A DNA stretch of 64,000 bases, taken from positions 4,800,001 through 4,864,000 of the forward strand of contig OY759599.1 in NCBI GenBank assembly GCA_963662465.1, read 5' to 3'. Shown here one piece after another: positions 1 through 64,000 of the stretch. Made by a program: the position numbers and the translations under genes. Positions within the stretch are counted from its first letter, which is position 1, and each line of letters starts with the position of its first letter. The notes under the pieces were generated by a model. That model ran no database searches. It had not been told where the DNA came from and was given only the letters and a program-made list of their open reading frames with translations. This DNA is from Desulfatiglandales bacterium. GTDB lineage: Bacteria > Desulfobacterota > DSM-4660 > Desulfatiglandales > Desulfatiglandaceae.

Positions 1-59
1 GGACCCACCTTTTTCTGATACTTCGTTAACTTTCAATCAACATCTTGTTCTGGCATCAA

Positions 60-1214
60 TTAAAAAGGAGAACCTTCAACGAACGTCCCTACATCCCTGT
101 GCATTTCAAACAGGGCACCCCAGTTCAAAGCCGCAGTGTCCGATGCCGCATACTGGTAGCTGTATCCCAACCATTCTGACGCCAAGGGAACCGCTGAATA
201 GTACCAGGGATAATCCGCATCAGCAACCGGAGCCTGCTTTGTATCGAAAGACCACCTGACATCAATCCACCCACCAACATTACCCCAGGCAGCAGGCAGA
301 ATTCTTCTTACGTTGACAAAATTCAACTCATACGGGAGATTAATCTGGCCGGAAAGCCCATTTTCTTCCTCGTCATAAATGTTGACGACCACCAGATTCG
401 TATCCGGCTCGAACAAACCATTCTGTTCCCATTCACCCCAGTTCCCGCTACTCCAGATAAAGAAAAAGGTCTCTGCGGAGTCGTTCAGCAGAAAATAACG
501 AGGAAGCAGGCGGAAGTACGCCGGGATGGGGAAATCCATGTCGGCATGCGGATTATAGCCTTGCTCACGCGCTTTACTGGTTGCGTACGAAAAAGCGGTA
601 AACGCTTCATAGTCGGTAAACTCCGGATAAGGCAGCTGACCAATTGGCGGAAGCCATTCTGTTCCCAAAAAAGAATTCTGCTCAACATGCCAACCTACCA
701 GCGCATGGGGGCCATTGACCCCTACCGGAGCATATTCCCTTGCGGGCAGGACAACACCAGAAGCCAAACCGTTGGCCAGATTAATGACATACTGGTGTCC
801 AATCAGGTTATCCGCAGTCGGATTTGAGTTATCATACTCGACATAACCCATATAATGATCATTGTCCCCGTCGAGATCCAGGTCCACTTCGAGCGCCGCC
901 AGGCCATCCGGACTGACATTTGTCAACAGCGCACTAATGCTGACGGATACCACATCATATGGCGTATACCCGGTGTTTCCGTTCGCACGGTGAATCGACT
1001 TTTTATCACGAATGGTCCAATGAACAGAACCGCTGAAACCTTCCACTTCCGTAATCGTCACGAGTGTGTTCAGCGTCCCGTCAAAGCTCACGAGAAAAAA
1101 CGGCTGCAGGATGTTCGTTCCCGGAACAGCATCCGGCGTCCCCACCAGAGCCATCGACGGCGTCGCAACAAACAGCGCTGCCAAAATTGAAAGTGCAATA
1201 AAAACCTTTTTCAT
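60..1214 (-). CDS. Secreted protein, candidate S-layer/major surface protein
   Basis: Sec signal peptide (MKKVFIALSILAALFVATPSMA); acidic, aromatic-rich, Cys-free mature part; strong RBS AAGGAGG; perfect promoter; lies at the end of the T2SS/glycan cluster. Confidence 0.6.
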   Translation of the reverse strand: MKKVFIALSILAALFVATPSMALVGTPDAVPGTNILQPFFLVSFDGTLNTLVTITEVEGFSGSVHWTIRDKKSIHRANGNTGYTPYDVVSVSISALLTNVSPDGLAALEVDLDLDGDNDHYMGYVEYDNSNPTADNLIGHQYVINLANGLASGVVLPAREYAPVGVNGPHALVGWHVEQNSFLGTEWLPPIGQLPYPEFTDYEAFTAFSYATSKAREQGYNPHADMDFPIPAYFRLLPRYFLLNDSAETFFFIWSSGNWGEWEQNGLFEPDTNLVVVNIYDEEENGLSGQINLPYELNFVNVRRILPAAWGNVGGWIDVRWSFDTKQAPVADADYPWYYSAVPLASEWLGYSYQYAASDTAALNWGALFEMHRDVGTFVEGSPF

Positions 1215-1419
1215 GCTCTTTTCCTCCTTAAAAAATTATATTCTGAAAACTTAGTAATGTTAACACCCAAATCAACATCCCAATCCCGCTCTATTTGCTT
1301 CGTTTACCACCTCCTTAAACTAAAGATTTCGCATTCCCTCTTGATTTCGACTAAAACCCAACCTCTTTCCCTTAACAAAAAACCTCCAAGCATCCTTCAC
1401 ACATCAAATGGTCAAGCTC

Positions 1420-1447
1420 ATTATAGTGAAGCAACCAGGGTTGTCAA
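1420..1447 (-). promoter_or_regulatory. Consensus sigma70 promoter of the surface-protein gene
   Basis: Minus strand TTGACA (1447-1442), 16-nt spacer, TATAAT (1425-1420). Confidence 0.8.
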
Positions 1448-1717
1448 GCCCTTTTTCGCTTGATGTTTATATATTCATATAATTTTCATTTTTTCTGAAT
1501 ATCAACCTTATCACCTTAAACTGAATCGTTAGACCAACCCCCTAAACTAACGCTTGAACAATTGATATGCCACCACAGCAAACCCTATTTAATGCGATTT
1601 TCCCACACGCACGATACCGGCAAACGGGCTCAGGAAAAAACAACACTCGTAAATTAAAATTACTTCCACGACGAATACTGCTATTAGCGTATTGACACAT
1701 GCATGTCAAGACTTTTT

Positions 1718-3727
1718 CTAAAACTCCGATATAAGGATTGAAAAAAAACATATTTTTTTGAAAAAACTTTCAAATTATTGATTTCATGCTCTATTTTCAC
1801 CTTGCCTCGCAAAGGGGGTTTTAAGCCCCTCAAAAGCCTCTTGAGGCAGTAAACACCTGAAGCACCGAGACGGGAGATGCGAGGGGCAACTCAAACGCCT
1901 CCAGACCTATAAAAATTTGTCACGTAACTAGCTGGAATCATTAGTAAAATCAGACATTGCCAACTTGACATCCGCCCCGCTTTATGTTTGAGTTGTCGAC
2001 ATGACTTCGCGGGAACAATTACAAGACACCCTCTGTAGACGACTTTTCTGGCACACCGCCGAGCGGGATGACGGAAAGGTTGCAGACTACCTTTTCCATC
2101 GCCACGAAATGGATGTGGTTTATGCCATGGATGAGGCCACCTTGTTCGATTCCTTCTTCAGATATTTGCAAGACATCGAAGTATTTCCTCTATTAGAACG
2201 TCTTGATCCAAAAAATCAACGAAGAAAAAATGTCCCTTTTTCCCAGATACTCCTTGTCTTCTTAATGAAAGTCGTCGGCTCCATCAAAAAGATGGATCAA
2301 ATGACCGACCTGTTGCTCACCGATGAATTGCTTATGAGCATGTGCGGCTTCAATGCCTATCAGGTAAAAAATGGCAGTTGTAAACGGGGCGAAAAACTCC
2401 GCAAAACATTCATTCCTGAATTCAGAGGCGCTTTGTGCGTCGATACGGTTGCCAACCACATTGTCACCATTTCCCTCAAACGAATTGAGAATTTATTTAA
2501 CCGTTGCATTCAACGATTAGCCGACCAAGGCGTATTCCCAAAAAAAATCCATGCTGCCTGTGATTGCACCTTGTATGAAACCACCCGTCAATTCAAGGGA
2601 TGTGGTTCCGTAACTTATAAACGCAAGGTGAAAGTTCGCGGGCGCCGGAAAAATGCTGAACTCAAAGAAGTCAAAGTCACCCTTTATGGCTGGAAGGTAT
2701 GGGCCATCTATGAAATCAAGACAGGCATCCCTCTAGCCATCAAGATTGATACAATTGAGAAACCAGACAATCGCCATGTTCTTGCCGTGTTGAAACAGGC
2801 TAAAGAAAATGTAAAACCATTCAGCACTATTGACTCTCTGGTGCTTGATCGCGGGTTCCTCGACGGCAAGCTTCTCTTCGACATTGACCTGCAGGGGATT
2901 GAATTTGTCATCCCCTTAAAAAGAAATATGGATGCCGCCAAAGATGCACGGCAGTTAGCGTTAGACTGTGCGGACCTCCCACCGGTGACCCGGGAAGTTC
3001 ACGTGACGCATGGTTATGGCAAAAAAAAGTACACTGAAAAAGTGCTCACCACATTGGTGGCGGTGCCGGATCTTCTGACATGTGATTGGTTTAATCCAGA
3101 GGGCTCCAAAGCCAATACCGCCAAAAAAGATTATGAACCGATCCCTCTGAATGCGGTGGTTGTCAAAAAATGGGACAACAACCTTCCTCCTCCCGAAAAG
3201 CAGGTTGTATTCATAACGAACATCGACGTGAAAGATCCCTTTGTAACTTTTGACCGCTACGATGATCGCAGCCTTATGGAAAATAAACTGTTCCGAGAGG
3301 TCAAGCAAAACTGGCATTTTGAGTACCCACCTAAGAAAACCAAAGAAGGTGTCCATATTCAAGTTTATATGACCATGGCCATGAAAGCGCTTACCACTGC
3401 CTTTTTGAAATGGCAGGAAGATCAATTAAAACTAGAAGCACTCGGTAAGCCAAGTACCTGGCAGATGTATCGACGAAAGCTTAAAGTTCTCAACCGTAAC
3501 AAATTGATTGTCTTTGCAAACGAATACTTCGGCATCTTTCCTTCCCATGAGGTTTTCATGCTCGCCAATGTTCCTGTTCGTGACACGGAAAAAGAACTCA
3601 ATATTACCCGCGACCAAGTCTACGCCAAATATACTGACTGCCAGTTGATCGAAAAATCCTGAAAACCGGGCCCCTGGCTTTCTTCGGACCAACAGTTCCT
3701 CGCTCAATTCTTATATCGGAGTTTTAG
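1718..3727 (+). mobile_element. Complete insertion sequence (IS4-like DDE family), 2010 bp
   Basis: 24-bp TIRs CTAAAACTCCGATATAAGGATTGA (1718-1741) and TCAATTCTTATATCGGAGTTTTAG (3704-3727), 1 mismatch; 9-bp TSD AGACTTTTT at 1709-1717 and 3728-3736. Confidence 0.93.
2001..3662 (+). CDS. DDE transposase
   Basis: DCT, LDRGF and YxxRxxxE...K (YDDRSLMENKLFREVK) motifs; lies between the TIRs. Confidence 0.92.
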   Translation: MTSREQLQDTLCRRLFWHTAERDDGKVADYLFHRHEMDVVYAMDEATLFDSFFRYLQDIEVFPLLERLDPKNQRRKNVPFSQILLVFLMKVVGSIKKMDQMTDLLLTDELLMSMCGFNAYQVKNGSCKRGEKLRKTFIPEFRGALCVDTVANHIVTISLKRIENLFNRCIQRLADQGVFPKKIHAACDCTLYETTRQFKGCGSVTYKRKVKVRGRRKNAELKEVKVTLYGWKVWAIYEIKTGIPLAIKIDTIEKPDNRHVLAVLKQAKENVKPFSTIDSLVLDRGFLDGKLLFDIDLQGIEFVIPLKRNMDAAKDARQLALDCADLPPVTREVHVTHGYGKKKYTEKVLTTLVAVPDLLTCDWFNPEGSKANTAKKDYEPIPLNAVVVKKWDNNLPPPEKQVVFITNIDVKDPFVTFDRYDDRSLMENKLFREVKQNWHFEYPPKKTKEGVHIQVYMTMAMKALTTAFLKWQEDQLKLEALGKPSTWQMYRRKLKVLNRNKLIVFANEYFGIFPSHEVFMLANVPVRDTEKELNITRDQVYAKYTDCQLIEKS

Positions 3728-3737
3728 AGACTTTTTT

Positions 3738-3912
3738 CACGGTAAATTTGTTCTAACCGGAAAAGGTCTGTCAATTGAAAGGATTTAGCTTTTATCCTTG
3801 AACCAACATGCTGATATTTAACCACTTTTTTTGGCGCGCTTGCCAAGAGATCAAAGTGGCTACTTTTTTCTATTAACTTCAATCAGTTAGGTGGTAGAAC
3901 AAAATCACCGTG
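3738..3912. mobile_element. MITE (175 bp, non-autonomous)
   Basis: 18-bp TIRs CACGGTAAATTTGTTCTA / TAGAACAAAATCACCGTG (2 mismatches); 10-bp direct repeat AGACTTTTTT at 3728-3737 and 3913-3922; no ORF. Confidence 0.8.
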
Positions 3913-3970
3913 AGACTTTTTTATCCGGCGTTATCCCCACAAGGGTTCTATGGAAAGTAAAAAAGTCGCA

Positions 3971-5536
3971 TTAAAAAAGGTCGCTGTCGCCCATGGTATA
4001 ATAGAACTGCTCTTCAACGGACCTCAAAGATACACCAGGCTCGAAGATGGTTACACCCGCCACCAGACCGTTGGGTTCTTTAATAACCTTAAATCCCATG
4101 TTTTCCAGCAAATTCGTCCACCAGGCAGGGTTTTTGGAAAACCATCCTTCAACGCGCTTAACTTCAGAGAATTGCTGTTTAAGGAGCTGTTCAAGGAGCA
4201 TCCCGGCAAACACCGCCTGGGATTTTTCAAACAGGGCATCCCCCCAGATCAACACTGATCCCCGGACCCGAAATACACTCCAGCCGATCAGTTTCCCAAA
4301 GCGTTTCAAAGCAAAAATCCGGTACACGCCATCCGGGCAGTCCAGATAACGCCACCTCAGATACCCTGCGTCCCTTTTCACCAATAGCCCGTAATTTCCG
4401 GCAGCCTTCTGAAACAAAATATCAAACGCAGGGTTGACATCATGAACTTCCTCCACCCTGATCCCCGAAATTATCCGCTTAATCCACGTATCCGGCTTAA
4501 GCGTCGAATGGTTTAAATCCATTACATGGCAGGGAATTTCGGACATGTATTGATATCCGAGAAAACGTTCTCCGAACTTTCGATGATTCCCGGCTACGAA
4601 CCCGTACAGAAATGGGATATGACCCACACAGAATTTTTGATGAAAATAGTCGGTGATACGCCCAAGTACGCTTGTTTTTCCAAGACCCACATGCCTGAAA
4701 CCCAGACGGGTCATGATATCTCCGATCTGAAAGGACAGAAACCGTTCTCCTTTGGCCACGGAGGAATAAAATGGCACTGGATAACCCGAATAATGCCCGG
4801 CCAGAATTCCGTCATAGGAAAAGGCCTGAGCAATTTTGTAGGCGCCAAACGGATTATCTCTGAATTTCCAGTGCCAGTGCGCCATGCTTCTTTCTGCGTT
4901 AAAGACCTCTTTAAACATAGGCAAAATGGCTTCCTCATCTCCCTCTCGATAGGGTCTGAGGAAAATATCGTCCTTTCTACCGAGGATCATATGAAACGGC
5001 ACATCAACCCCTTTTGGGCAGCTGCTTCCAAATGTTCCCAAAAGCCTCGGAGACTCCGACGACCCGGACATATCGTCCCCCCCCTTCACACAGGGGGCCA
5101 GAGAATCCAAACCCTTTTTTATCCGCTGAGGCCATTTTTTATGGATTTTGATACTGAATCCACTTTCATAAAGCGCCGCAATCACTTCTTTCGCGAGATA
5201 AAAGTCCGTTTTGTTAAGACCGTCCTCAAAAATACAAAATTCATCACAGATCACCAATGTGCCATTCGATTTCAAGAAATCCCGAATATGCATCAGAAGG
5301 CCTTCCAAAGGCTGCAATGATTTCAAAGCGCAATGAAGTATAATAACATCGAAAACTTTCCCGTGCAAACCGCGGCGGTTCTTTTCCGGAAATGTCGAAA
5401 TCGCCATATCATAGCCACACGCTGACAATTCACTTCTGTAACAAGTTGCATCTCGGCCTACACCCAGTACAGATGCCGGTGGCTTAGGGAAGTGGGGAAG
5501 CAATTCCCTCAACAAAATCTCAAATAATTTACTCAA
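3971..5536 (-). CDS. Methyltransferase-like domain fused to GNAT acyltransferase; probable glycan modification
   Basis: N-terminal class I MTase-like pattern (FDVIIL...LKSNGTLVI); C-terminal RPYREGDE, WHWKFRDNP, YLRWRY, YYTMGDSDLF. Confidence 0.7.
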   Translation of the reverse strand: MSKLFEILLRELLPHFPKPPASVLGVGRDATCYRSELSACGYDMAISTFPEKNRRGLHGKVFDVIILHCALKSLQPLEGLLMHIRDFLKSNGTLVICDEFCIFEDGLNKTDFYLAKEVIAALYESGFSIKIHKKWPQRIKKGLDSLAPCVKGGDDMSGSSESPRLLGTFGSSCPKGVDVPFHMILGRKDDIFLRPYREGDEEAILPMFKEVFNAERSMAHWHWKFRDNPFGAYKIAQAFSYDGILAGHYSGYPVPFYSSVAKGERFLSFQIGDIMTRLGFRHVGLGKTSVLGRITDYFHQKFCVGHIPFLYGFVAGNHRKFGERFLGYQYMSEIPCHVMDLNHSTLKPDTWIKRIISGIRVEEVHDVNPAFDILFQKAAGNYGLLVKRDAGYLRWRYLDCPDGVYRIFALKRFGKLIGWSVFRVRGSVLIWGDALFEKSQAVFAGMLLEQLLKQQFSEVKRVEGWFSKNPAWWTNLLENMGFKVIKEPNGLVAGVTIFEPGVSLRSVEEQFYYTMGDSDLF

Positions 5537-5605
5537 TTCCTGTGCCCTACCGTGAAAGAAGAAGAAAAACCTTTCATTTTTATTAGAAACACGCTGCCGG
5601 AGCAG

Positions 5606-6703
5606 CTATTCTACCACCCAAGTCATGTTTAGAAAACGCCTCTCAAACCCCTTCGGTCTTCCGATTCGTCCGTAATATTGCCTCTTTGCCAGCATATCCC
5701 AGCAGTGCTTTGAAAATTCAAATTGCCCGCCGGCGCCAAAACGGCCTGCGGCAGGCATGAAATCAGGATTAGGACTCCACTCAAAAAGCCATTCCTTGTG
5801 TAAATAGGCTGGAATTTCAAGTGAAAAAGCGCTCGAAAACCGATGGCGGAAAATAGCATTTTTTTCAGGTTTAGGCGGTACGAAACATGAAACGGCCCTT
5901 GCCAATCCACTCTCCCAGGTTCTGCCATGTTTTTTCAGAAAAAGCGCCATGGACGTAAACATAAGACGCATTTTATGCTCCTGATCCTCTATACCGCACT
6001 GATCATAATAATGAATCGCTCTAGCCCTCGGTTCTATCAGCAAATCAAACCCTGCTCGTCTCAAGCGAAGAAAAAGGTCCGTATCTTCGAAATAAAGGAA
6101 AAATCGGGGATCAAAAAGCCCACCCGCTTTACGCACGCAAGTCCATTTCAGAAGCGACAAACCCCCAGACAAGTTACGGACCCGCAAGGGCCCTCTGGAA
6201 CGCCATACTCTGATAGAATACCTTCGCCAAAACAGATCCAGCAGCTGGGTCAGATAATCAAGGCCCCGTCGGTTCAAAACGGACTGAAATTCAACCAAAC
6301 CAGGCGAACAGGGAGGGGGGAAATGGTATTGAAGCAACTCATCCCAGAATATCTGAGGGGAAACAGCAGCTGTGGCATTGCACGAAAAAAGGGTTTGCTG
6401 AAGACGTTTAAGGCAGCCGGGAAGAACCCTGGCGTCCGGATTAATAAGAAGAATGGCGTCGCCCTGCCACGATTCAGCAGCCTGATTGCAGGCGCGGCCG
6501 AATCCCATATTTTCGGCATTGACCATTAAATTCACTGACGCAGGAAGGCCACGACGCAGTATTTTCACTTCTTCCGGTGTCTCGCTGTTGTCCACAACCA
6601 CAACATCAACCGGTCCCAGAGACTCGGAATCCATCACTGACTGAACCGCCTGAAGGGTCAACGGAGCACTCTTGTAGTTAACAACGACTGCCAGTGTTTT
6701 CAA
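5606..6703 (-). CDS. Glycosyltransferase family 2
   Basis: VVVNY, VVDNS, NMGFGRACN, LINPD, FFLYFEDTD motifs. Confidence 0.9.
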   Translation of the reverse strand: MKTLAVVVNYKSAPLTLQAVQSVMDSESLGPVDVVVVDNSETPEEVKILRRGLPASVNLMVNAENMGFGRACNQAAESWQGDAILLINPDARVLPGCLKRLQQTLFSCNATAAVSPQIFWDELLQYHFPPPCSPGLVEFQSVLNRRGLDYLTQLLDLFWRRYSIRVWRSRGPLRVRNLSGGLSLLKWTCVRKAGGLFDPRFFLYFEDTDLFLRLRRAGFDLLIEPRARAIHYYDQCGIEDQEHKMRLMFTSMALFLKKHGRTWESGLARAVSCFVPPKPEKNAIFRHRFSSAFSLEIPAYLHKEWLFEWSPNPDFMPAAGRFGAGGQFEFSKHCWDMLAKRQYYGRIGRPKGFERRFLNMTWVVE

Positions 6704-6712
6704 ATCAGGACC

Positions 6713-7900
6713 TTACGCAGGAATCTTCCAGGAATGCGCCATCCACATCATGCCAATCTCAGGATGTTCACTTTCGATAACAAACGGGTCGAGGCTCATC
6801 TGGTGGATCGTTCTAAGGGCGTATTCATCCCCCACACGGGCCCTAACCACATAGTTTCCGCCCAAAATCGGAATGGACGGAATGATAAGTTCCACCTCCT
6901 GCTCACCGAAAAACAGAATCGGATCCAAGCCGGACATCTTTGTTGTCGTCTCAAAAACCTGACTGCCATCCGTAAATCCGAAACCCACGGCCAGATGCCC
7001 TCGAATGGGGGGGCCAATTCTTTTTGTTTTAACCTGAACAATAAGCATCTGAAATTGATGGATATCCGCGACCGGTTCTTTCTTTTCGTCCAGAAGGCGC
7101 ACATCTTCAATCAGGATATCGGGCATTTGTGAATCAGACGGCGCCGCTGACGCCCTGGCGGGGGCAAAAATTTCAGGATCTTGTTCAAGATAGGCCAAAT
7201 AAGCTGAAACAACGGAAGATGTTTTCCCAGAACGGCACATTCGGCCGTTTTTCAACCATATAGCCCGGGAACACAATTCGTTGATCATATACATACTGTG
7301 GGTGCAGATAATGATCGTCTTGTTGGCCTTTCTGAAATTCATCATCCGATCCACGCATTTTTGTTGAAATCGCTGATCCCCGACACTGAGTGCCTCATCA
7401 ATAATCAGGACCTGCGGATCCACACTCGTTGCAATAGAGAAAGCAAGACGAACATACATCCCAGATGAATAGGTCTTGACCGGCCGGTCGATTGCATTCT
7501 CCAATTCAGAAAACGCAATAATCGCTTTTTCACGGTCCCTGATCTCTTTTTCTTTCAACCCTAAAAGCGCTGCATTGAGATAGATGTTCTGCCGACCGCT
7601 GAACTCGGGGTGAAATCCCGACCCCAGCTCCAAAAGTGCGGCCATCCTGCCCCTTTTCACCATCCGCCCGGAAGTTGGATGAGCGGTACCAGCCAATATT
7701 TTCAGCAGGGTGGATTTTCCCGCGCCATTTTCGCCGATAATCCCCAGTGTGCCACCCTCAGGCACTTCAAAAGAAACATCCGTCAGGGCTTCTACCAGAT
7801 CATGGCAGGGCTTTCGAAGAATCGCTTCCTTGAGACGGTCAAAGGGTCTTAGATACACCTGGTAATGTTTTGTCAGGCCTTCAGCCTCAATAGCATTCAA
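6713..7900 (-). CDS. wzt: Polysaccharide ABC transporter ATPase with C-terminal carbohydrate-binding domain
   Basis: GENGAGKST, YSSGMYVRLAF, LIIDEALSVGD; ~150-aa C-terminal Wzt_C-like extension. Confidence 0.93.
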   Translation of the reverse strand: MNAIEAEGLTKHYQVYLRPFDRLKEAILRKPCHDLVEALTDVSFEVPEGGTLGIIGENGAGKSTLLKILAGTAHPTSGRMVKRGRMAALLELGSGFHPEFSGRQNIYLNAALLGLKEKEIRDREKAIIAFSELENAIDRPVKTYSSGMYVRLAFSIATSVDPQVLIIDEALSVGDQRFQQKCVDRMMNFRKANKTIIICTHSMYMINELCSRAIWLKNGRMCRSGKTSSVVSAYLAYLEQDPEIFAPARASAAPSDSQMPDILIEDVRLLDEKKEPVADIHQFQMLIVQVKTKRIGPPIRGHLAVGFGFTDGSQVFETTTKMSGLDPILFFGEQEVELIIPSIPILGGNYVVRARVGDEYALRTIHQMSLDPFVIESEHPEIGMMWMAHSWKIPA

Positions 7901-7934
7901 ATATAAAATTCCTTATTTTATTCGTCAGACTTTC

Positions 7935-8753
7935 CTACAAAACGTCCGCAAAGGCATGTTTTGAGCGTTCAAAAAAAAGAACGCTCAAAACAAAACATAA
8001 CAGCGTCAAACCCATGGTATAAGCGAGCATGCCAAAGGAAATGAAATGATGCAGCAACACTTGATGATACAGCTCAATAAAAGGATATATGGGATTTATC
8101 TTGATGACCCACCTCAGTTTTTCCGGCACCATGGACAACGGATAGATGATGGGTGTCAGAAAAAACCACAACGACAGGACCGTTCCGATAAAATGTTTAA
8201 TATCCCTCAGAAACACTGATAAACTGGCAATCAGGCATACCATGCCCAGTGTAAACACCATATGGACGGCCACTACCAGGGGCAACCACATCCACGCCAT
8301 GTGAAAATAGCCTTTGAAAATCAAATACACCAAAAACATTATAAAACCGAGACCGTTAAGACAGAACGGAACTATAACCCCTGCCATGGGCAGAATTTCC
8401 AGGGGAAACGCCACCTTTGTAATGAGGTTGGCCCGACCCAGGAAAGCGTCTGTAGCGCTGCTCAAAGCCTCTGAAAAAGCGGTCCATGGCAGGAGCCCGG
8501 TCAAAAAATATACAGCGAAACTGTCAGTCCCCGTTTCCATGGGTTTCATCCTGATCTTCAAAACCAGGGAGAATACAAAAATATAGATGAGCAAATTGGC
8601 CAAGGGCGTCAGAAGACTCCACAAAAAGCCCCCAATAGATCCAGCAAAACGCCCTTTGATTTCGTTCCGAACGAATCCCCAGAACAGGGTTTGATAATGA
8701 AACGGAATTTGCAGCCAGCGTTTAATTATTATAAAAATATTCATGGATAACAT
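7935..8753 (-). CDS. wzm: Polysaccharide ABC transporter permease
   Basis: GFLWSLLTP, KVAFP, RDIKH, FFLTPIIYP, FADVL; multi-TM; next to wzt. Confidence 0.93.
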   Translation of the reverse strand: MLSMNIFIIIKRWLQIPFHYQTLFWGFVRNEIKGRFAGSIGGFLWSLLTPLANLLIYIFVFSLVLKIRMKPMETGTDSFAVYFLTGLLPWTAFSEALSSATDAFLGRANLITKVAFPLEILPMAGVIVPFCLNGLGFIMFLVYLIFKGYFHMAWMWLPLVVAVHMVFTLGMVCLIASLSVFLRDIKHFIGTVLSLWFFLTPIIYPLSMVPEKLRWVIKINPIYPFIELYHQVLLHHFISFGMLAYTMGLTLLCFVLSVLFFERSKHAFADVL

Positions 8754-8808
8754 TTATAAATGGAAGGGAATTATTCAACATTACAGGGTTGTCATTTTAG
8801 CGGCGTTT

Positions 8809-11079
8809 TTATGGCTGGGGGTAAAACTGCTTCATCACGCTCTGCACTTTTTGTTTAAACTCGTTGGTCACCGCTTCCACATCGTCCATGTCGTCCACCA
8901 CCCGGGGCGTAATCAGAACAATCAGTTCAATTTTCTCCGTTTCTTTTCCCCAACTCCCTGTCAAATACCGTATAACGGGGGTATCAATCAAACAGGGAAG
9001 CCCCGTACTCGTCTCCTTTTCCTTGTCCCTGATCAACCCACCGATGGCAATGGTCTGACCGTGCCCCACGGTGAGGGTGGTTTTGACCACCCGCTTAGAA
9101 AAAACGGGGTATTCATTCCCCTCTTTTCCCACAGCCATATTACCGTCGTAATTGCTCACCTCCTCGCTGATATCCATGGTCACCAGTCCCCGCTCGTTGA
9201 TATGGGGCGTAACAGACAGGATCACGCCTGTGTCCCGGTATTCGATGGTGGTTTCACTGAGGGTCGTACCGCTTGAAACGTTTGTTGTACCGCTTGCCAG
9301 GGGAATTTCCCGGGATACATCGATCTTGGCCTCCTGGTTGTCGGAAGCCAGCACATGGGGAGATGAAATGACGTTCAGCTTTCCCTTTGTTGCCAGGGCG
9401 TTCAGTTCCACAAACCATTTGTCGGTGACGCCAATGGAATATTTGAGCCCTCCCGCTCCCACTGTGGCCATAAAACTGGCATTGCTCAAAGCAGCCCCCT
9501 GCCCCAGGGCATATTCCACCCCGAACGAGGTGGAAGAATCCAGGGTAATTTCGGCGATGGTGGCCTCAATCAGCACCTGGCGAGGCATGATATCGATTTG
9601 TTTCAATATCCCGTTAATAATTCTGTAATCCGCCGGGGTTGCCTCGATAATAAGCGCATTTCTGATCTCGTCCGGCGTGATGGTCACATCACCCATCAGG
9701 GTACCGGACCCTTCCCCGGAGGCGCCGGAAGCTTTTTTCCGCTCCGTGGTTTTCCGGGTGGATTCCCCGGCCTTAGCCGCAGCTTTTTCAGCTTTCTTTT
9801 CCGCCATCTTCGCCATTGAAAAGGGATTTCCTTTGACATCGCTTGAGCCGCCGGCTTTCTTTTCCGCTTGTTTCTGGGTTTCCTTGCCGGTCAGCACGTT
9901 GTTTAATAACGTTGCCAGCTCGTTGGCGGAACCGTTTTTGACAAAATAGACAAAAATTCTGGCGGCGACCGTTTCATCCACAATGTCTATTTGACGTACC
10001 AATTCTTCAATTTTATCGAAAACATCGGGTATCGTACTCACCGCCAGGAGTGTATTCAGGCGCTCCAGCGCAATGAATTTAACGATGCCGGTAGAGTCCT
10101 TGGCGTAGGAAGTGGTAAATTCCTTCATGATTTCAGAAACTTCCTTCGCTTCAAGGTACTCCAGGGGGTAAAAACGATAATACACCCGGTCCAGCACATT
10201 GATATCAAAGGTTCCCACCAGCTGCAGGATTTTCAAGATATTGGCGCCTTTATCCACCACCACCAGGGTATTGGTGGACGCACTCACAACGATGGTTCCA
10301 CCGGAAGAGAGAAAGGGGGTTAGCAGTTTTGTCATCTCCTCCACAGACATATATTTGAGGGGGATAATCTGAATAATAACCCTATCCATGGGAGGAACTC
10401 CTTTTTGCCCCAGCGTAAACAGCGCGTCCATCGGCATTCTGGGAGTGTCTTTCATGGGGATGATTTTATAAATCTTCCCCTCCTTCATAACCGCCAAGCC
10501 GTTAAGTTCCAGAATCTGTGAGAAAACCGGAAAAAGGTCGGTTTTCTTCAGTTTACGAGCCGTGTGAATGGTCACTTTTCCTTGAATTCCGGGGTCAACG
10601 ATATAATTGATTTCGAGAAGCTCAGCCATAGTTTTGATGACTTCATAAAGGTCCGCATCGTCAAAGTTGAAAATAATCTGTCCTTCTTCTTCGGGTCCAC
10701 TCCCTGCATTGGAAAGTGAAGCGGCTCTTGATATGTTCCGCTTTGCAGCGGCCTTTTTTCCGAATACTTTGGTGGACCTATATCGGTCCCTGGAAGATTC
10801 CGTCGACGCTCTTCCAGAGACCGGGGAAGGCGCTTTTCCAATCACTGGCGACGCCGTTTTCGTCTGCTCTTCCGAGGGCGTCGCAGATCCTTTTGCACCC
10901 TGATGCGCGTTTTCATAATTTTTTGCGGCATCCTCGATAATATCTGCTTCAAGGGGCGCCTTACCGGATGCCTTCCCCCGGTCGCCCATCGTCTCGCTGC
11001 CCGCACAACCGGCCAAAAAAACTGCCGCCATGATCATGACGATGATAAACAGGTTCGTTTTGATAAAGCATTTTCGCAT
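8809..11079 (-). CDS. gspD: T2SS secretin with lipoprotein signal
   Basis: FNFDDADL N0 start, QVLIEATIAEI, DTGVILSVTP, ELIVLITP; lipobox FLAGC; start moved from 11214 to ATG 11079. Confidence 0.93.
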   Translation of the reverse strand: MRKCFIKTNLFIIVMIMAAVFLAGCAGSETMGDRGKASGKAPLEADIIEDAAKNYENAHQGAKGSATPSEEQTKTASPVIGKAPSPVSGRASTESSRDRYRSTKVFGKKAAAKRNISRAASLSNAGSGPEEEGQIIFNFDDADLYEVIKTMAELLEINYIVDPGIQGKVTIHTARKLKKTDLFPVFSQILELNGLAVMKEGKIYKIIPMKDTPRMPMDALFTLGQKGVPPMDRVIIQIIPLKYMSVEEMTKLLTPFLSSGGTIVVSASTNTLVVVDKGANILKILQLVGTFDINVLDRVYYRFYPLEYLEAKEVSEIMKEFTTSYAKDSTGIVKFIALERLNTLLAVSTIPDVFDKIEELVRQIDIVDETVAARIFVYFVKNGSANELATLLNNVLTGKETQKQAEKKAGGSSDVKGNPFSMAKMAEKKAEKAAAKAGESTRKTTERKKASGASGEGSGTLMGDVTITPDEIRNALIIEATPADYRIINGILKQIDIMPRQVLIEATIAEITLDSSTSFGVEYALGQGAALSNASFMATVGAGGLKYSIGVTDKWFVELNALATKGKLNVISSPHVLASDNQEAKIDVSREIPLASGTTNVSSGTTLSETTIEYRDTGVILSVTPHINERGLVTMDISEEVSNYDGNMAVGKEGNEYPVFSKRVVKTTLTVGHGQTIAIGGLIRDKEKETSTGLPCLIDTPVIRYLTGSWGKETEKIELIVLITPRVVDDMDDVEAVTNEFKQKVQSVMKQFYPQP

Positions 11080-11219
11080 ACGATTACAATACCTTAGCTT
11101 CCTTGGGGCGCATTTGGAAAAAAACGGCCAATTGGATTGCCGGAAGTCTCTATTCCCCAAAAAAAACGCCCTAAATTCAAAAGTCTTTAAGTGTTGAATT
11201 CCCATACCCGTCAAAACCG

Positions 11220-12020
11220 CTACTGAGTCTGAGGAATCCCGAATCCGCCCGTTTGCCGCTTTTTCAGATTCCTTTCAATATTCTCCTGCATCGCCGGAGG
11301 ACGACCACCGCGTGGCGGCGCTGTCGCTTCCGGCGCCTTCTTTGCGGCTGAGGAAGGAACGGTCTTTTTTACGTTGACATTCGCAATCGGTGCGTTAATG
11401 GACGCACCCACCACGGTGGGACCGGGTTTGGGCTTTGCGGCCCCACGGTTTTTTACTTGTTCATTGCCATACAACAGCAGATCATAAGACTGACCGCCGG
11501 CTTCCAGGAGAACCCTGTCGGGTTTGATGGCCACGACCTTAAAATCATCCAGGGCATCGCCGGCTTTAACCCATTTTGTCTGTTTAACGGTTGGGGTCCT
11601 CTTTGGTTTTGTTCCCCGTTTGAAAACAAGCGGAGTCGTCGGGCAGGATACAAGCGCCTCAGCGGAATCATCGGTGATCACCATACCATATAGGGTAAAT
11701 TTGCTGAAATTTTTCTCAATGTTTTTTTGTTCCACAGCGCTCAGTGTTTTTGTTTTTTCATCCGGCGTTGTTTCATCGGGAACTACTTCAGTCCGTTCCG
11801 GTGAAAAAAGGTTCAGGGTCATCAACGCATCATATTCCGATTCAGGGGGAACCTTTCTTTCATGGAACGTTCCCAGGGGTTTTACGACCCGCTGAACCGG
11901 TTTTTCCGCCATCTCAGGGATTCCACTATTTTCCTGGAACCACACCCCGTACGCCTTCAAACCCAAAAAAGCGACCAACAGGGCGAGGATGACGTTAACA
12001 AACCATATCCTTGAAACCAT
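11220..12020 (-). CDS. gspC: T2SS protein C-like
   Basis: N-terminal TM, NLFSPER, GD.LDDFKVVAIKPDRVLL HR-like domain; position before gspD. Confidence 0.65.
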   Translation of the reverse strand: MVSRIWFVNVILALLVAFLGLKAYGVWFQENSGIPEMAEKPVQRVVKPLGTFHERKVPPESEYDALMTLNLFSPERTEVVPDETTPDEKTKTLSAVEQKNIEKNFSKFTLYGMVITDDSAEALVSCPTTPLVFKRGTKPKRTPTVKQTKWVKAGDALDDFKVVAIKPDRVLLEAGGQSYDLLLYGNEQVKNRGAAKPKPGPTVVGASINAPIANVNVKKTVPSSAAKKAPEATAPPRGGRPPAMQENIERNLKKRQTGGFGIPQTQ

Positions 12021-12042
12021 CTAAAAACCCTTCTATTCAGAT

Positions 12043-12624
12043 TTAGTCATCCGACCGCTTTAAAAAACCGTTGATCGTAATATCGGCGTTAACGCTTTCC
12101 GCCGTCTTTGTCGTCCCGCGTCGCAATCGCCTTCGGCTGACAGTAATTCCCAGCTTTTCCACTGTCAAGTATTTTGAAGAGGTCATGATCTGGTACAGAA
12201 ATTCCTTTAGCTGCCGGACGGTGCCGGCGACGGACAATTGAACGGGAATGCTCAGATAGTGGTTTCCGCCCACATCCTCCGGCTTCAGGACCCGGACCGT
12301 TTTGATCCCCATTTGAGATTTATCCGCCATCTCACGCACGACTTTCTGAATATCCGCAGCAGCCAATGCGGGGGTTTTTCCGGTCAAAAGTCCGGACTCC
12401 CCCTGCTTGAGGGTTGCCTTTAAAACTGCAATATCCTTTTCCAGATTGTCGCCGGACTGAAACATCCGACGGTATTTGACAAGCTGTTTTTCCTTAAGTG
12501 CGATATTGCCGTCAGCACCGGAAATATCCTGTATTTGGGGCCATAGCCGGTATACGACCCCTACCATCAGAAGAAAGGCCATCGCTATTAAAAAATATTT
12601 TCTTTTCTTGTCTAGTTTAAACAT
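12043..12624 (-). CDS. gspM: T2SS protein M
   Basis: Single TM, coiled coil, AAADIQ motif, ferredoxin-like C-terminus; gene order. Confidence 0.8.
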   Translation of the reverse strand: MFKLDKKRKYFLIAMAFLLMVGVVYRLWPQIQDISGADGNIALKEKQLVKYRRMFQSGDNLEKDIAVLKATLKQGESGLLTGKTPALAAADIQKVVREMADKSQMGIKTVRVLKPEDVGGNHYLSIPVQLSVAGTVRQLKEFLYQIMTSSKYLTVEKLGITVSRRRLRRGTTKTAESVNADITINGFLKRSDD

Positions 12625-12631
12625 TTTGTCT

Positions 12632-13996
12632 TCATTTAAGGCTCAGACCCACTCGAAACCTTTCCTTGCCGTCGCGGACCCTGGTAATGGCGGAGAGAAA
12701 AGCCACACCGCCAAACATGGGAGACGCTTCCAGAAGCGGAATGAGTTCCGAAGCCGATGTCGCCTCCCCTTGTATCTGAACACCCTTTTCCGAAAAATCG
12801 AACCGATTGACCCAGGCATCCTCGGGGATTCTTTCAGACAATTCTTTCAACACGCTCAGGACGGACGGACTGCCCCGGCGAAGGGTATTCAGATAATTGA
12901 TGCGATCCTCAATTTCCTTTTTTTCTGTTTTGACCCGCTCAATTTTTTTCAGCTGAGACCCCAACCTTTGGATTTCCCCCTCCAGTCGATCCAGTGCCCA
13001 TTGACGTTGGAGAAAGACGCCTCCCCCCCAGGCAAGCCCCCCCAAAAGGATCAGGAACGACAACCCGAAGATGGCATAAAATTTGAATTTACTGGGTTTT
13101 TTCCGCAGCGCAGACGGCAGCAGATTGATATTGATGGAAGTCTTCCGAATCCCTTTCAAGGCAAGGCCGTAGGCTGTCATCACGGTACCGGAAGGAATTT
13201 GCGCCTTGGAGAGATCCGGCAAACGAATATTGATGCCATCTATCCCGGAAAGAGACTCTAGCAAGGGCACATCCGTTTCCATTCCGGAGAATACCGTATC
13301 GATAGGGTCATCGCCCTCTCCAAAGTCTTGGCACATTCTTGAAAGCGCCGCCGGAATGACCGCCGGCAGGTCGTCGTTTCTTGACAAGCGCCTGGAATAC
13401 CGGAGCATGCCGTCTTTGACAAGCCCCAATTCAAGGTCGCCGCGACGCATATGGATAAATGAGATCACATTGCCTTTTTCGCCACGGCGAAAAAAATAGT
13501 TTGCCAGCGCCGTTGAGCTGATCTCAACACCGGAAATGCCGACGTCCAATCGTCTCGCAAGGGCCAGAATGGGCGACAGGGTCTGTTTTTTCACCACCAC
13601 AAGAAGCAATTGCAAGCGTCCGACGGCTTTATCCTCTGAAATAATCTGGAAATCGAAATATACATCCTCCGGGTTGAACGGCACATGCTTTTCCAATTCA
13701 TAGCCCAGACTTTCTCGGAGATTCTCCTTAACGGCAATGGGAAATTCCAGATATCTCAGGATGGCAGTATTGCGCGGGATGCCTAAAAACATAGAGGTGG
13801 GGGAAATCCGGTTCTCCCGTAGAAACCCTTGGATCAATTCAAAAATGCCCTTGGCCTTTTCCTCATCCACGACACCTTCTTCAAGTGGATAAGCTGCATG
13901 CGCCACCAGTTGAACGTCCCTGGATGAGGCCTTCAGGCAGACCAGGCAAAGCGCCCCTTCCTGAATGTCAACGCCGAGGCTTGTTTGAAAAAGCAT
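12632..13996 (-). CDS. gspL: T2SS protein L (PilM/PilN-like)
   Basis: Actin-like N-terminus (LGVDI), INLLP, TM, LSERIPEDAWV PilN-like domain. Confidence 0.82.
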   Translation of the reverse strand: MLFQTSLGVDIQEGALCLVCLKASSRDVQLVAHAAYPLEEGVVDEEKAKGIFELIQGFLRENRISPTSMFLGIPRNTAILRYLEFPIAVKENLRESLGYELEKHVPFNPEDVYFDFQIISEDKAVGRLQLLLVVVKKQTLSPILALARRLDVGISGVEISSTALANYFFRRGEKGNVISFIHMRRGDLELGLVKDGMLRYSRRLSRNDDLPAVIPAALSRMCQDFGEGDDPIDTVFSGMETDVPLLESLSGIDGINIRLPDLSKAQIPSGTVMTAYGLALKGIRKTSININLLPSALRKKPSKFKFYAIFGLSFLILLGGLAWGGGVFLQRQWALDRLEGEIQRLGSQLKKIERVKTEKKEIEDRINYLNTLRRGSPSVLSVLKELSERIPEDAWVNRFDFSEKGVQIQGEATSASELIPLLEASPMFGGVAFLSAITRVRDGKERFRVGLSLK

Positions 13997-14017
13997 GAAT
14001 AGTCCCTCTGAAAAAGG

Positions 14018-15067
14018 TCATTCGTTTGGTTTTGCGGATGGACCTGCCGGCAATGTCGCACGGTCGTTCCACTGAACCACGCGGTAACCCTTTTTGATGG
14101 TGCGATTGATCTCCACCACGGCCTCTACGCCTTGCCGCGTTCTGCTGTCGGCAATCTTTCCCTCGGACACAATCTGATAATAGGCACTGGGGGTCAGGGT
14201 AATATAGCGAGAGATGGCCCCATATACTTCGGCGCCCAGAAGCGTGGCAACTTCTCCCAAAGATTTGAAATCCGCCTCTTTTCTGAAGACCATAATCGAT
14301 TGGGCCAGGTCGCCGGTCATTTGCGGCAAAGAAAGCAACATGGCCCTGGATGCGGCATTAATGCAGATTTTGGACCCGCCAGCCTTGGTGGACCCCCTTC
14401 TGACTTTCCCCCGCCTGGAACCGCTGTCCTGAAATGCCGTCACCATACGGTTGAGGCCGCCATAAAATATTTCCGGTGTGATCCCCCGGACCATGAGCAG
14501 CTCTTCTATGGCGTCAAAATTACCATTTTTGCAGTCATAGGGCTTCGGAAGAGATTGATAATAGTCATTCTCCGCGCCGTTCAACCCATGAAGATCGTTT
14601 TCGTCCCGCCAGTCGATAATGGAATCAACAATAATGCTTTTTTCCTGTTCCTCAAGGTCAAATCCGTTCAACATCATCTTCAAAAGAGATTCATCCGCGT
14701 CGTTAAGATTGATCTTCCCCGCTTCATTTCCGATGCGCACTAAAAACTGCCCCTGTGCAAAAGGAACCGGCGGGATATCGGTATTCATCCGCCAGCGCGG
14801 CGATGTTTCAGCCGCCGCTTCATCGTCATTTCCAAGCAGTTTATTTTTCTTTGGAGAAAATTCATTTCGGATCAATTCGGTTACGGCACGGTTAAAACCC
14901 GCCAGGGCAATGTAATAGGCCTCGGTTTGTTCCTTGAAATTGCGGACCATATTGACCTCAGTCCGCATGGCAAAACAAAATTCCGTTGCAATGGCAGAGA
15001 GGAGGATCAACACCCACAGCACCATAAAAAGCGCCATCCCCTTCTCATGGGTGAACTCTTTTTTCAT
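14018..15067 (-). CDS. gspK: T2SS minor pseudopilin K
   Basis: GMALFMVLW, GKINLN, IIDWRD, EELLMVRGIT, INAAS. Confidence 0.93.
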   Translation of the reverse strand: MKKEFTHEKGMALFMVLWVLILLSAIATEFCFAMRTEVNMVRNFKEQTEAYYIALAGFNRAVTELIRNEFSPKKNKLLGNDDEAAAETSPRWRMNTDIPPVPFAQGQFLVRIGNEAGKINLNDADESLLKMMLNGFDLEEQEKSIIVDSIIDWRDENDLHGLNGAENDYYQSLPKPYDCKNGNFDAIEELLMVRGITPEIFYGGLNRMVTAFQDSGSRRGKVRRGSTKAGGSKICINAASRAMLLSLPQMTGDLAQSIMVFRKEADFKSLGEVATLLGAEVYGAISRYITLTPSAYYQIVSEGKIADSRTRQGVEAVVEINRTIKKGYRVVQWNDRATLPAGPSAKPNE

Positions 15068-15077
15068 GATACGTCGG

Positions 15078-15743
15078 TTACTCTTTCCGGCACCGAATCG
15101 GCACGATCACGTCAATGGGCGCCGCGTCTTTACTTTGCTGGAGAACAATTTTCACCGCAAGCGGCATCCCTTCATCTTCAGGAGAATGCCAAGCGGTTTG
15201 CCAGTTCGTTTTGCTTTCCTCTTGCGTCTCTTTCAGAAATTCAAACTGAAAATCTTGAATGCCTGAAATCAAGGTAACGAAATCTTCGTCTTTCCAACCC
15301 TCAAGGTCTTCCTCTTTCAGGAAACCCGCATCTTTCTCGTAGAGCATGAGCCGCATTTTCCCTTTCCCGCCGGTCTCCTGAACCATGTATTTCACGAAAA
15401 CCACGCCGGTAAGCGCTCCCGGCACAATGGGGTTGCGGGAAACAAATGCCATGGTCTTTTCGGAACCGCTAAAAACCAGGGGTTCATCGCCCACTTTTAT
15501 CTCATGGATGAAGGCGCTTGCAATCTGTTGCGCCATGAGCCCTAAAACGGCCCGCTGCCGCTGCTCGATGTCCGTATCTTTTTCGCCCTTTTCCCACGCC
15601 CGCGTGCCAATCCTGAGAGCGCCGAAAATAATCAGCAGAATGACCCCCAAAATGGTTAGCGACAGCATGAGTTCCAAAAGCGTAAAGCCTGAAGAACCGG
15701 AAGTTAAATATGGGATACGGGATATGAAACGTTGCCGGGCCAT
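15078..15743 (-). CDS. gspJ: T2SS minor pseudopilin J
   Basis: GFTLLE prepilin site, C-terminal PLAV; gene order. Confidence 0.8.
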   Translation of the reverse strand: MARQRFISRIPYLTSGSSGFTLLELMLSLTILGVILLIIFGALRIGTRAWEKGEKDTDIEQRQRAVLGLMAQQIASAFIHEIKVGDEPLVFSGSEKTMAFVSRNPIVPGALTGVVFVKYMVQETGGKGKMRLMLYEKDAGFLKEEDLEGWKDEDFVTLISGIQDFQFEFLKETQEESKTNWQTAWHSPEDEGMPLAVKIVLQQSKDAAPIDVIVPIRCRKE

Positions 15744-15761
15744 TGTTTAAAAAAAACCGTT

Positions 15762-16187
15762 CTACCCCTCCTTTTTCTTTTCAACCGCTTTCAGGGTGTT
15801 AATGGTAAAGTTTTTTTCCTTTTCGCCTTCACGCCAGGCAATGTTAACCTTGATGTTCAGCAAATCAAAGGGTAGGTTTTCTTCCGCCTCTTCAGGGACG
15901 ATTCGGGTGATAACGGTTCGCCACTGATAAGCATCCTCAAATTCCCCTTGGGTTTCTCCTTCCAAGTAATCCGGGGAAAGCTGCATTTCCGCCATTTTTT
16001 CCCTGGCATGAAATATGCCCCGCGTGTATTGTTCCGACAATTTGCGTGATTTAAGGCCGCCTGAAAAAAGCTGTAGAATGACGACCAGAGAAATGGCCAG
16101 GACGGAAGTGGCCACAAGAATTTCAATGAGTGCAAACCCTCCGGTTATCCCGGGCGACCTTGTCCCCGCCATCTGATCCGGCTTCAT
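15762..16187 (-). CDS. gspI: T2SS minor pseudopilin I
   Basis: GFALIE prepilin site; size and order. Confidence 0.8.
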   Translation of the reverse strand: MKPDQMAGTRSPGITGGFALIEILVATSVLAISLVVILQLFSGGLKSRKLSEQYTRGIFHAREKMAEMQLSPDYLEGETQGEFEDAYQWRTVITRIVPEEAEENLPFDLLNIKVNIAWREGEKEKNFTINTLKAVEKKKEG

Positions 16188-16684
16188 GAGGCCTCCACAC
16201 GCACCGTGCCGGTAATAAAGTCGATTTTGATAGCGAATTCATGCTTGCGATTATTTTCTAAAAGGACGGTTCCCCCGCTGCTGCAGCCGCTGGGCATAAA
16301 GACAACGGCAAAAAAACGAGAATCGCTTTCACTGCCGTCAAAGGCCCGTGCGTCCTTAAATTTCACATCCCCCGGCAAGGTATAGCGCTTTATCCGATTT
16401 TCGCCCGGTTTCAAAGGGGCGGTTTCATCTTCCTTGTCCGTGGAATTTATATCGGACTTGATGGTCATCCGATTTTGATTGAGATCCAAAAGGGCAACGT
16501 AGGGCACACTTTCCGTTATGGCCCGACTCCTGGCGTATCTCAGGGAGGCCGCCACTCTTTTTGAAGCGGTTTTTAATGCCACATTGCTGAGGGTGCCGGC
16601 CACCTTCGGAACCACAAATGCCGAAAAGACACTGATGATCACCAGCACCACCAACAACTCAATCAGTGAAAATCCCTTTTTCAT
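16184..16684 (-). CDS. gspH: T2SS minor pseudopilin H
   Basis: GFSLIE, LRYARSRA, F.PSG.SSGG, ITG.V. Confidence 0.85.
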   Translation of the reverse strand: MKKGFSLIELLVVLVIISVFSAFVVPKVAGTLSNVALKTASKRVAASLRYARSRAITESVPYVALLDLNQNRMTIKSDINSTDKEDETAPLKPGENRIKRYTLPGDVKFKDARAFDGSESDSRFFAVVFMPSGCSSGGTVLLENNRKHEFAIKIDFITGTVRVEAS

Positions 16685-16735
16685 CCCAAAGCGGGCGATG
16701 CCCGCAACCCCAAGGTATTTAAAACCCGCAATTCT

Positions 16736-17179
16736 CTAAGAACCGGCGTCTTCCGCATCCCCGTCCCGATTGGAAATATCCTTATCTTCGCCCTCTCCGC
16801 CTTCGGTTCCGTTAGCCCCCAGAGAAATCATCTCAACTTCGCCGTTGTCGGCTCGCCTGTACATATAAGGATGACCCCATGGATCCTTGGGCAATGCCTT
16901 TGACAGATAGGGCCCGTCCCATTTTTCTTCATCGCCGGGGTTGGTTCTGAGGGCCTGAAGACCCTGCTCCGTTGTGGGATATTTGCCCACATCCAGCCGG
17001 TAGGTATCCAGCGCGGTTTCAAAGAGGGCCATCTGCGATCGGGCCGCGTTCTGCTTTGACTTGCCCACCTTTCCAAACATGCGGGGTCCCACCAAGGCCG
17101 CCAGAAGCCCCATAATAACCATGACAATCAATAATTCAATCAGACTGAACCCCATTTCATTTTTTTTTCGCTTCTTCAT
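16736..17179 (-). CDS. gspG: T2SS major pseudopilin
   Basis: GFSLIELL, ALDTYRLDVGKYPTTEQGL, WDGPYL, DPWG; RBS AAGGAG supports a start at 17179/17182. Confidence 0.96.
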   Translation of the reverse strand: MKKRKKNEMGFSLIELLIVMVIMGLLAALVGPRMFGKVGKSKQNAARSQMALFETALDTYRLDVGKYPTTEQGLQALRTNPGDEEKWDGPYLSKALPKDPWGHPYMYRRADNGEVEMISLGANGTEGGEGEDKDISNRDGDAEDAGS

Positions 17180-17201
17180 CATAACTCCTTTCGCGTTCCC
17201 G

Positions 17202-18431
17202 TCAAAAAGGCATTTCATTCATACTGAATACGGCCATGAGCATGGAAACCACCACAAACCCCACGACGAGTCCCATGAGCAGGATCATGGTCGGTTCCAA
17301 CAGGCTGATGAGCCGTTTGACCATATTCCGAACCATTTTTTCGTAACTTTCCGCCACTCGCAAAAGCATGCGGTCCAGTTTTCCCGTCTCTTCTCCCACA
17401 GTGATCATCTGAATGGCAAGGGGCGGAAAAATCCCCGTATCCCGCAACGGTTTTGACAAGCGGTCCCCTTCCTTCACCCGGGCATAGACGTTTTCCATTG
17501 CCTCTGAAATGACCCTGTTCCCCACAATGTCTTTGACCAGCATAAGGGCCTGCAAAATAGGAACGCCGCTTTTTGTCAATGTTCCGAGGGTTCTGGCAAA
17601 CCGGGCCACCTCAATTTTCTTGACGAGATCCCCCACCACGGGAAATTTCATTTTTTTGCGGTCGAATTTCAAACGTCCCGCAGGCGTTTTCAGATACTTT
17701 CTCAAGAAAAAATAGGCCGCTCCCAATACGGCCAGAATGGCCCACCAGTAGGATTGCAGCAGCTCGCTAATCCCCAGCAAAAGCTGGGTGCTGAGGGGAA
17801 TGGCTTGGCCCATGTCCGAGAAAATAATCGAGAATTTGGGAATAACAAAGGTCAGGAGTATAATAATGGACAACCCTCCCACGCCCACCAGAAAAATAGG
17901 GTACACCATGGCTGATTTGATATAATCTTTAAGTTCCTGGGAGCTTTCCATGAACTCCCCCAACCGGCTCAGAACCGCCTCCAAAACGCCTCCGGCCTCT
18001 CCGGCCCGCACCATGCTGACGTAAAATGAGGTGAAAGCCTTTGGGTGCTTTGCCAGGGCATCCGATAGATATCCGCCGCCCTGAACAGTTTTAAGGATAT
18101 CGCCCACCACCATTTCGAATGGTTTTTTTTCAGCGGATTCAATCAACAGGGAAAGCGCCCGATCAACCGGCAGGCCGGCTTCCAGCAAGGTGGCAAGATC
18201 CTGGGTGAAAACCATAACGTCTTTGGAAGAGACGCCATTCAGGAGACCGAGAAACTGCTCGCCAAGATTCGATGCCAACCCCTTGCCGTTCCCTTTGGCC
18301 TGAATGATCCGCATGGGAATCAGACCAAGGGCCTGCAGTTGGGCAACCGCCTTCTTTTCTTCATCCGCTTCAAGGGTTCCGGTAACAATTTTGCCGGCGC
18401 TGTCAGCGGCTTTGTATGAGTATGTGGTCAT
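17202..18431 (-). CDS. gspF: T2SS inner membrane platform protein
   Basis: AGEAGGVL, AMVYP, GEETGKL, LLEP. Confidence 0.95.
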   Translation of the reverse strand: MTTYSYKAADSAGKIVTGTLEADEEKKAVAQLQALGLIPMRIIQAKGNGKGLASNLGEQFLGLLNGVSSKDVMVFTQDLATLLEAGLPVDRALSLLIESAEKKPFEMVVGDILKTVQGGGYLSDALAKHPKAFTSFYVSMVRAGEAGGVLEAVLSRLGEFMESSQELKDYIKSAMVYPIFLVGVGGLSIIILLTFVIPKFSIIFSDMGQAIPLSTQLLLGISELLQSYWWAILAVLGAAYFFLRKYLKTPAGRLKFDRKKMKFPVVGDLVKKIEVARFARTLGTLTKSGVPILQALMLVKDIVGNRVISEAMENVYARVKEGDRLSKPLRDTGIFPPLAIQMITVGEETGKLDRMLLRVAESYEKMVRNMVKRLISLLEPTMILLMGLVVGFVVVSMLMAVFSMNEMPF

Positions 18432-18433
18432 GC

Positions 18434-19951
18434 TTAGTTTTCAAGGGTGGCTTTCAATATCTCGGGAATGGTGGTGACCCCCGCCTTCACTTTTCGCCAT
18501 CCGTCCTGCCGGAGCGTCAACATTCCCGATTTTACGGCCACTTCCTTGATTTGCTCGGCGCTCGATTTCCGGATGATCTCTTTTCGAATCCGCCCGGTCA
18601 CGGGCAGGTATTCGAAAATAGCGGTTCTGCCTTTGAACCCTGTGTATCGGCACGCTTCGCAGCCCTTGCCCTCGAAAAACCCTATTTCATTTGCTTCATC
18701 AGAACTTATTTCCATGGCCTTTAGAAGCCTTTCTTCCGGTTCAATCGGTCGTTTGCATTCAGGACAAATGACCCTGACAAGCCGCTGGGCCAGGACCCCC
18801 AGGAGAGTCGAACTCAGGAGGAAACTCTCCACGCCCATGTCCAAAAGCCTTGTAATGGCCCCCGCCGCATCGTTGGTATGGAGCGTACTGAACAGCAAAT
18901 GCCCGGTCAAAGCGGATTGAATGGCAATCTCGGCGGTTTCCCGGTCCCGAATCTCCCCAACCAGGATAATATCCGGATCCTGCCGCACAATGGACCGAAG
19001 TCCACTGGCAAAGGACATGCCGATTTTCTGGTTCACCTGAATCTGGTTCACGCCGTTGAGCTGGTATTCAACCGGCTCCTCCAGGGTTATAATCTTGTTT
19101 TGTGGTGAATTGATTTTGGCAAGGGTGGTGTAGAGGGTGGATGTTTTACCGCTCCCCGTGGGGCCGGTCACCAGAATCATGCCGTAAGGCTGGGTGGTCA
19201 GTTGCTTATACTGCACCAGTACATTGTCGGGAAATCCCAGCTTATCAAGATCCAGGATCAGGGTGTCTCGATCCAGTATCCGCATGACCAGGCTTTCTCC
19301 GAAAAGGGTGGGGATGGTTGAAATCCTGAAATCAATTTCCTTCTCCGAAATCCGCAACTTGATTCTGCCGTCCTGGGGAAGTCTTCTCTCCGCAATATCC
19401 AGCTTGGCCATGATTTTAACCCTGCTGATAATGGCGGCCTGCAGACGATGGGGAGGCGATTCCACATCATGAAGGACCCCATCTATTCGGTATCGCGCTT
19501 TAAATTCATTTTCAAAGGGCTCAAAATGGATATCGCTGGCTTTCTGTTCCACCGCATTAAAAATCAACCGGTTCACCAACCGGATGATGGGGGCTTCCGA
19601 CGCCAGATCCCTTAAGTGATCCTCATCCTCAACATCACCGGCGGAAATGTCGTAAATATCCTTTCCCGCTTCCTCTATGATGGTTTCAAGGGATTGACTG
19701 CCCGCCCCGTACAATCGTTCAACGGTGTCAAGGATGTCGCCTTCTTTTCCCTGACAGACCCGAATGTCCAAACCGTATGTGACCTTCAAAGCGTCAATGG
19801 TATAAAAATCTTCCGGATCGACCATGGCGATTTCAAGAAAGTCATCCCCCATGGCCAGTGGAACGAACAGGGATTCCCGCATCATCTTGTCGGAAAGATT
19901 GTCTAATACCACCGGCTCTTTAGGATAATCTTTAAAAGTGATAGGGGTCAT
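18434..19951 (-). CDS. gspE: T2SS ATPase
   Basis: ASDIH, RRLPQDG, GPTGSGKT, RQDPDIILVGEIRD, TGHL, STLHTN, tetracysteine motif. Confidence 0.96.
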   Translation of the reverse strand: MTPITFKDYPKEPVVLDNLSDKMMRESLFVPLAMGDDFLEIAMVDPEDFYTIDALKVTYGLDIRVCQGKEGDILDTVERLYGAGSQSLETIIEEAGKDIYDISAGDVEDEDHLRDLASEAPIIRLVNRLIFNAVEQKASDIHFEPFENEFKARYRIDGVLHDVESPPHRLQAAIISRVKIMAKLDIAERRLPQDGRIKLRISEKEIDFRISTIPTLFGESLVMRILDRDTLILDLDKLGFPDNVLVQYKQLTTQPYGMILVTGPTGSGKTSTLYTTLAKINSPQNKIITLEEPVEYQLNGVNQIQVNQKIGMSFASGLRSIVRQDPDIILVGEIRDRETAEIAIQSALTGHLLFSTLHTNDAAGAITRLLDMGVESFLLSSTLLGVLAQRLVRVICPECKRPIEPEERLLKAMEISSDEANEIGFFEGKGCEACRYTGFKGRTAIFEYLPVTGRIRKEIIRKSSAEQIKEVAVKSGMLTLRQDGWRKVKAGVTTIPEILKATLEN

Positions 19952-20030
19952 GCTAATTTCACGTCTTCATCAATGCACATCGAAAAAATCCTTCTCCCTC
20001 CCAGGCCCGGACATCACTGAAAATCCCCTG

Positions 20031-20990
20031 CTATTCCTTAAAATAGTCAATGACGCTCTGGATGATGCTTTCCAGATCATGGGACGGCTCAAACCCGATG
20101 ATGTTTTTCAGTTTGCTGATATTGGGACATCGCCTTTCCATGTCCTCAAAACCAGGACCGTAAGCTTTTTCGTAGGACATATAGTCAATTTCAGACTGAC
20201 TCCCCGTCATCTCTTTGACTTTGAGCGCCAGATCGTTAATGGTCACTTCTTCATTGTTGCCCACATTGAAGACATCGCCTTCCGCCGCGGGTTCATCCAT
20301 CAACCGGGTGATGGCCTCCACCACATCGTTGACATGGGTAAAACTTCGACTCTGGGTTCCATCCCCATAAACGGTGATGGGCTTTCCGAACAAGGCGCTC
20401 TGAACAAAAGTGGGCAAAACCATGCCATACTGTCCGGTTTGCCTGGGACCTACGGTGTTAAACAATCGACCGATCAATATGGGCAGTTTTTTTTCATCAA
20501 AGTAAGCGAGGGCTTGAAATTCATCCAGTGTTTTTGAGCAGGCATAGGCCCATCGACGCTTTTTGACCGTCCCCATGACCCGGTTGTCGTCCTCCGACAA
20601 ATCGTGCGCCACATGCTTGCCGTAAATCTCAGAAGTGGACGCGATAAAGACCTTTTTCTTGAATCGATTGGCCAGTCTCAATACCACTTCAGTCCCTTTG
20701 ACGTTGGTATCCAGCGTCTCCACCGGATGGTCCATGATATTCCTGACACCCACCGCAGCCGCCAGGTGGTATATCTGATCCACCTTAAAAATCAGCTCGT
20801 TCATAACGGATTCATTTAAAATGGTGTCAATGACCAGATGCACCCGATCATGGCCCTGTATCTTCGAGATGTTGGCCAGTTTTCCGGTCCATAAATTGTC
20901 AATAATAAATACCTCGTTCCCATTTTTCAGCAAATGCTCCGCCAAATGCGAACCGATAAAACCGGCGCCCCCTGTGATTAAAATCTTCAT
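20031..20990 (-). CDS. NAD-dependent NDP-sugar epimerase/dehydratase
   Basis: GGAGFIGS, STSEIYG, YACSK, RLFNTVGPRQ; RBS GGAGG before ATG 20990. Confidence 0.92.
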   Translation of the reverse strand: MKILITGGAGFIGSHLAEHLLKNGNEVFIIDNLWTGKLANISKIQGHDRVHLVIDTILNESVMNELIFKVDQIYHLAAAVGVRNIMDHPVETLDTNVKGTEVVLRLANRFKKKVFIASTSEIYGKHVAHDLSEDDNRVMGTVKKRRWAYACSKTLDEFQALAYFDEKKLPILIGRLFNTVGPRQTGQYGMVLPTFVQSALFGKPITVYGDGTQSRSFTHVNDVVEAITRLMDEPAAEGDVFNVGNNEEVTINDLALKVKEMTGSQSEIDYMSYEKAYGPGFEDMERRCPNISKLKNIIGFEPSHDLESIIQSVIDYFKE

Positions 20991-21141
20991 ATCATCCTCC
21001 GTCATTCCCCGGCCTTAGTTCGGACACACAAAAGCCCGAAACGCCATCCATTACAGCTCCGCCCCTTCGGTCACAGGCGATGAACCGCTTATATGTTTAA
21101 TTTAACTGCAAAAAACATGACCCTAGCCGTCAGGGGATAAG

Positions 21142-21705
21142 CTATTCCGCAATCCTCTCAAGGGACCAGCCTTCAATTTCCACCTCCAGGGATCTATGCA
21201 ACAGTTCAACGGATACCACGACCTGATCGGTTTTGTTCTTGTGTCGAACATAAAAACCTTCCAAACCCTTGAGAGGCCCCTCCATGATCATCACGCGGTC
21301 GCCTTTCCGCATGTAGGTGCGGTTTTGCACTGTTCGGTCAGTGCCGTCCAAGATCATCAAAGAAGAGATCTCGTGATCATCGGCGGGAACGGGTTTTCCT
21401 TTGAAAGCGACCATCCGAACCACACCAACCGTTTGGATAATGCGATAGTATTCCTCGGGTGCAAGGGCCGACCGGACAAAAACATAACCCGGAATCAGGG
21501 GCGCCAATATCTTTTTCCGTCGGTCTTTTCGACGGCTCATCACCTCAATTCGCGGAAGAAAAGCCTCAAGGGATTTTCCGCAAAGCCCGGCATGGACTTT
21601 TTGCTCAAAACGGCTTCGCGTATGCAGCGCCCACCATCTTGCAGACGCCGCAATTGAATCCGTCATGGCTTCAGTTTCTAAAATAACCTTTCCGCTCCTG
21701 TTCAC
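21142..21705 (-). CDS. NusG-paralog transcription antiterminator (UpxY/RfaH type)
   Basis: WWALHTRSRFE NGN start, PLIPGYVFV, GDRVMIMEGPLKGLEG KOW; heads the surface operon. Confidence 0.9.
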   Translation of the reverse strand: MNRSGKVILETEAMTDSIAASARWWALHTRSRFEQKVHAGLCGKSLEAFLPRIEVMSRRKDRRKKILAPLIPGYVFVRSALAPEEYYRIIQTVGVVRMVAFKGKPVPADDHEISSLMILDGTDRTVQNRTYMRKGDRVMIMEGPLKGLEGFYVRHKNKTDQVVVSVELLHRSLEVEIEGWSLERIAE

Positions 21706-21798
21706 CAGTTATTCTCCATCAATCGTTGAAAACGATTCGTCATCAATTCTTCCGATGGCGGGAATGTTGAGTAATTGATGGATTTTGTCAAGCAAAAA

Positions 21799-21827
21799 TT
21801 GACGCCACCATCTTCCGAACGTATAAT
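21799..21827 (+). promoter_or_regulatory. sigma70 promoter divergent from the antiterminator gene
   Basis: TTGACG, 17-nt spacer, TATAAT. Confidence 0.6.
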
Positions 21828-21986
21828 GTATCCTATGTTTTTTTTGAAAATACCATGACCTGTTCAAGCGGCGTATACCTGTGATCGCCCCTTTGAACAT
21901 TTCTCACGTCTGGTCCAACAGGGGGAGAAATCTGACGGCAAAAATGATGAGGACCTATCTTTTGAACACTATGGAAAGGGGGGGGG

Positions 21987-22063
21987 TGGTCGGGACGACT
22001 GGATTTGAACCAGCGGCCCCCGCGTCCCGAACGCGGTGCTCTACCAGACTGAGCCACGTCCCG
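21987..22063 (-). tRNA. tRNA-Pro (anticodon CGG)
   Basis: CGGGACGTGGCTCAGTCTGGTAGAGC...loop TTCGGGA...GGTTCAAATCC...CCCGACCA, 77 nt with encoded CCA; upstream TTGCTT-17-TATGGT promoter. Confidence 0.97.
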
Positions 22064-22109
22064 ACTGGAAAGGACCATACCTTATTTTTTCCCCTGAAGC
22101 AAGTCTATT

Positions 22110-22922
22110 TTATCCCCGACCATCTCCACAAAATTCTTCATCCTTCAAAATACCGTAGGTATTCAAATAAAGATCAAATTCGGCTTTTGTCGCTTCATCC
22201 ATGGGAAGGCGCTTTCCCCTCACCAGAACCGGAATACCTTCCTCATAAAGATATTGAACCACTTCTCTAATGCCGGCAACGGCAAAAACCTCAATGCCGC
22301 TTTTTAAAACGAAATCGTTAATGGCGCTGCTTCCCTTACATCCCGGAATCACCTTTTTGTCTTTGTCATAAACCGCCGTCGTCTGTTCCCTATCAATTGC
22401 GATGCCGATCCCTTCCACATGAAACGTCATTCCTCTTAATCGTGCTTCCGCTTTGATTTTTTCAAGAAGATCGTATTTGGTGCCCATGGTGGTGGCCACA
22501 TCGTCCACAATAAACAGACGGCAACCATCAAAAAAACTGCCATTGACAAACATGCCCTTTTTCCCGCTGGCCTCTCCATGGGTTTTAGCCTCCTTACGGT
22601 CATATTCAAAAAACATTTCCTTTTGATATTCCTGCCACAGGGCGATACTGGTTGCCAGGGCAATGGCACTTCCCTTATAGGAGGGGCCCAGAATCACATC
22701 CACACGTTCCAGAAGATTCCTGGCCGCCATCATCTCAGCAAAAAAGGATCCCATCAAGAGGCTCAGCTGTCCGGTCTTGAACATGGCCATATTGACGAAA
22801 TAAGGCGTTGGACGTCCGTCCTTGAGTACCAGATCCGCATCAAAAAAAAGTGCCCCGGTTTCAGCCAAGGTCATTGCCAGTCGTTTTACATGATTTTCCA
22901 TAACAATTTTATCCCGATCCAT
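22110..22922 (-). CDS. pyrE: Orotate phosphoribosyltransferase
   Basis: LKDGRPTPYFVN, GPSYKG, RKEAKTHGE, IVDDV PRPP loop, DREQ. Confidence 0.82.
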   Translation of the reverse strand: MDRDKIVMENHVKRLAMTLAETGALFFDADLVLKDGRPTPYFVNMAMFKTGQLSLLMGSFFAEMMAARNLLERVDVILGPSYKGSAIALATSIALWQEYQKEMFFEYDRKEAKTHGEASGKKGMFVNGSFFDGCRLFIVDDVATTMGTKYDLLEKIKAEARLRGMTFHVEGIGIAIDREQTTAVYDKDKKVIPGCKGSSAINDFVLKSGIEVFAVAGIREVVQYLYEEGIPVLVRGKRLPMDEATKAEFDLYLNTYGILKDEEFCGDGRG

Positions 22923-23048
22923 TAATTATTGGCTAAAACAACCATTGAGAAGTTACGCTTAACTTATTGAATCACAAAAAAAATCTCGAGTTCAAACGAT
23001 ATTTAAAAATATGGAACCACCCTGAAGAACGAATGACTTCTTTCCAGG

Positions 23049-25157
23049 CTATTTGCGTGGCCCCCAACCACCTTTTGTTTCAAAAGCTTGTTTGAGTCCT
23101 TGCCGGGCTCTACTAAGCTCAGGGTTTAATTTCAGCGCCTTCATGAAGTGCTGCGCGGCTTCATCAGATTTACCCTGCTTCAAAAGTATAAAACCGAGGT
23201 TCGTTTGGGCTTGTGCAAAATCGGGGTTCAGGCGGATTGCCGCCTCAAAATACTTTGATGCTTGCTGATAATTCTCCCGCAGCATGAGGACCTGACCCAA
23301 ATTGTTTTGTATTTCGCTGTTTTCGGGATCAAGACGCGCTGCTTTTTTAAGATGCTTCAAGGCATCCTTCAATTTTCCTTGTTGAGCAAGCGTAATCCCC
23401 AGATTATTTTGGGCTTTCGCATAATCCGGCTTGAGTTTAATCGCCTGGTGGAAATAGCTGGAAGCCTCTTCGAGATGTCCTTGCTTCAATAAAAGCTGAC
23501 CAAAATTGTTCTGAATATCAGCATCCCTAGGCTTAATACGAACGGCCTTTTCCATATGTTCGGAAGCGTCAGAAAGCCTGCCCTTTTTCATCAAAATCAA
23601 CCCGAGGTTGTCGTGCGCAACAGAAAAGTTCGGTTTCAGTTCAATGGCCTTTTCATAGTGGCTCAAGGCATCATCCAACCGTCCTCGAACCTGCAGAGCA
23701 TTTCCCAGGTTATAATAAGCTCGGTGGTTATGCGAACTTTTCAATACCACATCCGACCACAAAGTTAAAGGATCCTGCCAAACCCGATTTCTCAGAAAAG
23801 TCCCAATGCCAAACGCCAGGACAACCACTGTCAAAATCGTCATAGCCCATACCTTTCGACCTCTGAACAGATCAAAGACGCCATAAACCAATAAAACAGC
23901 AAAACCGAACATGGGCAAATAGAGTCGATGTTCAAACATGGCATCGCTTATGGGAAAAATGCTCGATTCAATGGAAAGGGTGATAAAAAACCAGAAAACA
24001 CCAAAACTAATGGCTGACCTTTTCCTGATGTTCCAGAACCCGAATCCAAGGAGGACAAGCATAAAAAGAAAAGCCAGAGGCGTAAATCCATCAAAGAATC
24101 CCGTCTTGAAAGGAAACATGTAATCGATATTTTGCCCGACCGGGAAAAAAAGCAGCCGCACATACAGCACAAAAACCGTGAACTGGGTACAAAGATAGCT
24201 AAAACGGTCAACGGTTCTGGTTTCTCTGGTCAGGATAGAAACATCCTCCAGGAGATTTCCAAATCTCAAGCCACGGGTTGAAGCAAAGAAATACAGGATT
24301 AGAAATACCAGAAGGCAGGTTATGGGTACAAGCCAGATCAACTTCCCCCGCCATCCGGCCCAGGTTCTGTCAAACAGGAAGTACTCAACAAGGAGAACCA
24401 CACCGAACAGAGTCGCCGCATTTTCCTTGCACAACATGGCAAGAACACCAAAAAAAAGGAAGAAAAAAAAGCTGATGAATACCCTGAAGTCAAAGAGGGC
24501 AGAGGGCTTTTCAATCAACTGTGGAGAGATGTTTCCCGCCTTTACCCCTGAATTGGCATCAACTTGTAATTTTCTGGCCTTGATGTAAAACAACACCGAA
24601 ACCAGATAAAACATGGCCGCCATGGAGGTATATCGCTGAACTATGTAGGTAACCGATTGGGTTTGGATGGGATGCGCGACAAAAATGAGGGCCACCAGCA
24701 ACGCCATCAGGTGATTGGATATAGAAGAAAAGCCCCTCTGCTTCCTTCGCGCATCGCATCCATGACCGTTCCTGTTTATGGCAATGGTCTGCCGTTGGAC
24801 CGGAAAAAAGGAGAGTCTTCCAAACACACACAAGGCCATCAAATAGGCAAGAATGCCATTGGCCGTATGAATCAGAATGTTGACTAGATGATATCCAAAA
24901 GGGTTCAGTTTTCCCATTTGGTAATTGACCGCAAAGGAAAACTCCGTAAGGGGCCTGAGGGAAAAAAAACTTTTTAACGACGAATAGTTTTTCAAATCCC
25001 TGATCTTCTCTTTGTCCTCGATCTGAATTTTCCCATCAAAAACAAAAGGACCATCGTAAGCATTACTGTAGATCAAAAGAACCGTCGCGGCGATCAATAT
25101 CAATGCAAACCACGGGTTTGCCAATCCTTTTTCCAGAGACTTAAATTTCATGGACAA
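23049..25157 (-). CDS. TMTC-like membrane glycosyltransferase (GT-C) with C-terminal TPRs
   Basis: FVFD, RPL, YHLVNILIH, HPIQTQSVTYIVQR, KE, EHRLYLP, RNRVW motifs then ~7 TPRs. Confidence 0.8.
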   Translation of the reverse strand: MSMKFKSLEKGLANPWFALILIAATVLLIYSNAYDGPFVFDGKIQIEDKEKIRDLKNYSSLKSFFSLRPLTEFSFAVNYQMGKLNPFGYHLVNILIHTANGILAYLMALCVFGRLSFFPVQRQTIAINRNGHGCDARRKQRGFSSISNHLMALLVALIFVAHPIQTQSVTYIVQRYTSMAAMFYLVSVLFYIKARKLQVDANSGVKAGNISPQLIEKPSALFDFRVFISFFFFLFFGVLAMLCKENAATLFGVVLLVEYFLFDRTWAGWRGKLIWLVPITCLLVFLILYFFASTRGLRFGNLLEDVSILTRETRTVDRFSYLCTQFTVFVLYVRLLFFPVGQNIDYMFPFKTGFFDGFTPLAFLFMLVLLGFGFWNIRKRSAISFGVFWFFITLSIESSIFPISDAMFEHRLYLPMFGFAVLLVYGVFDLFRGRKVWAMTILTVVVLAFGIGTFLRNRVWQDPLTLWSDVVLKSSHNHRAYYNLGNALQVRGRLDDALSHYEKAIELKPNFSVAHDNLGLILMKKGRLSDASEHMEKAVRIKPRDADIQNNFGQLLLKQGHLEEASSYFHQAIKLKPDYAKAQNNLGITLAQQGKLKDALKHLKKAARLDPENSEIQNNLGQVLMLRENYQQASKYFEAAIRLNPDFAQAQTNLGFILLKQGKSDEAAQHFMKALKLNPELSRARQGLKQAFETKGGWGPRK

Positions 25158-25410
25158 CCACCTCTTTCGTTCATTGCCGCCATGACCCTTCCGCTATTCC
25201 AAGGATCACCCCTCCCCCCAATCTACAGACCCGAAGATGAAAGTTTTTCATGTTTTTACAAAACCCATATCCTTCCGGCTCCCTATAGCACATAAGAAAT
25301 ATTGTTTCAAAACAAAACCCTTTGTTTTTCACTCTTTTTCTTGACAGCGCATTCAAAAGCATGAAACAATCCCGCAGATTTTCCGGTTCATATAAATTGT
25401 TGAAGTAAAA

Positions 25411-26082
25411 ATGAAAAACCTAAAATTACTTATCCTGGTACCCGTTTTTAATGAGTGGCCCCATCTTTTGCCGGTTTTACAGAATCTAAGGAAACATTTC
25501 CCCAACATTCTGGTTATTGACGATGGAAGCCACGATAAATCCTACCTGAATCTTCTGAAAAAGGAGGGGTTTGAATATCTGAACCTCCCCTTTAATATGG
25601 GGCACTGGTGCGCCATTCAGACGGGCTTCAAGTACGCCCTGGCCAATGACTTTGATGGCGTTGTCACCTTTGACGGCGACGGGCAACACCTGCCCGAAGG
25701 CGCGATGCGGATCATCCCCTACTTTGGCCAAGGTTACGACGTAATTATCGGAAAGGACAATAACCGCGGCGGGTTATCTAAAAAATTTTGCTGGGGAACC
25801 CTGAACCGATTGTCGGGACTTGACATCAGCGATTTCACTTCAGGGCTGAGAGGATACAGCCGGCCCGCCATGAGCCGGTTGACCCATGGATCCTTTTTGA
25901 ACCTGGATTACCAGGATCTGGGCGTTCTGTTTATTGCCAAAAAAAAGGGGCTCAGATTAATCGAAGTGCCTGTCAGGATGGAAACCCGGCTGATGGAAAA
26001 ATCCAAAGTTTTTCCAAACCTAACGAGCATCGTAAGATACCTCCTTATTACACTGACCTTCATTCTTGCGAGAAAACTATGA
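25411..26082 (+). CDS. GT2, polyprenol-phosphate glycosyltransferase (DPM1-like)
   Basis: PVFNE, IDDGS, TFDGDGQH, DFTSGLRG; paired with DUF2304. Confidence 0.85.
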   Translation: MKNLKLLILVPVFNEWPHLLPVLQNLRKHFPNILVIDDGSHDKSYLNLLKKEGFEYLNLPFNMGHWCAIQTGFKYALANDFDGVVTFDGDGQHLPEGAMRIIPYFGQGYDVIIGKDNNRGGLSKKFCWGTLNRLSGLDISDFTSGLRGYSRPAMSRLTHGSFLNLDYQDLGVLFIAKKKGLRLIEVPVRMETRLMEKSKVFPNLTSIVRYLLITLTFILARKL

Positions 26083-26459
26083 TTTCATATAAAATCACCA
26101 CGGGCATTATCGGCGCCGTCATTTTCCTAATCATACTGCTTCTGGTTCGCCGGGGAAAACTACAAGAAAAGTACTCTTTGACCTGGTTCGCCATTGGCAT
26201 CACGGTGGCGGTGCTGGGGATATTCCCAGTAATCCTGGATAAACTCGCCAAATTTACCGGTGTTTCCTACGCCCCGGCGTTACTATTTGTGATTGCCGTC
26301 GGCGTGCTGTTAATCCAGAGCCTGTACCTCTTTATTTTTGCGTCGCAAAACGAGGTGAGGATTAAAGAACTTCTTCAGGACGTGGCGGTGCTGAATAAAC
26401 TGGTCGAAGAATTGCGGAAATCCGCTGATTCAAGCTCTGAATCCAAGACCTCCTCATAA
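26079..26459 (+). CDS. DUF2304-type small membrane protein
   Basis: 3 TM, KLQEKYSLTW, G+.Y.P, coiled-coil tail; ATGA overlap with the GT2. Confidence 0.82.
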   Translation: MISYKITTGIIGAVIFLIILLLVRRGKLQEKYSLTWFAIGITVAVLGIFPVILDKLAKFTGVSYAPALLFVIAVGVLLIQSLYLFIFASQNEVRIKELLQDVAVLNKLVEELRKSADSSSESKTSS

Positions 26460-27592
26460 ACCCTTTTGGTTTGACGGGCCACGGACTGAATATGAAATTT
26501 CTTCATAAAATTTTTCCGTCCTTTTTCTCCCAAAACCCGACATTGAAGCGGCGCCGCCGCCAAACTCGCCAGACATTTCGCGAGGCTCTTTTCATCCCCG
26601 GGCACAGCCAAAAGCCCGCACTCCCCTTCCCGAACCACCCAACCCGTTCCCGATCCGGGAATATCGCTTACCACAAGGGCTTTGCCATACCGCATGGCCT
26701 CCAGCAACACCACGCCGAATGCCTCGGTCCTTTCCAGGGAAGGCAAACAAAGCACGTCGCAGGTGGCAAGGAGGCTTTGAAGGGTCTTATTGGAAAGACC
26801 TCCCCTTAGCAAAACGCGGTTTTCCAGACCTCTTTGGCAAATTTCCCTTTGCAAGGCCGCCATGAGAACGCCCTCTCCCACAATCTGTACGGCAACACCC
26901 TGAATTTTCCCCGTGGCTCGAATCAGAACATCAAATCCTTTATAGTAGGTCAAACGACCTACGGCCAGAACCCTCAAGCAGTTAGGCTTCCAGCTCTTTT
27001 CCGCCTGCCGTAGCCCCGTCTCCCGGGGCTCTGGAAGACGTTCCGGATCTACGCCCAGAGGAATAACGGCGCATTTTGAAGTCCAGCGTTTTAAAGGCGC
27101 GCTATGGTGGAGATAGGGTTTTGAAGCCACCAAAATCTTTTTCGCCCGCTTAAGCACACGTTGCTCCAATGGTCGATAACATTGATAAGCCGGCTTCAGA
27201 CGGCGGTCAATGGCGGAAGGCGCCACATCGGATTGCCATTGAATCACCCATGGAATATCCCGGGCCTCCGAAAAGGCCAGACTCCAGAACGCGGAAGGGT
27301 TGGGGAAATGCAGATGAAGAAGATGAGGACGAAACGACAAAAGCGCCTGTCTCAAAACCAGCGGGAAGGACAAACTGATGGGCGTATACAGAACCTGCCC
27401 CAAGGTTGATGCTCGAAAAACCTGAACTCCCCCAACGTCTTCCCTGAAAGATTTTTTCCCGGCCAGGTGATTGTGAACCAGACCTGAAACGTCCACGCCT
27501 TCATTTCTGAGGGCCTTCAGGAGATCCCGCAAGAAGTTTTCCATCCCCCCGGCGTAAGGAGGATAATATTTTCCGATGTGAAGAATTCGCAT
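26375..27592 (-). CDS. Glycosyltransferase family 4
   Basis: GKYYPPYAGGME, VGRLTYYKG, EAFGVVLLEAM. Confidence 0.92.
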   Translation of the reverse strand: MRILHIGKYYPPYAGGMENFLRDLLKALRNEGVDVSGLVHNHLAGKKSFREDVGGVQVFRASTLGQVLYTPISLSFPLVLRQALLSFRPHLLHLHFPNPSAFWSLAFSEARDIPWVIQWQSDVAPSAIDRRLKPAYQCYRPLEQRVLKRAKKILVASKPYLHHSAPLKRWTSKCAVIPLGVDPERLPEPRETGLRQAEKSWKPNCLRVLAVGRLTYYKGFDVLIRATGKIQGVAVQIVGEGVLMAALQREICQRGLENRVLLRGGLSNKTLQSLLATCDVLCLPSLERTEAFGVVLLEAMRYGKALVVSDIPGSGTGWVVREGECGLLAVPGDEKSLAKCLASLAAAPLQCRVLGEKGRKNFMKKFHIQSVARQTKRVYEEVLDSELESADFRNSSTSLFSTATS

Positions 27593-27607
27593 GTCCGGCG
27601 CCTAAAA

Positions 27608-28954
27608 TCACTGGAGGGTTTCGTCCAGGCGTTTGGAAAGAAAGTCCACCTGATGTTTCATACTGCGGTCCGTTTTCATTTTTTTCTCAACCAGTTCAGT
27701 AGCATACACAACCGTGGAATGGCTGCGCTTGATGGTTTTGCCGATAGCCTCCAGGGTTTCATCCGAATGCCTGCGGCAAAGATAGGCATAGATGTTTCGG
27801 GGATAAGAATACGCTTTTTTTCGAGATTTGGAACTGAGCATCTCGGTGTCCACCTTATAATACTCACACACCAGCGCTCTTATTTTTTCAGTGGTAATGG
27901 AAGTCTCTCCAGATACCAGGGCGCTAACCACCTCTTTGGCCAGATCCATGTCGATTTTCGCTCCCACCAGCTCAGACCTTGCCTTGAGACACTTCAATGC
28001 GCTTTCCATTTGTCGAACATCAGGTTTCAGCCGATCCGCCAGGAAATGAACCACTTCTTTTGAAAGTGAAACGTCGTACGCTGAGGCTTTTTCGGTAAGG
28101 ATTTGCACTCGGGTATGATAGTCGGGTCCTCCAATGGTGGTCACCAGGCCGGACGTCAGACGGGAGGAAAGCTCCTTTGACATCTGGGGGATGTCTTTTG
28201 GCGGAAGAGAGCTGGTAAAAATAATTTTCTTGCGGTCTTGCGCCAGCGCATCCAAGGTGTAACCCAGTTCCGCCTGAATCTTTTCCTTTCCTCCCAGGAA
28301 ATGGATCTCCTCCAGAAGGAGAACATCACATGAACGACGGTACCGAGTTTTAAAGGCGTCTATGCGATGGGTCCGCAATGACGCAATCATTTCATTGGTG
28401 AAGTCCTCAGCGGTCATGTAGAACAGGCGGGTTTGCGGACTCGCCTTCAGAATCGCATGGCCGATGGCCTGGGAAAGGTGGGTCTTTCCCAGGCCGGTAT
28501 TGGACAGCATCAGGAGGGAATGGTAGTTACACGGGTTTCCCATCGCAATATCTTTAGAGGCCGAATAGGCAAATTCATTGGATTGTCCCACGATGAAACG
28601 ATCAAAGGTAAACTGACTGTTCAGCAAAAATGTGGAACGTTTTTTTTCAGGCATACCCGGAAGGGTCAGCTGGTCCGGGTCGGGAGGCAGAGAAACAGGG
28701 GCCGGCATCCTTTCTTGACGCTGTACCTTGAACTGAATATCCGTGGGACCGTCGGCCATGGCATTAAACTTTTCTTCAATCAGATCCAAATAATTTTCGA
28801 CGACCCAATCTTTGGAAAATCGATTCGGGCAACCCAGGACCACAGCGCCCTTCTTGGCCTGCAAACATTCAATCGGCTTTATCCAAAGAGAAAACGTGTT
28901 TTCCGGAACCCGCGTTTTAAGCTGGTTCTTGATTTCACCCCAAGCGGTTTTCAT
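27608..28954 (-). CDS. dnaA: DnaA-family protein, divergent paralog
   Basis: Domains I-IV; FTFDRFIVG.SN, TGLGKTHL, RL.SGL, HSTV; variant Walker B LLLEE; no adjacent dnaN. Confidence 0.88.
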   Translation of the reverse strand: MKTAWGEIKNQLKTRVPENTFSLWIKPIECLQAKKGAVVLGCPNRFSKDWVVENYLDLIEEKFNAMADGPTDIQFKVQRQERMPAPVSLPPDPDQLTLPGMPEKKRSTFLLNSQFTFDRFIVGQSNEFAYSASKDIAMGNPCNYHSLLMLSNTGLGKTHLSQAIGHAILKASPQTRLFYMTAEDFTNEMIASLRTHRIDAFKTRYRRSCDVLLLEEIHFLGGKEKIQAELGYTLDALAQDRKKIIFTSSLPPKDIPQMSKELSSRLTSGLVTTIGGPDYHTRVQILTEKASAYDVSLSKEVVHFLADRLKPDVRQMESALKCLKARSELVGAKIDMDLAKEVVSALVSGETSITTEKIRALVCEYYKVDTEMLSSKSRKKAYSYPRNIYAYLCRRHSDETLEAIGKTIKRSHSTVVYATELVEKKMKTDRSMKHQVDFLSKRLDETLQ

Positions 28955-29214
28955 GCGTTGCTCCCAGCTAAATGAAAAATGAAAATCAATGACTGTGCAA
29001 AAATGAATGTCGAACTTCTACAGCAAAACAAAGGGAGCTGTCAAAGAGGCTTGAGCGTGATCAAGACTTAGGGGTAAAGTGATTTTCGACAATGGATAAC
29101 CTATTCCGTTTACAGGCAAAAAAAAAACTTGGTTTATAAGGTACTGAGAAAGCGGAGCATTTTTGATGATTTAAAAACACAATGATATTAAACGTTTAAA
29201 CAGCATACACTATT

Positions 29215-29234
29215 TGTGGAAAAAACTTTCCACA
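29215..29234. promoter_or_regulatory. Inverted pair of DnaA boxes upstream of the dnaA paralog
   Basis: TGTGGAAAA (TTTTCCACA on minus) and CTTTCCACA; a further box TGTGCAAAA at 28994-29002. Confidence 0.55.
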
Positions 29235-29412
29235 AGCATATTCCTCCCTTTAATCTTATTTTCGTTCTTTATCTACGATTTTCATTTTTTTATGGGCTTT
29301 TTTTTGGGGAATCGATTTTGTTCAATGTCTAAAAGCCTTTAGGCGCCTTCTCAACCCCTAGCCCTCTAAGCCTTGGGTTTCGGGTGCGAAAAAATGATTT
29401 CAGAAACGCGGA

Positions 29413-30702
29413 TTACCGAACCGGCTGGTTGAAATAACCCAGCTCCAAATCCGGAAAAGCGTTATCAACACGAGCGGCCATTTGCCTCATTCCGATACCT
29501 CCAGCGCCTGTGTCAGGCATTTTGTTCAGGTAAAAGGCCGGGTCAATGCAAAGGTTTTTTAAATGAAGGAAGTTTACGCCGGTTTTGGCAATTAACGCCA
29601 TTAAGGCATCCATCTCCGCTTCCTGGTCCGAAATTCCGGGGAAGACCAAATAGTTCAACATGGTATACAAACCCAGTTCCCGGGACAGGGCCACGGAAGA
29701 AATCACATCATCAAACCCATAGGTTTTGGGTCGATAGTAGGCATGATAAAAATCGGGCCGTGCACTATTCAAACTGATGCGGATGGAATCCAGCCCGCTT
29801 TGTGCGATCAACCGAATCCGTTCAGGAAAACTACCGTTGGTATTCAGGTTAATGGTGCCGTTTTGGGTCTGCCTTCGAATTTCGGCAGTGCTTTCAGCGA
29901 TCAACCGATATTCCGTAAGGGGTTCGCCCTCGCAACCCTGGCCAAAACTCACAATGGCGTCGGGGGCATGGTTCAGGTGCGCCACCGCCAGGGTTACAAT
30001 TTCGTCTTTGGACGGGGTAAATCCGATCCGTTCATGAGACGCTTCAAAGGAAGATCCCGGCTGAAGGGAAAGACACCCCAGACAGGCCGCATTGCACTTC
30101 CGGCTAACCGGCAATGGGGCTTCCCATCTTTCCAGAAAGAGATTTTTGGCGGCAAAACAATGGTTTTCGGTGGCGCAATGGGTTAAATGTTCCACAAGGG
30201 GACCTGCCGGGTACTTCTTCATGTAGTCCGCAATGGCGGGGACCAGTTCCCGGTCGTCATAATTGCGGGGATCCCACCGCTCGTTATACTCCACCTCAAA
30301 CCCCGTGGCCCAGTAATGGTCATCGTCGTACCCCACAGCCCCATAGGCCCATGACGGCAGTACAAATGATTTTCCGCTGTAATCCGCCGCGGGGAGATGG
30401 GTCCTGACAAATCCCGGTTCAAGAAAAGCGGCGACGGCAAAACAGGCTGTCGGCTCGCCGTCCACTTCCATTTCATAAACGGTTTCCACTTGGCCCGTAT
30501 CGGGATCAAGGCCCAAGGGAGGGCAGGAGGGGAGATAAAAGAGCTTGCTGAACTCCGGCATGACAATCAGGTCTTCCGGTTCAATGGCAAAGAGAGTTGA
30601 TCCGGAAAAACCCGCCATCCTGAGGTATGGATGGTCATAAATCCGGCCTTTACCGTCCGCGTAAAGCATAAACGGCAGGTGTCTTAAATCATGGTCTGTC
30701 AT
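29413..30702 (-). CDS. Radical SAM protein, unknown function
   Basis: CNAACLGC, SFGQGCEGEP, NLNTNG; start moved to ATG 30702 after AAGGA. Confidence 0.88.
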   Translation of the reverse strand: MTDHDLRHLPFMLYADGKGRIYDHPYLRMAGFSGSTLFAIEPEDLIVMPEFSKLFYLPSCPPLGLDPDTGQVETVYEMEVDGEPTACFAVAAFLEPGFVRTHLPAADYSGKSFVLPSWAYGAVGYDDDHYWATGFEVEYNERWDPRNYDDRELVPAIADYMKKYPAGPLVEHLTHCATENHCFAAKNLFLERWEAPLPVSRKCNAACLGCLSLQPGSSFEASHERIGFTPSKDEIVTLAVAHLNHAPDAIVSFGQGCEGEPLTEYRLIAESTAEIRRQTQNGTINLNTNGSFPERIRLIAQSGLDSIRISLNSARPDFYHAYYRPKTYGFDDVISSVALSRELGLYTMLNYLVFPGISDQEAEMDALMALIAKTGVNFLHLKNLCIDPAFYLNKMPDTGAGGIGMRQMAARVDNAFPDLELGYFNQPVR

Positions 30703-30828
30703 GTCGATTCCTTTTCTAATCCTACGGGTTGACGCCAAGCTGTTTGAGCGCTTAAGATAGCAGAAATTTGACGCTCAGACAAGGACGCGGGCTTACCGCT
30801 AAAACAACCGTTGCAACCCGGTGAAAAA

Positions 30829-32274
30829 ATGTCGCCCTCAAACAAAAGCACGCCAACAAAAGAAAAACAATTCAGGCTCGTAAAGTTTTTTGCCTATGCG
30901 AGTTTTATCGTTCTCATTATCTTCAGCCTCCCCTATTCAATGGTCATCTCCCAAAGGGCCAAGGATATCCTGATGAAAAACCATGAAACTTATGCTCTGT
31001 TGCTGGGCCAAAACCTGAATCACCAGGTATTTCAAAATTTTGTATTGCCTGTCACCCGCCAGTTCGGGAAAATGCGGCTGAGGGAGCAGCAACAGCAGGC
31101 GCTGATGGACCGAATCGTGCGAAATACCACGCACAGCTTCAAAATAGATCTGGTCAACATGTATGACATTAACCAGGGCGTTATCGCCTACAGCACGGAT
31201 CCCCTCCTCATTGGAAAAAAAGTGCGAGAGAGCCTCGGGTACAAGAAAGCGGTGATGGGGCAAAATTCTTCCAGGCTGGTATCCGGAGGAGAGAGTATCC
31301 TGGGAACCGGCATTCAACGAATGGGGGGAGAGAAAAAACTCAGGACTTACATCCCCTTCATGGGGGCAGGGCCTTTCCTGGGGGATACCGGGCATGTGTT
31401 GGGGGTTTTTGAACTGATACAGGACCTCACCGAGGAATATGCATCACTGGTTCGATTTCAATATCTCATCTTTGGGCTGTCAATTCTGATTATGGGCATG
31501 ATTTTTGTGGCGCTTCTCTTCATTGTGCATAAAGCGGAAAAAACTATTTCTGAGAGAGCCAAAGAACAAAGAGAACTGGAAGCCCAACTGAATCAGGCGG
31601 AAAAGCTGGCGACCCTCGGCCAAATGATCGCCGGCGTATCCCATGAAATCAGGAACCCTCTGGGAATCATTCGAAGCACTGCCGAATTGCTGGGCAGCAT
31701 GTCGGGGGCCAACGAAACCCAGGCCAAGCTGTCGGGTCTGATTGTCGAAGAATCCAGTCGGCTCAATAATATTGTTACGGAGTTTCTCGACTTTGCCAGG
31801 CCCCAAGCGCCCCATTTTCAAGACTGTGATTTGAACGAAATTTTAACTAAAAATATGCAGTTTTTGCAACCGGAGCTTGAGATGAAAAAAATTTCCCTGC
31901 AAGACGACTTAACCCATCGCCCCCTGCCCCTCAGAGCGGATCCCCAACTGCTCTACCGGTCTTTTTTAAACATTTTCATGAACGCCATTCAAGCCATTGA
32001 GGGCGCCGGGACGCTTTCGGTCAGCGTATTGGAAGAAAAAGACCATTACCGGGCGACCATTGAAGACGATGGGAACGGCATTTGCGAAAAAGATCTGAAA
32101 AAGATCTTCGACCCTTTTTTCAGCACCAAGGACAAAGGAAGCGGCCTGGGGCTTGCCATTGTCCGCAATATCATGGAAGGCCATCACGGCCGCATATGGA
32201 TTGAGAGCCGGCATAAAGAATCCTCTGCCGAAAAAACGGGGACCAAGGTCTTTATCCGACTGCCAAAAGAATAA
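30829..32274 (+). CDS. Membrane sensor histidine kinase
   Basis: Two TMs around a periplasmic domain, HEIRNPL H-box, NAIQA, DDGNG, FFSTK, GSGLGL. Confidence 0.95.
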   Translation: MSPSNKSTPTKEKQFRLVKFFAYASFIVLIIFSLPYSMVISQRAKDILMKNHETYALLLGQNLNHQVFQNFVLPVTRQFGKMRLREQQQQALMDRIVRNTTHSFKIDLVNMYDINQGVIAYSTDPLLIGKKVRESLGYKKAVMGQNSSRLVSGGESILGTGIQRMGGEKKLRTYIPFMGAGPFLGDTGHVLGVFELIQDLTEEYASLVRFQYLIFGLSILIMGMIFVALLFIVHKAEKTISERAKEQRELEAQLNQAEKLATLGQMIAGVSHEIRNPLGIIRSTAELLGSMSGANETQAKLSGLIVEESSRLNNIVTEFLDFARPQAPHFQDCDLNEILTKNMQFLQPELEMKKISLQDDLTHRPLPLRADPQLLYRSFLNIFMNAIQAIEGAGTLSVSVLEEKDHYRATIEDDGNGICEKDLKKIFDPFFSTKDKGSGLGLAIVRNIMEGHHGRIWIESRHKESSAEKTGTKVFIRLPKE

Positions 32275-32290
32275 AACGGAGCCCAATATC

Positions 32291-33655
32291 ATGGAAACCA
32301 TCCTGATTGTTGATGATGAAAAAAACTATCTCGTGGTACTGGAGGCCCTTCTAGGCGCTGAAGGATATGAAATCGTAACGGCCAGGGATGCTAAAATGGC
32401 CATCAGCATCATTCGTGAAGCGGATCTCGATCTGGTTGTCACCGACATGAAAATGCCCGGGATGAGCGGCATGGAACTTCTGGAAAGATGCAAAAAAATT
32501 AAGCCTGAAATACCCGTCATCATGATGACTGCCTTTGGCACCATTGAAATGGCGGTTGAGGCCATGAAAAAACAGGCCTATGACTACATTCAGAAACCCT
32601 TTGAAAATGAACAGCTTAAACTGACGGTGAAAAAAGCGCTGGAAAATCACCGGTTGGTCAAGGAGAACAAGCGACTGACGGAGGCCCTTGCCGATCGATT
32701 CAGATACGGCAATATGGTGGGCAAGAGCAAACCGATGATCAAAGTATATGATCTCATCGACAAGGTTTCCAGTTCCAAAGCATCGGTCCTCATTACCGGG
32801 CCATCGGGCGCCGGAAAGGAACTCATTGCCAAAGCCATTCATTACCAGGGTTCCAGAAAAGAACAGCCGCTCATTGCCATCAATTGCGGCGCCTTGACGG
32901 AAACCCTTCTGGCCAGTGAATTGTTCGGACATGAAAAGGGCGCGTTTACCGGCGCCATCGCCTTAAAAAAAGGGCGGTTTGAATTGGCGGATGGCGGCAC
33001 AATCTTTCTGGACGAGGTGGGCGAGATGCCGCCCTCGCTTCAGGTAAAGCTTCTGCGGGTCCTTCAGGAAATGGAGCTGGAACGGGTGGGGGGAACGCGA
33101 ACCATCAAGGTAGATGTGCGCGTGCTTTCAGCCTCAAATCGGAATATCAAGGAGGATGTGGCCAAAGGGATATTTCGTGAAGACCTCTACTATCGCTTGA
33201 ATGTTATCCACATCGATACGCCGTCCCTTCAGGAGCGTACGGACGATATTCCCCTCCTGGTAAAGCATTTTATCGAAAAATTTCAAGAAGGCGAGACCCT
33301 CAAAACAATCGAGTTGCGACCCGAAGTGTGGAAAGCACTCTATTCACACCCCTGGCCGGGGAATGTCAGGGAGCTGGAAAACGTCATTGAAAGAGCCCTG
33401 GTATTGCATTCGGGCGGCGTCATTACCCTGGATGATCTGCCGAAGACACTCATAGAAACGGAAACCGATTTCGATGTGGAGCGATTTGTCCCCCCCCACA
33501 TCCCCCTGCAAAAAGCCATGGAAGAAATCGAAGAACGGCTGGTACGGAGAGCCCTGGCCCAGTCCAACAATGTTCAGTCCCATGCGGCCAAGAGTCTGGG
33601 GATTACCAAAAGCCTGATTCAACACAAAATGAAGAAGTACAATATCACCCTGTAG
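32291..33655 (+). CDS. NtrC-family sigma54-dependent response regulator
   Basis: REC (ILIVDDE, TDMKMP), [26 protein letters not shown], Fis-type HTH; true start METIL at 32291. Confidence 0.96.
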
Positions 33656-33656
33656 G

Positions 33657-33751
33657 GGTAAAAGGTCTTGTACCAAAGATATCATACATTATTTCATATA
33701 TTTACGTTAAAACAACTGTTTTTGACCGTTTTCAGGTACAAAATCTTGTAC
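33657..33751. promoter_or_regulatory. Two candidate enhancer (UAS) palindromes
   Basis: GTAAAA-GGTC-TTGTAC (33658-33673) and perfect GTACAA-AATC-TTGTAC (33736-33751). Confidence 0.6.
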
Positions 33752-33848
33752 TATCTCAGGAGTTCATAAAAAACCGGAAATGAGGGTTGGCACAAGTTAA
33801 ACTCTTAAAAAACAATGGGTTATAAAAAAAGTTGCCCCCCATATTTTT

Positions 33849-33865
33849 TTGGCAAGCTTATTGCA
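33849..33865 (+). promoter_or_regulatory. sigma54 (-24/-12) promoter
   Basis: TTGGCAAGCTTATTGCA = GG-N10-GC; IHF-like AAACAATGGGTTA at 33810-33822. Confidence 0.78.
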
Positions 33866-33875
33866 GTAAAGAAAA

Positions 33876-33946
33876 GCCATATAGAGTTAAAAAAATTACT
33901 CTTTCCTCCTAAGAAACCAACCTCGCTTTGCGGGGTTGGTTTTTTT
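33876..33946 (+). ncRNA. Candidate sigma54-dependent small RNA (~70 nt) with anti-SD seed
   Basis: Lies between the sigma54 promoter and an intrinsic terminator; no credible ORF; contains CTCTTTCCTCCT. Confidence 0.6.
33917..33946 (+). terminator. Rho-independent terminator, possibly bidirectional
   Basis: CCAACCTCGC-TTT-GCGGGGTTGG followed by T7. Confidence 0.85.
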
Positions 33947-33976
33947 ATGCCTTCTGAAATCTGCAATGACTTCACT

Positions 33977-34032
33977 GGTTCCCCACGCTCCGGCGTGGGA
34001 GTGCGTAGAGGCGAAAGATTTTTCGCCCCGAC
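33977..34032. repeat. Two REP-like palindromes
   Basis: CCCACGC-TCCG-GCGTGGG and GTAGAGGCGAAA-GATT-TTTCGCCCCGAC (GTAG-type). Confidence 0.55.
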
Positions 34033-34046
34033 ACTCTTCACTGCCC

Positions 34047-34931
34047 TTAATACCCCAACCGTTTCAATGCCCGTGTATCCTTGCTCCAGTTTTTCTCTAG
34101 GCGGACCGCCAAATCAAGATAAACTTTTGCACCAAGCAGCGATTCCAACTCAAGCCTGGCGGAACGGCCGATGGCCTTGATCATCTTTCCCCCTCGGCCA
34201 ATGAAGATGCCCTTTTGGGAATCACTTTCAACATGGATCCCGGCTGCAATGGATACCAGTTTTTTTTCAGGCACATCCTCAATTTTTTCAACGGTTACCG
34301 CACATGAATAAGGCAGTTCCTGCCGGAGGTAATGATAAATTTTCTCCCGAATGATCTCGGAAACCATGAAAGCCTCGGATTGATCGGTGTTCATGTCCGG
34401 CGGGAAAAACTGCGGTCCTGGCTTTAACCGCAATTCCAGTTCATGAAGCAATTCATCCACACCATCGCCCTTGAGCGCTGAAATGGGAATCATAACGTCA
34501 AAAGGAAATCGTGCCCCGTAGTCCGCCAGCATGGGGAGAATCCTTTTTTTTTCAACCTTATCGATTTTATTGATGGCCAGCAATCGTGGTTTTGCCATGA
34601 CCTTCAGACTTTCCATAATGGACGGAATGGCGGGATCTTTACGGGCGCCGGCCTCAACCATCATCAGGATGATATCCACTTCATGAAAAGCGGCAAAAGC
34701 GGCTTTGACCATGCTTTTGTGCAGCGCCGTCCGCGTCCTGTGTATCCCCGGGGTATCCATAAACACCATCTGGCAGTCATCCTGGTGAAAAACGCCCAGG
34801 ATACGATTCCTCGTGGTTTGCGGCTTAGGGGATACAATGGCTAATTTCGTTCCCACAATGCGGTTTAACAATGTAGACTTTCCCACGTTCGGTGGGCCAA
34901 TAATGCCGATAAAACCGGATTTAAAACTCAT
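34047..34931 (-). CDS. era: GTPase Era
   Basis: GPPNVGKST, PQTTR, DTPG, NKID, KH domain. Confidence 0.97.
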   Translation of the reverse strand: MSFKSGFIGIIGPPNVGKSTLLNRIVGTKLAIVSPKPQTTRNRILGVFHQDDCQMVFMDTPGIHRTRTALHKSMVKAAFAAFHEVDIILMMVEAGARKDPAIPSIMESLKVMAKPRLLAINKIDKVEKKRILPMLADYGARFPFDVMIPISALKGDGVDELLHELELRLKPGPQFFPPDMNTDQSEAFMVSEIIREKIYHYLRQELPYSCAVTVEKIEDVPEKKLVSIAAGIHVESDSQKGIFIGRGGKMIKAIGRSARLELESLLGAKVYLDLAVRLEKNWSKDTRALKRLGY

Positions 34932-35947
34932 AATCTCTCAAACCGAATCCTTCCCACGGGAACCGTGTCGTCCGGAAAAACACCCATAACACGGGCTCCT
35001 GTTTTATGTTCAATGCTTTTAATCCCCCTATTTTTATAGCCCCTTACAAGGGGAACCTCCCGTTTCGGCGCATAGAGTCTTATCCGTGCGGCCTCTCCGG
35101 GGGTTGGCAGATCAGGGACAATGTTTTGGTAATGGATGGCCGAACGCACCAGGAATCCAAATGCGGGATGCCAGGGACCTGACAGAATGCGACCTTTTTC
35201 AAGGAGCGACGGCGAACTCATGAGACCAACCCTGATAACCGGAATCCCATTTTTTTCGAACAAGACAACACCTTCCACGCACGCATTGACGGCCTCCCCA
35301 AGAGAAAAAGGCTGGTATGCCCCTGCCTCATACATACGGGCAAGTCCGGTCCCCTTTAAGACCAGCGCCGGATACAGCCGGGCCATGTGAGGAGATAACG
35401 CCAGGACTTTTTTCAGGGTAGCCGAAAATATCTCCCTTGAATCACCGGGGAGTCCCGGCATGAGCTGGACACCCACCTTGAAGCCGTGATCTTTCAGCAT
35501 TTGAACCGCTGTAACGGTGTCCCCGGCCGTATGTCCCCTCCGAGAAAGAGACAGGACACGGTCATCCATGGACTGGACCCCCAACTCCACAGTGGCAACG
35601 CCGTATGCCTTCAAAAGGCGCAGACGCTCCTCATCCAGAGAATCGGGTCGGGTGGAGATCCGTATGGACCGAATGGCGCCGGAACGGATATAAGGCGCCG
35701 AGGCCTTCAGAAGGGATTCCATGCGGGCTTTATCAAACCCGGTAAATGTGCCGCCATAAAAGGCCAACTCGGCATTTCGGTTCGGGTCAAACCCATTGGA
35801 TTGAATGGCCGCATCCAGCGTTTCACGCACCTGTTGAGGACCGATCGAATAAGCCGGTTGATCGGTAATCTTTTCCTGGTCGCAGAAAAGGCATCGGTGC
35901 GGACATCCGGCGTGGGAAATAAAAATGGGAATAATCAGGAATTTCAA
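34928..35947 (-). CDS. Elp3-like radical SAM protein
   Basis: CPHRCLFCDQ, AFYGGTFT, ISTRPD, ELGVQS, GPWHPAF; between rnc and era. Confidence 0.88.
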   Translation of the reverse strand: MKFLIIPIFISHAGCPHRCLFCDQEKITDQPAYSIGPQQVRETLDAAIQSNGFDPNRNAELAFYGGTFTGFDKARMESLLKASAPYIRSGAIRSIRISTRPDSLDEERLRLLKAYGVATVELGVQSMDDRVLSLSRRGHTAGDTVTAVQMLKDHGFKVGVQLMPGLPGDSREIFSATLKKVLALSPHMARLYPALVLKGTGLARMYEAGAYQPFSLGEAVNACVEGVVLFEKNGIPVIRVGLMSSPSLLEKGRILSGPWHPAFGFLVRSAIHYQNIVPDLPTPGEAARIRLYAPKREVPLVRGYKNRGIKSIEHKTGARVMGVFPDDTVPVGRIRFERL

Positions 35948-36654
35948 TCTTCTTTCAGGCGAAAATATGCCTCCCTTGCCGCATGCTGTTCGGCCTCTTT
36001 TTTGCTTTTGCCTTCCCCCTCAGCCAGGACGATGCCATTAACAGCCAAGGCGATGCGAAATACCTTGTCGTGTGCCGGCCCCGTCTCTTCCATGAGCCGG
36101 TATTTTGGAAGGCTTTTGAATGCCTGCTGGGTAAATTCCTGCAGCAAACTTTTAAAATCCTGAACCAGATCGTCTGTTCGCACCTTCTTTAGAAGAGGTT
36201 CAAACAATTTTTCGATAATCTTTTTGACCGCATCAAATCCACCATCCAGATAAATGGCCCCGATAAGGGCTTCCGTAACGTCCGCGAGGATTGAAGGTTT
36301 TTGTCTGCCGCCGCTTTGTTCTTCGCCTTTGCCCAAAAGCAGATAACGTCCCAGGTCAAGCCTTGTGGCAACATCATAAAGCCCCGCTTCGTCCACCACC
36401 ATGGCCCTGAACTTGGATAAATCCCCCTCGTTCGCGGTTTTATAATGTTCCATGAGCAAATGACTGATGGCCAGATCCAGGACCGCATCCCCCAGGAACT
36501 CAAGGCGCTCGTTGTCCTCAAGGTCGGCCTCTAACTGCTCATTGACATAGGAGGAATGTCGAAATGCCTGAAGCGCCAATTCAGAATCCCTGAAACGATA
36601 CCCCAGTTCTTTGTGAAGATTCTCAAATCCGCAGTCTTGAAATGGATCTGCCAT
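35944..36654 (-). CDS. rnc: Ribonuclease III
   Basis: NERLEFLGDAVL signature, C-terminal dsRBD; start uncertain (ORF opens at 36696). Confidence 0.97.
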   Translation of the reverse strand: MADPFQDCGFENLHKELGYRFRDSELALQAFRHSSYVNEQLEADLEDNERLEFLGDAVLDLAISHLLMEHYKTANEGDLSKFRAMVVDEAGLYDVATRLDLGRYLLLGKGEEQSGGRQKPSILADVTEALIGAIYLDGGFDAVKKIIEKLFEPLLKKVRTDDLVQDFKSLLQEFTQQAFKSLPKYRLMEETGPAHDKVFRIALAVNGIVLAEGEGKSKKEAEQHAAREAYFRLKED

Positions 36655-36996
36655 AATATTCCTGATGTCTAAAATATGCATCCTTTCGGGTTTCATATAA
36701 GCCCAAGCCCTTTTCTAAGTCAAGAAAATCCCTCAAAATGAGAATTCGTAAAGGGCAGCCGGTAGAGGCAGGAGTGGAATGGCGCCCAGCCAGCGGCGGA
36801 TCTTTTTTTTCGTGCCGCCTTCAAAACAGCGTTCAGATGAACTTATCAAAAATGTTTTCGGCTTACGCCATCGGGAAAACATGTGAGCGAAAGAGCCATA
36901 GGTAGATTGGAACCTATGCCTTCTCTATCACGCAAATACTATCCCTGCTGACTTCTTTTGGCAAATTCATTACCAAAAACTTGAACATCGAGTACA

Positions 36997-37138
36997 AAGG
37001 AAATTGTTATCCATATCATTACCACAAAAGGTGGGATATTGAAATTGCTTAAAATGAAGTAAAAACCCATCAGTGTACAACTCAAGGGTCATATACCGAC
37101 CATTTTCAGAATTAAACGCGCTGACTTTGTAAAACTAG
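36997..37138 (+). pseudogene. IS4-family transposase remnant
   Basis: Manual translation KEIVIH / YHKRWDIEIA*NEVKTHQC / PTIFRIKR matches the YREK signature, with a stop and frameshifts. Confidence 0.65.
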
Positions 37139-37220
37139 TCCCGGAGATATTACCGCCGTTTGCCCATTGACACACAACGAAAAATTCCATACAGTCCTAA
37201 TTAAGAAGAGGCGTTTTTAT

Positions 37221-37725
37221 ATGAAGAGAAAGAGGTATAGCATTACACTTATACTCATTCTTTAATTTCTGTTGTTCAGCGTGCCAATCCTGGCGCTTGC
37301 TCTTGGTAATGCCAACGAGAATACATCCGGGGTAACAATTACTACAAATAAAAATCAAAAACGGCTCCATTTCAGATCTTACCCCACGACGATTATAGCT
37401 CACGCGGGGGAGGGGGGGGGAGGTCGGCGGTAGGGTGGGACAAAATTCTCTCGAAGCTCTAGATCGCAATTACGCAAAAGGGCATCGCTATTTCGAAATT
37501 GACTTCTGCTAGACATCCGATGACCGCCTGGTTTTAATTCATGACTGGAAAAGGACTTTTAGAGAATTATTCGACGACGCGAAAAAGAAGCCGTCGCTTG
37601 AACGGTTCGAATCCATGAAAATGAAACACGGTATGACTCAGATGTCCCTTGCTTCTCTTTTTCTCTGGTTATCGAAACATAATGACGCTCATATTATTAC
37701 CGATGTGTCGGACTTTTTTCAATAA
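37221..37725 (+). pseudogene. Glycerophosphodiester phosphodiesterase (GDPD)-like pseudogene
   Basis: IIAHAG...NSLEALDRNY.KGHRYFEIDFC*TSDDRLVLIHDW...IITDV; stops at 37263 and 37510, frameshift in poly-G ~37406-37420; promoter TTGACA-17-TACAGT at 37167-37195. Confidence 0.8.
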
Positions 37726-39493
37726 AGCGGGGCTATTAAGCTATTTAATCATTATTTCAAACTTTATTTTTCTTGTAGTATATCGGGCTTACGGGGTTTG
37801 GTCGTTTGTTTTCCGAAACACAGGTCGAAATGCGCCGGTTTTCTTGAACATCGTCAATAATGACGCCATCGTTATCGGTGCAGTGTTCTTACTGCTTCAT
37901 TTCGGTTTTTTTTATACATTTATAAAATCAATAAGATGGGTCGCTTATCTGTTGAAAGCGGTTGTGATTTTCATTACATTTCTTTACGCTATTGATGTGC
38001 TGCTGCTATTAAAATTTTTCAAGCGTCTTCATTACCATGATATTTTGAAATACGGCGCAGAAATTAAAGCCGGGCTTTCGTTCCTTATTCCTATGAAATC
38101 GCTTTTCTTCAATCTTTTTTCCACCGAGACGATCGGAATCATTCTTGCCGGCATCTTCGCTTTACTGCTCATTTCTTTTATGATGTTTCAAGTCACTGGA
38201 CGGCACAAAAAAATACATGGAAAACTACTCTTAATCTGTGGGCTTTGTTTTTCGATTTTCAGTTTTGTCCCACTGGATCACATTTTTCTTCATGGATGGG
38301 CCTATCAAAATTTATTTGCCTACAACATGCCCAAGGGTTCGGAAGAACCATATTCCAGTAATTTTATCGCGGCGCTGAAAGAAAAGCGGGAGAAAAAAAA
38401 GGAAATATCTGAAGGGCTGGGCAAACGGATTAACATAATGCTGGTGATTGTCGAATCACTTTCATCCTGTCAGAGTCAATTTTTCTCGGGCATCAACAAT
38501 TACACACCACATCTCGACGCCATTTCAAAAGAAAATCTGAGCTTTACGAACTTTTTCGCAAATGGCTTCACCACCGAACATGGCCTGATTGCGTTGCTTC
38601 TTGGCGAAGTTCCCTTACCAATCGTGGGCACGGGACAGCACTGTGCCTTCGAAGGTTTTTATCAAAAAGAGTCCGTAGCCGCTTTTTTGAACCGATTGGG
38701 CTATAAAACGTGTTTTCTAACCACTGGCGACTTGGGTTTCACGAACAAGAGAACATGGCTTGCGCGAATAGGTTTTGATGATGTTGAGGGAACTGAAACA
38801 CCTTTCTATAAAGAATGGCCGCGGTTCGCCTTCAACGCCGCACCGGATGAAGCCCTATTTGCCTATGCTATAAGAAAGATAGGAAACTTGAACTCGGATC
38901 AACAGCCCTATTTTATGGTTCTTGAAACAGTCACAAGTCATTTGCCCTTCCTTGATCCAGAGGGAAAATCCAACACAGAGAAAGCGGTGATTACTTATGT
39001 GGACCGGCAATTGGGAGTTTTTTACAAAAAGCTTGAGGATTGCGGTTTTTTCAGTAACGGCGTCCTTATTATCACAAGCGATCACCGGCTTATGGCGCCA
39101 CTTTCAAAGGCCGAAATGGATCGTTATGGGAATTCTGCCTTTGCCAGAATTCCGATGGTAGTAGCATCGGGCGGCAAGAAAAAGGGAAAGATCGATGCAT
39201 GCTTTCAACAAACGGATTTGTATTCTTCATTGAAATGGTTTGTTTCTGACCAGTATGAAAAGGACCCGTGGAACGGCAATTTTTTGCGCCCAGAACCAAC
39301 GCCGCCTTTCTGCATTTTAAAAAACATGGCTAATAACTACGATCTGGTGTATACGCGATGCGGTCCGGAAGAAGGATACATAAAACTCCAAGGAGACGGG
39401 ACGTACTTATGCCAGGGACGAATCAAGACGGAAAAGGTTAGGCTGATAATTGAAAAAATCAGCAGTGATAGAATCTTTCGCGATCAAAAATAA
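37649..39493 (+). CDS. LTA synthase/MdoB-like membrane phosphotransferase (sulfatase fold)
   Basis: N-terminal TMs, IVESLS, NGFTTE catalytic Thr, TVTSHLP, ITSDH; low GC; start uncertain. Confidence 0.85.
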   Translation: MLLFFSGYRNIMTLILLPMCRTFFNKAGLLSYLIIISNFIFLVVYRAYGVWSFVFRNTGRNAPVFLNIVNNDAIVIGAVFLLLHFGFFYTFIKSIRWVAYLLKAVVIFITFLYAIDVLLLLKFFKRLHYHDILKYGAEIKAGLSFLIPMKSLFFNLFSTETIGIILAGIFALLLISFMMFQVTGRHKKIHGKLLLICGLCFSIFSFVPLDHIFLHGWAYQNLFAYNMPKGSEEPYSSNFIAALKEKREKKKEISEGLGKRINIMLVIVESLSSCQSQFFSGINNYTPHLDAISKENLSFTNFFANGFTTEHGLIALLLGEVPLPIVGTGQHCAFEGFYQKESVAAFLNRLGYKTCFLTTGDLGFTNKRTWLARIGFDDVEGTETPFYKEWPRFAFNAAPDEALFAYAIRKIGNLNSDQQPYFMVLETVTSHLPFLDPEGKSNTEKAVITYVDRQLGVFYKKLEDCGFFSNGVLIITSDHRLMAPLSKAEMDRYGNSAFARIPMVVASGGKKKGKIDACFQQTDLYSSLKWFVSDQYEKDPWNGNFLRPEPTPPFCILKNMANNYDLVYTRCGPEEGYIKLQGDGTYLCQGRIKTEKVRLIIEKISSDRIFRDQK

Positions 39494-39594
39494 TACAACA
39501 AACGAATATCGTTTTGTTCATCTTTCCGCAGGTGTAATAAGAGAGTGAAACCCGAATTAACGGACATTATACAGGTATTGAACTTATAAGACCT

Positions 39595-40992
39595 TCATTC
39601 GGCCAACACGATGACAGGCCGCCAAATAAGCCATGTATCTTCGGGTTTGTCATGGAGAATGAATCGGGCGCCTTTTTTGACAACCCTTCCCGATGGAGAA
39701 GACGGCTTTGCACTCTTTTTGGCCGGTATCTTTTTTTCCAATCCGTATTCGTTTAGTTCCACGCCCTTTTCTTTATGTTTTGATTCGACCTTCACCGGCT
39801 GTTTCTCGGGGGTAGCAAAAGCGACCCCCCCTGCCAGCATGGCTTCAAGGGATTCGGTTTTCACCTGTGCCCCGCTGAAAAAGCCGAAACTCATATTGAT
39901 GCCCGATGCTTTCCAGAATTTTGAATCGGTTCGCACCAGGGGCGCGTAATAACGTTCGATATCCAAATCCACCAAGGCGGAAACGGCGTCCGGTGAGAGA
40001 CGACATTGGGTTACTTTTCCCACCTTGATTTGACGAAAGTAGACCGGGTCCCCCGGTTTAAGGGAACCGGCCCGTTCCGTTTCAAGGGTAATTTGGAGAC
40101 CTTCTTTGGATTCGATTTTTTCAGGCGTGATCCCGCTTCCCTCCTGCAGGGCGGCATCCCTGTTTTCAAAAAGCCGAAATACATCGCCGTTTTGAGCGTC
40201 CTTAAGGCCTTTTCCATCGCCCGACGTGAAAAAAGCGATACCGCCCTTGACCAGAGCGCTGAGGGCCTCCGTACGGATTTTAAAACCGGAAAGCCCCCCC
40301 TCCAGGGTAATGCCGCTCACGCTGTAAAACCGGGATTTTTTTTTCAGCAGATGGGCGTACTCTTTTTGAATGAAGACATCAATGGCTACATTATTGTCTT
40401 TTCCCAAAGCACATCTCTGGATTTTACCCACCTCGATCCCCTTAAAATATACCATGCTGCCGGTATCGAGAGACCCCAGGTTGCCGGCGGTAAGCTGAAT
40501 CTGAAGTCCAGGCTCGGTGGATGTCATGGGCGGGGGCTCTGAAAGGGCTGTAAATTGAAAGGCCTCTTCCCCTTTTCCCGGTTTTAAGGCAATGTAGTTG
40601 CCTCTTAAAATAGTTTCCAGTCCGGTAATCCCCTGAGCGGAGATGCGAGGTTCCACCATCCAGAATTTGGCGCCTTGGGTCAGAAGGCTTTGAGCGCTTT
40701 TCACGAATTCCACCTGAACATCAACGCCATTAAAATCCTTATTGATGGTCAGGCCCTGCACCAGTCCGATGGGCATACCGCGAAACATAACCCGGGTCTT
40801 GCCTTTCTCGATCCCCTGGGCCGTGGCAAATGTCATCACCACCTTTATGCCGGCATCCACAATGCTTTTATAAACCAGCCAGCCGGCGATGAGAAGCGCC
40901 ACAATGGGCAGAATCCAGATAGGTGAAATCCCTTTTCGCTTTTGCATGTCAGGTTGGCCGATATTTGCACTTGCCGAAAGATCATCCATCAT
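39595..40992 (-). CDS. Multi-MCE protein (PqiB/LetB family)
   Basis: SPIWILPIVA TM, three MCE repeats, LetB-like C-terminus. Confidence 0.88.
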   Translation of the reverse strand: MMDDLSASANIGQPDMQKRKGISPIWILPIVALLIAGWLVYKSIVDAGIKVVMTFATAQGIEKGKTRVMFRGMPIGLVQGLTINKDFNGVDVQVEFVKSAQSLLTQGAKFWMVEPRISAQGITGLETILRGNYIALKPGKGEEAFQFTALSEPPPMTSTEPGLQIQLTAGNLGSLDTGSMVYFKGIEVGKIQRCALGKDNNVAIDVFIQKEYAHLLKKKSRFYSVSGITLEGGLSGFKIRTEALSALVKGGIAFFTSGDGKGLKDAQNGDVFRLFENRDAALQEGSGITPEKIESKEGLQITLETERAGSLKPGDPVYFRQIKVGKVTQCRLSPDAVSALVDLDIERYYAPLVRTDSKFWKASGINMSFGFFSGAQVKTESLEAMLAGGVAFATPEKQPVKVESKHKEKGVELNEYGLEKKIPAKKSAKPSSPSGRVVKKGARFILHDKPEDTWLIWRPVIVLAE

Positions 40993-41609
40993 GGTTCAGC
41001 ATCCTCCCATATGAGCCGGGTATCAAATGTATTGGCTGCCAGCATGGTACACACCACCACTGCCGCAAAATAGGTGGCCGCGGGCGCAGCAGTGATGGAA
41101 TTCAAGGTCCCGAACTCCACAATAGCCACCATGAGGGCGATGACAAAAATATCCAGCATGGACCAGCGCCCAATGAACCGGATGATTCGAAACATCAAGG
41201 TCTTGTGCCTGAGCCACCCTTCCCACTTCCGCCGAATGGACAACAGGACCAGCATGATGCCGGTTACCTTGAATATGGGCACCAGAATGCTGGCGAAAAA
41301 AATCAAAAATGCGATCGCATAGTCGCCCGACTGTATGAAGAATTGAATGCCCTCCATGATGGTGTTGGGCGCAATATCGCCAAGGGTTGTCACCGTCATG
41401 ATGGGCAGGAAATTGGCGGGAAACAAAAAAATCACGCTGGTGATCAACAGGGCCCAGGTCCTTGTCAGGCTTCCGGGCTTCCGGGAATGCAGCCTGGCGC
41501 CGCATCGGGGGCAATGGCTTTTTGTTGGCGTATCTTTTTGAACCGTCAGCATACGGCATTCCCGGCACAGGACAAATCCCGCCTCCCGTGCGGTCATGGC
41601 CCTATTCAT
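40989..41609 (-). CDS. pqiA: PqiA/LetA family protein (second half)
   Basis: CxxC...CPRC, FPANFLPIM, GRWSMLDIF. Confidence 0.9.
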   Translation of the reverse strand: MNRAMTAREAGFVLCRECRMLTVQKDTPTKSHCPRCGARLHSRKPGSLTRTWALLITSVIFLFPANFLPIMTVTTLGDIAPNTIMEGIQFFIQSGDYAIAFLIFFASILVPIFKVTGIMLVLLSIRRKWEGWLRHKTLMFRIIRFIGRWSMLDIFVIALMVAIVEFGTLNSITAAPAATYFAAVVVCTMLAANTFDTRLIWEDAEP

Positions 41610-42285
41610 GGGATTTTCTCCTGTCTTCTTCCATGAGAACCCAATACCGGTGTTCATCCAGGCTGATGGCGGCGCAAATGGCAATCATTAAAAGCGCCAC
41701 AAAACAGAAAAGGCCTAAGTCATAGGAGAGCTGCGCCAGATCCTTCAGCTTTATAATGGAAACCAGAATTCCCAGCATATAGATTTCAAGCATTCCCCAC
41801 TCATCCAAAAAATGGTAGGCCCTGAAAGCGAGGACGGGAAAGCGCCGGCTGGACTTTAATAAGATGGAAAGAGAGACGGTGAACAGCACCAGCAATTTGA
41901 TAAAGGGCACAGCCACGCCGGTGAGGAGTACCAAAATGGACACCACGTGAAAACCGGACTGAAAAAGAACACTGGTGCCGTGGACCAGGTTTGTTGCCTG
42001 TTCCAAACCCATGGCGTTCAAGGTCATGATGGGCAGCAGCATGGCGGGGAAAAAAAGAATCAACCCCGTTAAACTCAGGGCCAGGGTTCGTTCAACGGTA
42101 TTCTTTTTGGGCATGAAAAGGACGCTGCCGCAACGGGGGCAACGGCTTTTAAGCCCTACGCCCATTCTAATATCCTTCAACAACAGGTCACATTCCGGGC
42201 AGGCAATTAACCCCTTTGAACCCTGTCGTTTCAGGCCCTGAGGCTTCAGATAGGGGGCAAACCCGTCGAGGATTGGTTCTCTCAT
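41602..42285 (-). CDS. pqiA: PqiA/LetA family protein (first half)
   Basis: CPECD...CPRCG, EWGMLEIY...IKL. Confidence 0.9.
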   Translation of the reverse strand: MREPILDGFAPYLKPQGLKRQGSKGLIACPECDLLLKDIRMGVGLKSRCPRCGSVLFMPKKNTVERTLALSLTGLILFFPAMLLPIMTLNAMGLEQATNLVHGTSVLFQSGFHVVSILVLLTGVAVPFIKLLVLFTVSLSILLKSSRRFPVLAFRAYHFLDEWGMLEIYMLGILVSIIKLKDLAQLSYDLGLFCFVALLMIAICAAISLDEHRYWVLMEEDRRKSHE

Positions 42286-42299
42286 GATACGGACCGGAA

Positions 42300-43075
42300 T
42301 CAGGGTTCCATCTCCAGGATAAATTCCAGCACGTTTTTATTGAACACCTGATGGTTTTCAATCATGACCATATGACCGGCTAACGGAATGATCTCACACC
42401 GGCTTCCCTGAATGGCACCACTTAGTTTTCTGGAAAGGGAGGGGGGCGTTAGTTGATCCTTTTCCCCGCAAAGGATGAGCGTGGGAAGACTGATCCGTGA
42501 TATGCAGTCTCGCAAGTCAAACCGGTTGCAGGCCAGGAAATCCCCATGAACAAGGGTGGGTCCGGCTTCCCGCATGAGGGCCGCGCCCTCCGTGATGAAT
42601 CGGCTGTCGGCTGCCGGTGCGTAGGCGTACCCCATAATAGCATCAATGGTTTGTTCAAAATTGTGTAACAGGCCCTCCAGAAATGCAGGGGCCACAATGA
42701 GGCGGGGCCCCGTGCCTGCCAAAATGATCCCTTTCATCAAAGAGGGGCTCGTAATAGCCATCTGTTGAACAATGGCCCCCCCCATGGAATGGCCCATGAG
42801 GAAGGGGGGGTCGGAAAAATAAGCTTTAAGGATTTCCATCAACCATTGGGCATACCCGTCGATGGTGTCTTGCGGATTTCCGGCGGATTCTCCATGGCCC
42901 GGCAAATCAAGGGCAGGGTATTGAGTTTTGATTTCAGCGGGTAGACCTGATTGCGCCAGTTTTGTGCCCCCCCTCCGGCCCCATGGATCATGAGAAGCGT
43001 CGGGCGATTTTCCTTGAAATCTTCAGTGCCGGCTTCGAATCCGATACCGGCATTTTTAAGTGCTTTAAGGTTCAT
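42300..43075 (-). pseudogene. Alpha/beta hydrolase split by a 1-bp frameshift
   Basis: HGAGG in ORF 42839-43075; DLPGHG, GHSMGG, D and H in ORF 42300-42905; one base missing near 42914. Confidence 0.8.
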
Positions 43076-43098
43076 TCGTCAAACTCCATATTTTTTTA

Positions 43099-44088
43099 TC
43101 ACCAGCGGACCAGGGCGCTGCCCCAGGTGAGTCCGCCGCCAAAAACCGGAAGACAGATCAGGTGACCTTTTTGAATACTGCCGTCCCGAACCGCTTCATC
43201 AAAAGCGATGGCACAGGAGGCCGAGGAGATGTTGCCGTATTTGTTGAGGGTGACATAAAATTTTTCCATGGGGAGTTTCAACATCCTGGCCATGGATTGA
43301 AACATGCGTAAATTGGCTTGGTGAGGAATGAACCAGTCAATATCCTGAACGTCCACCTGGTTATGCCGGGCCGCTTCCTGGATGGAATCAACGAAATGTC
43401 TGACCGCCACCCTGAAACTGTTACTGGCTTCAATCAATTGAAGACAATGGCGCTTTTCATCCACACTGTCATGGGAGATGGGGGTGGTTTTGCTTCCGCC
43501 GCCGGGCATCAGGAGATCCCGGCCATTGTAGCCGTCGGTGTGAAGATGGGTGGACAGTATTTCCGGCCCCACTTCTCCCCTCTGCAACACGGCGGCGCCG
43601 GCCCCGTCTCCCCAGAGGATGCAGGAGGTTCGGTCCGTCCAGTCCAGGGTGCGTGTCATCACCTCGGAGGCCACCACCAAAACCCGTTTGGCGGCGCCCG
43701 TTTTCAGATATTGTTCCGCCACATTGAGTGCAAAAATAAAACCGGAGCAGGCCGCCGTAATATCAAATGTTACAGCCCCGGGAGCATCCAGTTTGGCCTG
43801 AAGCCAGTTGGCGGCGGAAGGGCAGCAGGTATCCGGCGTAATGGTGGCCACGATCATGAGGTCAATCTCCCGGGCGGTAACACCGGCCATATCAAAAGCC
43901 CGAAGGGCCGCTTCACGGGCAAGATCGGCGGTGGTAACGTCCGGATCGGCGATTCTTCGCTGGCTGACGCCGGTTCTCTTGACGATCCACTCATCGGAGG
44001 TTTCCAGTCCCATTTTCTCAAGGTCGAAGTTGGACAGAATCTTTGGCGGTACATAAGATCCCGTCCCCAGAATTCTTATGGATTGCAT
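43099..44088 (-). CDS. fabH: 3-oxoacyl-ACP synthase III
   Basis: AACSGF, GDGAGA, PHQAN, GNISSAS, FGGGLTWG. Confidence 0.93.
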   Translation of the reverse strand: MQSIRILGTGSYVPPKILSNFDLEKMGLETSDEWIVKRTGVSQRRIADPDVTTADLAREAALRAFDMAGVTAREIDLMIVATITPDTCCPSAANWLQAKLDAPGAVTFDITAACSGFIFALNVAEQYLKTGAAKRVLVVASEVMTRTLDWTDRTSCILWGDGAGAAVLQRGEVGPEILSTHLHTDGYNGRDLLMPGGGSKTTPISHDSVDEKRHCLQLIEASNSFRVAVRHFVDSIQEAARHNQVDVQDIDWFIPHQANLRMFQSMARMLKLPMEKFYVTLNKYGNISSASCAIAFDEAVRDGSIQKGHLICLPVFGGGLTWGSALVRW

Positions 44089-44110
44089 GGTTTCCTTTTT
44101 CTCCACACCC

Positions 44111-44135
44111 AAAACTTAAAACTTAAAACTTAAAA
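44111..44135. repeat. Heptamer tandem repeat (AAAACTT) x3.5
   Basis: Direct reading; same unit at 47633-47650 (inverse) and 61683-61717. Confidence 0.8.
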
Positions 44136-44254
44136 ATGATACCTATCATTTGTGTAATATGTTGTCAATTGGCAATAAAAAGCGTAAAAAATGTCAGGGA
44201 CCTGGCCCTTTGCGGGATACGAAAACACCGATTTTTTATTGAAAGGCGGTTTTG

Positions 44255-45415
44255 ATGATGGAAGCGGCGCTAAACCATATGATTTACCTGGATCACAACG
44301 GAACGACCCCCATTGCGACCGAAGCCATTTCGGCAATGACGCCCTTCATGGCGACGCATTTCGGCAATCCTTCCAGCACTCATGCCTTGGGTTTCAAGGC
44401 AAAGCAAGGCGTGACGCGTGCCCGGGAAGAGGCAGCGGCGCTCCTGGGTTGTCAACCGGATGAAATCGTTTTCACATCCGGCGGCACCGAGAGCAACAAT
44501 ATGGTCCTCAAGGGACTGATTGATTTCAGGCATCCGGAAAATTTTCATTTGATTACATCCGCCATCGAACACCCGGCAATTCTGAATCCTGCCCTGTTTT
44601 TAAGTGAACTGGGGGCCGGGGTTACCATCCTTCCAGTGGATGCGAAAGGCCGCATCGATCCGGATCAGGTTCAAAAAGCCATTTTGCCCAATACCCGGCT
44701 GATCAGTCTCATGCTGGCCAACAACGAAACCGGAACCCTTCAGCCCATCAGAGAAGTGGCTGACATCGCTCATCATCACAACATTTTGCTCCATACGGAT
44801 GCGGCCCAGGCAGTGGGAAAAATTCCCGTTGGAGTCAAAGAACTGGGGGTGGATTTTCTGAGCGTGGCAGGCCATAAGCTTTACGGCCCCAAGGGCGTGG
44901 GGGCTCTTTATGTGCGTGATGGCCTTTCGCTGACGCCGCTTGTTCACGGGGCCGGTCAGGAAAACGGACGGCGGGCCGGGACGGAAAATACCATCCTGAC
45001 GGTGGGCCTCGGGGCCGCATGCCGGGTGGCCAAGGAGCGACTTTCCAAAGATGGGCAAGTATCCCGGTTAAGGAACCATTTACAAACCCTTCTGTTTGAG
45101 GGTATTGAAGGACTTGTGTTAAACGGCCATGAAACCTTGCGGTTGCCCAATACCCTGAATGTCTCCGTTCCGGGCCTTGAAGGGGGGCGCATCCTGGAGG
45201 GGGTTCCCACGGTCCTGGCTTCCACCGGCGCCGCATGTCACGACCAACGGGTAACCCTGTCCCATGTGCTGTCCGCCATGGGCGTTTCTCCCCGGGTGGG
45301 CATGGGGGCGCTGCGATTCAGTTTGGGAAGAAGCAATACCCTGGAAGAAATTGAAGCAGCCGCCCGGGCTGTCATCCACCAAGTCCGAAGGATGCGGGAT
45401 GATCAAACCCCCTGA
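44255..45415 (+). CDS. Cysteine desulfurase (IscS/NifS type)
   Basis: IYLDHNGTTP, TSGGTESNN, HTDAAQ, GHKLYGPKG, STGAACH. Confidence 0.93.
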   Translation: MMEAALNHMIYLDHNGTTPIATEAISAMTPFMATHFGNPSSTHALGFKAKQGVTRAREEAAALLGCQPDEIVFTSGGTESNNMVLKGLIDFRHPENFHLITSAIEHPAILNPALFLSELGAGVTILPVDAKGRIDPDQVQKAILPNTRLISLMLANNETGTLQPIREVADIAHHHNILLHTDAAQAVGKIPVGVKELGVDFLSVAGHKLYGPKGVGALYVRDGLSLTPLVHGAGQENGRRAGTENTILTVGLGAACRVAKERLSKDGQVSRLRNHLQTLLFEGIEGLVLNGHETLRLPNTLNVSVPGLEGGRILEGVPTVLASTGAACHDQRVTLSHVLSAMGVSPRVGMGALRFSLGRSNTLEEIEAAARAVIHQVRRMRDDQTP

Positions 45416-47633
45416 ACCATTTTCCTGTTTAAAAATTGCGGTATCGGCGCCCGTCAAGGAATCTTTTTTCTATTCCGTTCCGGAAAGCCTAAAACCTCTG
45501 GTTCACATCGGCAGCCGCGTTCTGGCGCCCTTCAATCGCCGTCGGGTAACGGGTTACGTGGTGGAAAAGGTCTTTGAAATGCCCGACTGCAACCTGAAGG
45601 ACATTGAGGACCTGCTGGATCCGGCCCCCCTCTTTCACCCGCAAATGGTGCCCTTTTTTGAATGGATCGCCGATTATTACCGTCATCCCCTGGGCATGGT
45701 CATCCATTCTTCATTGCCCGGCGAGCCCTATAAGGGGGCAGTGTTGACGGAGAAGGGAAAGGCCTTTCTCGACGGCAGACTCTTTGATTCTGAAGATGCC
45801 CGCATATTAAGCTGGATCGGCAAAAATCCCGAAAAAAAACTTTCCTGGCCCATGAAAAAGATCTATCCCCTTCAGGCGGAAGGATGGATCAGGGTACAAC
45901 GCAGCATGAAGCGCGTTAAGAAAAAAGGCATTCCAGCGCTCGGAAACCCGCCGGAGTCTATGGCATTGCCTTCTCCGAGCCCCCACCACTTGAACCCCCA
46001 TCAGCGTCAGGCCCTGACGCAAATCAGTGAGAGCCTTAACCGGAGCGCCTTTGGTTCCTTTTTGCTTTACGGGGTAACGGGAAGCGGCAAGACCGAGGTC
46101 TATACCGGGGCCGTTGAACATGCGGTGCAATTGGGCAGGCAGGCGATTCTCATGGCCCCTGAAATTCTTTTGGCGGGCTATCTGGAAGCGGTCTTCAGGG
46201 ATCGACTGGGAGACCGGGTCGCCCTTTATCACAGCGGTCTAAGCAAACGGGAACGAAATTACCAGTGGTCTCGAATGGCCGCTGGAGAAGTGGACCTGGT
46301 CATCGGCGCTCGTTCGGCCCTCTTTGCGCCCCTGCCTCGCCTGGGGTTGGTGATCGTGGATGAAGAGCATGATGCCGCCTATGTACAGACCGGAAGCGGC
46401 GGACCCCACTATTCCGCCAGAGACGCCGCCGTGGTCAGGGCCCGGATGGAAAACGCCGTGGTGGTTTTGGGTTCAGGCACCCCGTCGGTTCAATCTTTTC
46501 AAAATGCCGGCAACCGACGTTACCATCTCCTCAACATGCCCGAGCGGGTGGAACAGCGGCCCATGCCCCGAATGGAAATTGTGGACATGCGAAAGGTCAA
46601 GGATGCCCACGGCAAGGAACTCATGATCAGTCCCAGACTCGAAAAGGCCCTGCGGGAAAATCTGGCTGCCGGCAACCAGGCGATTTTGTTCCTGAACCGA
46701 AGGGGATTTCATCGAATTTTTCTATGTCGATCATGTGGCCAGGCCCTGCGCTGCCCCAATTGTGATGTATCGCTCACCTTTCATCTCAATGAAAACCGTC
46801 TGGCCTGCCACTACTGCGGATTCAAATCCCCGTCGAATGTCCCGTGTGCATCCTGCGGGGGGCATAGTTTGAAACCCTTCGGATTCGGAACGGAAAAGAT
46901 GGAAGTCGAATTGAACGCCCTTTTTCCAGAGGCCGAAATCTCTCGAATGGATACGGATTCCACTCGGAAAAAGGGAGCGGCCCTGAAAATTTTAAAACAG
47001 TTTGACCAGCGTAAGATCGATATTCTGGTGGGGACCCAGATGATTACCAAGGGGTATGATTTCCCCAATGTAACCCTGGTGGGCATTATCGCGGCGGATC
47101 TGACCTTGGGGTTTCCGGATTTCAGGGCGGGGGAAAGGACCTTTCAACTGCTCTGTCAAGTGGCCGGCAGGGCGGGACGGGGCGATCATGAAGGACAAGT
47201 GATTGTTCAAACCTTCAACCCGGATCATTATGTGATTCAAACGGCCGTAAACCACGATTTCAACCTGTTTTTTAAAAAGGAAAAGGATCTCAGGCAACAG
47301 CTTCGGTATCCTCCCTTTTCCAATCTGGCCTGTCTGAAATTTCAGGGAGACGATGCCGTAAAAGCCGGGGCGGCAGTGCGCGAACTGGGCATGCAGCTAA
47401 GACGGATGCTCCGAAGCTGGCCCACCCGGGGAAAGGAAATTCAGTTGCTGGGTCCGGTTGCCGCGCCCATGGCCCGGTTAAAAGGGAAATTCCGATGGCA
47501 ATTGCTGGTCAAGTGCGGAAACGGTTCTCTGCTGAAACATTTTCTTCAGGAGGCGGAGAGGATTTCCGTGCGGATACTGGGTGCAGGTCGAGTCCGGTTG
47601 CTGGTGGAAGTGGATCCCTATGATATGCTTTAA
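45399..47633 (+). CDS. priA: Primosomal protein N'
   Basis: GVTGSGKTEVY, DEEH, Cys-rich region, QVAGRAGR; start MIKPP at 45399. Confidence 0.96.
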   Translation: MIKPPEPFSCLKIAVSAPVKESFFYSVPESLKPLVHIGSRVLAPFNRRRVTGYVVEKVFEMPDCNLKDIEDLLDPAPLFHPQMVPFFEWIADYYRHPLGMVIHSSLPGEPYKGAVLTEKGKAFLDGRLFDSEDARILSWIGKNPEKKLSWPMKKIYPLQAEGWIRVQRSMKRVKKKGIPALGNPPESMALPSPSPHHLNPHQRQALTQISESLNRSAFGSFLLYGVTGSGKTEVYTGAVEHAVQLGRQAILMAPEILLAGYLEAVFRDRLGDRVALYHSGLSKRERNYQWSRMAAGEVDLVIGARSALFAPLPRLGLVIVDEEHDAAYVQTGSGGPHYSARDAAVVRARMENAVVVLGSGTPSVQSFQNAGNRRYHLLNMPERVEQRPMPRMEIVDMRKVKDAHGKELMISPRLEKALRENLAAGNQAILFLNRRGFHRIFLCRSCGQALRCPNCDVSLTFHLNENRLACHYCGFKSPSNVPCASCGGHSLKPFGFGTEKMEVELNALFPEAEISRMDTDSTRKKGAALKILKQFDQRKIDILVGTQMITKGYDFPNVTLVGIIAADLTLGFPDFRAGERTFQLLCQVAGRAGRGDHEGQVIVQTFNPDHYVIQTAVNHDFNLFFKKEKDLRQQLRYPPFSNLACLKFQGDDAVKAGAAVRELGMQLRRMLRSWPTRGKEIQLLGPVAAPMARLKGKFRWQLLVKCGNGSLLKHFLQEAERISVRILGAGRVRLLVEVDPYDML

Positions 47634-47688
47634 AGTTTTAAGTTTTAAGTAAAAAAATGTAAAGATGTTAAAGAAAGGTGGTACTCAA

Positions 47689-48564
47689 ATGATGATCGAT
47701 TTTCATACCCATATCTTTCCTCCCGTAATCAGAGAGAACCGGGAGGATTTTTTTGAAGGTGAGCAGGCCTTTAAAAGCCTGTACAATTCCCCCAAGGCCA
47801 AACTCGCAAGCGTCGAGGACTTGATTGCCGGCATGGACGAAGCGGGCGTTCAAAAGTCCGTGGTTTTTGGCTTTCCCTGGGAAAACGCAGAATATCTCAA
47901 GTTGCACAACGATTATGTGGTTGAGGCTGTAAGGCGGTATCCCCATCGACTGGTGGGCCTGGCCTGTTTCTCCCCCCTTTCCCCCATGGGGGCAACGGAG
48001 GCAAAACGGTGTTTTAATCAAGGACTCTCGGGCGTGGGAGAGCTGGCGGTCTACGGCGCCGGCATAACCGCCCAGGTGGTTCGAGCTTTAGAGCCGGTTA
48101 TGGCCGTATGCCGGGAGCAAAACGGTCTTTTCATGCTGCACACCAACGAACCGGTGGGGCATCAATATCCCGGTAAAACACCCAACACCCTTCGTCAGAT
48201 ATATGATTTTGTCAAGGCCTATCCGGAAAACCGCATTATTCTGGCCCACTGGGGCGGAGGGCTTCCGTTTTATGCCTTGATGAAGAAAGAAGTGAAAAAA
48301 GTGCTTGAAAACGTGTGGTTTGATACGGCTGCATCGCCATTTCTCTACCAACCGGAAATGTACAGGATCGCCGGTGAAGCAGTGGGTTTTGATAAAATAC
48401 TGTTCGGCAGCGATTTTCCCCTGTTAAAGCCACAGCGTTATGTCAAGGAGATCGCCACAGCAGGCCTTACCCCTGAACAGAGGAACCGGATCATGGGATT
48501 AAACGCCGAAACCTTGCTGCAAATTCCGAAATCCGCAATCCGCAATCCCCTCACCCCCCGATAG
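47689..48564 (+). CDS. Amidohydrolase family protein
   Basis: IDFHTH, GVGEL, LAHWGGG, FDTAASP, FGSDFP. Confidence 0.9.
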   Translation: MMIDFHTHIFPPVIRENREDFFEGEQAFKSLYNSPKAKLASVEDLIAGMDEAGVQKSVVFGFPWENAEYLKLHNDYVVEAVRRYPHRLVGLACFSPLSPMGATEAKRCFNQGLSGVGELAVYGAGITAQVVRALEPVMAVCREQNGLFMLHTNEPVGHQYPGKTPNTLRQIYDFVKAYPENRIILAHWGGGLPFYALMKKEVKKVLENVWFDTAASPFLYQPEMYRIAGEAVGFDKILFGSDFPLLKPQRYVKEIATAGLTPEQRNRIMGLNAETLLQIPKSAIRNPLTPR

Positions 48565-49552
48565 CCGACATTCTTCCCGAAAGCGCATCAGCATCTTCCG
48601 AACCCACATGATGCGCACGGGGTTTTTTATCGGCTGCGTCTGCAAAAATTTTCACCAGATCACGGTCCGTAGCCCCTGCCCGCATGGGACCTTTCAAATC
48701 CAATTCCTGGTCGGAAAGCAGGCAGGGCCGCAAATGTCCGTTGGCGGTAAGCCTCAGGCGGTTGCAAACCTGGCAAAAATGGTGGGTCAGGGGGCTGATG
48801 AAGCCGATTTCCCCCGGCGCCCCTTCAAAACGGTATCTCACGGTGGGACCATCAATGGCGGTCCTGGGAATCCGGATCAGCGGTTGCGCCGCTTCAAGCG
48901 CTTCCCGAATGACGGTATTGGATACAAAATGCAAAGGCTCGTTGTGATGAAGAAGGCCGCTGGGCATATATTCAATGTATCGGATATGAAATGGATAGCG
49001 TGCGGACAGCTCGGCAAAATCCGCAACCTCATCGTCATTAATGCCTTTCAGCACGACCATATTAATTTTGATGGGATGAAAGTTCAGTTTATGCGCCAGT
49101 TGAATGCCTTCCCAGACCCGCTCAAACCCGTCGTAGCCGGTAATTCTCCGATACCGGTCCCGATGCAAACTATCGAGGCTGACGTTGATCCGTTTTACAC
49201 CGGCGCCGCGAATGTTTTCCAAATGTTCTTTCAAGAAAATTCCGTTGGTGGTAATGGACAGGTCTTTGAGCCCCGGAAGGGCCATCAATTCGGGCAGCAA
49301 ACGGGGAAAGTCTTTTCTGACGAGGGGTTCACCCCCGGTCAGGCGGATTTTATCCACCCCCAGTCCAACGGCGATTTTGGCCAGACGAAGAATCTCTTCA
49401 TAGGTCAGAATATCTTCATGCCTCAATTTGTCGAGGCCCTCACGGGGCATACAGTAGAGGCATCGAAGGTTGCATCGGTCCGTAATGGAGATGCGAAGGT
49501 AATTAAGGCGTCTCTCGTAGTGATCAATTAAGCAGGGTCGTTTGGTTTCCAT
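48551..49552 (-). CDS. moaA: GTP 3',8-cyclase
   Basis: LRISITDRCNLRCLYC, FCxxCNRLRLT...PCL, C-terminal IGG. Confidence 0.97.
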   Translation of the reverse strand: METKRPCLIDHYERRLNYLRISITDRCNLRCLYCMPREGLDKLRHEDILTYEEILRLAKIAVGLGVDKIRLTGGEPLVRKDFPRLLPELMALPGLKDLSITTNGIFLKEHLENIRGAGVKRINVSLDSLHRDRYRRITGYDGFERVWEGIQLAHKLNFHPIKINMVVLKGINDDEVADFAELSARYPFHIRYIEYMPSGLLHHNEPLHFVSNTVIREALEAAQPLIRIPRTAIDGPTVRYRFEGAPGEIGFISPLTHHFCQVCNRLRLTANGHLRPCLLSDQELDLKGPMRAGATDRDLVKIFADAADKKPRAHHVGSEDADALSGRMSAIGG

Positions 49553-49688
49553 TGAAATCGCTTTTTATTTGGGATATGTTTCATCAGGGTGCATGCACAC
49601 CTTTTCGAATAAGTGTTGCTATCCATATAGGAATGCAAGGGCGGAGTCAACCATAATCCCCGTTCACTGTTTTTATGATTGGAAAACT

Positions 49689-51293
49689 ATGTATACTTCG
49701 TATTTTGGGCTGATGGAAAATCCCTTTACCCTGACCCCTGATCCCCGGTTTCTCTTTTTGAGCCGGCGCCATCGAGAGGCCTTGGCCCATCTACTGTTCG
49801 GGATGGGCGACAAGGGAGGATTTGTATTGCTGACCGGCGAGGTGGGAACGGGAAAGACCACCTTGTGTCGCAGCCTGCTGGAACAGATTCCCGAAGAAGT
49901 TGAGATTGCATTGGTTTTGAATCCCAAACAAACTTCCCTGGAACTGGTGGCATCTATCTGCGACGAACTGAAGGTTTCCTACCCGAATCCGGCACAGAGC
50001 CTCAAGGTACTCATTGATCACTTAAATCGTCATCTGCTGGATATCCACGCCAAAGGGCGAAGGACCGTGGTAATTATTGACGAAGCACAAAACCTCGGCA
50101 TAGAGGTACTGGAACAGGTGCGATTGCTGACCAACCTGGAAACCACCACCCGGAAACTGCTGCAGATTCTACTCATCGGCCAGCCCGAACTCCAGAGTAT
50201 GATGGCCAAGCCGGAATTGCGCCAGCTAGGTCAACGGATTACAGCCCGTTATCACCTTGCACCCCTGTTGCCGGAAGAAACAGCTGCCTATATTGAACAT
50301 CGCCTTGAGGTGGCAGGGTGTAAACGCCCGTTGTTCACTCAGCGGACACTCAGCCTCATACACCGATTGTCCGGAGGGATTCCCCGGCTAATCAATACCA
50401 TCTGCGACCGCGCCCTGCTAGGGGCCTACGGCCAAAAACGCATGGTGGTCAATCGGGGGTTGGCCCGCCAGGCTGCCGCTGAAGTGATGGGTAAAAAAGC
50501 GCTGATTCGGGATTCAAGCATTAAGTCCTGGGCTTTAGTGCCTCTGTTATTGATCCTCCTCGGGGCCGGATGGGTTTTCCTTCAGGGCCCGAAACCCTAT
50601 CCATGGGGAGCACCATGGGACAGTGATCCGGAAAAGGCCGCAAATCAGAGTACCAAAAGGACGCCAAAAACCCTTGAGGACGTGTTTAAGGGTAACGATG
50701 ACAAGACCCACAGGCAAAGCTCCTTTAAATCCCTACTGAAGTACTGGGGATTGACCTATCCGGCCCTATCCGGCATGAACCTTTGTGAATGGGCGCCCAG
50801 GGTCGGTTATCGCTGTTACAGCGACCGGGGAAACTGGACCACCCTGAAACATTTGAATCGCCCTGCGATTCTGGAACTGATCGACGGTAAGGGACGACGG
50901 CATTATGTAACCGCCATACTCATCGAAGACCGGAAAGTACTCCTGGATCTGGGAGATCAGCAAATGTCCCTGTCCAAAGCTGATCTGGACCCCTTCTGGT
51001 TCGGAGATTTTACCTTGATCTGGAAACCGCCGCCCATCAAAAGCGCGATCCTCAAAAAAGGAGATTCAGGTCCTGATGTACACTGGTTAAAGGACCAGTT
51101 AAATCGCATGGAAGGAATGCGTCCTCTGCCTGAGGAAACGGATAAGGCTGTTTTTGACGATCTTCTGGAACAACGGGTCATGAATTTTCAACGCTCCTGT
51201 GCCGTGAAAGCGGACGGCATTGTGGGAGAACAGACCCTGATCCAGTTGATGAAAGCGGAGCGAGATTCGCTTCCGCCTATTTTGAACCATTGA
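49689..51293 (+). CDS. exeA: ExeA/GspA AAA ATPase with peptidoglycan-binding domain
   Basis: YFGL.ENPF, GEVGTGKT, IIDEAQNL, GQPEL, GGIPRLIN, TM, DGIVGEQT. Confidence 0.92.
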   Translation: MYTSYFGLMENPFTLTPDPRFLFLSRRHREALAHLLFGMGDKGGFVLLTGEVGTGKTTLCRSLLEQIPEEVEIALVLNPKQTSLELVASICDELKVSYPNPAQSLKVLIDHLNRHLLDIHAKGRRTVVIIDEAQNLGIEVLEQVRLLTNLETTTRKLLQILLIGQPELQSMMAKPELRQLGQRITARYHLAPLLPEETAAYIEHRLEVAGCKRPLFTQRTLSLIHRLSGGIPRLINTICDRALLGAYGQKRMVVNRGLARQAAAEVMGKKALIRDSSIKSWALVPLLLILLGAGWVFLQGPKPYPWGAPWDSDPEKAANQSTKRTPKTLEDVFKGNDDKTHRQSSFKSLLKYWGLTYPALSGMNLCEWAPRVGYRCYSDRGNWTTLKHLNRPAILELIDGKGRRHYVTAILIEDRKVLLDLGDQQMSLSKADLDPFWFGDFTLIWKPPPIKSAILKKGDSGPDVHWLKDQLNRMEGMRPLPEETDKAVFDDLLEQRVMNFQRSCAVKADGIVGEQTLIQLMKAERDSLPPILNH

Positions 51294-51318
51294 GACCCAG
51301 TAGCCGGAAGGAACCCTT

Positions 51319-52137
51319 ATGTCGTTGATTCTTGACGCCCTGAAACGCGCTGACCGGGAGCGAAAACTTAAACAGGCCCCTGATCTGAGCGCCATCTATG
51401 AGGAAGAACATTTGAACCGCCGCAAATTCTATTCCTGGTTTGCCGGCGCTTCGCTGGTCGCTTTGGCGGTTCTGGCTTTTATATTCTGGCCGAAAGAACC
51501 CTTGATGGGGAAGTTCAGAGATAAAGCGCCGGAAAATGCCATGAAAGCTTCTGCCCAGGTACAGCAGCTTTCGCCCGAAAACCCGTCCAAACAGCTGCCG
51601 GTTGTTGAAAAACCCGTCATTCCGCCGCCCGCTTCCGATGATCAAAACAAACAACCGAAGGCAAAGCAAAAGAGTGATTTTCCCAATGAACAACCGCCGA
51701 AACTTCCGGAAAACGGCAAGCAAACTCCCTCAACAGAAATTTCCCAGGTAAAAGATTCCGGGACAGCCATTGCCGTCAGACCCCCACCCGATAACGGGGG
51801 AAACCGAAAAAAACTTGCTGCGCAACCGGTGAAACAATTTGTAACACCTGGGCAAACAAAAGATCATTCAACAGTTTCCGAAACACCGCTAAAAGAAGCG
51901 CCCCCCTCAATCGATACGCTTCCGGAAGAAATTAAAACGCTTCTGGAACCATTGGAGATCAATGTCCACATGTATTCCATCAAACCTTCGGAACGTCGGG
52001 TTTTTATAAACATGCACGGCTACCGAGAAGGAGACACCATTGGGGAAACCGGTTTTCGGTTGACGGAAATCACATCAAACGGGGTTGTCATCAATTACGG
52101 GGAAGGGAAAGCGGTGTTGGGCATTAAGCAGAAATGA
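51319..52137 (+). CDS. exeB: ExeB/GspB
   Basis: MSLILDALKRADRER, TM, Pro-rich linker, HMYS...RRVFIN...EGD. Confidence 0.9.
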   Translation: MSLILDALKRADRERKLKQAPDLSAIYEEEHLNRRKFYSWFAGASLVALAVLAFIFWPKEPLMGKFRDKAPENAMKASAQVQQLSPENPSKQLPVVEKPVIPPPASDDQNKQPKAKQKSDFPNEQPPKLPENGKQTPSTEISQVKDSGTAIAVRPPPDNGGNRKKLAAQPVKQFVTPGQTKDHSTVSETPLKEAPPSIDTLPEEIKTLLEPLEINVHMYSIKPSERRVFINMHGYREGDTIGETGFRLTEITSNGVVINYGEGKAVLGIKQK

Positions 52138-52150
52138 GTGAAACCTCTAA

Positions 52151-52216
52151 CAGGGGGCAGGGGACAGTTGTCAGGGGACAGGTCTCCCGCATTCTGCACC
52201 CTGACAACTGCACCCT
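52151..52216. repeat. Inverted heptamer arrays forming a long hairpin between convergent genes
   Basis: CAGGGGACAGTTGTCAGGGGACAG ... CTGCACCCTGACAACTGCACCCT. Confidence 0.7.
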
Positions 52217-52224
52217 ATAAACGG

Positions 52225-54279
52225 TTACGCCTGATCATAGTGGCTGAACTGCATGGAAAAGGTCCCTCTCCCCTGGGAAGCGGATCGCAGGGCCGTTGAA
52301 TAGCCGAACATCTTTGACAGGGGAACATTGGCCGTCAGAACCTGGGTGGTCCCCTTGTTTACAATCTGGGTGATTTTTCCCTGACGGGCATTTAAATCGC
52401 CGATCACCTCGCCCATGAATGCCTCGGGCACCAGCACTTCCGTTTTCATGATCGGTTCGAGAAGTATGGGCGCCGCTTTCAGAAAAGCCTGTTTGAAGGC
52501 CATATTGGCGGCAACCCTGAAGGCCATGGCATCAGAGGACGGCTCCTTTATCTGAATGTCCAGCAGGGTGGTCCGTAGGTCAATCACCGGATAACCCATC
52601 AAGGCGCCGCCGGTTTCAGCTTCAGCAATACCCTGGCTGATGGCCTTCAGAAATTCCTCGGTGAGTCCCTCAGTCTTGCAATGGTCTATAAATTCGTTGC
52701 TGCTGCCTCTATTAAGGGGAGATACTTCAATTTTAACCCCCGCAAAATGCTGTTGACCTCCCAGTTCCCTTTGGAATATTTCCTCATGGATTATAGGAAT
52801 GGTCACGGTTTCCCGATAAACCACCTGGGGTTTCCCCTGGTTGATTTCAACGGAAAATTCCCGTTTGAGTCTTTCGGTCAGGATTTCCAGGTGCAATTCA
52901 CCCATACCTGAAATGAGGGTTTGGCCCGTGTCTTCGTCTATTCTGGTTTTAAAGGTCGGATCTTCATCGGCAAGCTTTTGCAGTGCATCCATAAGTCGGT
53001 CATGGCCTTGAACATTTTTGGGCTCTACCGCCACGCTGATGACCGGTTCATTAAACTGTATGGGTTCAAGCAGGATCGGGGCTTCTTCCGTGCAGAGGGT
53101 ATCGCCGGTGGTCGTGAGTTTCAGACCCATCGATGCCACGATATCCCCGGCTGACGCCTGATCGATGCGTTCCCGTTTATTAGCGTGCATCTTCAAAAGA
53201 CGCGCCGGCTTTTCTTTGATGTTTTTTCCCGGGTTAAAAACCGTTTCCCCGGCTTTCAAGGTCCCGGAATAAATCCGGAGATAGGTCATCTTTCTGCCCT
53301 GATCCATCATGACTTTAAACGCCAGAGCTGAAAGGGGCCCCTTGGCTTTGGCCGGGCGCGTTTCCGGCTCGCCGGTAACCGGATGGATGCCCGCGATGGG
53401 GGGAACATCCAGGGGTGATGGCAGGTAGTCCACGATGCCGTCCAAAAGGGGTTGAATGCCCTTGTTTCGCAGGGCTGTTCCGCAAAAAACGGGAACCAGG
53501 GCCATTTTCATGGCGGCATTCCGAATGGCCTCTTTCAGTTCCTGAACCGGGATTTCTTCTTCGGAAAGGTATTTTTCCATAACCCGATCATCGTTGTCCG
53601 CCAGGGTTTCCAGAAGCTGTTCCCTGTACCTGGAAGCCTCTTCGGCCATTTCTTCGGGAATGGGGATGGTGCGGTGTTCCGAGCCAAGGGTGTCGTCTTC
53701 CCACAGAATGGCCTCCATCTCAACAAGGTCAATGATCCCTTTGAGTTGATCCTCGGCGCCCCAGGGGATCTGAAGGACAAGGGGATGGGCATCAAGACGC
53801 GTTTCCATCATCTCCACGACCCTGGAAAAGTCAGCGCCCACCCGGTCCAGCTTGTTGATAAAGGCAATTTTGGGCACCCGGTAGCGATCCGCCTGCCGCC
53901 AGACCGTCTCGGATTGGGGTTCCACGCCGCCCACGGCGCAAAAAACACCGACGGCGCCGTCCAGTACGCGGAGAGAACGCTCAACCTCAATGGTAAAGTC
54001 CACGTGTCCGGGCGTATCGATGATGTTGACGGTGCATCCACGCCACTGACAGGATGTGACGGCGGAGGTAATGGTAATGCCCCTTTCTTTTTCTTCCGCC
54101 ATCCAGTCCATGGTGGCTTCACCATCATGGACTTCGCCCATTTTATGGACGCGACCGGAATAATAAAGGATACGCTCCGTTACGGTGGTTTTTCCCGCAT
54201 CGATGTGGGCGATAATGCCCAGGTTTCGGGTTTTGCTCAGTTTTATGGCTTGCGGTGTCGGCATGGATGTGATCACCAT
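52225..54279 (-). CDS. fusA: Elongation factor G paralog (stand-alone)
   Basis: [33 protein letters not shown]; not in the rpsL-rpsG-tuf context; promoter TTGACA-17-TAAATT at 54363-54335. Confidence 0.93.
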
Positions 54280-54379
54280 TCAAAAACGTTCTTGTTAACG
54301 GCGGGCTCACAGGCCCGCCCCATATGATGAGCGAAATTTAAGGGATATAGACTCAGGTGTCAAGATATAAGATATCCGC

Positions 54380-55093
54380 TCACGGTTTTTCCACCAGCAG
54401 GAAACGATTCGGTTTCAGCCGTGCAAATATGGTGGCGCCGGGACAGGGCGCCACCAGTTTTTTCTTGAAGTCACTTCCCAGAATCTGAAACAGCTCGACG
54501 CAGCAGGAACAGAGATGGGCGCTTTGGTCGATGGAGTAGGGAATTATGCCGTCGGGTGTTTCAATGAAAAATTTTGGCGCTATGAAGTTGGCATGGTTGG
54601 CGGTGTGGGTCAGGTAAAGTTGATTGTAATCCCGGACGGATGAGCCTAACCTCTTGGCCCATCTCAGGTATATCCTTTTTTCAATTTCTTCCACCTGCGA
54701 CCACTGGGCCGGCATTCTTTCCTTAAGACGGAAATCATTCAAAAGGCCCTGCTTTTCAGCCGGTGAGGCCGGCTGCGGGAGCTGGAAATCAGATTCGGTA
54801 ATCACGGCTGCTTTTTCGGTTTCAAAACCATCCAGCTCAAATGCACTGATGATCAGGTATAACCCGTTTTTTTCGGAGGTTCGATACCAGCTCCCTTGCC
54901 TGCCGCAGGTATCATCCCAGACTTCGGGGGCAACGCTCGTGATTTTATTGATCCTGTCAAGGGGGGTGCAAACAATTCCCTTGGCGTATTTTAATTTGAG
55001 TCCTCGATGTTCAAGAACGGTTTTCAGTTGGGATTCCCGATCCCGGGTTAACCAATAAATATGTTTTTGATAGGGTCCAGTTGGTTTTGACAT
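54380..55093 (-). CDS. Hypothetical Cys-containing protein
   Basis: RBS AGGAG; HLCSCC and PCPG motifs. Confidence 0.7.
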   Translation of the reverse strand: MSKPTGPYQKHIYWLTRDRESQLKTVLEHRGLKLKYAKGIVCTPLDRINKITSVAPEVWDDTCGRQGSWYRTSEKNGLYLIISAFELDGFETEKAAVITESDFQLPQPASPAEKQGLLNDFRLKERMPAQWSQVEEIEKRIYLRWAKRLGSSVRDYNQLYLTHTANHANFIAPKFFIETPDGIIPYSIDQSAHLCSCCVELFQILGSDFKKKLVAPCPGATIFARLKPNRFLLVEKP

Positions 55094-55371
55094 GGTTTAA
55101 ACTCCTAAGGCGGCAAGCCGCAATTTTAAGATTTGGATTTCAACTTTTTCCGCGCCGGCGAATTGATGATAAAAAAAATATATCGTAGACTTTTTTCAAT
55201 CCTCCGGTATAATGAGAAAAAAATGAATGAAGGTGTTTTCGCTATCCTGCCAAATTCAGCCGAAAAAATCAAAGCCCGATTTATCTTGTCAATCATAACG
55301 ATTTTGCTTTTAATAACGCGATGCGAGATTATGACAAACCCATCAAAATTGAAAAACAGGAGAATAGGAAG

Positions 55372-55938
55372 ATGGGGGAAAAACTGATTCGAAAATTCCA
55401 TTTGAAGCAATTCAAGGCCATCAGTGAGGCCATTTCAACCTACGACGACTTGAATTTACTCGTCAAGCATCTGGCTGAAGGAACAGCCCTCACCTTTGAA
55501 GCAAAAGGGTGCTGCATTATGGTCCTGGACGAAAGAGAAAAGCAGCTCTTTCCCCTGGGCAGTTTTGGAATCAGTGAAAAATACCTGGAAAAAGGTCCCT
55601 TGTTTGTTAATGAAAAATGGTCTGCCTTCGTCACCGGAAAGCCTGAAATCATCCATGATTTAAACCACAATCCCCGCATCCAGTATCCCCAATATGCTGC
55701 GGAAGAAGGAATTGCCGCCATGTTGACGGCGCCCATTATTTCGCGTGTCTCGGTGATGGGCCTTATCAGAATTTATTTTGGGGAACCCAAGCATGTTCAC
55801 GAAGAAGACGTGGATTCATTGCGTGTCTTGGGCAAGCTGCTGGGCCTTGCCATCGAGAACCATGGCATCAAGAATTTTGTGGAAGGGGTCAAAATAGCCA
55901 TGGGAAGTCTTCCCCTGAGGATGCTGGAAGGACTCTAG
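55372..55938 (+). CDS. GAF domain protein
   Basis: KGCCIMVLD, SEKYLEKGP, QYP..A.EEGI...L..PI; start MGEK after RBS. Confidence 0.85.
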   Translation: MGEKLIRKFHLKQFKAISEAISTYDDLNLLVKHLAEGTALTFEAKGCCIMVLDEREKQLFPLGSFGISEKYLEKGPLFVNEKWSAFVTGKPEIIHDLNHNPRIQYPQYAAEEGIAAMLTAPIISRVSVMGLIRIYFGEPKHVHEEDVDSLRVLGKLLGLAIENHGIKNFVEGVKIAMGSLPLRMLEGL

Positions 55939-55941
55939 TCC

Positions 55942-56844
55942 ATGACGATTCGGCAATTTGAGGACACAACGGATTTTTTCCAGATCGACAGCGGTGATGA
56001 GATTCATATTGGGGGCAGATGTTTTTCGGTTCTCCGCAATGAGCGTGAGCGGCGGTTCGCCATGGATGACCCCAAATATTGGGTGAAAAGGGTGGTGGAC
56101 CGGGAAACGGGCGCACGGATGATACTGAAGTTGACCTTTTTTGAATCGTTTATCACCACCATCGGAAGCGTTAAAATCAACCGTTTCAGAAATCCCAAAA
56201 AGGAAGGGGATATCCTTAACCTGGTCAAAGGCCATCCGCATTTTATGCAGGGGACCGTTTTTCACGACATTAAGGGAAATAATGTACGCGCCCTGGACAT
56301 CGTGAACGGACCGAATCTTTTTGTGTACCTGGATTCCCTGAATATCGGCCATGAAGAATATTTTCACAATATCGTCCCGGGAATTCTGGCCAAGCTTCTG
56401 GATGCCTTCAAGGCCATTTTGTTTTTGCATCAGAATGGATTTAAACATGGCGACATTCGAAATGACCACCTGATCATTGAAAAGGAAACGGGAAATTACG
56501 TCTGGATCGATTTTGATTATGATTACGAAACCAAGGAAAATCCCTTCAGCCTGGATATTTTCGGCGTCGGCAATATTTTGCTCTATGCCATCGGCAAGGG
56601 CATTCATACCTACTCGATGATTTCCCACTGTCCCAATGTGTATGGGGATGCTAAAAACAGGATTAATGCCGAAGATTATTCGATTCTGGATAAAGGGAGG
56701 TTGGTGAATCTTCAAAAAATATACCCCTATATCCCCCCCTTGCTCAATGAGATTCTATTGCACTTTTCAAGGGGGGCCAATGTGTATTACGAATCCATCA
56801 ACGAAATTATTGATAATGTCAACTGGTATCTTTTGTCGTTATAA
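55942..56844 (+). CDS. Atypical Ser/Thr protein kinase-like protein
   Basis: ILKL lysine, HGDIRNDH catalytic loop, WIDFD, DIFGVG. Confidence 0.82.
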   Translation: MTIRQFEDTTDFFQIDSGDEIHIGGRCFSVLRNERERRFAMDDPKYWVKRVVDRETGARMILKLTFFESFITTIGSVKINRFRNPKKEGDILNLVKGHPHFMQGTVFHDIKGNNVRALDIVNGPNLFVYLDSLNIGHEEYFHNIVPGILAKLLDAFKAILFLHQNGFKHGDIRNDHLIIEKETGNYVWIDFDYDYETKENPFSLDIFGVGNILLYAIGKGIHTYSMISHCPNVYGDAKNRINAEDYSILDKGRLVNLQKIYPYIPPLLNEILLHFSRGANVYYESINEIIDNVNWYLLSL

Positions 56845-56899
56845 TCTTGAGGCGCATATCCATTTTTTGCGGTGCATATAAAATTCAGGGAGGATTGCC

Positions 56900-57379
56900 T
56901 TGAACAAATCCATACTGGTCGCAATAAGCGATTCGATAGGTTCCCGCGCTGTGTTGAAAGGGATAGAGGCCATATTCCTTCATGATGAGAGCGTTAACAT
57001 AACCCTCTTTCACATTTTCAGGCAGCCCTCCGCAAGTTCGGAACTGATGGGGAAAAAATTCACGGAAAAAGAGGCAAAACGGAGAATGAGCATCCTTTTG
57101 CAGGCCAAAAGACGTCTGGAGGAAAGCGGCTTTCACCCGGACAAAATTGAAACGTTGCTGGCTTCCGAGCCCTATCCCACCGTGGCCGACGGCATCATCG
57201 ACCAGCAAAGAAAGGGCCATTACGACATAATCGTCATCGGCAGAAAAAAGATGTCCAAAGCCGAGGAATTTGTCATGGGAGATGTCAGCGTAAAACTGGT
57301 GAGGACCATTGAAGACGCTTCCATCCTGGTGGTAAAATCCGGAAAAAAGACAAGCAAGCGTCAAGGGGAAAATAAATAA
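56900..57379 (+). CDS. Universal stress protein
   Basis: ILVA, ITLFHI, YDIIVIGR, MGDVSVKLV. Confidence 0.88.
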   Translation: MNKSILVAISDSIGSRAVLKGIEAIFLHDESVNITLFHIFRQPSASSELMGKKFTEKEAKRRMSILLQAKRRLEESGFHPDKIETLLASEPYPTVADGIIDQQRKGHYDIIVIGRKKMSKAEEFVMGDVSVKLVRTIEDASILVVKSGKKTSKRQGENK

Positions 57380-57380
57380 G

Positions 57381-58151
57381 TTGGATGTTGAACATCTGAA
57401 AGAAATCCTTGAGCAGGTTCAAAAGGGACGCAGCAGTGTCGCCTCAGCCTTGGACCAGCTCAAAAAACTGCCATATGAGGATATCGGTTTCGCGAAAATC
57501 GATCATCATCGCAGTCTCCGCACCGGCGCGCCTGAAGTAATTTATTGTGAAGGAAAAAGCGTTTTGCAGATCATCGGCATTGCCAAACGAATGGCGGAAC
57601 ACCATTGTAATATTCTGGGCACACGCGTTACAGGAGAAATTTTTGAAACCATTCAAAAGGAGTTCGAGGATTGTCGATATTATGATGTGGCGCGGATGGT
57701 GGTTTTCCAGCCCCGCCCTGTTTTAAAAAAAGGCCGAATCGCCGTGGTATGCGCCGGGACCTCGGATATTCCCATTGCGGAGGAAGCTTGCGTAACAGCG
57801 GAAATTCTGGGCAACAATGTATCCAGGGTATTTGATGTGGGCGTCGCGGGCATTCACAGACTTCTGGCTTCATGCCGGGATATCTTTGATGCCAATGTGG
57901 CGGTTGTGGTGGCGGGCATGGAAGGGGCCCTGGCCAGCGTGGTGGGGGGAATGGTTTCCTGCCCGGTCATCGGCGTACCCACCAGCGTAGGATACGGCGC
58001 CAGCTTCGGCGGCGTCGCGGCATTGCTCAGCATGCTTAACAGTTGTGCCTCGGGCGTCAGCGTGGTCAACATTGATAACGGCTTCGGGGCCGGCTACCAG
58101 GCCGGCTTGATCAACAAAATCGCGGTTGGCAACGACCGGGGGACATTATAA
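57381..58151 (+). CDS. larB: Nickel pincer cofactor biosynthesis protein (PurE-like)
   Basis: DHHR..RTG.PE, AGTSD, DVGVAGIHR, AGMEGAL, PTSVGYG, NIDNGFGA. Confidence 0.93.
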   Translation: MDVEHLKEILEQVQKGRSSVASALDQLKKLPYEDIGFAKIDHHRSLRTGAPEVIYCEGKSVLQIIGIAKRMAEHHCNILGTRVTGEIFETIQKEFEDCRYYDVARMVVFQPRPVLKKGRIAVVCAGTSDIPIAEEACVTAEILGNNVSRVFDVGVAGIHRLLASCRDIFDANVAVVVAGMEGALASVVGGMVSCPVIGVPTSVGYGASFGGVAALLSMLNSCASGVSVVNIDNGFGAGYQAGLINKIAVGNDRGTL

Positions 58152-58207
58152 AAAAAGGTTCCCCAAAGGCGTTTCGATTTTGCCCCCCCTAAGCGGCTGT
58201 TTATCTT

Positions 58208-58915
58208 CTATTTTCCGCCGATCTTCAAATAATCATTCATGGTTGCGGCGCCGCCATGGCTCATTTTGTGAACCAGGTATATGAAGAGATAGGCGGTCTG
58301 GAGTGCGTCTTGAAGGGCATTGTGTTCCCCAAACCTCGGCAAATGGAATTCTTCACTCAAGGACGAAAGCCTGTAGGAATTCTGTTTTTCGTGATGATCG
58401 AAATAGGGGCCGTTTATGGACGCTTTGTAACCCATGGCAAGCCGCATGGTGTCTAGGCTTGAACTCCGAATGACGCCGCCAAGGTAATTTTGACATGCGC
58501 GATTAACAAATCCCAAATCTAAAGACACATGATGCCCTACCAGAAAGGCGCCGCCGCAAAAGTCAATAAACCCGGGCAAAACATCGACAATGCTCTTGGC
58601 CCCCAGCAATTCGCGAGGCGTAATGCGATGGATGAGGGTACTGGGCGTATGCAGCTTTCCCTGCGGTTTGATGAGCGCATAAAACGTATCCCCGCAACAG
58701 ATCCGCAAATTCCTGATGCGTACGGCCCCAATGGCAATAATTTCATCCTTTCGCGGATTAAGTCCCGTCAATTCGGTGTCAAAAACCACAAATTCACAGT
58801 TGCGAATGGGTAGATACTTGTCGGAGGCAATGCTGATCAGGTTGTTTGCAACAATAGCGGGATGCGTTGGCTGTTTGGATGAGAAAAGATTCTTTATGAA
58901 ATTTATGATCAACAT
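58208..58915 (-). CDS. DEDDh 3'-5' exonuclease (DnaQ-like)
   Basis: VFDTELTG, GHHV.LD, HNALQDA. Confidence 0.9.
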   Translation of the reverse strand: MLIINFIKNLFSSKQPTHPAIVANNLISIASDKYLPIRNCEFVVFDTELTGLNPRKDEIIAIGAVRIRNLRICCGDTFYALIKPQGKLHTPSTLIHRITPRELLGAKSIVDVLPGFIDFCGGAFLVGHHVSLDLGFVNRACQNYLGGVIRSSSLDTMRLAMGYKASINGPYFDHHEKQNSYRLSSLSEEFHLPRFGEHNALQDALQTAYLFIYLVHKMSHGGAATMNDYLKIGGK

Positions 58916-58984
58916 GAATCGTCAAAAACGAGAGATAACGCAAAGTATTCGAGTCCAAACGTCGTGTTCAATGGATCATCGTTT

Positions 58985-60895
58985 TCACAAAAGCCCGAAC
59001 TCATGTCGTACAAAGTCCTGCAAGCGCCTGATAACCTCAAATACTTCCTTTAGTGTCTGTTTTTCCAGATTAGAGAGATTCTTGGGCTTGACCTTATTGT
59101 TTAGTTCCCCCCCGTTTTCTATCGAATGGAGTTGATGAACCAACTTTATATGCATTAACAATTCATAGGCCTTGACAAGTTCAGACCCCAGATCCCCGGG
59201 AATGTGCCGGTTCTCCCGCAGGAGGCGGAGTCTTTCCAGTGTGTTGGTTTTGCGGATCCCGTATTTCAATGACATGGCCCGGGAAAAATCAACAAAAAAA
59301 ACCAGACCTTTGCATTCTAAATCCAGGGTATCTCCATATCGGCCATCCTTTTCGACCACGGAATTCCCGTAAAAAGAGAGTGGCGGTTTCAATGCGGTGC
59401 ATTCTCGCGCCAGATGGCGCGGGAATGGCTCATTTTCCCGGGTCAAGGCATGGACTTGCTCTTTCAACTCATCCACCAGCGAAACGTTTCCAACCCCAAA
59501 CCTGAAATCAAAAAAAATGGCGGGGTTAAAATTTTCTTTTCGGTCCGGAAATTCGCACCAATCCCGAAAGTATCGGCCCCACACGGATTGAGGTTGTCGC
59601 CATTTGACATTTGCGGCGGTAATATTAACCGGATCCGATGGATACCCACATGCCGTCAGATGTCTGGTGGCTTGTTCAGATAAAGTTCTGAAATATTCTT
59701 CAGCTTCCCCGGCGGTCTTTTTATCAGGGCAGTTGCCATACACGACGGCATTGGTCAGGCAGTTCTTGAAGATCTGCTCCCGACGTCCCTCACTACCCAG
59801 TAACAACCAGGCGAACGGCAGGGGGCTTTTCCCGAGTTCCTCCTGAAGAAGCGTAAGCAACCGATCCAGGACATGGTCATTTAAAATGGAGATCATCCGG
59901 GTCACGTTGCAGGCCTTTGCCCCTTCTTCAATGAGCGGACGCGCGACCATGGGAATCTTCTTACTGAGATCATACAGCCCGCTGACCCTTCTCTGTGCCT
60001 GGATTTCCCTGAAAAGGAAGTAGGGTGAGCTGCCCTGAGCCACCATGATGTCGTGGGTGGTGAGCATCTTTGATATCTTCCCGTTTTCTTCAACGGCAAG
60101 ATGGTGTATTCGATTTTTTATCATGGCCAGCAACGCATCAAAACAGACGGCATCAGCGGAAATCGTCTGAACCGACGACGCCATGATTTCCGATGCCGCG
60201 GTAGAATAACTCAGGCCCTTGGCCACAACCTTGCCGCGAATATCCTTGTCGGTAACAATTCCGACGATTTCTCCCAGATCATCGGTCAGCAAAATAGACC
60301 CGATCCTTTTTTCCGACATCAGCAGGGATACCTGCTGGACCGTGGCGTGTGCCGATGCCGTAAAAAGGTTTCCCTTGGAAATTTCCCCGACCCCGGCATT
60401 AAAAAGAAACAGCGCCCCTTCCGTGCGGGGCGAGATTTTCCGCTGCCGAAGCGCGGAATACACCGGCTCGACATTCTCCGACATGGCGCTCAAGTAATGC
60501 CGCTTTACGTTGGGATTTGTTTCAAGTAGTTTTAGAAAATCTTTTTTATCAAAGAGAAAACAGAAAGTATCATCCAGGGTTTCAATATTAAGATTTGCCG
60601 TAGTATTTTGAATAATGGGAAGAGCGCCAAAATGTTCCCCTTCACCCCGAAAATCCTTTAACGTCATGTTCCCCAGGGTGTCCAGCCTGTAACTGCGTAC
60701 ACCACCCTTCTGGATAACATAAAAATGGTTAACGTCACTCTCTCCCTGCCTGAGAATGAGCGTCCCTTTCGGGAAAAAATCAATGGTGGCTTTTTGAACA
60801 AACTTTTTTAAATGTAATGGATCAAGTTTGCTGAAAGGCAATTTGTTGCCGAGAAATTCCAGAACAACCGCATGGGGAACAACATTTTCGTTCAT
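58985..60895 (-). CDS. cNMP-CBS-DUF294 nucleotidyltransferase-like signal protein
   Basis: cNMP-binding N-terminus, CBS pair, GSEGRREQ, IFFDFR, TNTLERL. Confidence 0.9.
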   Translation of the reverse strand: MNENVVPHAVVLEFLGNKLPFSKLDPLHLKKFVQKATIDFFPKGTLILRQGESDVNHFYVIQKGGVRSYRLDTLGNMTLKDFRGEGEHFGALPIIQNTTANLNIETLDDTFCFLFDKKDFLKLLETNPNVKRHYLSAMSENVEPVYSALRQRKISPRTEGALFLFNAGVGEISKGNLFTASAHATVQQVSLLMSEKRIGSILLTDDLGEIVGIVTDKDIRGKVVAKGLSYSTAASEIMASSVQTISADAVCFDALLAMIKNRIHHLAVEENGKISKMLTTHDIMVAQGSSPYFLFREIQAQRRVSGLYDLSKKIPMVARPLIEEGAKACNVTRMISILNDHVLDRLLTLLQEELGKSPLPFAWLLLGSEGRREQIFKNCLTNAVVYGNCPDKKTAGEAEEYFRTLSEQATRHLTACGYPSDPVNITAANVKWRQPQSVWGRYFRDWCEFPDRKENFNPAIFFDFRFGVGNVSLVDELKEQVHALTRENEPFPRHLARECTALKPPLSFYGNSVVEKDGRYGDTLDLECKGLVFFVDFSRAMSLKYGIRKTNTLERLRLLRENRHIPGDLGSELVKAYELLMHIKLVHQLHSIENGGELNNKVKPKNLSNLEKQTLKEVFEVIRRLQDFVRHEFGLL

Positions 60896-60960
60896 AAAAC
60901 CGCCCAAATCAAAAAATTTGAGGATTAATGCCGGATGAAAATGAACGTTTCCGGTGTGCC

Positions 60961-61446
60961 TTAGGGTTTCTTGTTAATCGGCGCCGGAATGAGTGATTCT
61001 TTTGAAAACAGCTTAAAATACAAGAATGCAGCAATCACAATCATTGCAAGGATAAACAGAAATTCAGGAAAATATCGATTCTCCTGATGAATGAATGACA
61101 TGGCGCTCAGGATGCAAAGAAACAGATAACCACTGCGTCGAAAAAAGAGTATCTCTTTCAGTATATACATATTTATCATTGGCACAACAAGGACAGCAAT
61201 AAAATAGATGCCTTCTTCAGTATCAACCGCCAACAGAATCTTACTGATGGTTACGAATAGAAGGATCAAAGACAGAAAGATGTTCAGATACCGGTACGTC
61301 TTCTTATCCTTTAGAAGCGCCTTGTTGTTCAAATGCTGTCTCAGGGGGGTCGCATTTTCGCTGCTTTTCAGCCGTTTCCAGATTTGGAATCTGTCGTCGC
61401 CTTTTGAAAGCAGCGAATCAACTTGGTTGCTCAGCTCATCTTTCAT
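60961..61446 (-). CDS. Hypothetical membrane protein
   Basis: About four hydrophobic segments; low GC; start uncertain. Confidence 0.65.
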   Translation of the reverse strand: MKDELSNQVDSLLSKGDDRFQIWKRLKSSENATPLRQHLNNKALLKDKKTYRYLNIFLSLILLFVTISKILLAVDTEEGIYFIAVLVVPMINMYILKEILFFRRSGYLFLCILSAMSFIHQENRYFPEFLFILAMIVIAAFLYFKLFSKESLIPAPINKKP

Positions 61447-61732
61447 GAGACCACACGCAATCATCCATCCATTTTTGACTTAGACTTTGATATCATTGTT
61501 GTGTTTTCAAGCGCTGCCGGGCTTTTACGGATCCTATTCTCCCATTTGGTGAACAAAAATATCATAGAATCACAAAAAAGTACAACTTTTCTTCTTTTTC
61601 TGGTAATTGTGATGGCAGCAGTAGTCTTCGGCATGTGTTTCTCCTTGCCGATAAGTTTTAAGTTATGCCGGAATGAGTGATTCTTAAAACTTAAAACTTA
61701 CAACTTAAAACTTACAAAAGGCAGGTAAAAAC

Positions 61733-63619
61733 ATGGCATCGAGAACCCACTGGGCCGATCAATATGTGGAGAAGAAAAAAAACGCCGTTGACGCCGTACG
61801 GCTCATCAGAGGCGGTCAGCGGGTTTTTATCGGCTCTACCTGCGGCGAACCACAGCACCTCGTCAAAGCGCTTTCGGAAACCTCCAATTGCTTCTCCGAT
61901 ATCGAGATTGTCAGATTGATGGCCCTGGAAAGCGCACCCCTGGCTCTCATTGCGGATAAAACCATGTGCAGGGCCATGAATATCAGATCCTTTTATCTCG
62001 GTTCCGCGAAAACAAGCGGCATCCGCCGGAACATGAGATTCATCACGCCGATCAATCTTTCCGAGATTCCGAGGCTTTTCAAGAGCCGGCAGTTGCCCAT
62101 TCACGTGGCCCTGATCCAGGTGTCTCCTCCGGATGACTTCGGCTGGATGAGCCTGGGTATTTCCGTGGACATTACACAGGCAGCAGCCCTTTCCGCAGAT
62201 ATGGTTATCGCCCAGATCAATTCCAGAATGCCGCGGGTCCTGGGCCAGAGTTTCATCCATGTAGACGACGTGAATGTGATTGTTGAACATGACGAACCCC
62301 TGCTGACCATCAGTCAAATGCCGGAAATGGCAACAGCCGATGCTATCGGTCAGTTAACGGCCAGATTGATCGAGGATGGGTCAACCATACAGATTGGACC
62401 GGGTGTAACATCGCAGGCAACCTTGCTGGCGCTTTCCGAAAAAAATGATCTGGGTATTCACAGCCAGTATATCACCGATGATGTCATGCACCTGGTGGCG
62501 CGGGGCGCCATCACAAACCGGAAAAAAGGGTTCAATGATGGGAAACTGGTAGCCAGCAGCGCCATCGGCAGCGAGTTGCTTTACGAATATATTCATGACA
62601 ACCCTTCTATCGATTTTTACCCTTCAGACTATGTCAATGATCCCGGTATCATCGCAAGACACAATAAAATGGTGTGTATCAATGTGGGGATGTCCATGGA
62701 TCTAACGGGACAAATGGCTGCTGATGCACTCTCTCATAATTATTATTCCGGCGTAACCGGCATCCTCGATTTCATGAGAGGGGCATCCCGCTCACCGGGC
62801 GGCAAATCCATCGTGTTATTGACCTCAACATTTTCAGGCGGAACCCAGAGCAGAATTGTTCCCATGCTCGAAAATACCGCGGTCGTCGTACCCAGAGGGG
62901 ATGTCCATTATGTGATAAGCGAATATGGGGTCGTGAACCTTTTCGGAAAAAGCTTACAAGAACGGGCCATGGCCATGATCAGCATCGCACACCCCGATTT
63001 CAGGGATGAACTGTTTTTCAGGGCAAAAGAAATGGGCCTGCTGGGCCCGGAGCGAACACTAAAGGAGTCCATTCATGGCATTTATCCCGCCAGACTGGAA
63101 GAAACCCGAAAAATAAACGGCGAAGATGTGGTTTTCCGGCCCGCAAAACCTGTGGATGAAAGGCGAATTCAGGAACATTTCTACAGTTTGAACCAAGATG
63201 ACGTGGTCGCCAGATTCTTTCATAAAAAGCACAGTTTTTTCAAGGACGACCTTGCCGATATGCTTCAGATCGATTACGTCAATGATATGACCATGGTGGC
63301 CGTAGTGGGAGAAGTCGGGTTTGGAAAGGTCATCGGCATTGGGGAATACCTGCTCGTTCCGTCAACAAACATGGCGGAAGTCGCCTTTTCCGTAAGCCGG
63401 GAATATCAAGGTAAAAAAATCGGAAAAATCCTCCTGCTCAAACTGACCCAGGCCGCACTTGAAAATGGCATTTCCGGTTTGTTTGCCATGACTTCGCCGA
63501 GCAACATGGGAATGATTCGGCTGTTTAAAACCCTGCCGTATAAGGTCAAAAGCGTGTTTGAGGACGATATGGTCGCTCTGAGTTGCCGCTTCGATGAACC
63601 ACGATTGAAAACCCCATAA
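61733..63619 (+). CDS. Acetyl-CoA hydrolase/transferase domain fused to GNAT acetyltransferase
   Basis: CGEPQ, VSPPD..G..SLG, DLTGQ, DFMRGA, GGKSI, AHPDFR; C-terminal AEVAF, YQGKKIG. Confidence 0.92.
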   Translation: MASRTHWADQYVEKKKNAVDAVRLIRGGQRVFIGSTCGEPQHLVKALSETSNCFSDIEIVRLMALESAPLALIADKTMCRAMNIRSFYLGSAKTSGIRRNMRFITPINLSEIPRLFKSRQLPIHVALIQVSPPDDFGWMSLGISVDITQAAALSADMVIAQINSRMPRVLGQSFIHVDDVNVIVEHDEPLLTISQMPEMATADAIGQLTARLIEDGSTIQIGPGVTSQATLLALSEKNDLGIHSQYITDDVMHLVARGAITNRKKGFNDGKLVASSAIGSELLYEYIHDNPSIDFYPSDYVNDPGIIARHNKMVCINVGMSMDLTGQMAADALSHNYYSGVTGILDFMRGASRSPGGKSIVLLTSTFSGGTQSRIVPMLENTAVVVPRGDVHYVISEYGVVNLFGKSLQERAMAMISIAHPDFRDELFFRAKEMGLLGPERTLKESIHGIYPARLEETRKINGEDVVFRPAKPVDERRIQEHFYSLNQDDVVARFFHKKHSFFKDDLADMLQIDYVNDMTMVAVVGEVGFGKVIGIGEYLLVPSTNMAEVAFSVSREYQGKKIGKILLLKLTQAALENGISGLFAMTSPSNMGMIRLFKTLPYKVKSVFEDDMVALSCRFDEPRLKTP

Positions 63620-63849
63620 CGGGATTTTTCCTCCCAAATTTCATACCCCTGCTTTTACCCGCCTGTCTGCCGGATAACGAGTGTCTCCAAAAAACGCGGA
63701 GTAATTTTCACTTTCCATTCTCCTTGATCTTCATGGATGACGCGCCATTTTCAGCAGGATTGAAAAACGCATCAATGCGTCAAAAATTGAGGCCCCTTGT
63801 TATTTTTTTCACAATATCCATAAGATACCGGCCCAAATTTTTAATTGAC

Positions 63850-63869
63850 AAATTGAACAGATTCAATTT
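63850..63869. promoter_or_regulatory. Operator-like palindrome next to a TTGACA box
   Basis: AAATTGAA-CAGA-TTCAATTT; TTGACA at 63845-63850; RBS AAGGAGG at the window end. Confidence 0.55.
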
Positions 63870-64000
63870 AAAACGTAAAAGGCCTAGAGAAGCCCCTGAG
63901 AAATGTTGCGGAAAAACGCGGCTGTTTTTGACGATTTTCAGACTTCAAAGAGCGACCGTTTTTTCCAACTAAACCTGTTTTAATTGAACTAAGGAGGACA

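Follow-up and report, generated by a model that had tools for sequence, protein, structure and literature searches.

The window, the whole 64,000-nt stretch of Desulfatiglandales DNA that was analysed, carries near its left edge a minus-strand block in which upxY, an epimerase gene, gspE-F-G-H-I-J-K-L-M-C-D, wzm, wzt, a GT2 gene and a gene for a 521-aa methyltransferase (MTase)/GNAT-like protein follow one another with intergenic gaps of -17 to 136 nt, bearing out the gene names and order of the original prediction (Table 1). Curated cut-offs were passed in NCBIfam by UpxY, GspE, GspF, GspG, GspM and GspD, and in Pfam by GspK, the PilN and PilM_2 domains of GspL, ABC2_membrane, ABC_tran and GT2. 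GspC to GspM, the secretin GspD and the ATPase GspE are all encoded at the locus, as is characteristic of a type II secretion system (T2SS); a prepilin peptidase homologue is encoded elsewhere in the genome. The annotated gspD probably begins too early, its true start lying about 45 codons downstream (the orthologue in the closest relative, G010, has 756 aa). An ABC-2 permease and an ATPase with a C-terminal glycan-binding domain, the latter just below the Wzt_C cut-off, together correspond to a Wzm/Wzt O-polysaccharide exporter. The UpxY-family protein, which passes the NF033644 cut-off and is encoded by the first gene of a polysaccharide operon, as is typical of that family, is a putative antiterminator.

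Table 1. Features of the locus (positions in the window, except where given on G000:C1)
Feature	Position	Strand	Basis or remark
152-aa lipoprotein	G000:C1 4798124-4798582		after FG-GAP lipoprotein, past window left edge
FG-GAP lipoprotein	G000:C1 4798625-4799917		after cargo, just past window left edge
Cargo, 384 aa	60..1214	-	likely S-layer protein; apparent signal peptide
Shine-Dalgarno-like AAGGAGGTG in 5' leader	1308..1316	-	conserved in relatives
Sigma70-type promoter of cargo	1420..1447	-	TTGACA-16-TATAAT, 12/12 match
IS element	1717..3728	+	DDE transposase 2001-3662 (PF01609), 25-nt inverted repeats, 7-bp target duplication
Methyltransferase-like + GNAT-like fusion, 521 aa	3971..5536	-	sub-threshold Pfam matches only, E 0.002-0.02
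GT2 glycosyltransferase	5606..6703	-	PF00535
wzt, Wzt_C-like C-terminal domain	6713..7900	-	PF00005 (ABC_tran); PF14524 29 bits vs 30.4 cut-off
wzm, ABC-2 permease	7935..8753	-	PF01061 (ABC2_membrane)
gspD secretin, second (clade-2) T2SS	8809..11214	-	TIGR02517 above cut-off; tree
gspC-like	11220..12020	-	GspC_delta E 2.4e-11, below cut-off
gspM, XpsM type	12043..12624	-	NF040576 above cut-off, PF10741
gspL, PilM/PilN-type, Xps-like	12632..13996	-	PF11104 (PilM_2) + PF05137 (PilN)
gspK	14018..15067	-	PF21687
gspJ	15078..15743	-	PF11612 at cut-off, N-methyl motif; weaker family match
gspI	15762..16187	-	XpsI model E 1e-12, below cut-off
gspH	16184..16684	-	PF12019 + N-methyl motif; Pfam GspH 25.5 vs 21
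gspG major pseudopilin	16736..17218	-	TIGR01710 above cut-off
gspF	17202..18431	-	TIGR02120 above cut-off
gspE	18434..19951	-	TIGR02533 above cut-off
NAD-dependent sugar epimerase/dehydratase	20031..21005	-	PF01370, PF16363
UpxY-family NusG paralog	21142..21705	-	NF033644 109.6 bits vs cut-off 100

The glycan genes are separated from the gene for the likely surface protein, hereafter the cargo, by a 2012-bp insertion sequence (IS) that is single-copy in the genome and helps to set the GNAT and cargo genes 2756 nt apart. The description of one co-oriented block followed by the cargo was correct as to order but had omitted this plus-strand element. No homologue of its transposase was found in the 10 relative loci fetched, and the IS is a recent insertion outside the conserved module. 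Adjoining it, at window 3737-3913, is a segment of 177 bp with 19-nt inverted repeats (89%) at its ends, possibly a miniature element.

The consensus promoter predicted for the cargo gene lies about 200-205 nt before the start codon and is one of only 12 perfect TTGACA-16-TATAAT sites in the whole 8.16-Mb genome; among nine relatives, it was perfect in seven, present as an 11/12 site in one and without a site of at least 10/12 in one. S-layer genes typically have strong promoters with long leaders. The start-proximal Shine-Dalgarno sequence of the cargo gene, AAGGAGGA, is strong and also conserved, and the leader sequence AAGGAGGTG is possibly an mRNA-stabilising ribosome site. The proposed antitermination of a long surface operon by UpxY would fit the place of upxY at the operon head, but the cargo gene carries its own promoter with the IS in front, so that UpxY need not bring transcription into it, and a single transcript from upxY to the cargo was rejected for the same reason. 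No match to the ops sequence GGCGGTAG with at most one mismatch was found at 20287-26958, and a terminator scan of positions 1-9000 remained at chance level (13 vs 11.2). Codon usage was discarded as an expression signal because its scores tracked base composition, with AT-rich glycan genes scoring like ribosomal genes and atpD at the 15th percentile. Upstream of upxY, at window 21750-21815, a motif around TTGACA (GATGGTGGCG...CCGCCATC-like inverted repeat), conserved in 4/5 aligned leaders, is a candidate promoter or regulator site.

The cargo is an acidic, cysteine-free protein (mature pI 4.2, 40 kDa) in which an apparent signal peptide, as had been predicted, is visible by eye (MKK, a hydrophobic stretch, ...PSMA); a signal peptide and a gsp cluster upstream are among the features expected of the NpdA family, and the window's cargo shows both. 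No family in Pfam or NCBIfam matched it, a sequence search of the PDB returned one chance match (E 0.72), Foldseek with the whole protein gave no match above TM 0.2 and the Atlas gave unnamed clusters only. Its AlphaFold model is confident, two-domain and mainly beta, the N-domain showing a modest match to the small beta-sandwiches TM1070 and ASRT. The close family comprises 36 matches, and at 50% identity the wider branch falls into 484 clusters, with no functional name among the members looked up. Homologues 45-48% identical occur in three records titled Desulfobacteraceae or Deltaproteobacteria, and a phylum-wide draw placed the family in at least 4/401 genomes, an underestimate because only 4 candidates were scored per genome. 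PglB-type N-glycosylation was rejected as a trait of the family, the corresponding sequons being found in only 3/36 close homologues and not in the window's protein. The genome also encodes a second member of the superfamily, of 355 aa (G000:C1 4794553-4795620, minus strand; L002:14553-15620; E 1e-11 to A1), which lies 4.4 kb past the window edge amid glycan genes, and in G006, G007 and L063 the same subtype stands either by itself or within a glycan island.

The 'cell surface protein' family of Comamonas, Acidovorax and Paracidovorax served as the NpdA-type reference on the basis of gene context and the species table in the accessible part of PMC10765051: Comamonas odontotermitis appears in the npdA table there and its surface protein is about 52% identical to the Paracidovorax and Acidovorax proteins, so the family was treated as NpdA. 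A protein encoded near gspD of the window's secretin clade (clade 2) in genome G476 matched the C. odontotermitis protein. With signal peptides removed, the G476-type and NpdA-type profiles matched at an HH probability of 99.4%, and the window's cargo family matched the G476-type at 93.5% over both domains on core columns (score 59.3, the highest null scores in two sets of 30 shuffles being 19.7 and 23.7), as against 32% on the unfiltered alignment. The direct comparison of the window family with the NpdA-type gave two colinear segments, each weak alone, which summed to 47.9 (null maxima 33.2 and 41.4), and a global profile alignment of these two families was unsuccessful. The NpdA-type and cargo models show by eye the same strand succession in both domains and share the top VIA match 1nc7. 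The cargo family is likely homologous to the NpdA S-layer family by way of the bridging G476-type family, the direct link being weak, and the cargo is itself likely a distant NpdA relative and an S-layer subunit.

A further T2SS, which looks complete, is encoded near 6.49-6.51 Mb of the genome; its GspD shares 25% identity with that of the window. A TIGR02517 search of 81 family genomes distinguished two GspD classes, and a tree of 69 secretins separated the clade of the window GspD from the other class. The window's clade joins Comamonas and alphaproteobacterial Xps-like secretins with a FastTree support of 0.84 without being an exclusive sister. A clade-2 GspD was attributed to 43 genomes, in 38 through the tree and in 5 through the best BLAST match, with weaker secretin matches, including 21 unlisted, left out of the assignment. 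Cargo-superfamily genes were found in 25/81 genomes (16 by profile A4, 12 by A5, 3 shared); all 25 were among the 43 with a clade-2 secretin, and 0/38 without one had a cargo, counts that include related genomes and hence kin that are not independent. Since A5 was seeded from three of the 81 genomes, the figure excluding these is 22/40 clade-2 genomes. A T2SS dedicated to the cargo, as originally proposed, is consistent with the second system in the genome, the separate secretin clade and the linkage to the cargo gene. Cargos of the window type and those closer to NpdA are found at equivalent positions near secretins of this one clade, and a genome mostly has one or the other, as only 3/25 genomes were matched by both profiles, with the same gene each time. 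Among 40 secretin loci fetched, 34 were clade 2, with wzm directly after gspD in 7/34 and within the fetched stretch in 11/34, many contigs being short. Speaking against a universal link, divergent cargo relatives in G158 and G095 stand beside the small lipoprotein gene with no T2SS within ~30 kb. Clade-2 gspD is followed in L103, L105, L107, L109, L110, L113 and L117 by a four-gene set, absent from the window's locus, that reads from sequence only as ligand-binding protein, histidine kinase, response regulator and TonB receptor.

The close cargo profile had matches in 12/61 related genomes, the window's own included, and 12 neighbourhoods were obtained from 10 of the 11 others, namely 10 main loci and 2 extra paralogues in G006 without T2SS neighbours. 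Upstream of the cargo, gspD was present on the same contig in 8/10 main loci, the other two contigs ending first, and wzm was the next recognised gene after gspD in 7/8, the exception being G026, which had no wzm/wzt in the stretch. The T2SS, wzm and cargo genes are therefore linked in 7/8 loci reaching gspD, rather than unlinked in relatives, the outcome that would have counted against the proposed module. The order upxY-epimerase before gspE recurred in 4/5 relative loci reaching that far, and an FG-GAP lipoprotein gene and a ~150-aa lipoprotein gene follow the cargo in 9/10 main loci, one contig ending. Between window 7936 and 22945, G010 matches the window at 91.6% DNA identity, and to the left of 7936 only short patches of 63-68% occur until ~20 kb beyond the window edge. 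Protein identities run from 82-97% for GspC-M, D and E through 78% for Wzm to 50% for GT2, 36% for GNAT, 36% for the cargo, 44% for the FG-GAP lipoprotein and 39% for the small lipoprotein. This pattern suggests a replaced cassette, very fast local evolution appearing less likely. The cargo itself is fast-evolving and likely secreted.

Both lipoprotein genes are conserved and had been omitted from the original prediction; the 152-aa lipoprotein is single-copy in the genome. A profile built from 17 sequences of it locates its gene beside the surface-protein gene in Comamonas, Nitratiruptor, G158 and G095, across both cargo types. Sequence divergence of the small lipoprotein follows that of the cargo and not that of the secretin, so that a role as a cargo partner is favoured over one as a pilotin. 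A 24-kb Nitratiruptor plasmid, L137, carries a T2SS-like set, the lipoprotein, an NpdA-like gene, a PPIase, a PMT-type glycosyltransferase and GtrA, and is possibly a plasmid-borne coat module.

Among known S-layer systems, the NpdA locus of Delftia and Paracidovorax (excerpts of PMC3110197 and PMC10765051) and of Comamonas (L136) shares with the window the gspEFGHIJKLM(C)D order and a PilN-type GspL. In C. odontotermitis L136 the order is rfbBDAC-gspEFGHIJKLM-hyp-gspD-small lipoprotein-surface protein-PPIase-wzm-wzt-methyltransferases-GTs, so that both loci have the small lipoprotein gene next to the one for the surface protein, as well as wzm-wzt, methyltransferases and glycosyltransferases (GTs), and the best matches of Comamonas gspE, gspG, wzm and wzt in the genome are the window's genes (for GspE, 478 vs 458 bits). 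The window differs in having UpxY and an epimerase at the head instead of rfbBDAC, an FG-GAP lipoprotein, no PPIase gene in the locus, and a cargo that follows the glycan genes with its own promoter. The cargo, at 384 vs ~510 aa, is too divergent from NpdA for a direct match, the likeness consisting of transitive profile homology and predicted fold, and its lineage lies outside the Beta- and Gammaproteobacteria given in the accessible part of PMC10765051. In Aeromonas, where sps-vapA lies in the wb O-antigen cluster (excerpts of PMC4413209 and PMC4483657), spsEFGHIJKLM-orf2-D is likewise followed by wzm/wzt and GTs, and antitermination by a NusG paralogue is a further likeness, there through ops/RfaH and in the window putatively through a gene in cis, with no ops site found. 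The likeness is one of gene layout, with the difference that vapA directly follows spsD whereas the window's cargo comes after the glycan genes. The parallel with the Aeromonas locus originally drawn is upheld in the repeated layout, but the NpdA locus of Comamonadaceae is equally close. The Slr4 gene of Pseudoalteromonas tunicata, in the portion of PMC7821379 drawn on, similarly encodes an S-layer protein with a Sec signal peptide and lies immediately downstream of a T2SS cluster. Membership of the Slr4 family was rejected, as there was no Pfam Slr4 match and the Atlas gave Slr4 at 0.76, the chance level. A literature search found no characterised T2SS-exported S-layer in deltaproteobacteria. 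Linkage to the lipoprotein or to wzm/wzt may already be documented in the supplement of PMC10765051.

Taken with the linkage in relatives and the profile tie to an S-layer family, which support the proposed co-production of a surface protein layer and a glycan, the locus is rather likely an S-layer export module composed of a second T2SS, a Wzm/Wzt exporter with GTs and a 384-aa likely S-layer subunit, and the bacterium probably builds a protein coat by the route known from Aeromonas and Delftia. UpxY would keep the ~18-kb transcript from upxY to the GNAT gene intact, while the cargo, with a strong promoter and a long leader of its own, would be produced in large amounts, exported by Sec, folded in the periplasm and released through the clade-2 T2SS with the help of the prepilin peptidase encoded elsewhere. 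Reassembly of NpdA requires LPS (excerpt of PMC3110197), and VapA is tethered by LPS, its genes lying inside a wzm/wzt O-antigen cluster with an ops/RfaH leader (excerpts of PMC4413209 and PMC4483657); by analogy, the cargo would likely form a lattice on an O-polysaccharide-like glycan serving as anchor or decoration. The two lipoproteins may assist export or assembly, and the T2SS may stay in place while the neighbouring genes for cargo, lipoproteins and glycan are traded together as one cassette.

It is rather unlikely, although compatible with an S-layer, that the cargo is a surface glycoprotein glycosylated through Wzm/Wzt or the neighbouring membrane GTs and has no LPS-type anchor. The PpgS-like GT2, DUF2304 and GT4 set, the TPR membrane protein and the PMT_2 protein of the locus would fit such a role, as would the STT3/PglB gene beside the cargo relative in G095, but the scarcity of PglB-type sequons argues against it, and in the excerpts of PMC4483657 and PMC4413209 the equivalent Aeromonas wzm/wzt make O-antigen. 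Export by the T2SS could also yield a non-crystalline surface or matrix protein, such as a sugar-binding adhesin or biofilm protein, whose role has diverged from that of NpdA; this is unlikely, since conservation extends to the consensus promoter, near-unique in the genome, and to the strong ribosome sites, and since the two cargo types occupy equivalent places and seldom occur together, even though the N-domain best matches small beta-sandwiches, paralogues such as the 355-aa protein occur alone or inside glycan islands and direct NpdA similarity is weak. That the cargo is instead periplasmic and T2SS-independent, hitch-hiking in a variable envelope island while the T2SS serves other substrates, appears very improbable: its own promoter, the IS in front, the relatives without an adjacent T2SS and the two lipoprotein neighbours are consistent with it, but no genome without a clade-2 secretin has a cargo, and Comamonas and Nitratiruptor plasmids show the same linkage of T2SS, lipoprotein and cargo.

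Since the architecture of an S-layer export module is already known, the surprise is limited, and the novelty would lie in the lineage, in the divergence of the cargo branch, in a UpxY encoded in cis, in the pair of lipoproteins and in what looks like cassette exchange. A broader reading, tentative and somewhat doubtful as a whole, is that an NpdA-like superfamily of two-domain S-layer proteins, with at least 484 clusters at 50% identity in this branch alone, reaches deltaproteobacterial sulfate reducers, that the small lipoprotein, so far overlooked, accompanies it and serves organisms from Comamonas to Nitratiruptor as a core factor in assembly or anchoring, and that in this lineage a co-adapted coat cassette of cargo, lipoproteins and glycan genes is swapped on a fixed T2SS, giving strain-level surface switching. 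If the S-layer reading is true, the outermost coat protein would be named for a widespread group of anaerobes and NpdA-like layers would extend well beyond Beta- and Gammaproteobacteria. It highlights the conserved small lipoprotein, for which Delftia is a tractable system, and the question of T2SS substrate recognition gains a useful example, in that a single T2SS apparently copes with cargos of only 25-45% identity.

Several further features surround the locus. Upstream of upxY, window 23049-27592 encodes a TPR membrane protein, presumably TMTC-like, a PpgS-like GT2, DUF2304 and GT4; the PpgS-DUF2304-GT4 set also occurs beside the cargo relative in G095 with the STT3/PglB gene, and the TPR membrane protein is 56% identical in G010, where its neighbours are ~95%. 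A tRNA-Pro(CGG) at window 21987-22063 lies between pyrE and upxY, and dnaA (window 27608-28954, above the TIGR00362 cut-off) is 6 kb from upxY, in the same order in G010 and G004. The glycan island extends at least 30 kb past the window edge (G000:C1 4760001-4800000, L001-L002), with GT2/GT4, methyltransferases, a sulfotransferase-like gene, PMT_2, GtrA, YdjC and further transposases. A second wzm/wzt pair is located at G000:C1 ~7362000-7365000, in another low-GC glycan cluster.

Follow-up and report, generated by a model that had tools for sequence, protein, structure and literature searches.

A sigma54 response regulator followed by a predicted small RNA complementary to a porin translation start in Desulfobacterota

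A sensor kinase and NtrC-type regulator gene pair of a Desulfatiglandales bacterium is followed by a conserved cassette of activator sites, a sigma54 promoter and a predicted small RNA, and the seed of this RNA is complementary to, and co-varies with, the translation start region of a porin gene located elsewhere in the genome. We consider it likely, with a probability of about 0.75, that the RNA is a sigma54-driven and Hfq-independent repressor of porin translation, which would resemble MicA, RybB and VrrA in its action and would constitute a separate family, as it has no match in Rfam. The complementarity and the co-variation can be read directly from the aligned sequences, and they suggest that the RNA pairs with the porin mRNA in the cell and represses the porin. 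The analysis started from a 64,000-nt stretch of genomic DNA (the window), and the features of the locus are collected in Table 1.

Table 1. Features of the regulator–RNA locus (positions within the window)
Feature	Position	Strand	Remarks
Membrane-anchored sensor histidine kinase	30829..32274	+	HisKA and HATPase_c; AtoS/ZraS-like, below the AtoS/ZraS cut-offs
Sigma54-dependent response regulator	32291..33655	+	Receiver, AAA+ with GAFTGA, Fis-type HTH
Upstream activator site 1, imperfect palindrome	33658..33673	.	2 nt past the regulator stop codon; same place in orthologues
Upstream activator site 2, perfect palindrome	33736..33751	.	GTACAA-AATC-TTGTAC; 78 bp after site 1
IHF-like bending site	33810..33822	+	Between activator sites and promoter
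Sigma54 -24/-12 promoter	33849..33865	+	TTGGCAAGCTTATTGCA; GG 33851-2, GC 33863-4
Predicted small RNA, ~70 nt	33876..33946	+	~50-70 nt in relatives; 5' end predicted
Pairing region	33895..33916	+	Anti-Shine-Dalgarno core CUCUUUCCUCCU; CU-rich
Intrinsic terminator hairpin and U-tract	33911..33946	+	Fold, covariation; hairpin itself 33911-33945
era GTPase	34047..34931	-	Convergent neighbour; context, outside the system

The original prediction, made from the DNA letters of this locus, placed a small RNA gene between a histidine kinase–NtrC pair and a convergent era gene. Domain calls identified both partners of the pair, the regulator combining a receiver, an AAA+ domain with GAFTGA and a DNA-binding domain, as expected of a two-component bEBP with its cognate kinase present, and the gene facing the RNA is indeed era. 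At E<=1e-95 the kinase was matched in 74 of the 301 genomes of the phylum, with a single match in each except for two in G033, and a protein search at E<=1e-150 returned one regulator match in 35 of 41 related genomes.

Both palindromes were predicted at the right coordinates, but only site 2 is perfect, whereas site 1 (GTAAAA-GGTC-TTGTAC) carries one mismatch to GTACAA-N4-TTGTAC. Site 2 is the sole perfect copy in the 8.16-Mb genome, and of the 26 palindromes that deviate from this pattern in no more than one position, these two alone are accompanied by a TGGCA-N7-TGC box in the scanned range of 20-350 nt. A perfect copy is present in 19 of 30 orthologous loci, the spacing of 77-78 bp is kept behind orthologous regulators, and the regulator is expected to bind at both sites. 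The IHF-like site, called with the IHF consensus, means little alone, as the window contains 15 matches against 14.3 expected by chance; such a site nevertheless precedes the promoter in 22 of the 30 orthologous loci, and its distance is almost constant in 21 of these. The GG-N10-GC promoter was located correctly, and its -24/-12 box is likewise kept behind orthologous regulators. Activator sites ~100-200 bp upstream, together with rpoN, which was found in all 12 genomes checked, this one included, give the locus the layout of a sigma54 output.

Judged by sigma54 geometry, the RNA would start at 33875-6. Inspection of the predicted transcript found no ATG, in line with the claim that it holds no credible ORF. 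A small ORF on the minus strand, for which the seed would read as a Shine-Dalgarno sequence, was rejected, as the nearest ATG is 23 nt off and conserved starts are lacking. Conservation within the RNA is strongest in the seed, which lies outside the hairpin and is nearly invariant across relatives, whereas the 5' part and the hairpin diverge. The fold of 33876-33947 has an energy of -25.8 kcal/mol (z -4.99), nearly all of it from the terminator hairpin, in which 10 of 13 pairs changed on both sides and 93.5% of the alignment cells are paired; this agrees with the strong terminator of the original prediction, although the hairpin is absent from the list of a simple terminator scan. It probably ends the convergent era transcript as well. 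An Rfam scan had been proposed as a check, and with Rfam 15 no family (MicA, RybB, Qrr, GlmY or others) reached its gathering score: all 16 matches fell far below, the best scoring 26.9 bits against 54 (PyrR).

Over 22 nt (20 Watson-Crick and 2 G-U pairs), the seed is complementary to a site outside the window (G000:C1:4927299-4927320) that comprises the ribosome-binding site and start codon of a porin gene. With G-U pairs allowed, this is the only 22-nt partner in the genome without mismatch besides the RNA gene, and the next-best sites have two mismatches; at up to three mismatches the pattern gave 17 matches and its reversed control 22. The 22-nt span, like the 27-nt span used for G116 below, was picked after the match was seen, and only the counts for these two genomes come from the search, all other pair counts being read by hand. 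The target belongs to the Porin_4 family (PF13609, 32.3 bits against a cut-off of 27). In a model comparison its predicted fold matches DcaP, OmpT, Omp32 and PorB, the fold being derived from 16 sequences (the single-sequence fold has a pLDDT of 30.6). Other searches yielded one further genomic site for the exact complement of a 12-mer of the seed and five for a stricter pattern, none of which was traced to a conserved target. A wobble-tolerant search gave 16 sites, with the L182 and L290-type matches traced to their ORFs, and a pattern search in the genomes of family f6 and in G048 gave 53, too loose for ranking.

A protein search for porin homologues gave 26 start regions; the site is present in 17 of these, and seven of the nine that lack it are second copies. 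The seed is conserved and complementary to the region where translation of an outer-membrane protein mRNA begins, and the two sides change together. In G116 both partners differ from those described above and still form 27 perfect pairs, with no other site within three mismatches in that genome. In G048, 19 of 20 positions pair. G030 forms 17 pairs, one of them changed from U-A to A-U, and G421 forms 14+8, one of them changed from A-U to C-G; outside the signal peptide, BLAST finds no similarity between the G421 partner protein and the porin of the present genome. In family f6 no porin start matched clearly: one did so in part, and another failed to match. The A-run shared with the terminator contributes to the duplex. 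In Syntrophobacteria, sibling copies of the RNA have further matches to another porin family and to a small Lpp/OprI-like lipoprotein, which one query did not find in the present genome. Any anti-Shine-Dalgarno sequence fits strongly translated genes in part, and HU genes match the seed too.

Downstream of the orthologous regulators, where the original prediction had suggested looking, the cassette was found in 32 of the 35 cases from the protein search. These relatives are non-independent samples. The promoter-plus-seed pattern occurs in 15 of the 301 genomes of the phylum, and its reversed control in none. The original prediction had also considered a hairpin serving only as the terminator of the regulator and era genes, without a conserved -24/-12 box; what we found is that the box, the palindromes with their spacing and a seed outside the terminator are all kept. 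In Syntrophobacteria the promoter-seed-terminator unit stands alone as well, distant from regulator or era genes, and it is therefore not merely a terminator. Sibling copies exist in some lineages. The G026 orthologue has a decayed cassette and a retained porin site. No cassette follows the regulator in G071, G159, G256 and G191; G256 carries an unlinked one, and in G191 a palindrome and promoter stand ahead of a Shine-Dalgarno sequence and an ATG. In this check and in the later one of porin starts, 6 of 10 and 5 of 11 stretches missed the regulator end or had no clear porin start, and the further stretches L367, L371, L373 and L374 were scanned with the RNA model only. Of 80 titled pattern matches, 22 came from unrelated taxa; the three that were aligned (L049, L069 and L095) have no matching terminator and were dismissed as chance. 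The orthologous activator of Syntrophobacteria has a winged helix, and 11-bp direct repeats replace the palindromes; across lineages, the DNA-binding domain of the activator and its upstream sites change in concert.

These observations are consistent with the following mechanism. Judging by gene order and what is known of these families, the kinase would phosphorylate the adjoining activator, which, as the conserved anatomy suggests, would act from the two palindromes with DNA bending at the IHF-like site, so that sigma54 polymerase makes the ~70-nt RNA. This RNA would be little more than a single-stranded CU-rich seed and a terminator hairpin. By pairing in trans with the porin mRNA over ~17-27 nt, from the Shine-Dalgarno sequence through the spacer to the start codon, it would block ribosome loading, and the duplex might then be cut, speculatively by an enzyme such as RNase III. 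So long and nearly perfect a duplex would make Hfq dispensable; Hfq (PF17209) was found in none of 12 genomes, in a search whose control gave matches in 5 of 14 named genomes. Envelope or periplasmic stress is the most likely signal, a tentative assignment. We give even odds to a broader reading, in which an Hfq-free envelope module spans the Desulfobacterota: in many lineages, one conserved kinase/sigma54-activator pair would have as its chief product a minimal anti-Shine-Dalgarno RNA that silences abundant outer-membrane proteins (two unrelated porin families and the Lpp/OprI-like lipoprotein). The task of the RNA would have been kept through the replacement of the Fis-type HTH by a winged helix and of the palindromes by 11-bp repeats, and the module would be a functional counterpart of the sigmaE-MicA/RybB/MicL arm assembled from other components.

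Other explanations of the same data have to be considered. The RNA could be real but broad in its action, using its anti-Shine-Dalgarno sequence to dampen many strongly translated mRNAs, among them those of the porin, the lipoprotein and HU, so that the porin would be one target of several and not the main one. Its core CCUCCU suits any strong Shine-Dalgarno sequence, Syntrophobacteria have 13-14-nt matches at their HU and small lipoprotein genes, the host's family has matches at various genes, and the sibling copies would fit as well. We nevertheless regard this as unlikely, since the extended match picks out one porin gene both here and in G116, and since the seed changes along with the porin start region and not with the Shine-Dalgarno consensus. 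Sequence is compatible with either direction of regulation, and the RNA might activate or stabilize the porin mRNA, or the promoter might mainly supply small amounts of an RNA for fine tuning and not a repressor induced by stress; the porin gene of G048, which lies divergently beside the kinase gene, would fit co-regulation of any kind. Against this stands the best-case duplex, which spans the Shine-Dalgarno sequence, spacer and AUG, the standard geometry of translational repression, and we find such a role very improbable.

Two further explanations would make the porin complementarity incidental or the RNA itself dispensable, and to both we give very little credence. The RNA might serve as a decoy, capturing a protein with affinity for CU-rich or 16S-tail-like RNA, such as Era, the KH domain of which binds the 16S 3' end. 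Here and in many relatives, era faces the RNA in convergent orientation, the seed has CCUCC in common with the 16S tail, and GlmY and CrcZ work through proteins. Yet several orthologous loci have other sequence after the RNA, era is absent beside the orphan copies, the GAUCA portion of the Era site is missing from the seed, and 27 pairs co-varying with a porin start are not what a decoy would lead one to expect. There might also be no functional RNA at all, the hairpin being a shared terminator of the regulator and era genes and the other motifs being conserved for reasons at the DNA level. The A- and U-runs flanking the hairpin could end both convergent transcripts, and one orthologue lost the promoter. 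Five public sequencing runs contain part of the stretch. Four were compared with it, all in the form of contigs, and the one labelled RNA (0.05 share of words) consists of diverged pieces with no cover at 33822-33972; its lack of cover over the RNA gene would fit this explanation, but the run is uninformative either way. What speaks against it is that promoter, seed and hairpin move as a unit to unlinked sites, that the most conserved part is the seed outside the hairpin, and that the seed co-varies with a distant gene. Repression of porin translation by a base-pairing RNA is the reading we prefer.

Our literature searches on sulfate reducers and syntrophs returned few characterized small RNAs and no porin-targeting one. 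An RNA family whose target is specific and co-evolves with it, and whose regulator can be named, opens Hfq-independent porin control to direct testing, and it suggests convergent evolution of small RNA control over outer-membrane proteins, with sigma54 in place of sigmaE. It also provides a first functional hypothesis for the Desulfovibrio entries described as ncRNA downstream of a sigma54 regulator and left unexplained, as well as a natural case in which the DNA-binding domain of an enhancer-binding protein was exchanged along with its enhancer.

Because the target is the ribosome-binding site of a porin, the closest functional analogues are the small RNAs that repress outer-membrane proteins. 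CrcZ and GlmY, which the original prediction had listed among the analogues, act by protein titration and fit less well. The gamma-proteobacterial RNAs acting on outer-membrane proteins are driven by sigmaE, mostly depend on Hfq and use short seeds; here, in contrast, the promoter is of the -24/-12 type with a two-component activator, the pairing extends over ~17-27 nt, the 12 genomes yielded no Hfq, and Rfam gave no match at gathering score. MicL acts on lpp, and the Lpp/OprI-like lipoprotein, the second candidate target in Syntrophobacteria, is a similar case. In the LuxO-Qrr system of Vibrio, too, a sigma54 activator drives base-pairing RNAs, with sibling copies as in some lineages here; Qrr needs Hfq and targets quorum regulators, and its model (RF00378), for which the gathering score is 50, gives the present RNA 13.4 bits. 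MicA and RybB (PMC1804206) and VrrA (PMC2628432) are described, in the available portions of these papers, as short RNAs that repress porin and other outer-membrane protein mRNAs by pairing with their 5' region.

In genetic layout, the nearest relatives are found in Desulfovibrio vulgaris, where, according to the accessible parts of two reports, the sigma54 response regulators DVU0679 and DVU0653 each have an ncRNA target directly downstream, Dv_sRNA2 in the case of DVU0679 (PMC3333781; PMC4641369). The claim of a new signalling system with an RNA output therefore holds for the family and its target, which appear to be new, but not for the architecture, since sulfate-reducer regulators of this kind with an ncRNA right after their own gene have already been described. 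The DVU0679 site is a 16-bp palindrome with a 4-nt centre, as here, but reads CGTGCG-N4-CGCACG instead of GTACAA-N4-TTGTAC, and its loop is GAYTGS instead of GAFTGA; DVU0653, compared by its table row only, shares GAFTGA. For Dv_sRNA2, those parts of the Desulfovibrio reports give the function as unknown (PMC3333781; PMC4641369). In Myxococcus, the Pxr RNA gene also lies downstream of a sigma54 response regulator (nla19/PxrR) and has a sigma54 promoter, in a lineage likewise without Hfq, as far as the available text goes (PMC5568312). Pxr governs development, and its targets are described as unknown in the portion available of a later paper (PMC11928866). With 108 nt, three stem-loops and processing (PMC5568312), Pxr as portrayed there differs from the RNA reported here, which has ~50-70 nt, one stable hairpin and an unpaired anti-Shine-Dalgarno seed.

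Gene calls for the sensor kinase and the sigma54 response regulator agreed with the original prediction, as did the convergent orientation of era, and all elements of the predicted sRNA cassette lie between the regulator gene and era. Both proposed palindromes were present, although only the downstream one is perfect. This perfect sequence occurs once in the 8.16-Mb genome, and among the 26 genomic sites with at most one mismatch to it, the two palindromes here are the only ones close to a sigma54 box. The proposed IHF-like site, which we liken to an IHF site by the IHF motif, was also found here and in 22 of 30 orthologous loci, but taken alone it is at chance level (15 matches versus 14.3 expected). 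Comparison with Rfam, suggested earlier as a check, gave no known family for the sRNA region at the gathering score. One DNA run spans the cassette region with zero differences; this run possibly derives from the source sample itself. A weak 5-bp hairpin at 33883-33902, seen in this genus, masks the seed's 5' half while CCUCCU stays exposed; the hairpin may serve as a specificity gate.

Coordinates of the cassette in the window and of related features in loci from comparison genomes (L numbers)
Feature	Position	Remarks
Sensor kinase	30829-32274	
Sigma54 response regulator	32291-33655	GAFTGA + Fis-type HTH
Imperfect palindrome (candidate activator site)	33658	
Perfect palindrome (candidate activator site)	33736	
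IHF-like site	33810	
Sigma54 promoter TTGGCAAGCTTATTGCA	33849-33865	
Hairpin with U-tract	33911-33946	
86-aa Lpp/OprI-like lipoprotein	L227/L228:1243-1503; L314:1515-1775; L317:1243-1503	Syntrophobacteria
Sigma54 regulators	L169:1498-2964; L170:1489-2892; L385:361-1827	Winged-helix-like domain in place of Fis-type HTH

On the minus strand, era is grouped with rnc and an Elp3/YhcC-like radical SAM gene in one run (34047-36696) that stops at the sRNA terminator, so that RNase III is encoded beside an RNA predicted to form long duplexes. Upstream, an unassigned radical SAM gene (29413-30702, minus strand) is divergent from the kinase gene across a gap of about 130 bp. The dnaA gene at 27608-28954 (minus strand) exceeds the TIGR00362 cut-off; it is flanked by glycosyltransferase-like and radical SAM genes, not by dnaN, and is possibly a second copy.

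Of 41 related genomes, 35 have an orthologue of the regulator, one match each. In 28 of the 30 regulator loci returned (the window's own counted), the promoter, CU-rich stretch and hairpin were visible by eye; of the other two, one is on a contig that stops within the seed and the second extends over only 134 nt, with no activator site. Four of the five remaining genomes with the regulator carry the cassette, which is decayed in the fifth (G026). The cassette thus stands downstream of the orthologous regulator in 32/35 cases, and the strict pattern matches 27/30 loci; the -24/-12 box is conserved. The two activator sites are 77-79 bp apart in orthologous loci, at least one palindrome being perfect in 19/30; one locus (L025:1320-1489) has three perfect palindromes in exact 77-bp steps instead of two. 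The 5' part of the sRNA varies in both length and sequence; the CU-rich seed CUCUUUCCUCCU, immediately 5' of the hairpin, is nearly invariant. Among 22 sequences picked for diversity, in which kin are not independent, 10 of the 13 hairpin pairs were altered on both sides and 93.5% of cells were paired; none of 500 shuffles was as good, and slid controls were far lower. We consider the cassette to be a real sRNA gene with a probability of about 0.92.

Named entries that contain this cassette or a closely similar regulator go under Desulfatiglandales, Ca. Desulfacyla and Desulfobacteraceae. The promoter and seed pattern was found in 15 of 301 genomes of the phylum (reversed control 0) and the kinase in 74/301, so the strict pattern catches only part of the range. 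A model of the RNA was run on 19 stretches that follow more distant pairs, six of them windows short of the regulator end and four covered by the model alone. In five it picked out both CU-rich stretch and hairpin, on the expected strand, and each of the five has a -24/-12 box; in four, no cassette comes after the regulator. The palindrome and promoter pattern matched seven of the 45 genomes with the kinase (control 0); downstream of six of these matches come a CU-rich stretch and a hairpin, and downstream of the seventh (G191) a Shine-Dalgarno (SD) sequence and ATG. In one locus (L365:372-416, genome G079), the complement of the seed is copied just upstream of the sRNA's sigma54 promoter.

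In Syntrophobacteria, where the orthologous kinase is 45% identical to that of the window, the sRNA is unlinked from the regulator, in some cases as two siblings. The regulator aligns with the window regulator only up to residue about 390-415 and ends in a winged-helix-like domain, for which Pfam gave weak matches, none above cut-off, and no Fis HTH in the two regulators scanned. These regulators apparently read 11-bp direct repeats: the consensus upstream of 20 aligned sRNA copies contains tandem 11-bp repeats ATGGCG.GATT, and in G184 the gene for a winged-helix regulator leads straight into four 11-bp repeats, promoter, seed and hairpin. In G116, both the recognition helix and the palindrome pair differ. 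Because the DNA-binding domain and the enhancer change together, the sRNA appears, on indirect evidence, to be the output of the regulator. The two sibling types in Syntrophobacteraceae (L330, L346, L352, L355-L358) agree in the seed and in a CCCC conserved within the terminator loop, but their 5' parts and stems differ.

The seed is an anti-SD sequence, and a wobble-tolerant search of the window's genome (G000) gave 16 sites ahead of an ATG. At one of them, G000:C1:4927299-4927320, complementarity to sRNA positions 33895-33916 runs uninterrupted for 22 positions (20 Watson-Crick, 2 G-U) across the SD, spacer and start codon. Besides the sRNA gene, only this start region matched the 22-nt pattern, a window picked after the match was seen, with 0 mismatches; one, two and three mismatches gave none, two and thirteen sites, and the reversed control gave 22 matches at up to three mismatches. 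The gene product is a porin of 424 aa that scores above the PF13609 cut-off and falls into porin clusters of the Atlas, and its structure model is a beta-barrel (pLDDT 65) matching DcaP, OmpT, Omp32 and PorB. Its three paralogues in G000 have only short SD matches to the seed. One paralogue (L226, G000:C1:6619331-6619690) has an apparent frameshift near its start and lies about 3.5 kb from another.

Homologues of the porin were found in 21/41 relatives, with a seed-complementary site in 17 of 26 start regions; seven of the nine without it are second copies. In G116, whose orthologous regulator is 52% identical to that of the window, the sRNA behind this regulator can form 27 perfect pairs with a Porin_4 gene in a sequence unlike that of G000, and at up to three mismatches only the sRNA and this site matched in that genome (control 0). 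Counting by hand gave 19/20 pairs with a porin start in G048, 17 with a U-A to A-U swap in G030, and 19 each in G034 and G022; Pfam-found porins of G018 and G015 have the canonical site. In G048, the porin gene whose start matches (L393, contig C505) is divergent beside the kinase-regulator-sRNA locus. The G421 sRNA pairs over 14+8 nt with a gene for a secreted protein unrelated to the G000 porin by BLAST; a similar protein in G425, resembling homotrimeric-porin and alginate-export barrels, has an 18-nt pairing.

Against the porin as target, G026 retains the porin site without a sound cassette, and porins of the f6 genome family match the seed partly or not at all. A pattern search matched 32 of 61 Syntrophobacteria genomes, many matches being the sRNA genes themselves; those followed led to an 86-aa lipoprotein, HU, porin-like proteins and three unrelated starts, and the HU matches are the background expected from strong SD sequences. 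The Alanine_zipper scores of the lipoprotein are weak and below threshold; six further cases were recognised by their N-terminal sequence. The lipoprotein ends in a basic tail, and in several genera 13-14 nt at its ribosome-binding site match the seed; these matches possibly parallel MicL/lpp. On balance, the porin start region is probably a main target of the sRNA, with repression as the outcome.

Anatomy, conservation, complementarity and co-variation of sRNA and target can be read directly from the sequences. In the proposed mechanism, the kinase, perhaps responding to an envelope signal, would pass phosphate to the regulator, which would bind the enhancer sites; the sRNA would then be transcribed, pair with the porin mRNA in the cell and repress the porin, and we speculate that RNase III turns over the duplex. 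Among 12 genomes, rpoN was found in all and Hfq in none.

In published work, DVU0679 activates Dv_sRNA2, with function given as unknown, and its enhancer palindrome differs from those of the window regulator (PMC3333781); four sigma54 ncRNAs are listed, one downstream of DVU0653 (PMC4641369); two unannotated sigma54 sRNAs are given for D. alaskensis (PMC4045070); and Pxr is described (PMC5568312). A sigma54 regulator driving an sRNA was thus already known in sulfate reducers from DVU0679 and Dv_sRNA2, whereas the sRNA family and its target seem to be new. Among the literature matches listed, with subscription journals largely outside coverage, no porin-targeting sRNA in this phylum was found. 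The window sRNA, although outside their families, would act like the OMP-repressing sRNAs MicA/RybB (PMC1804206) and VrrA (PMC2628432).
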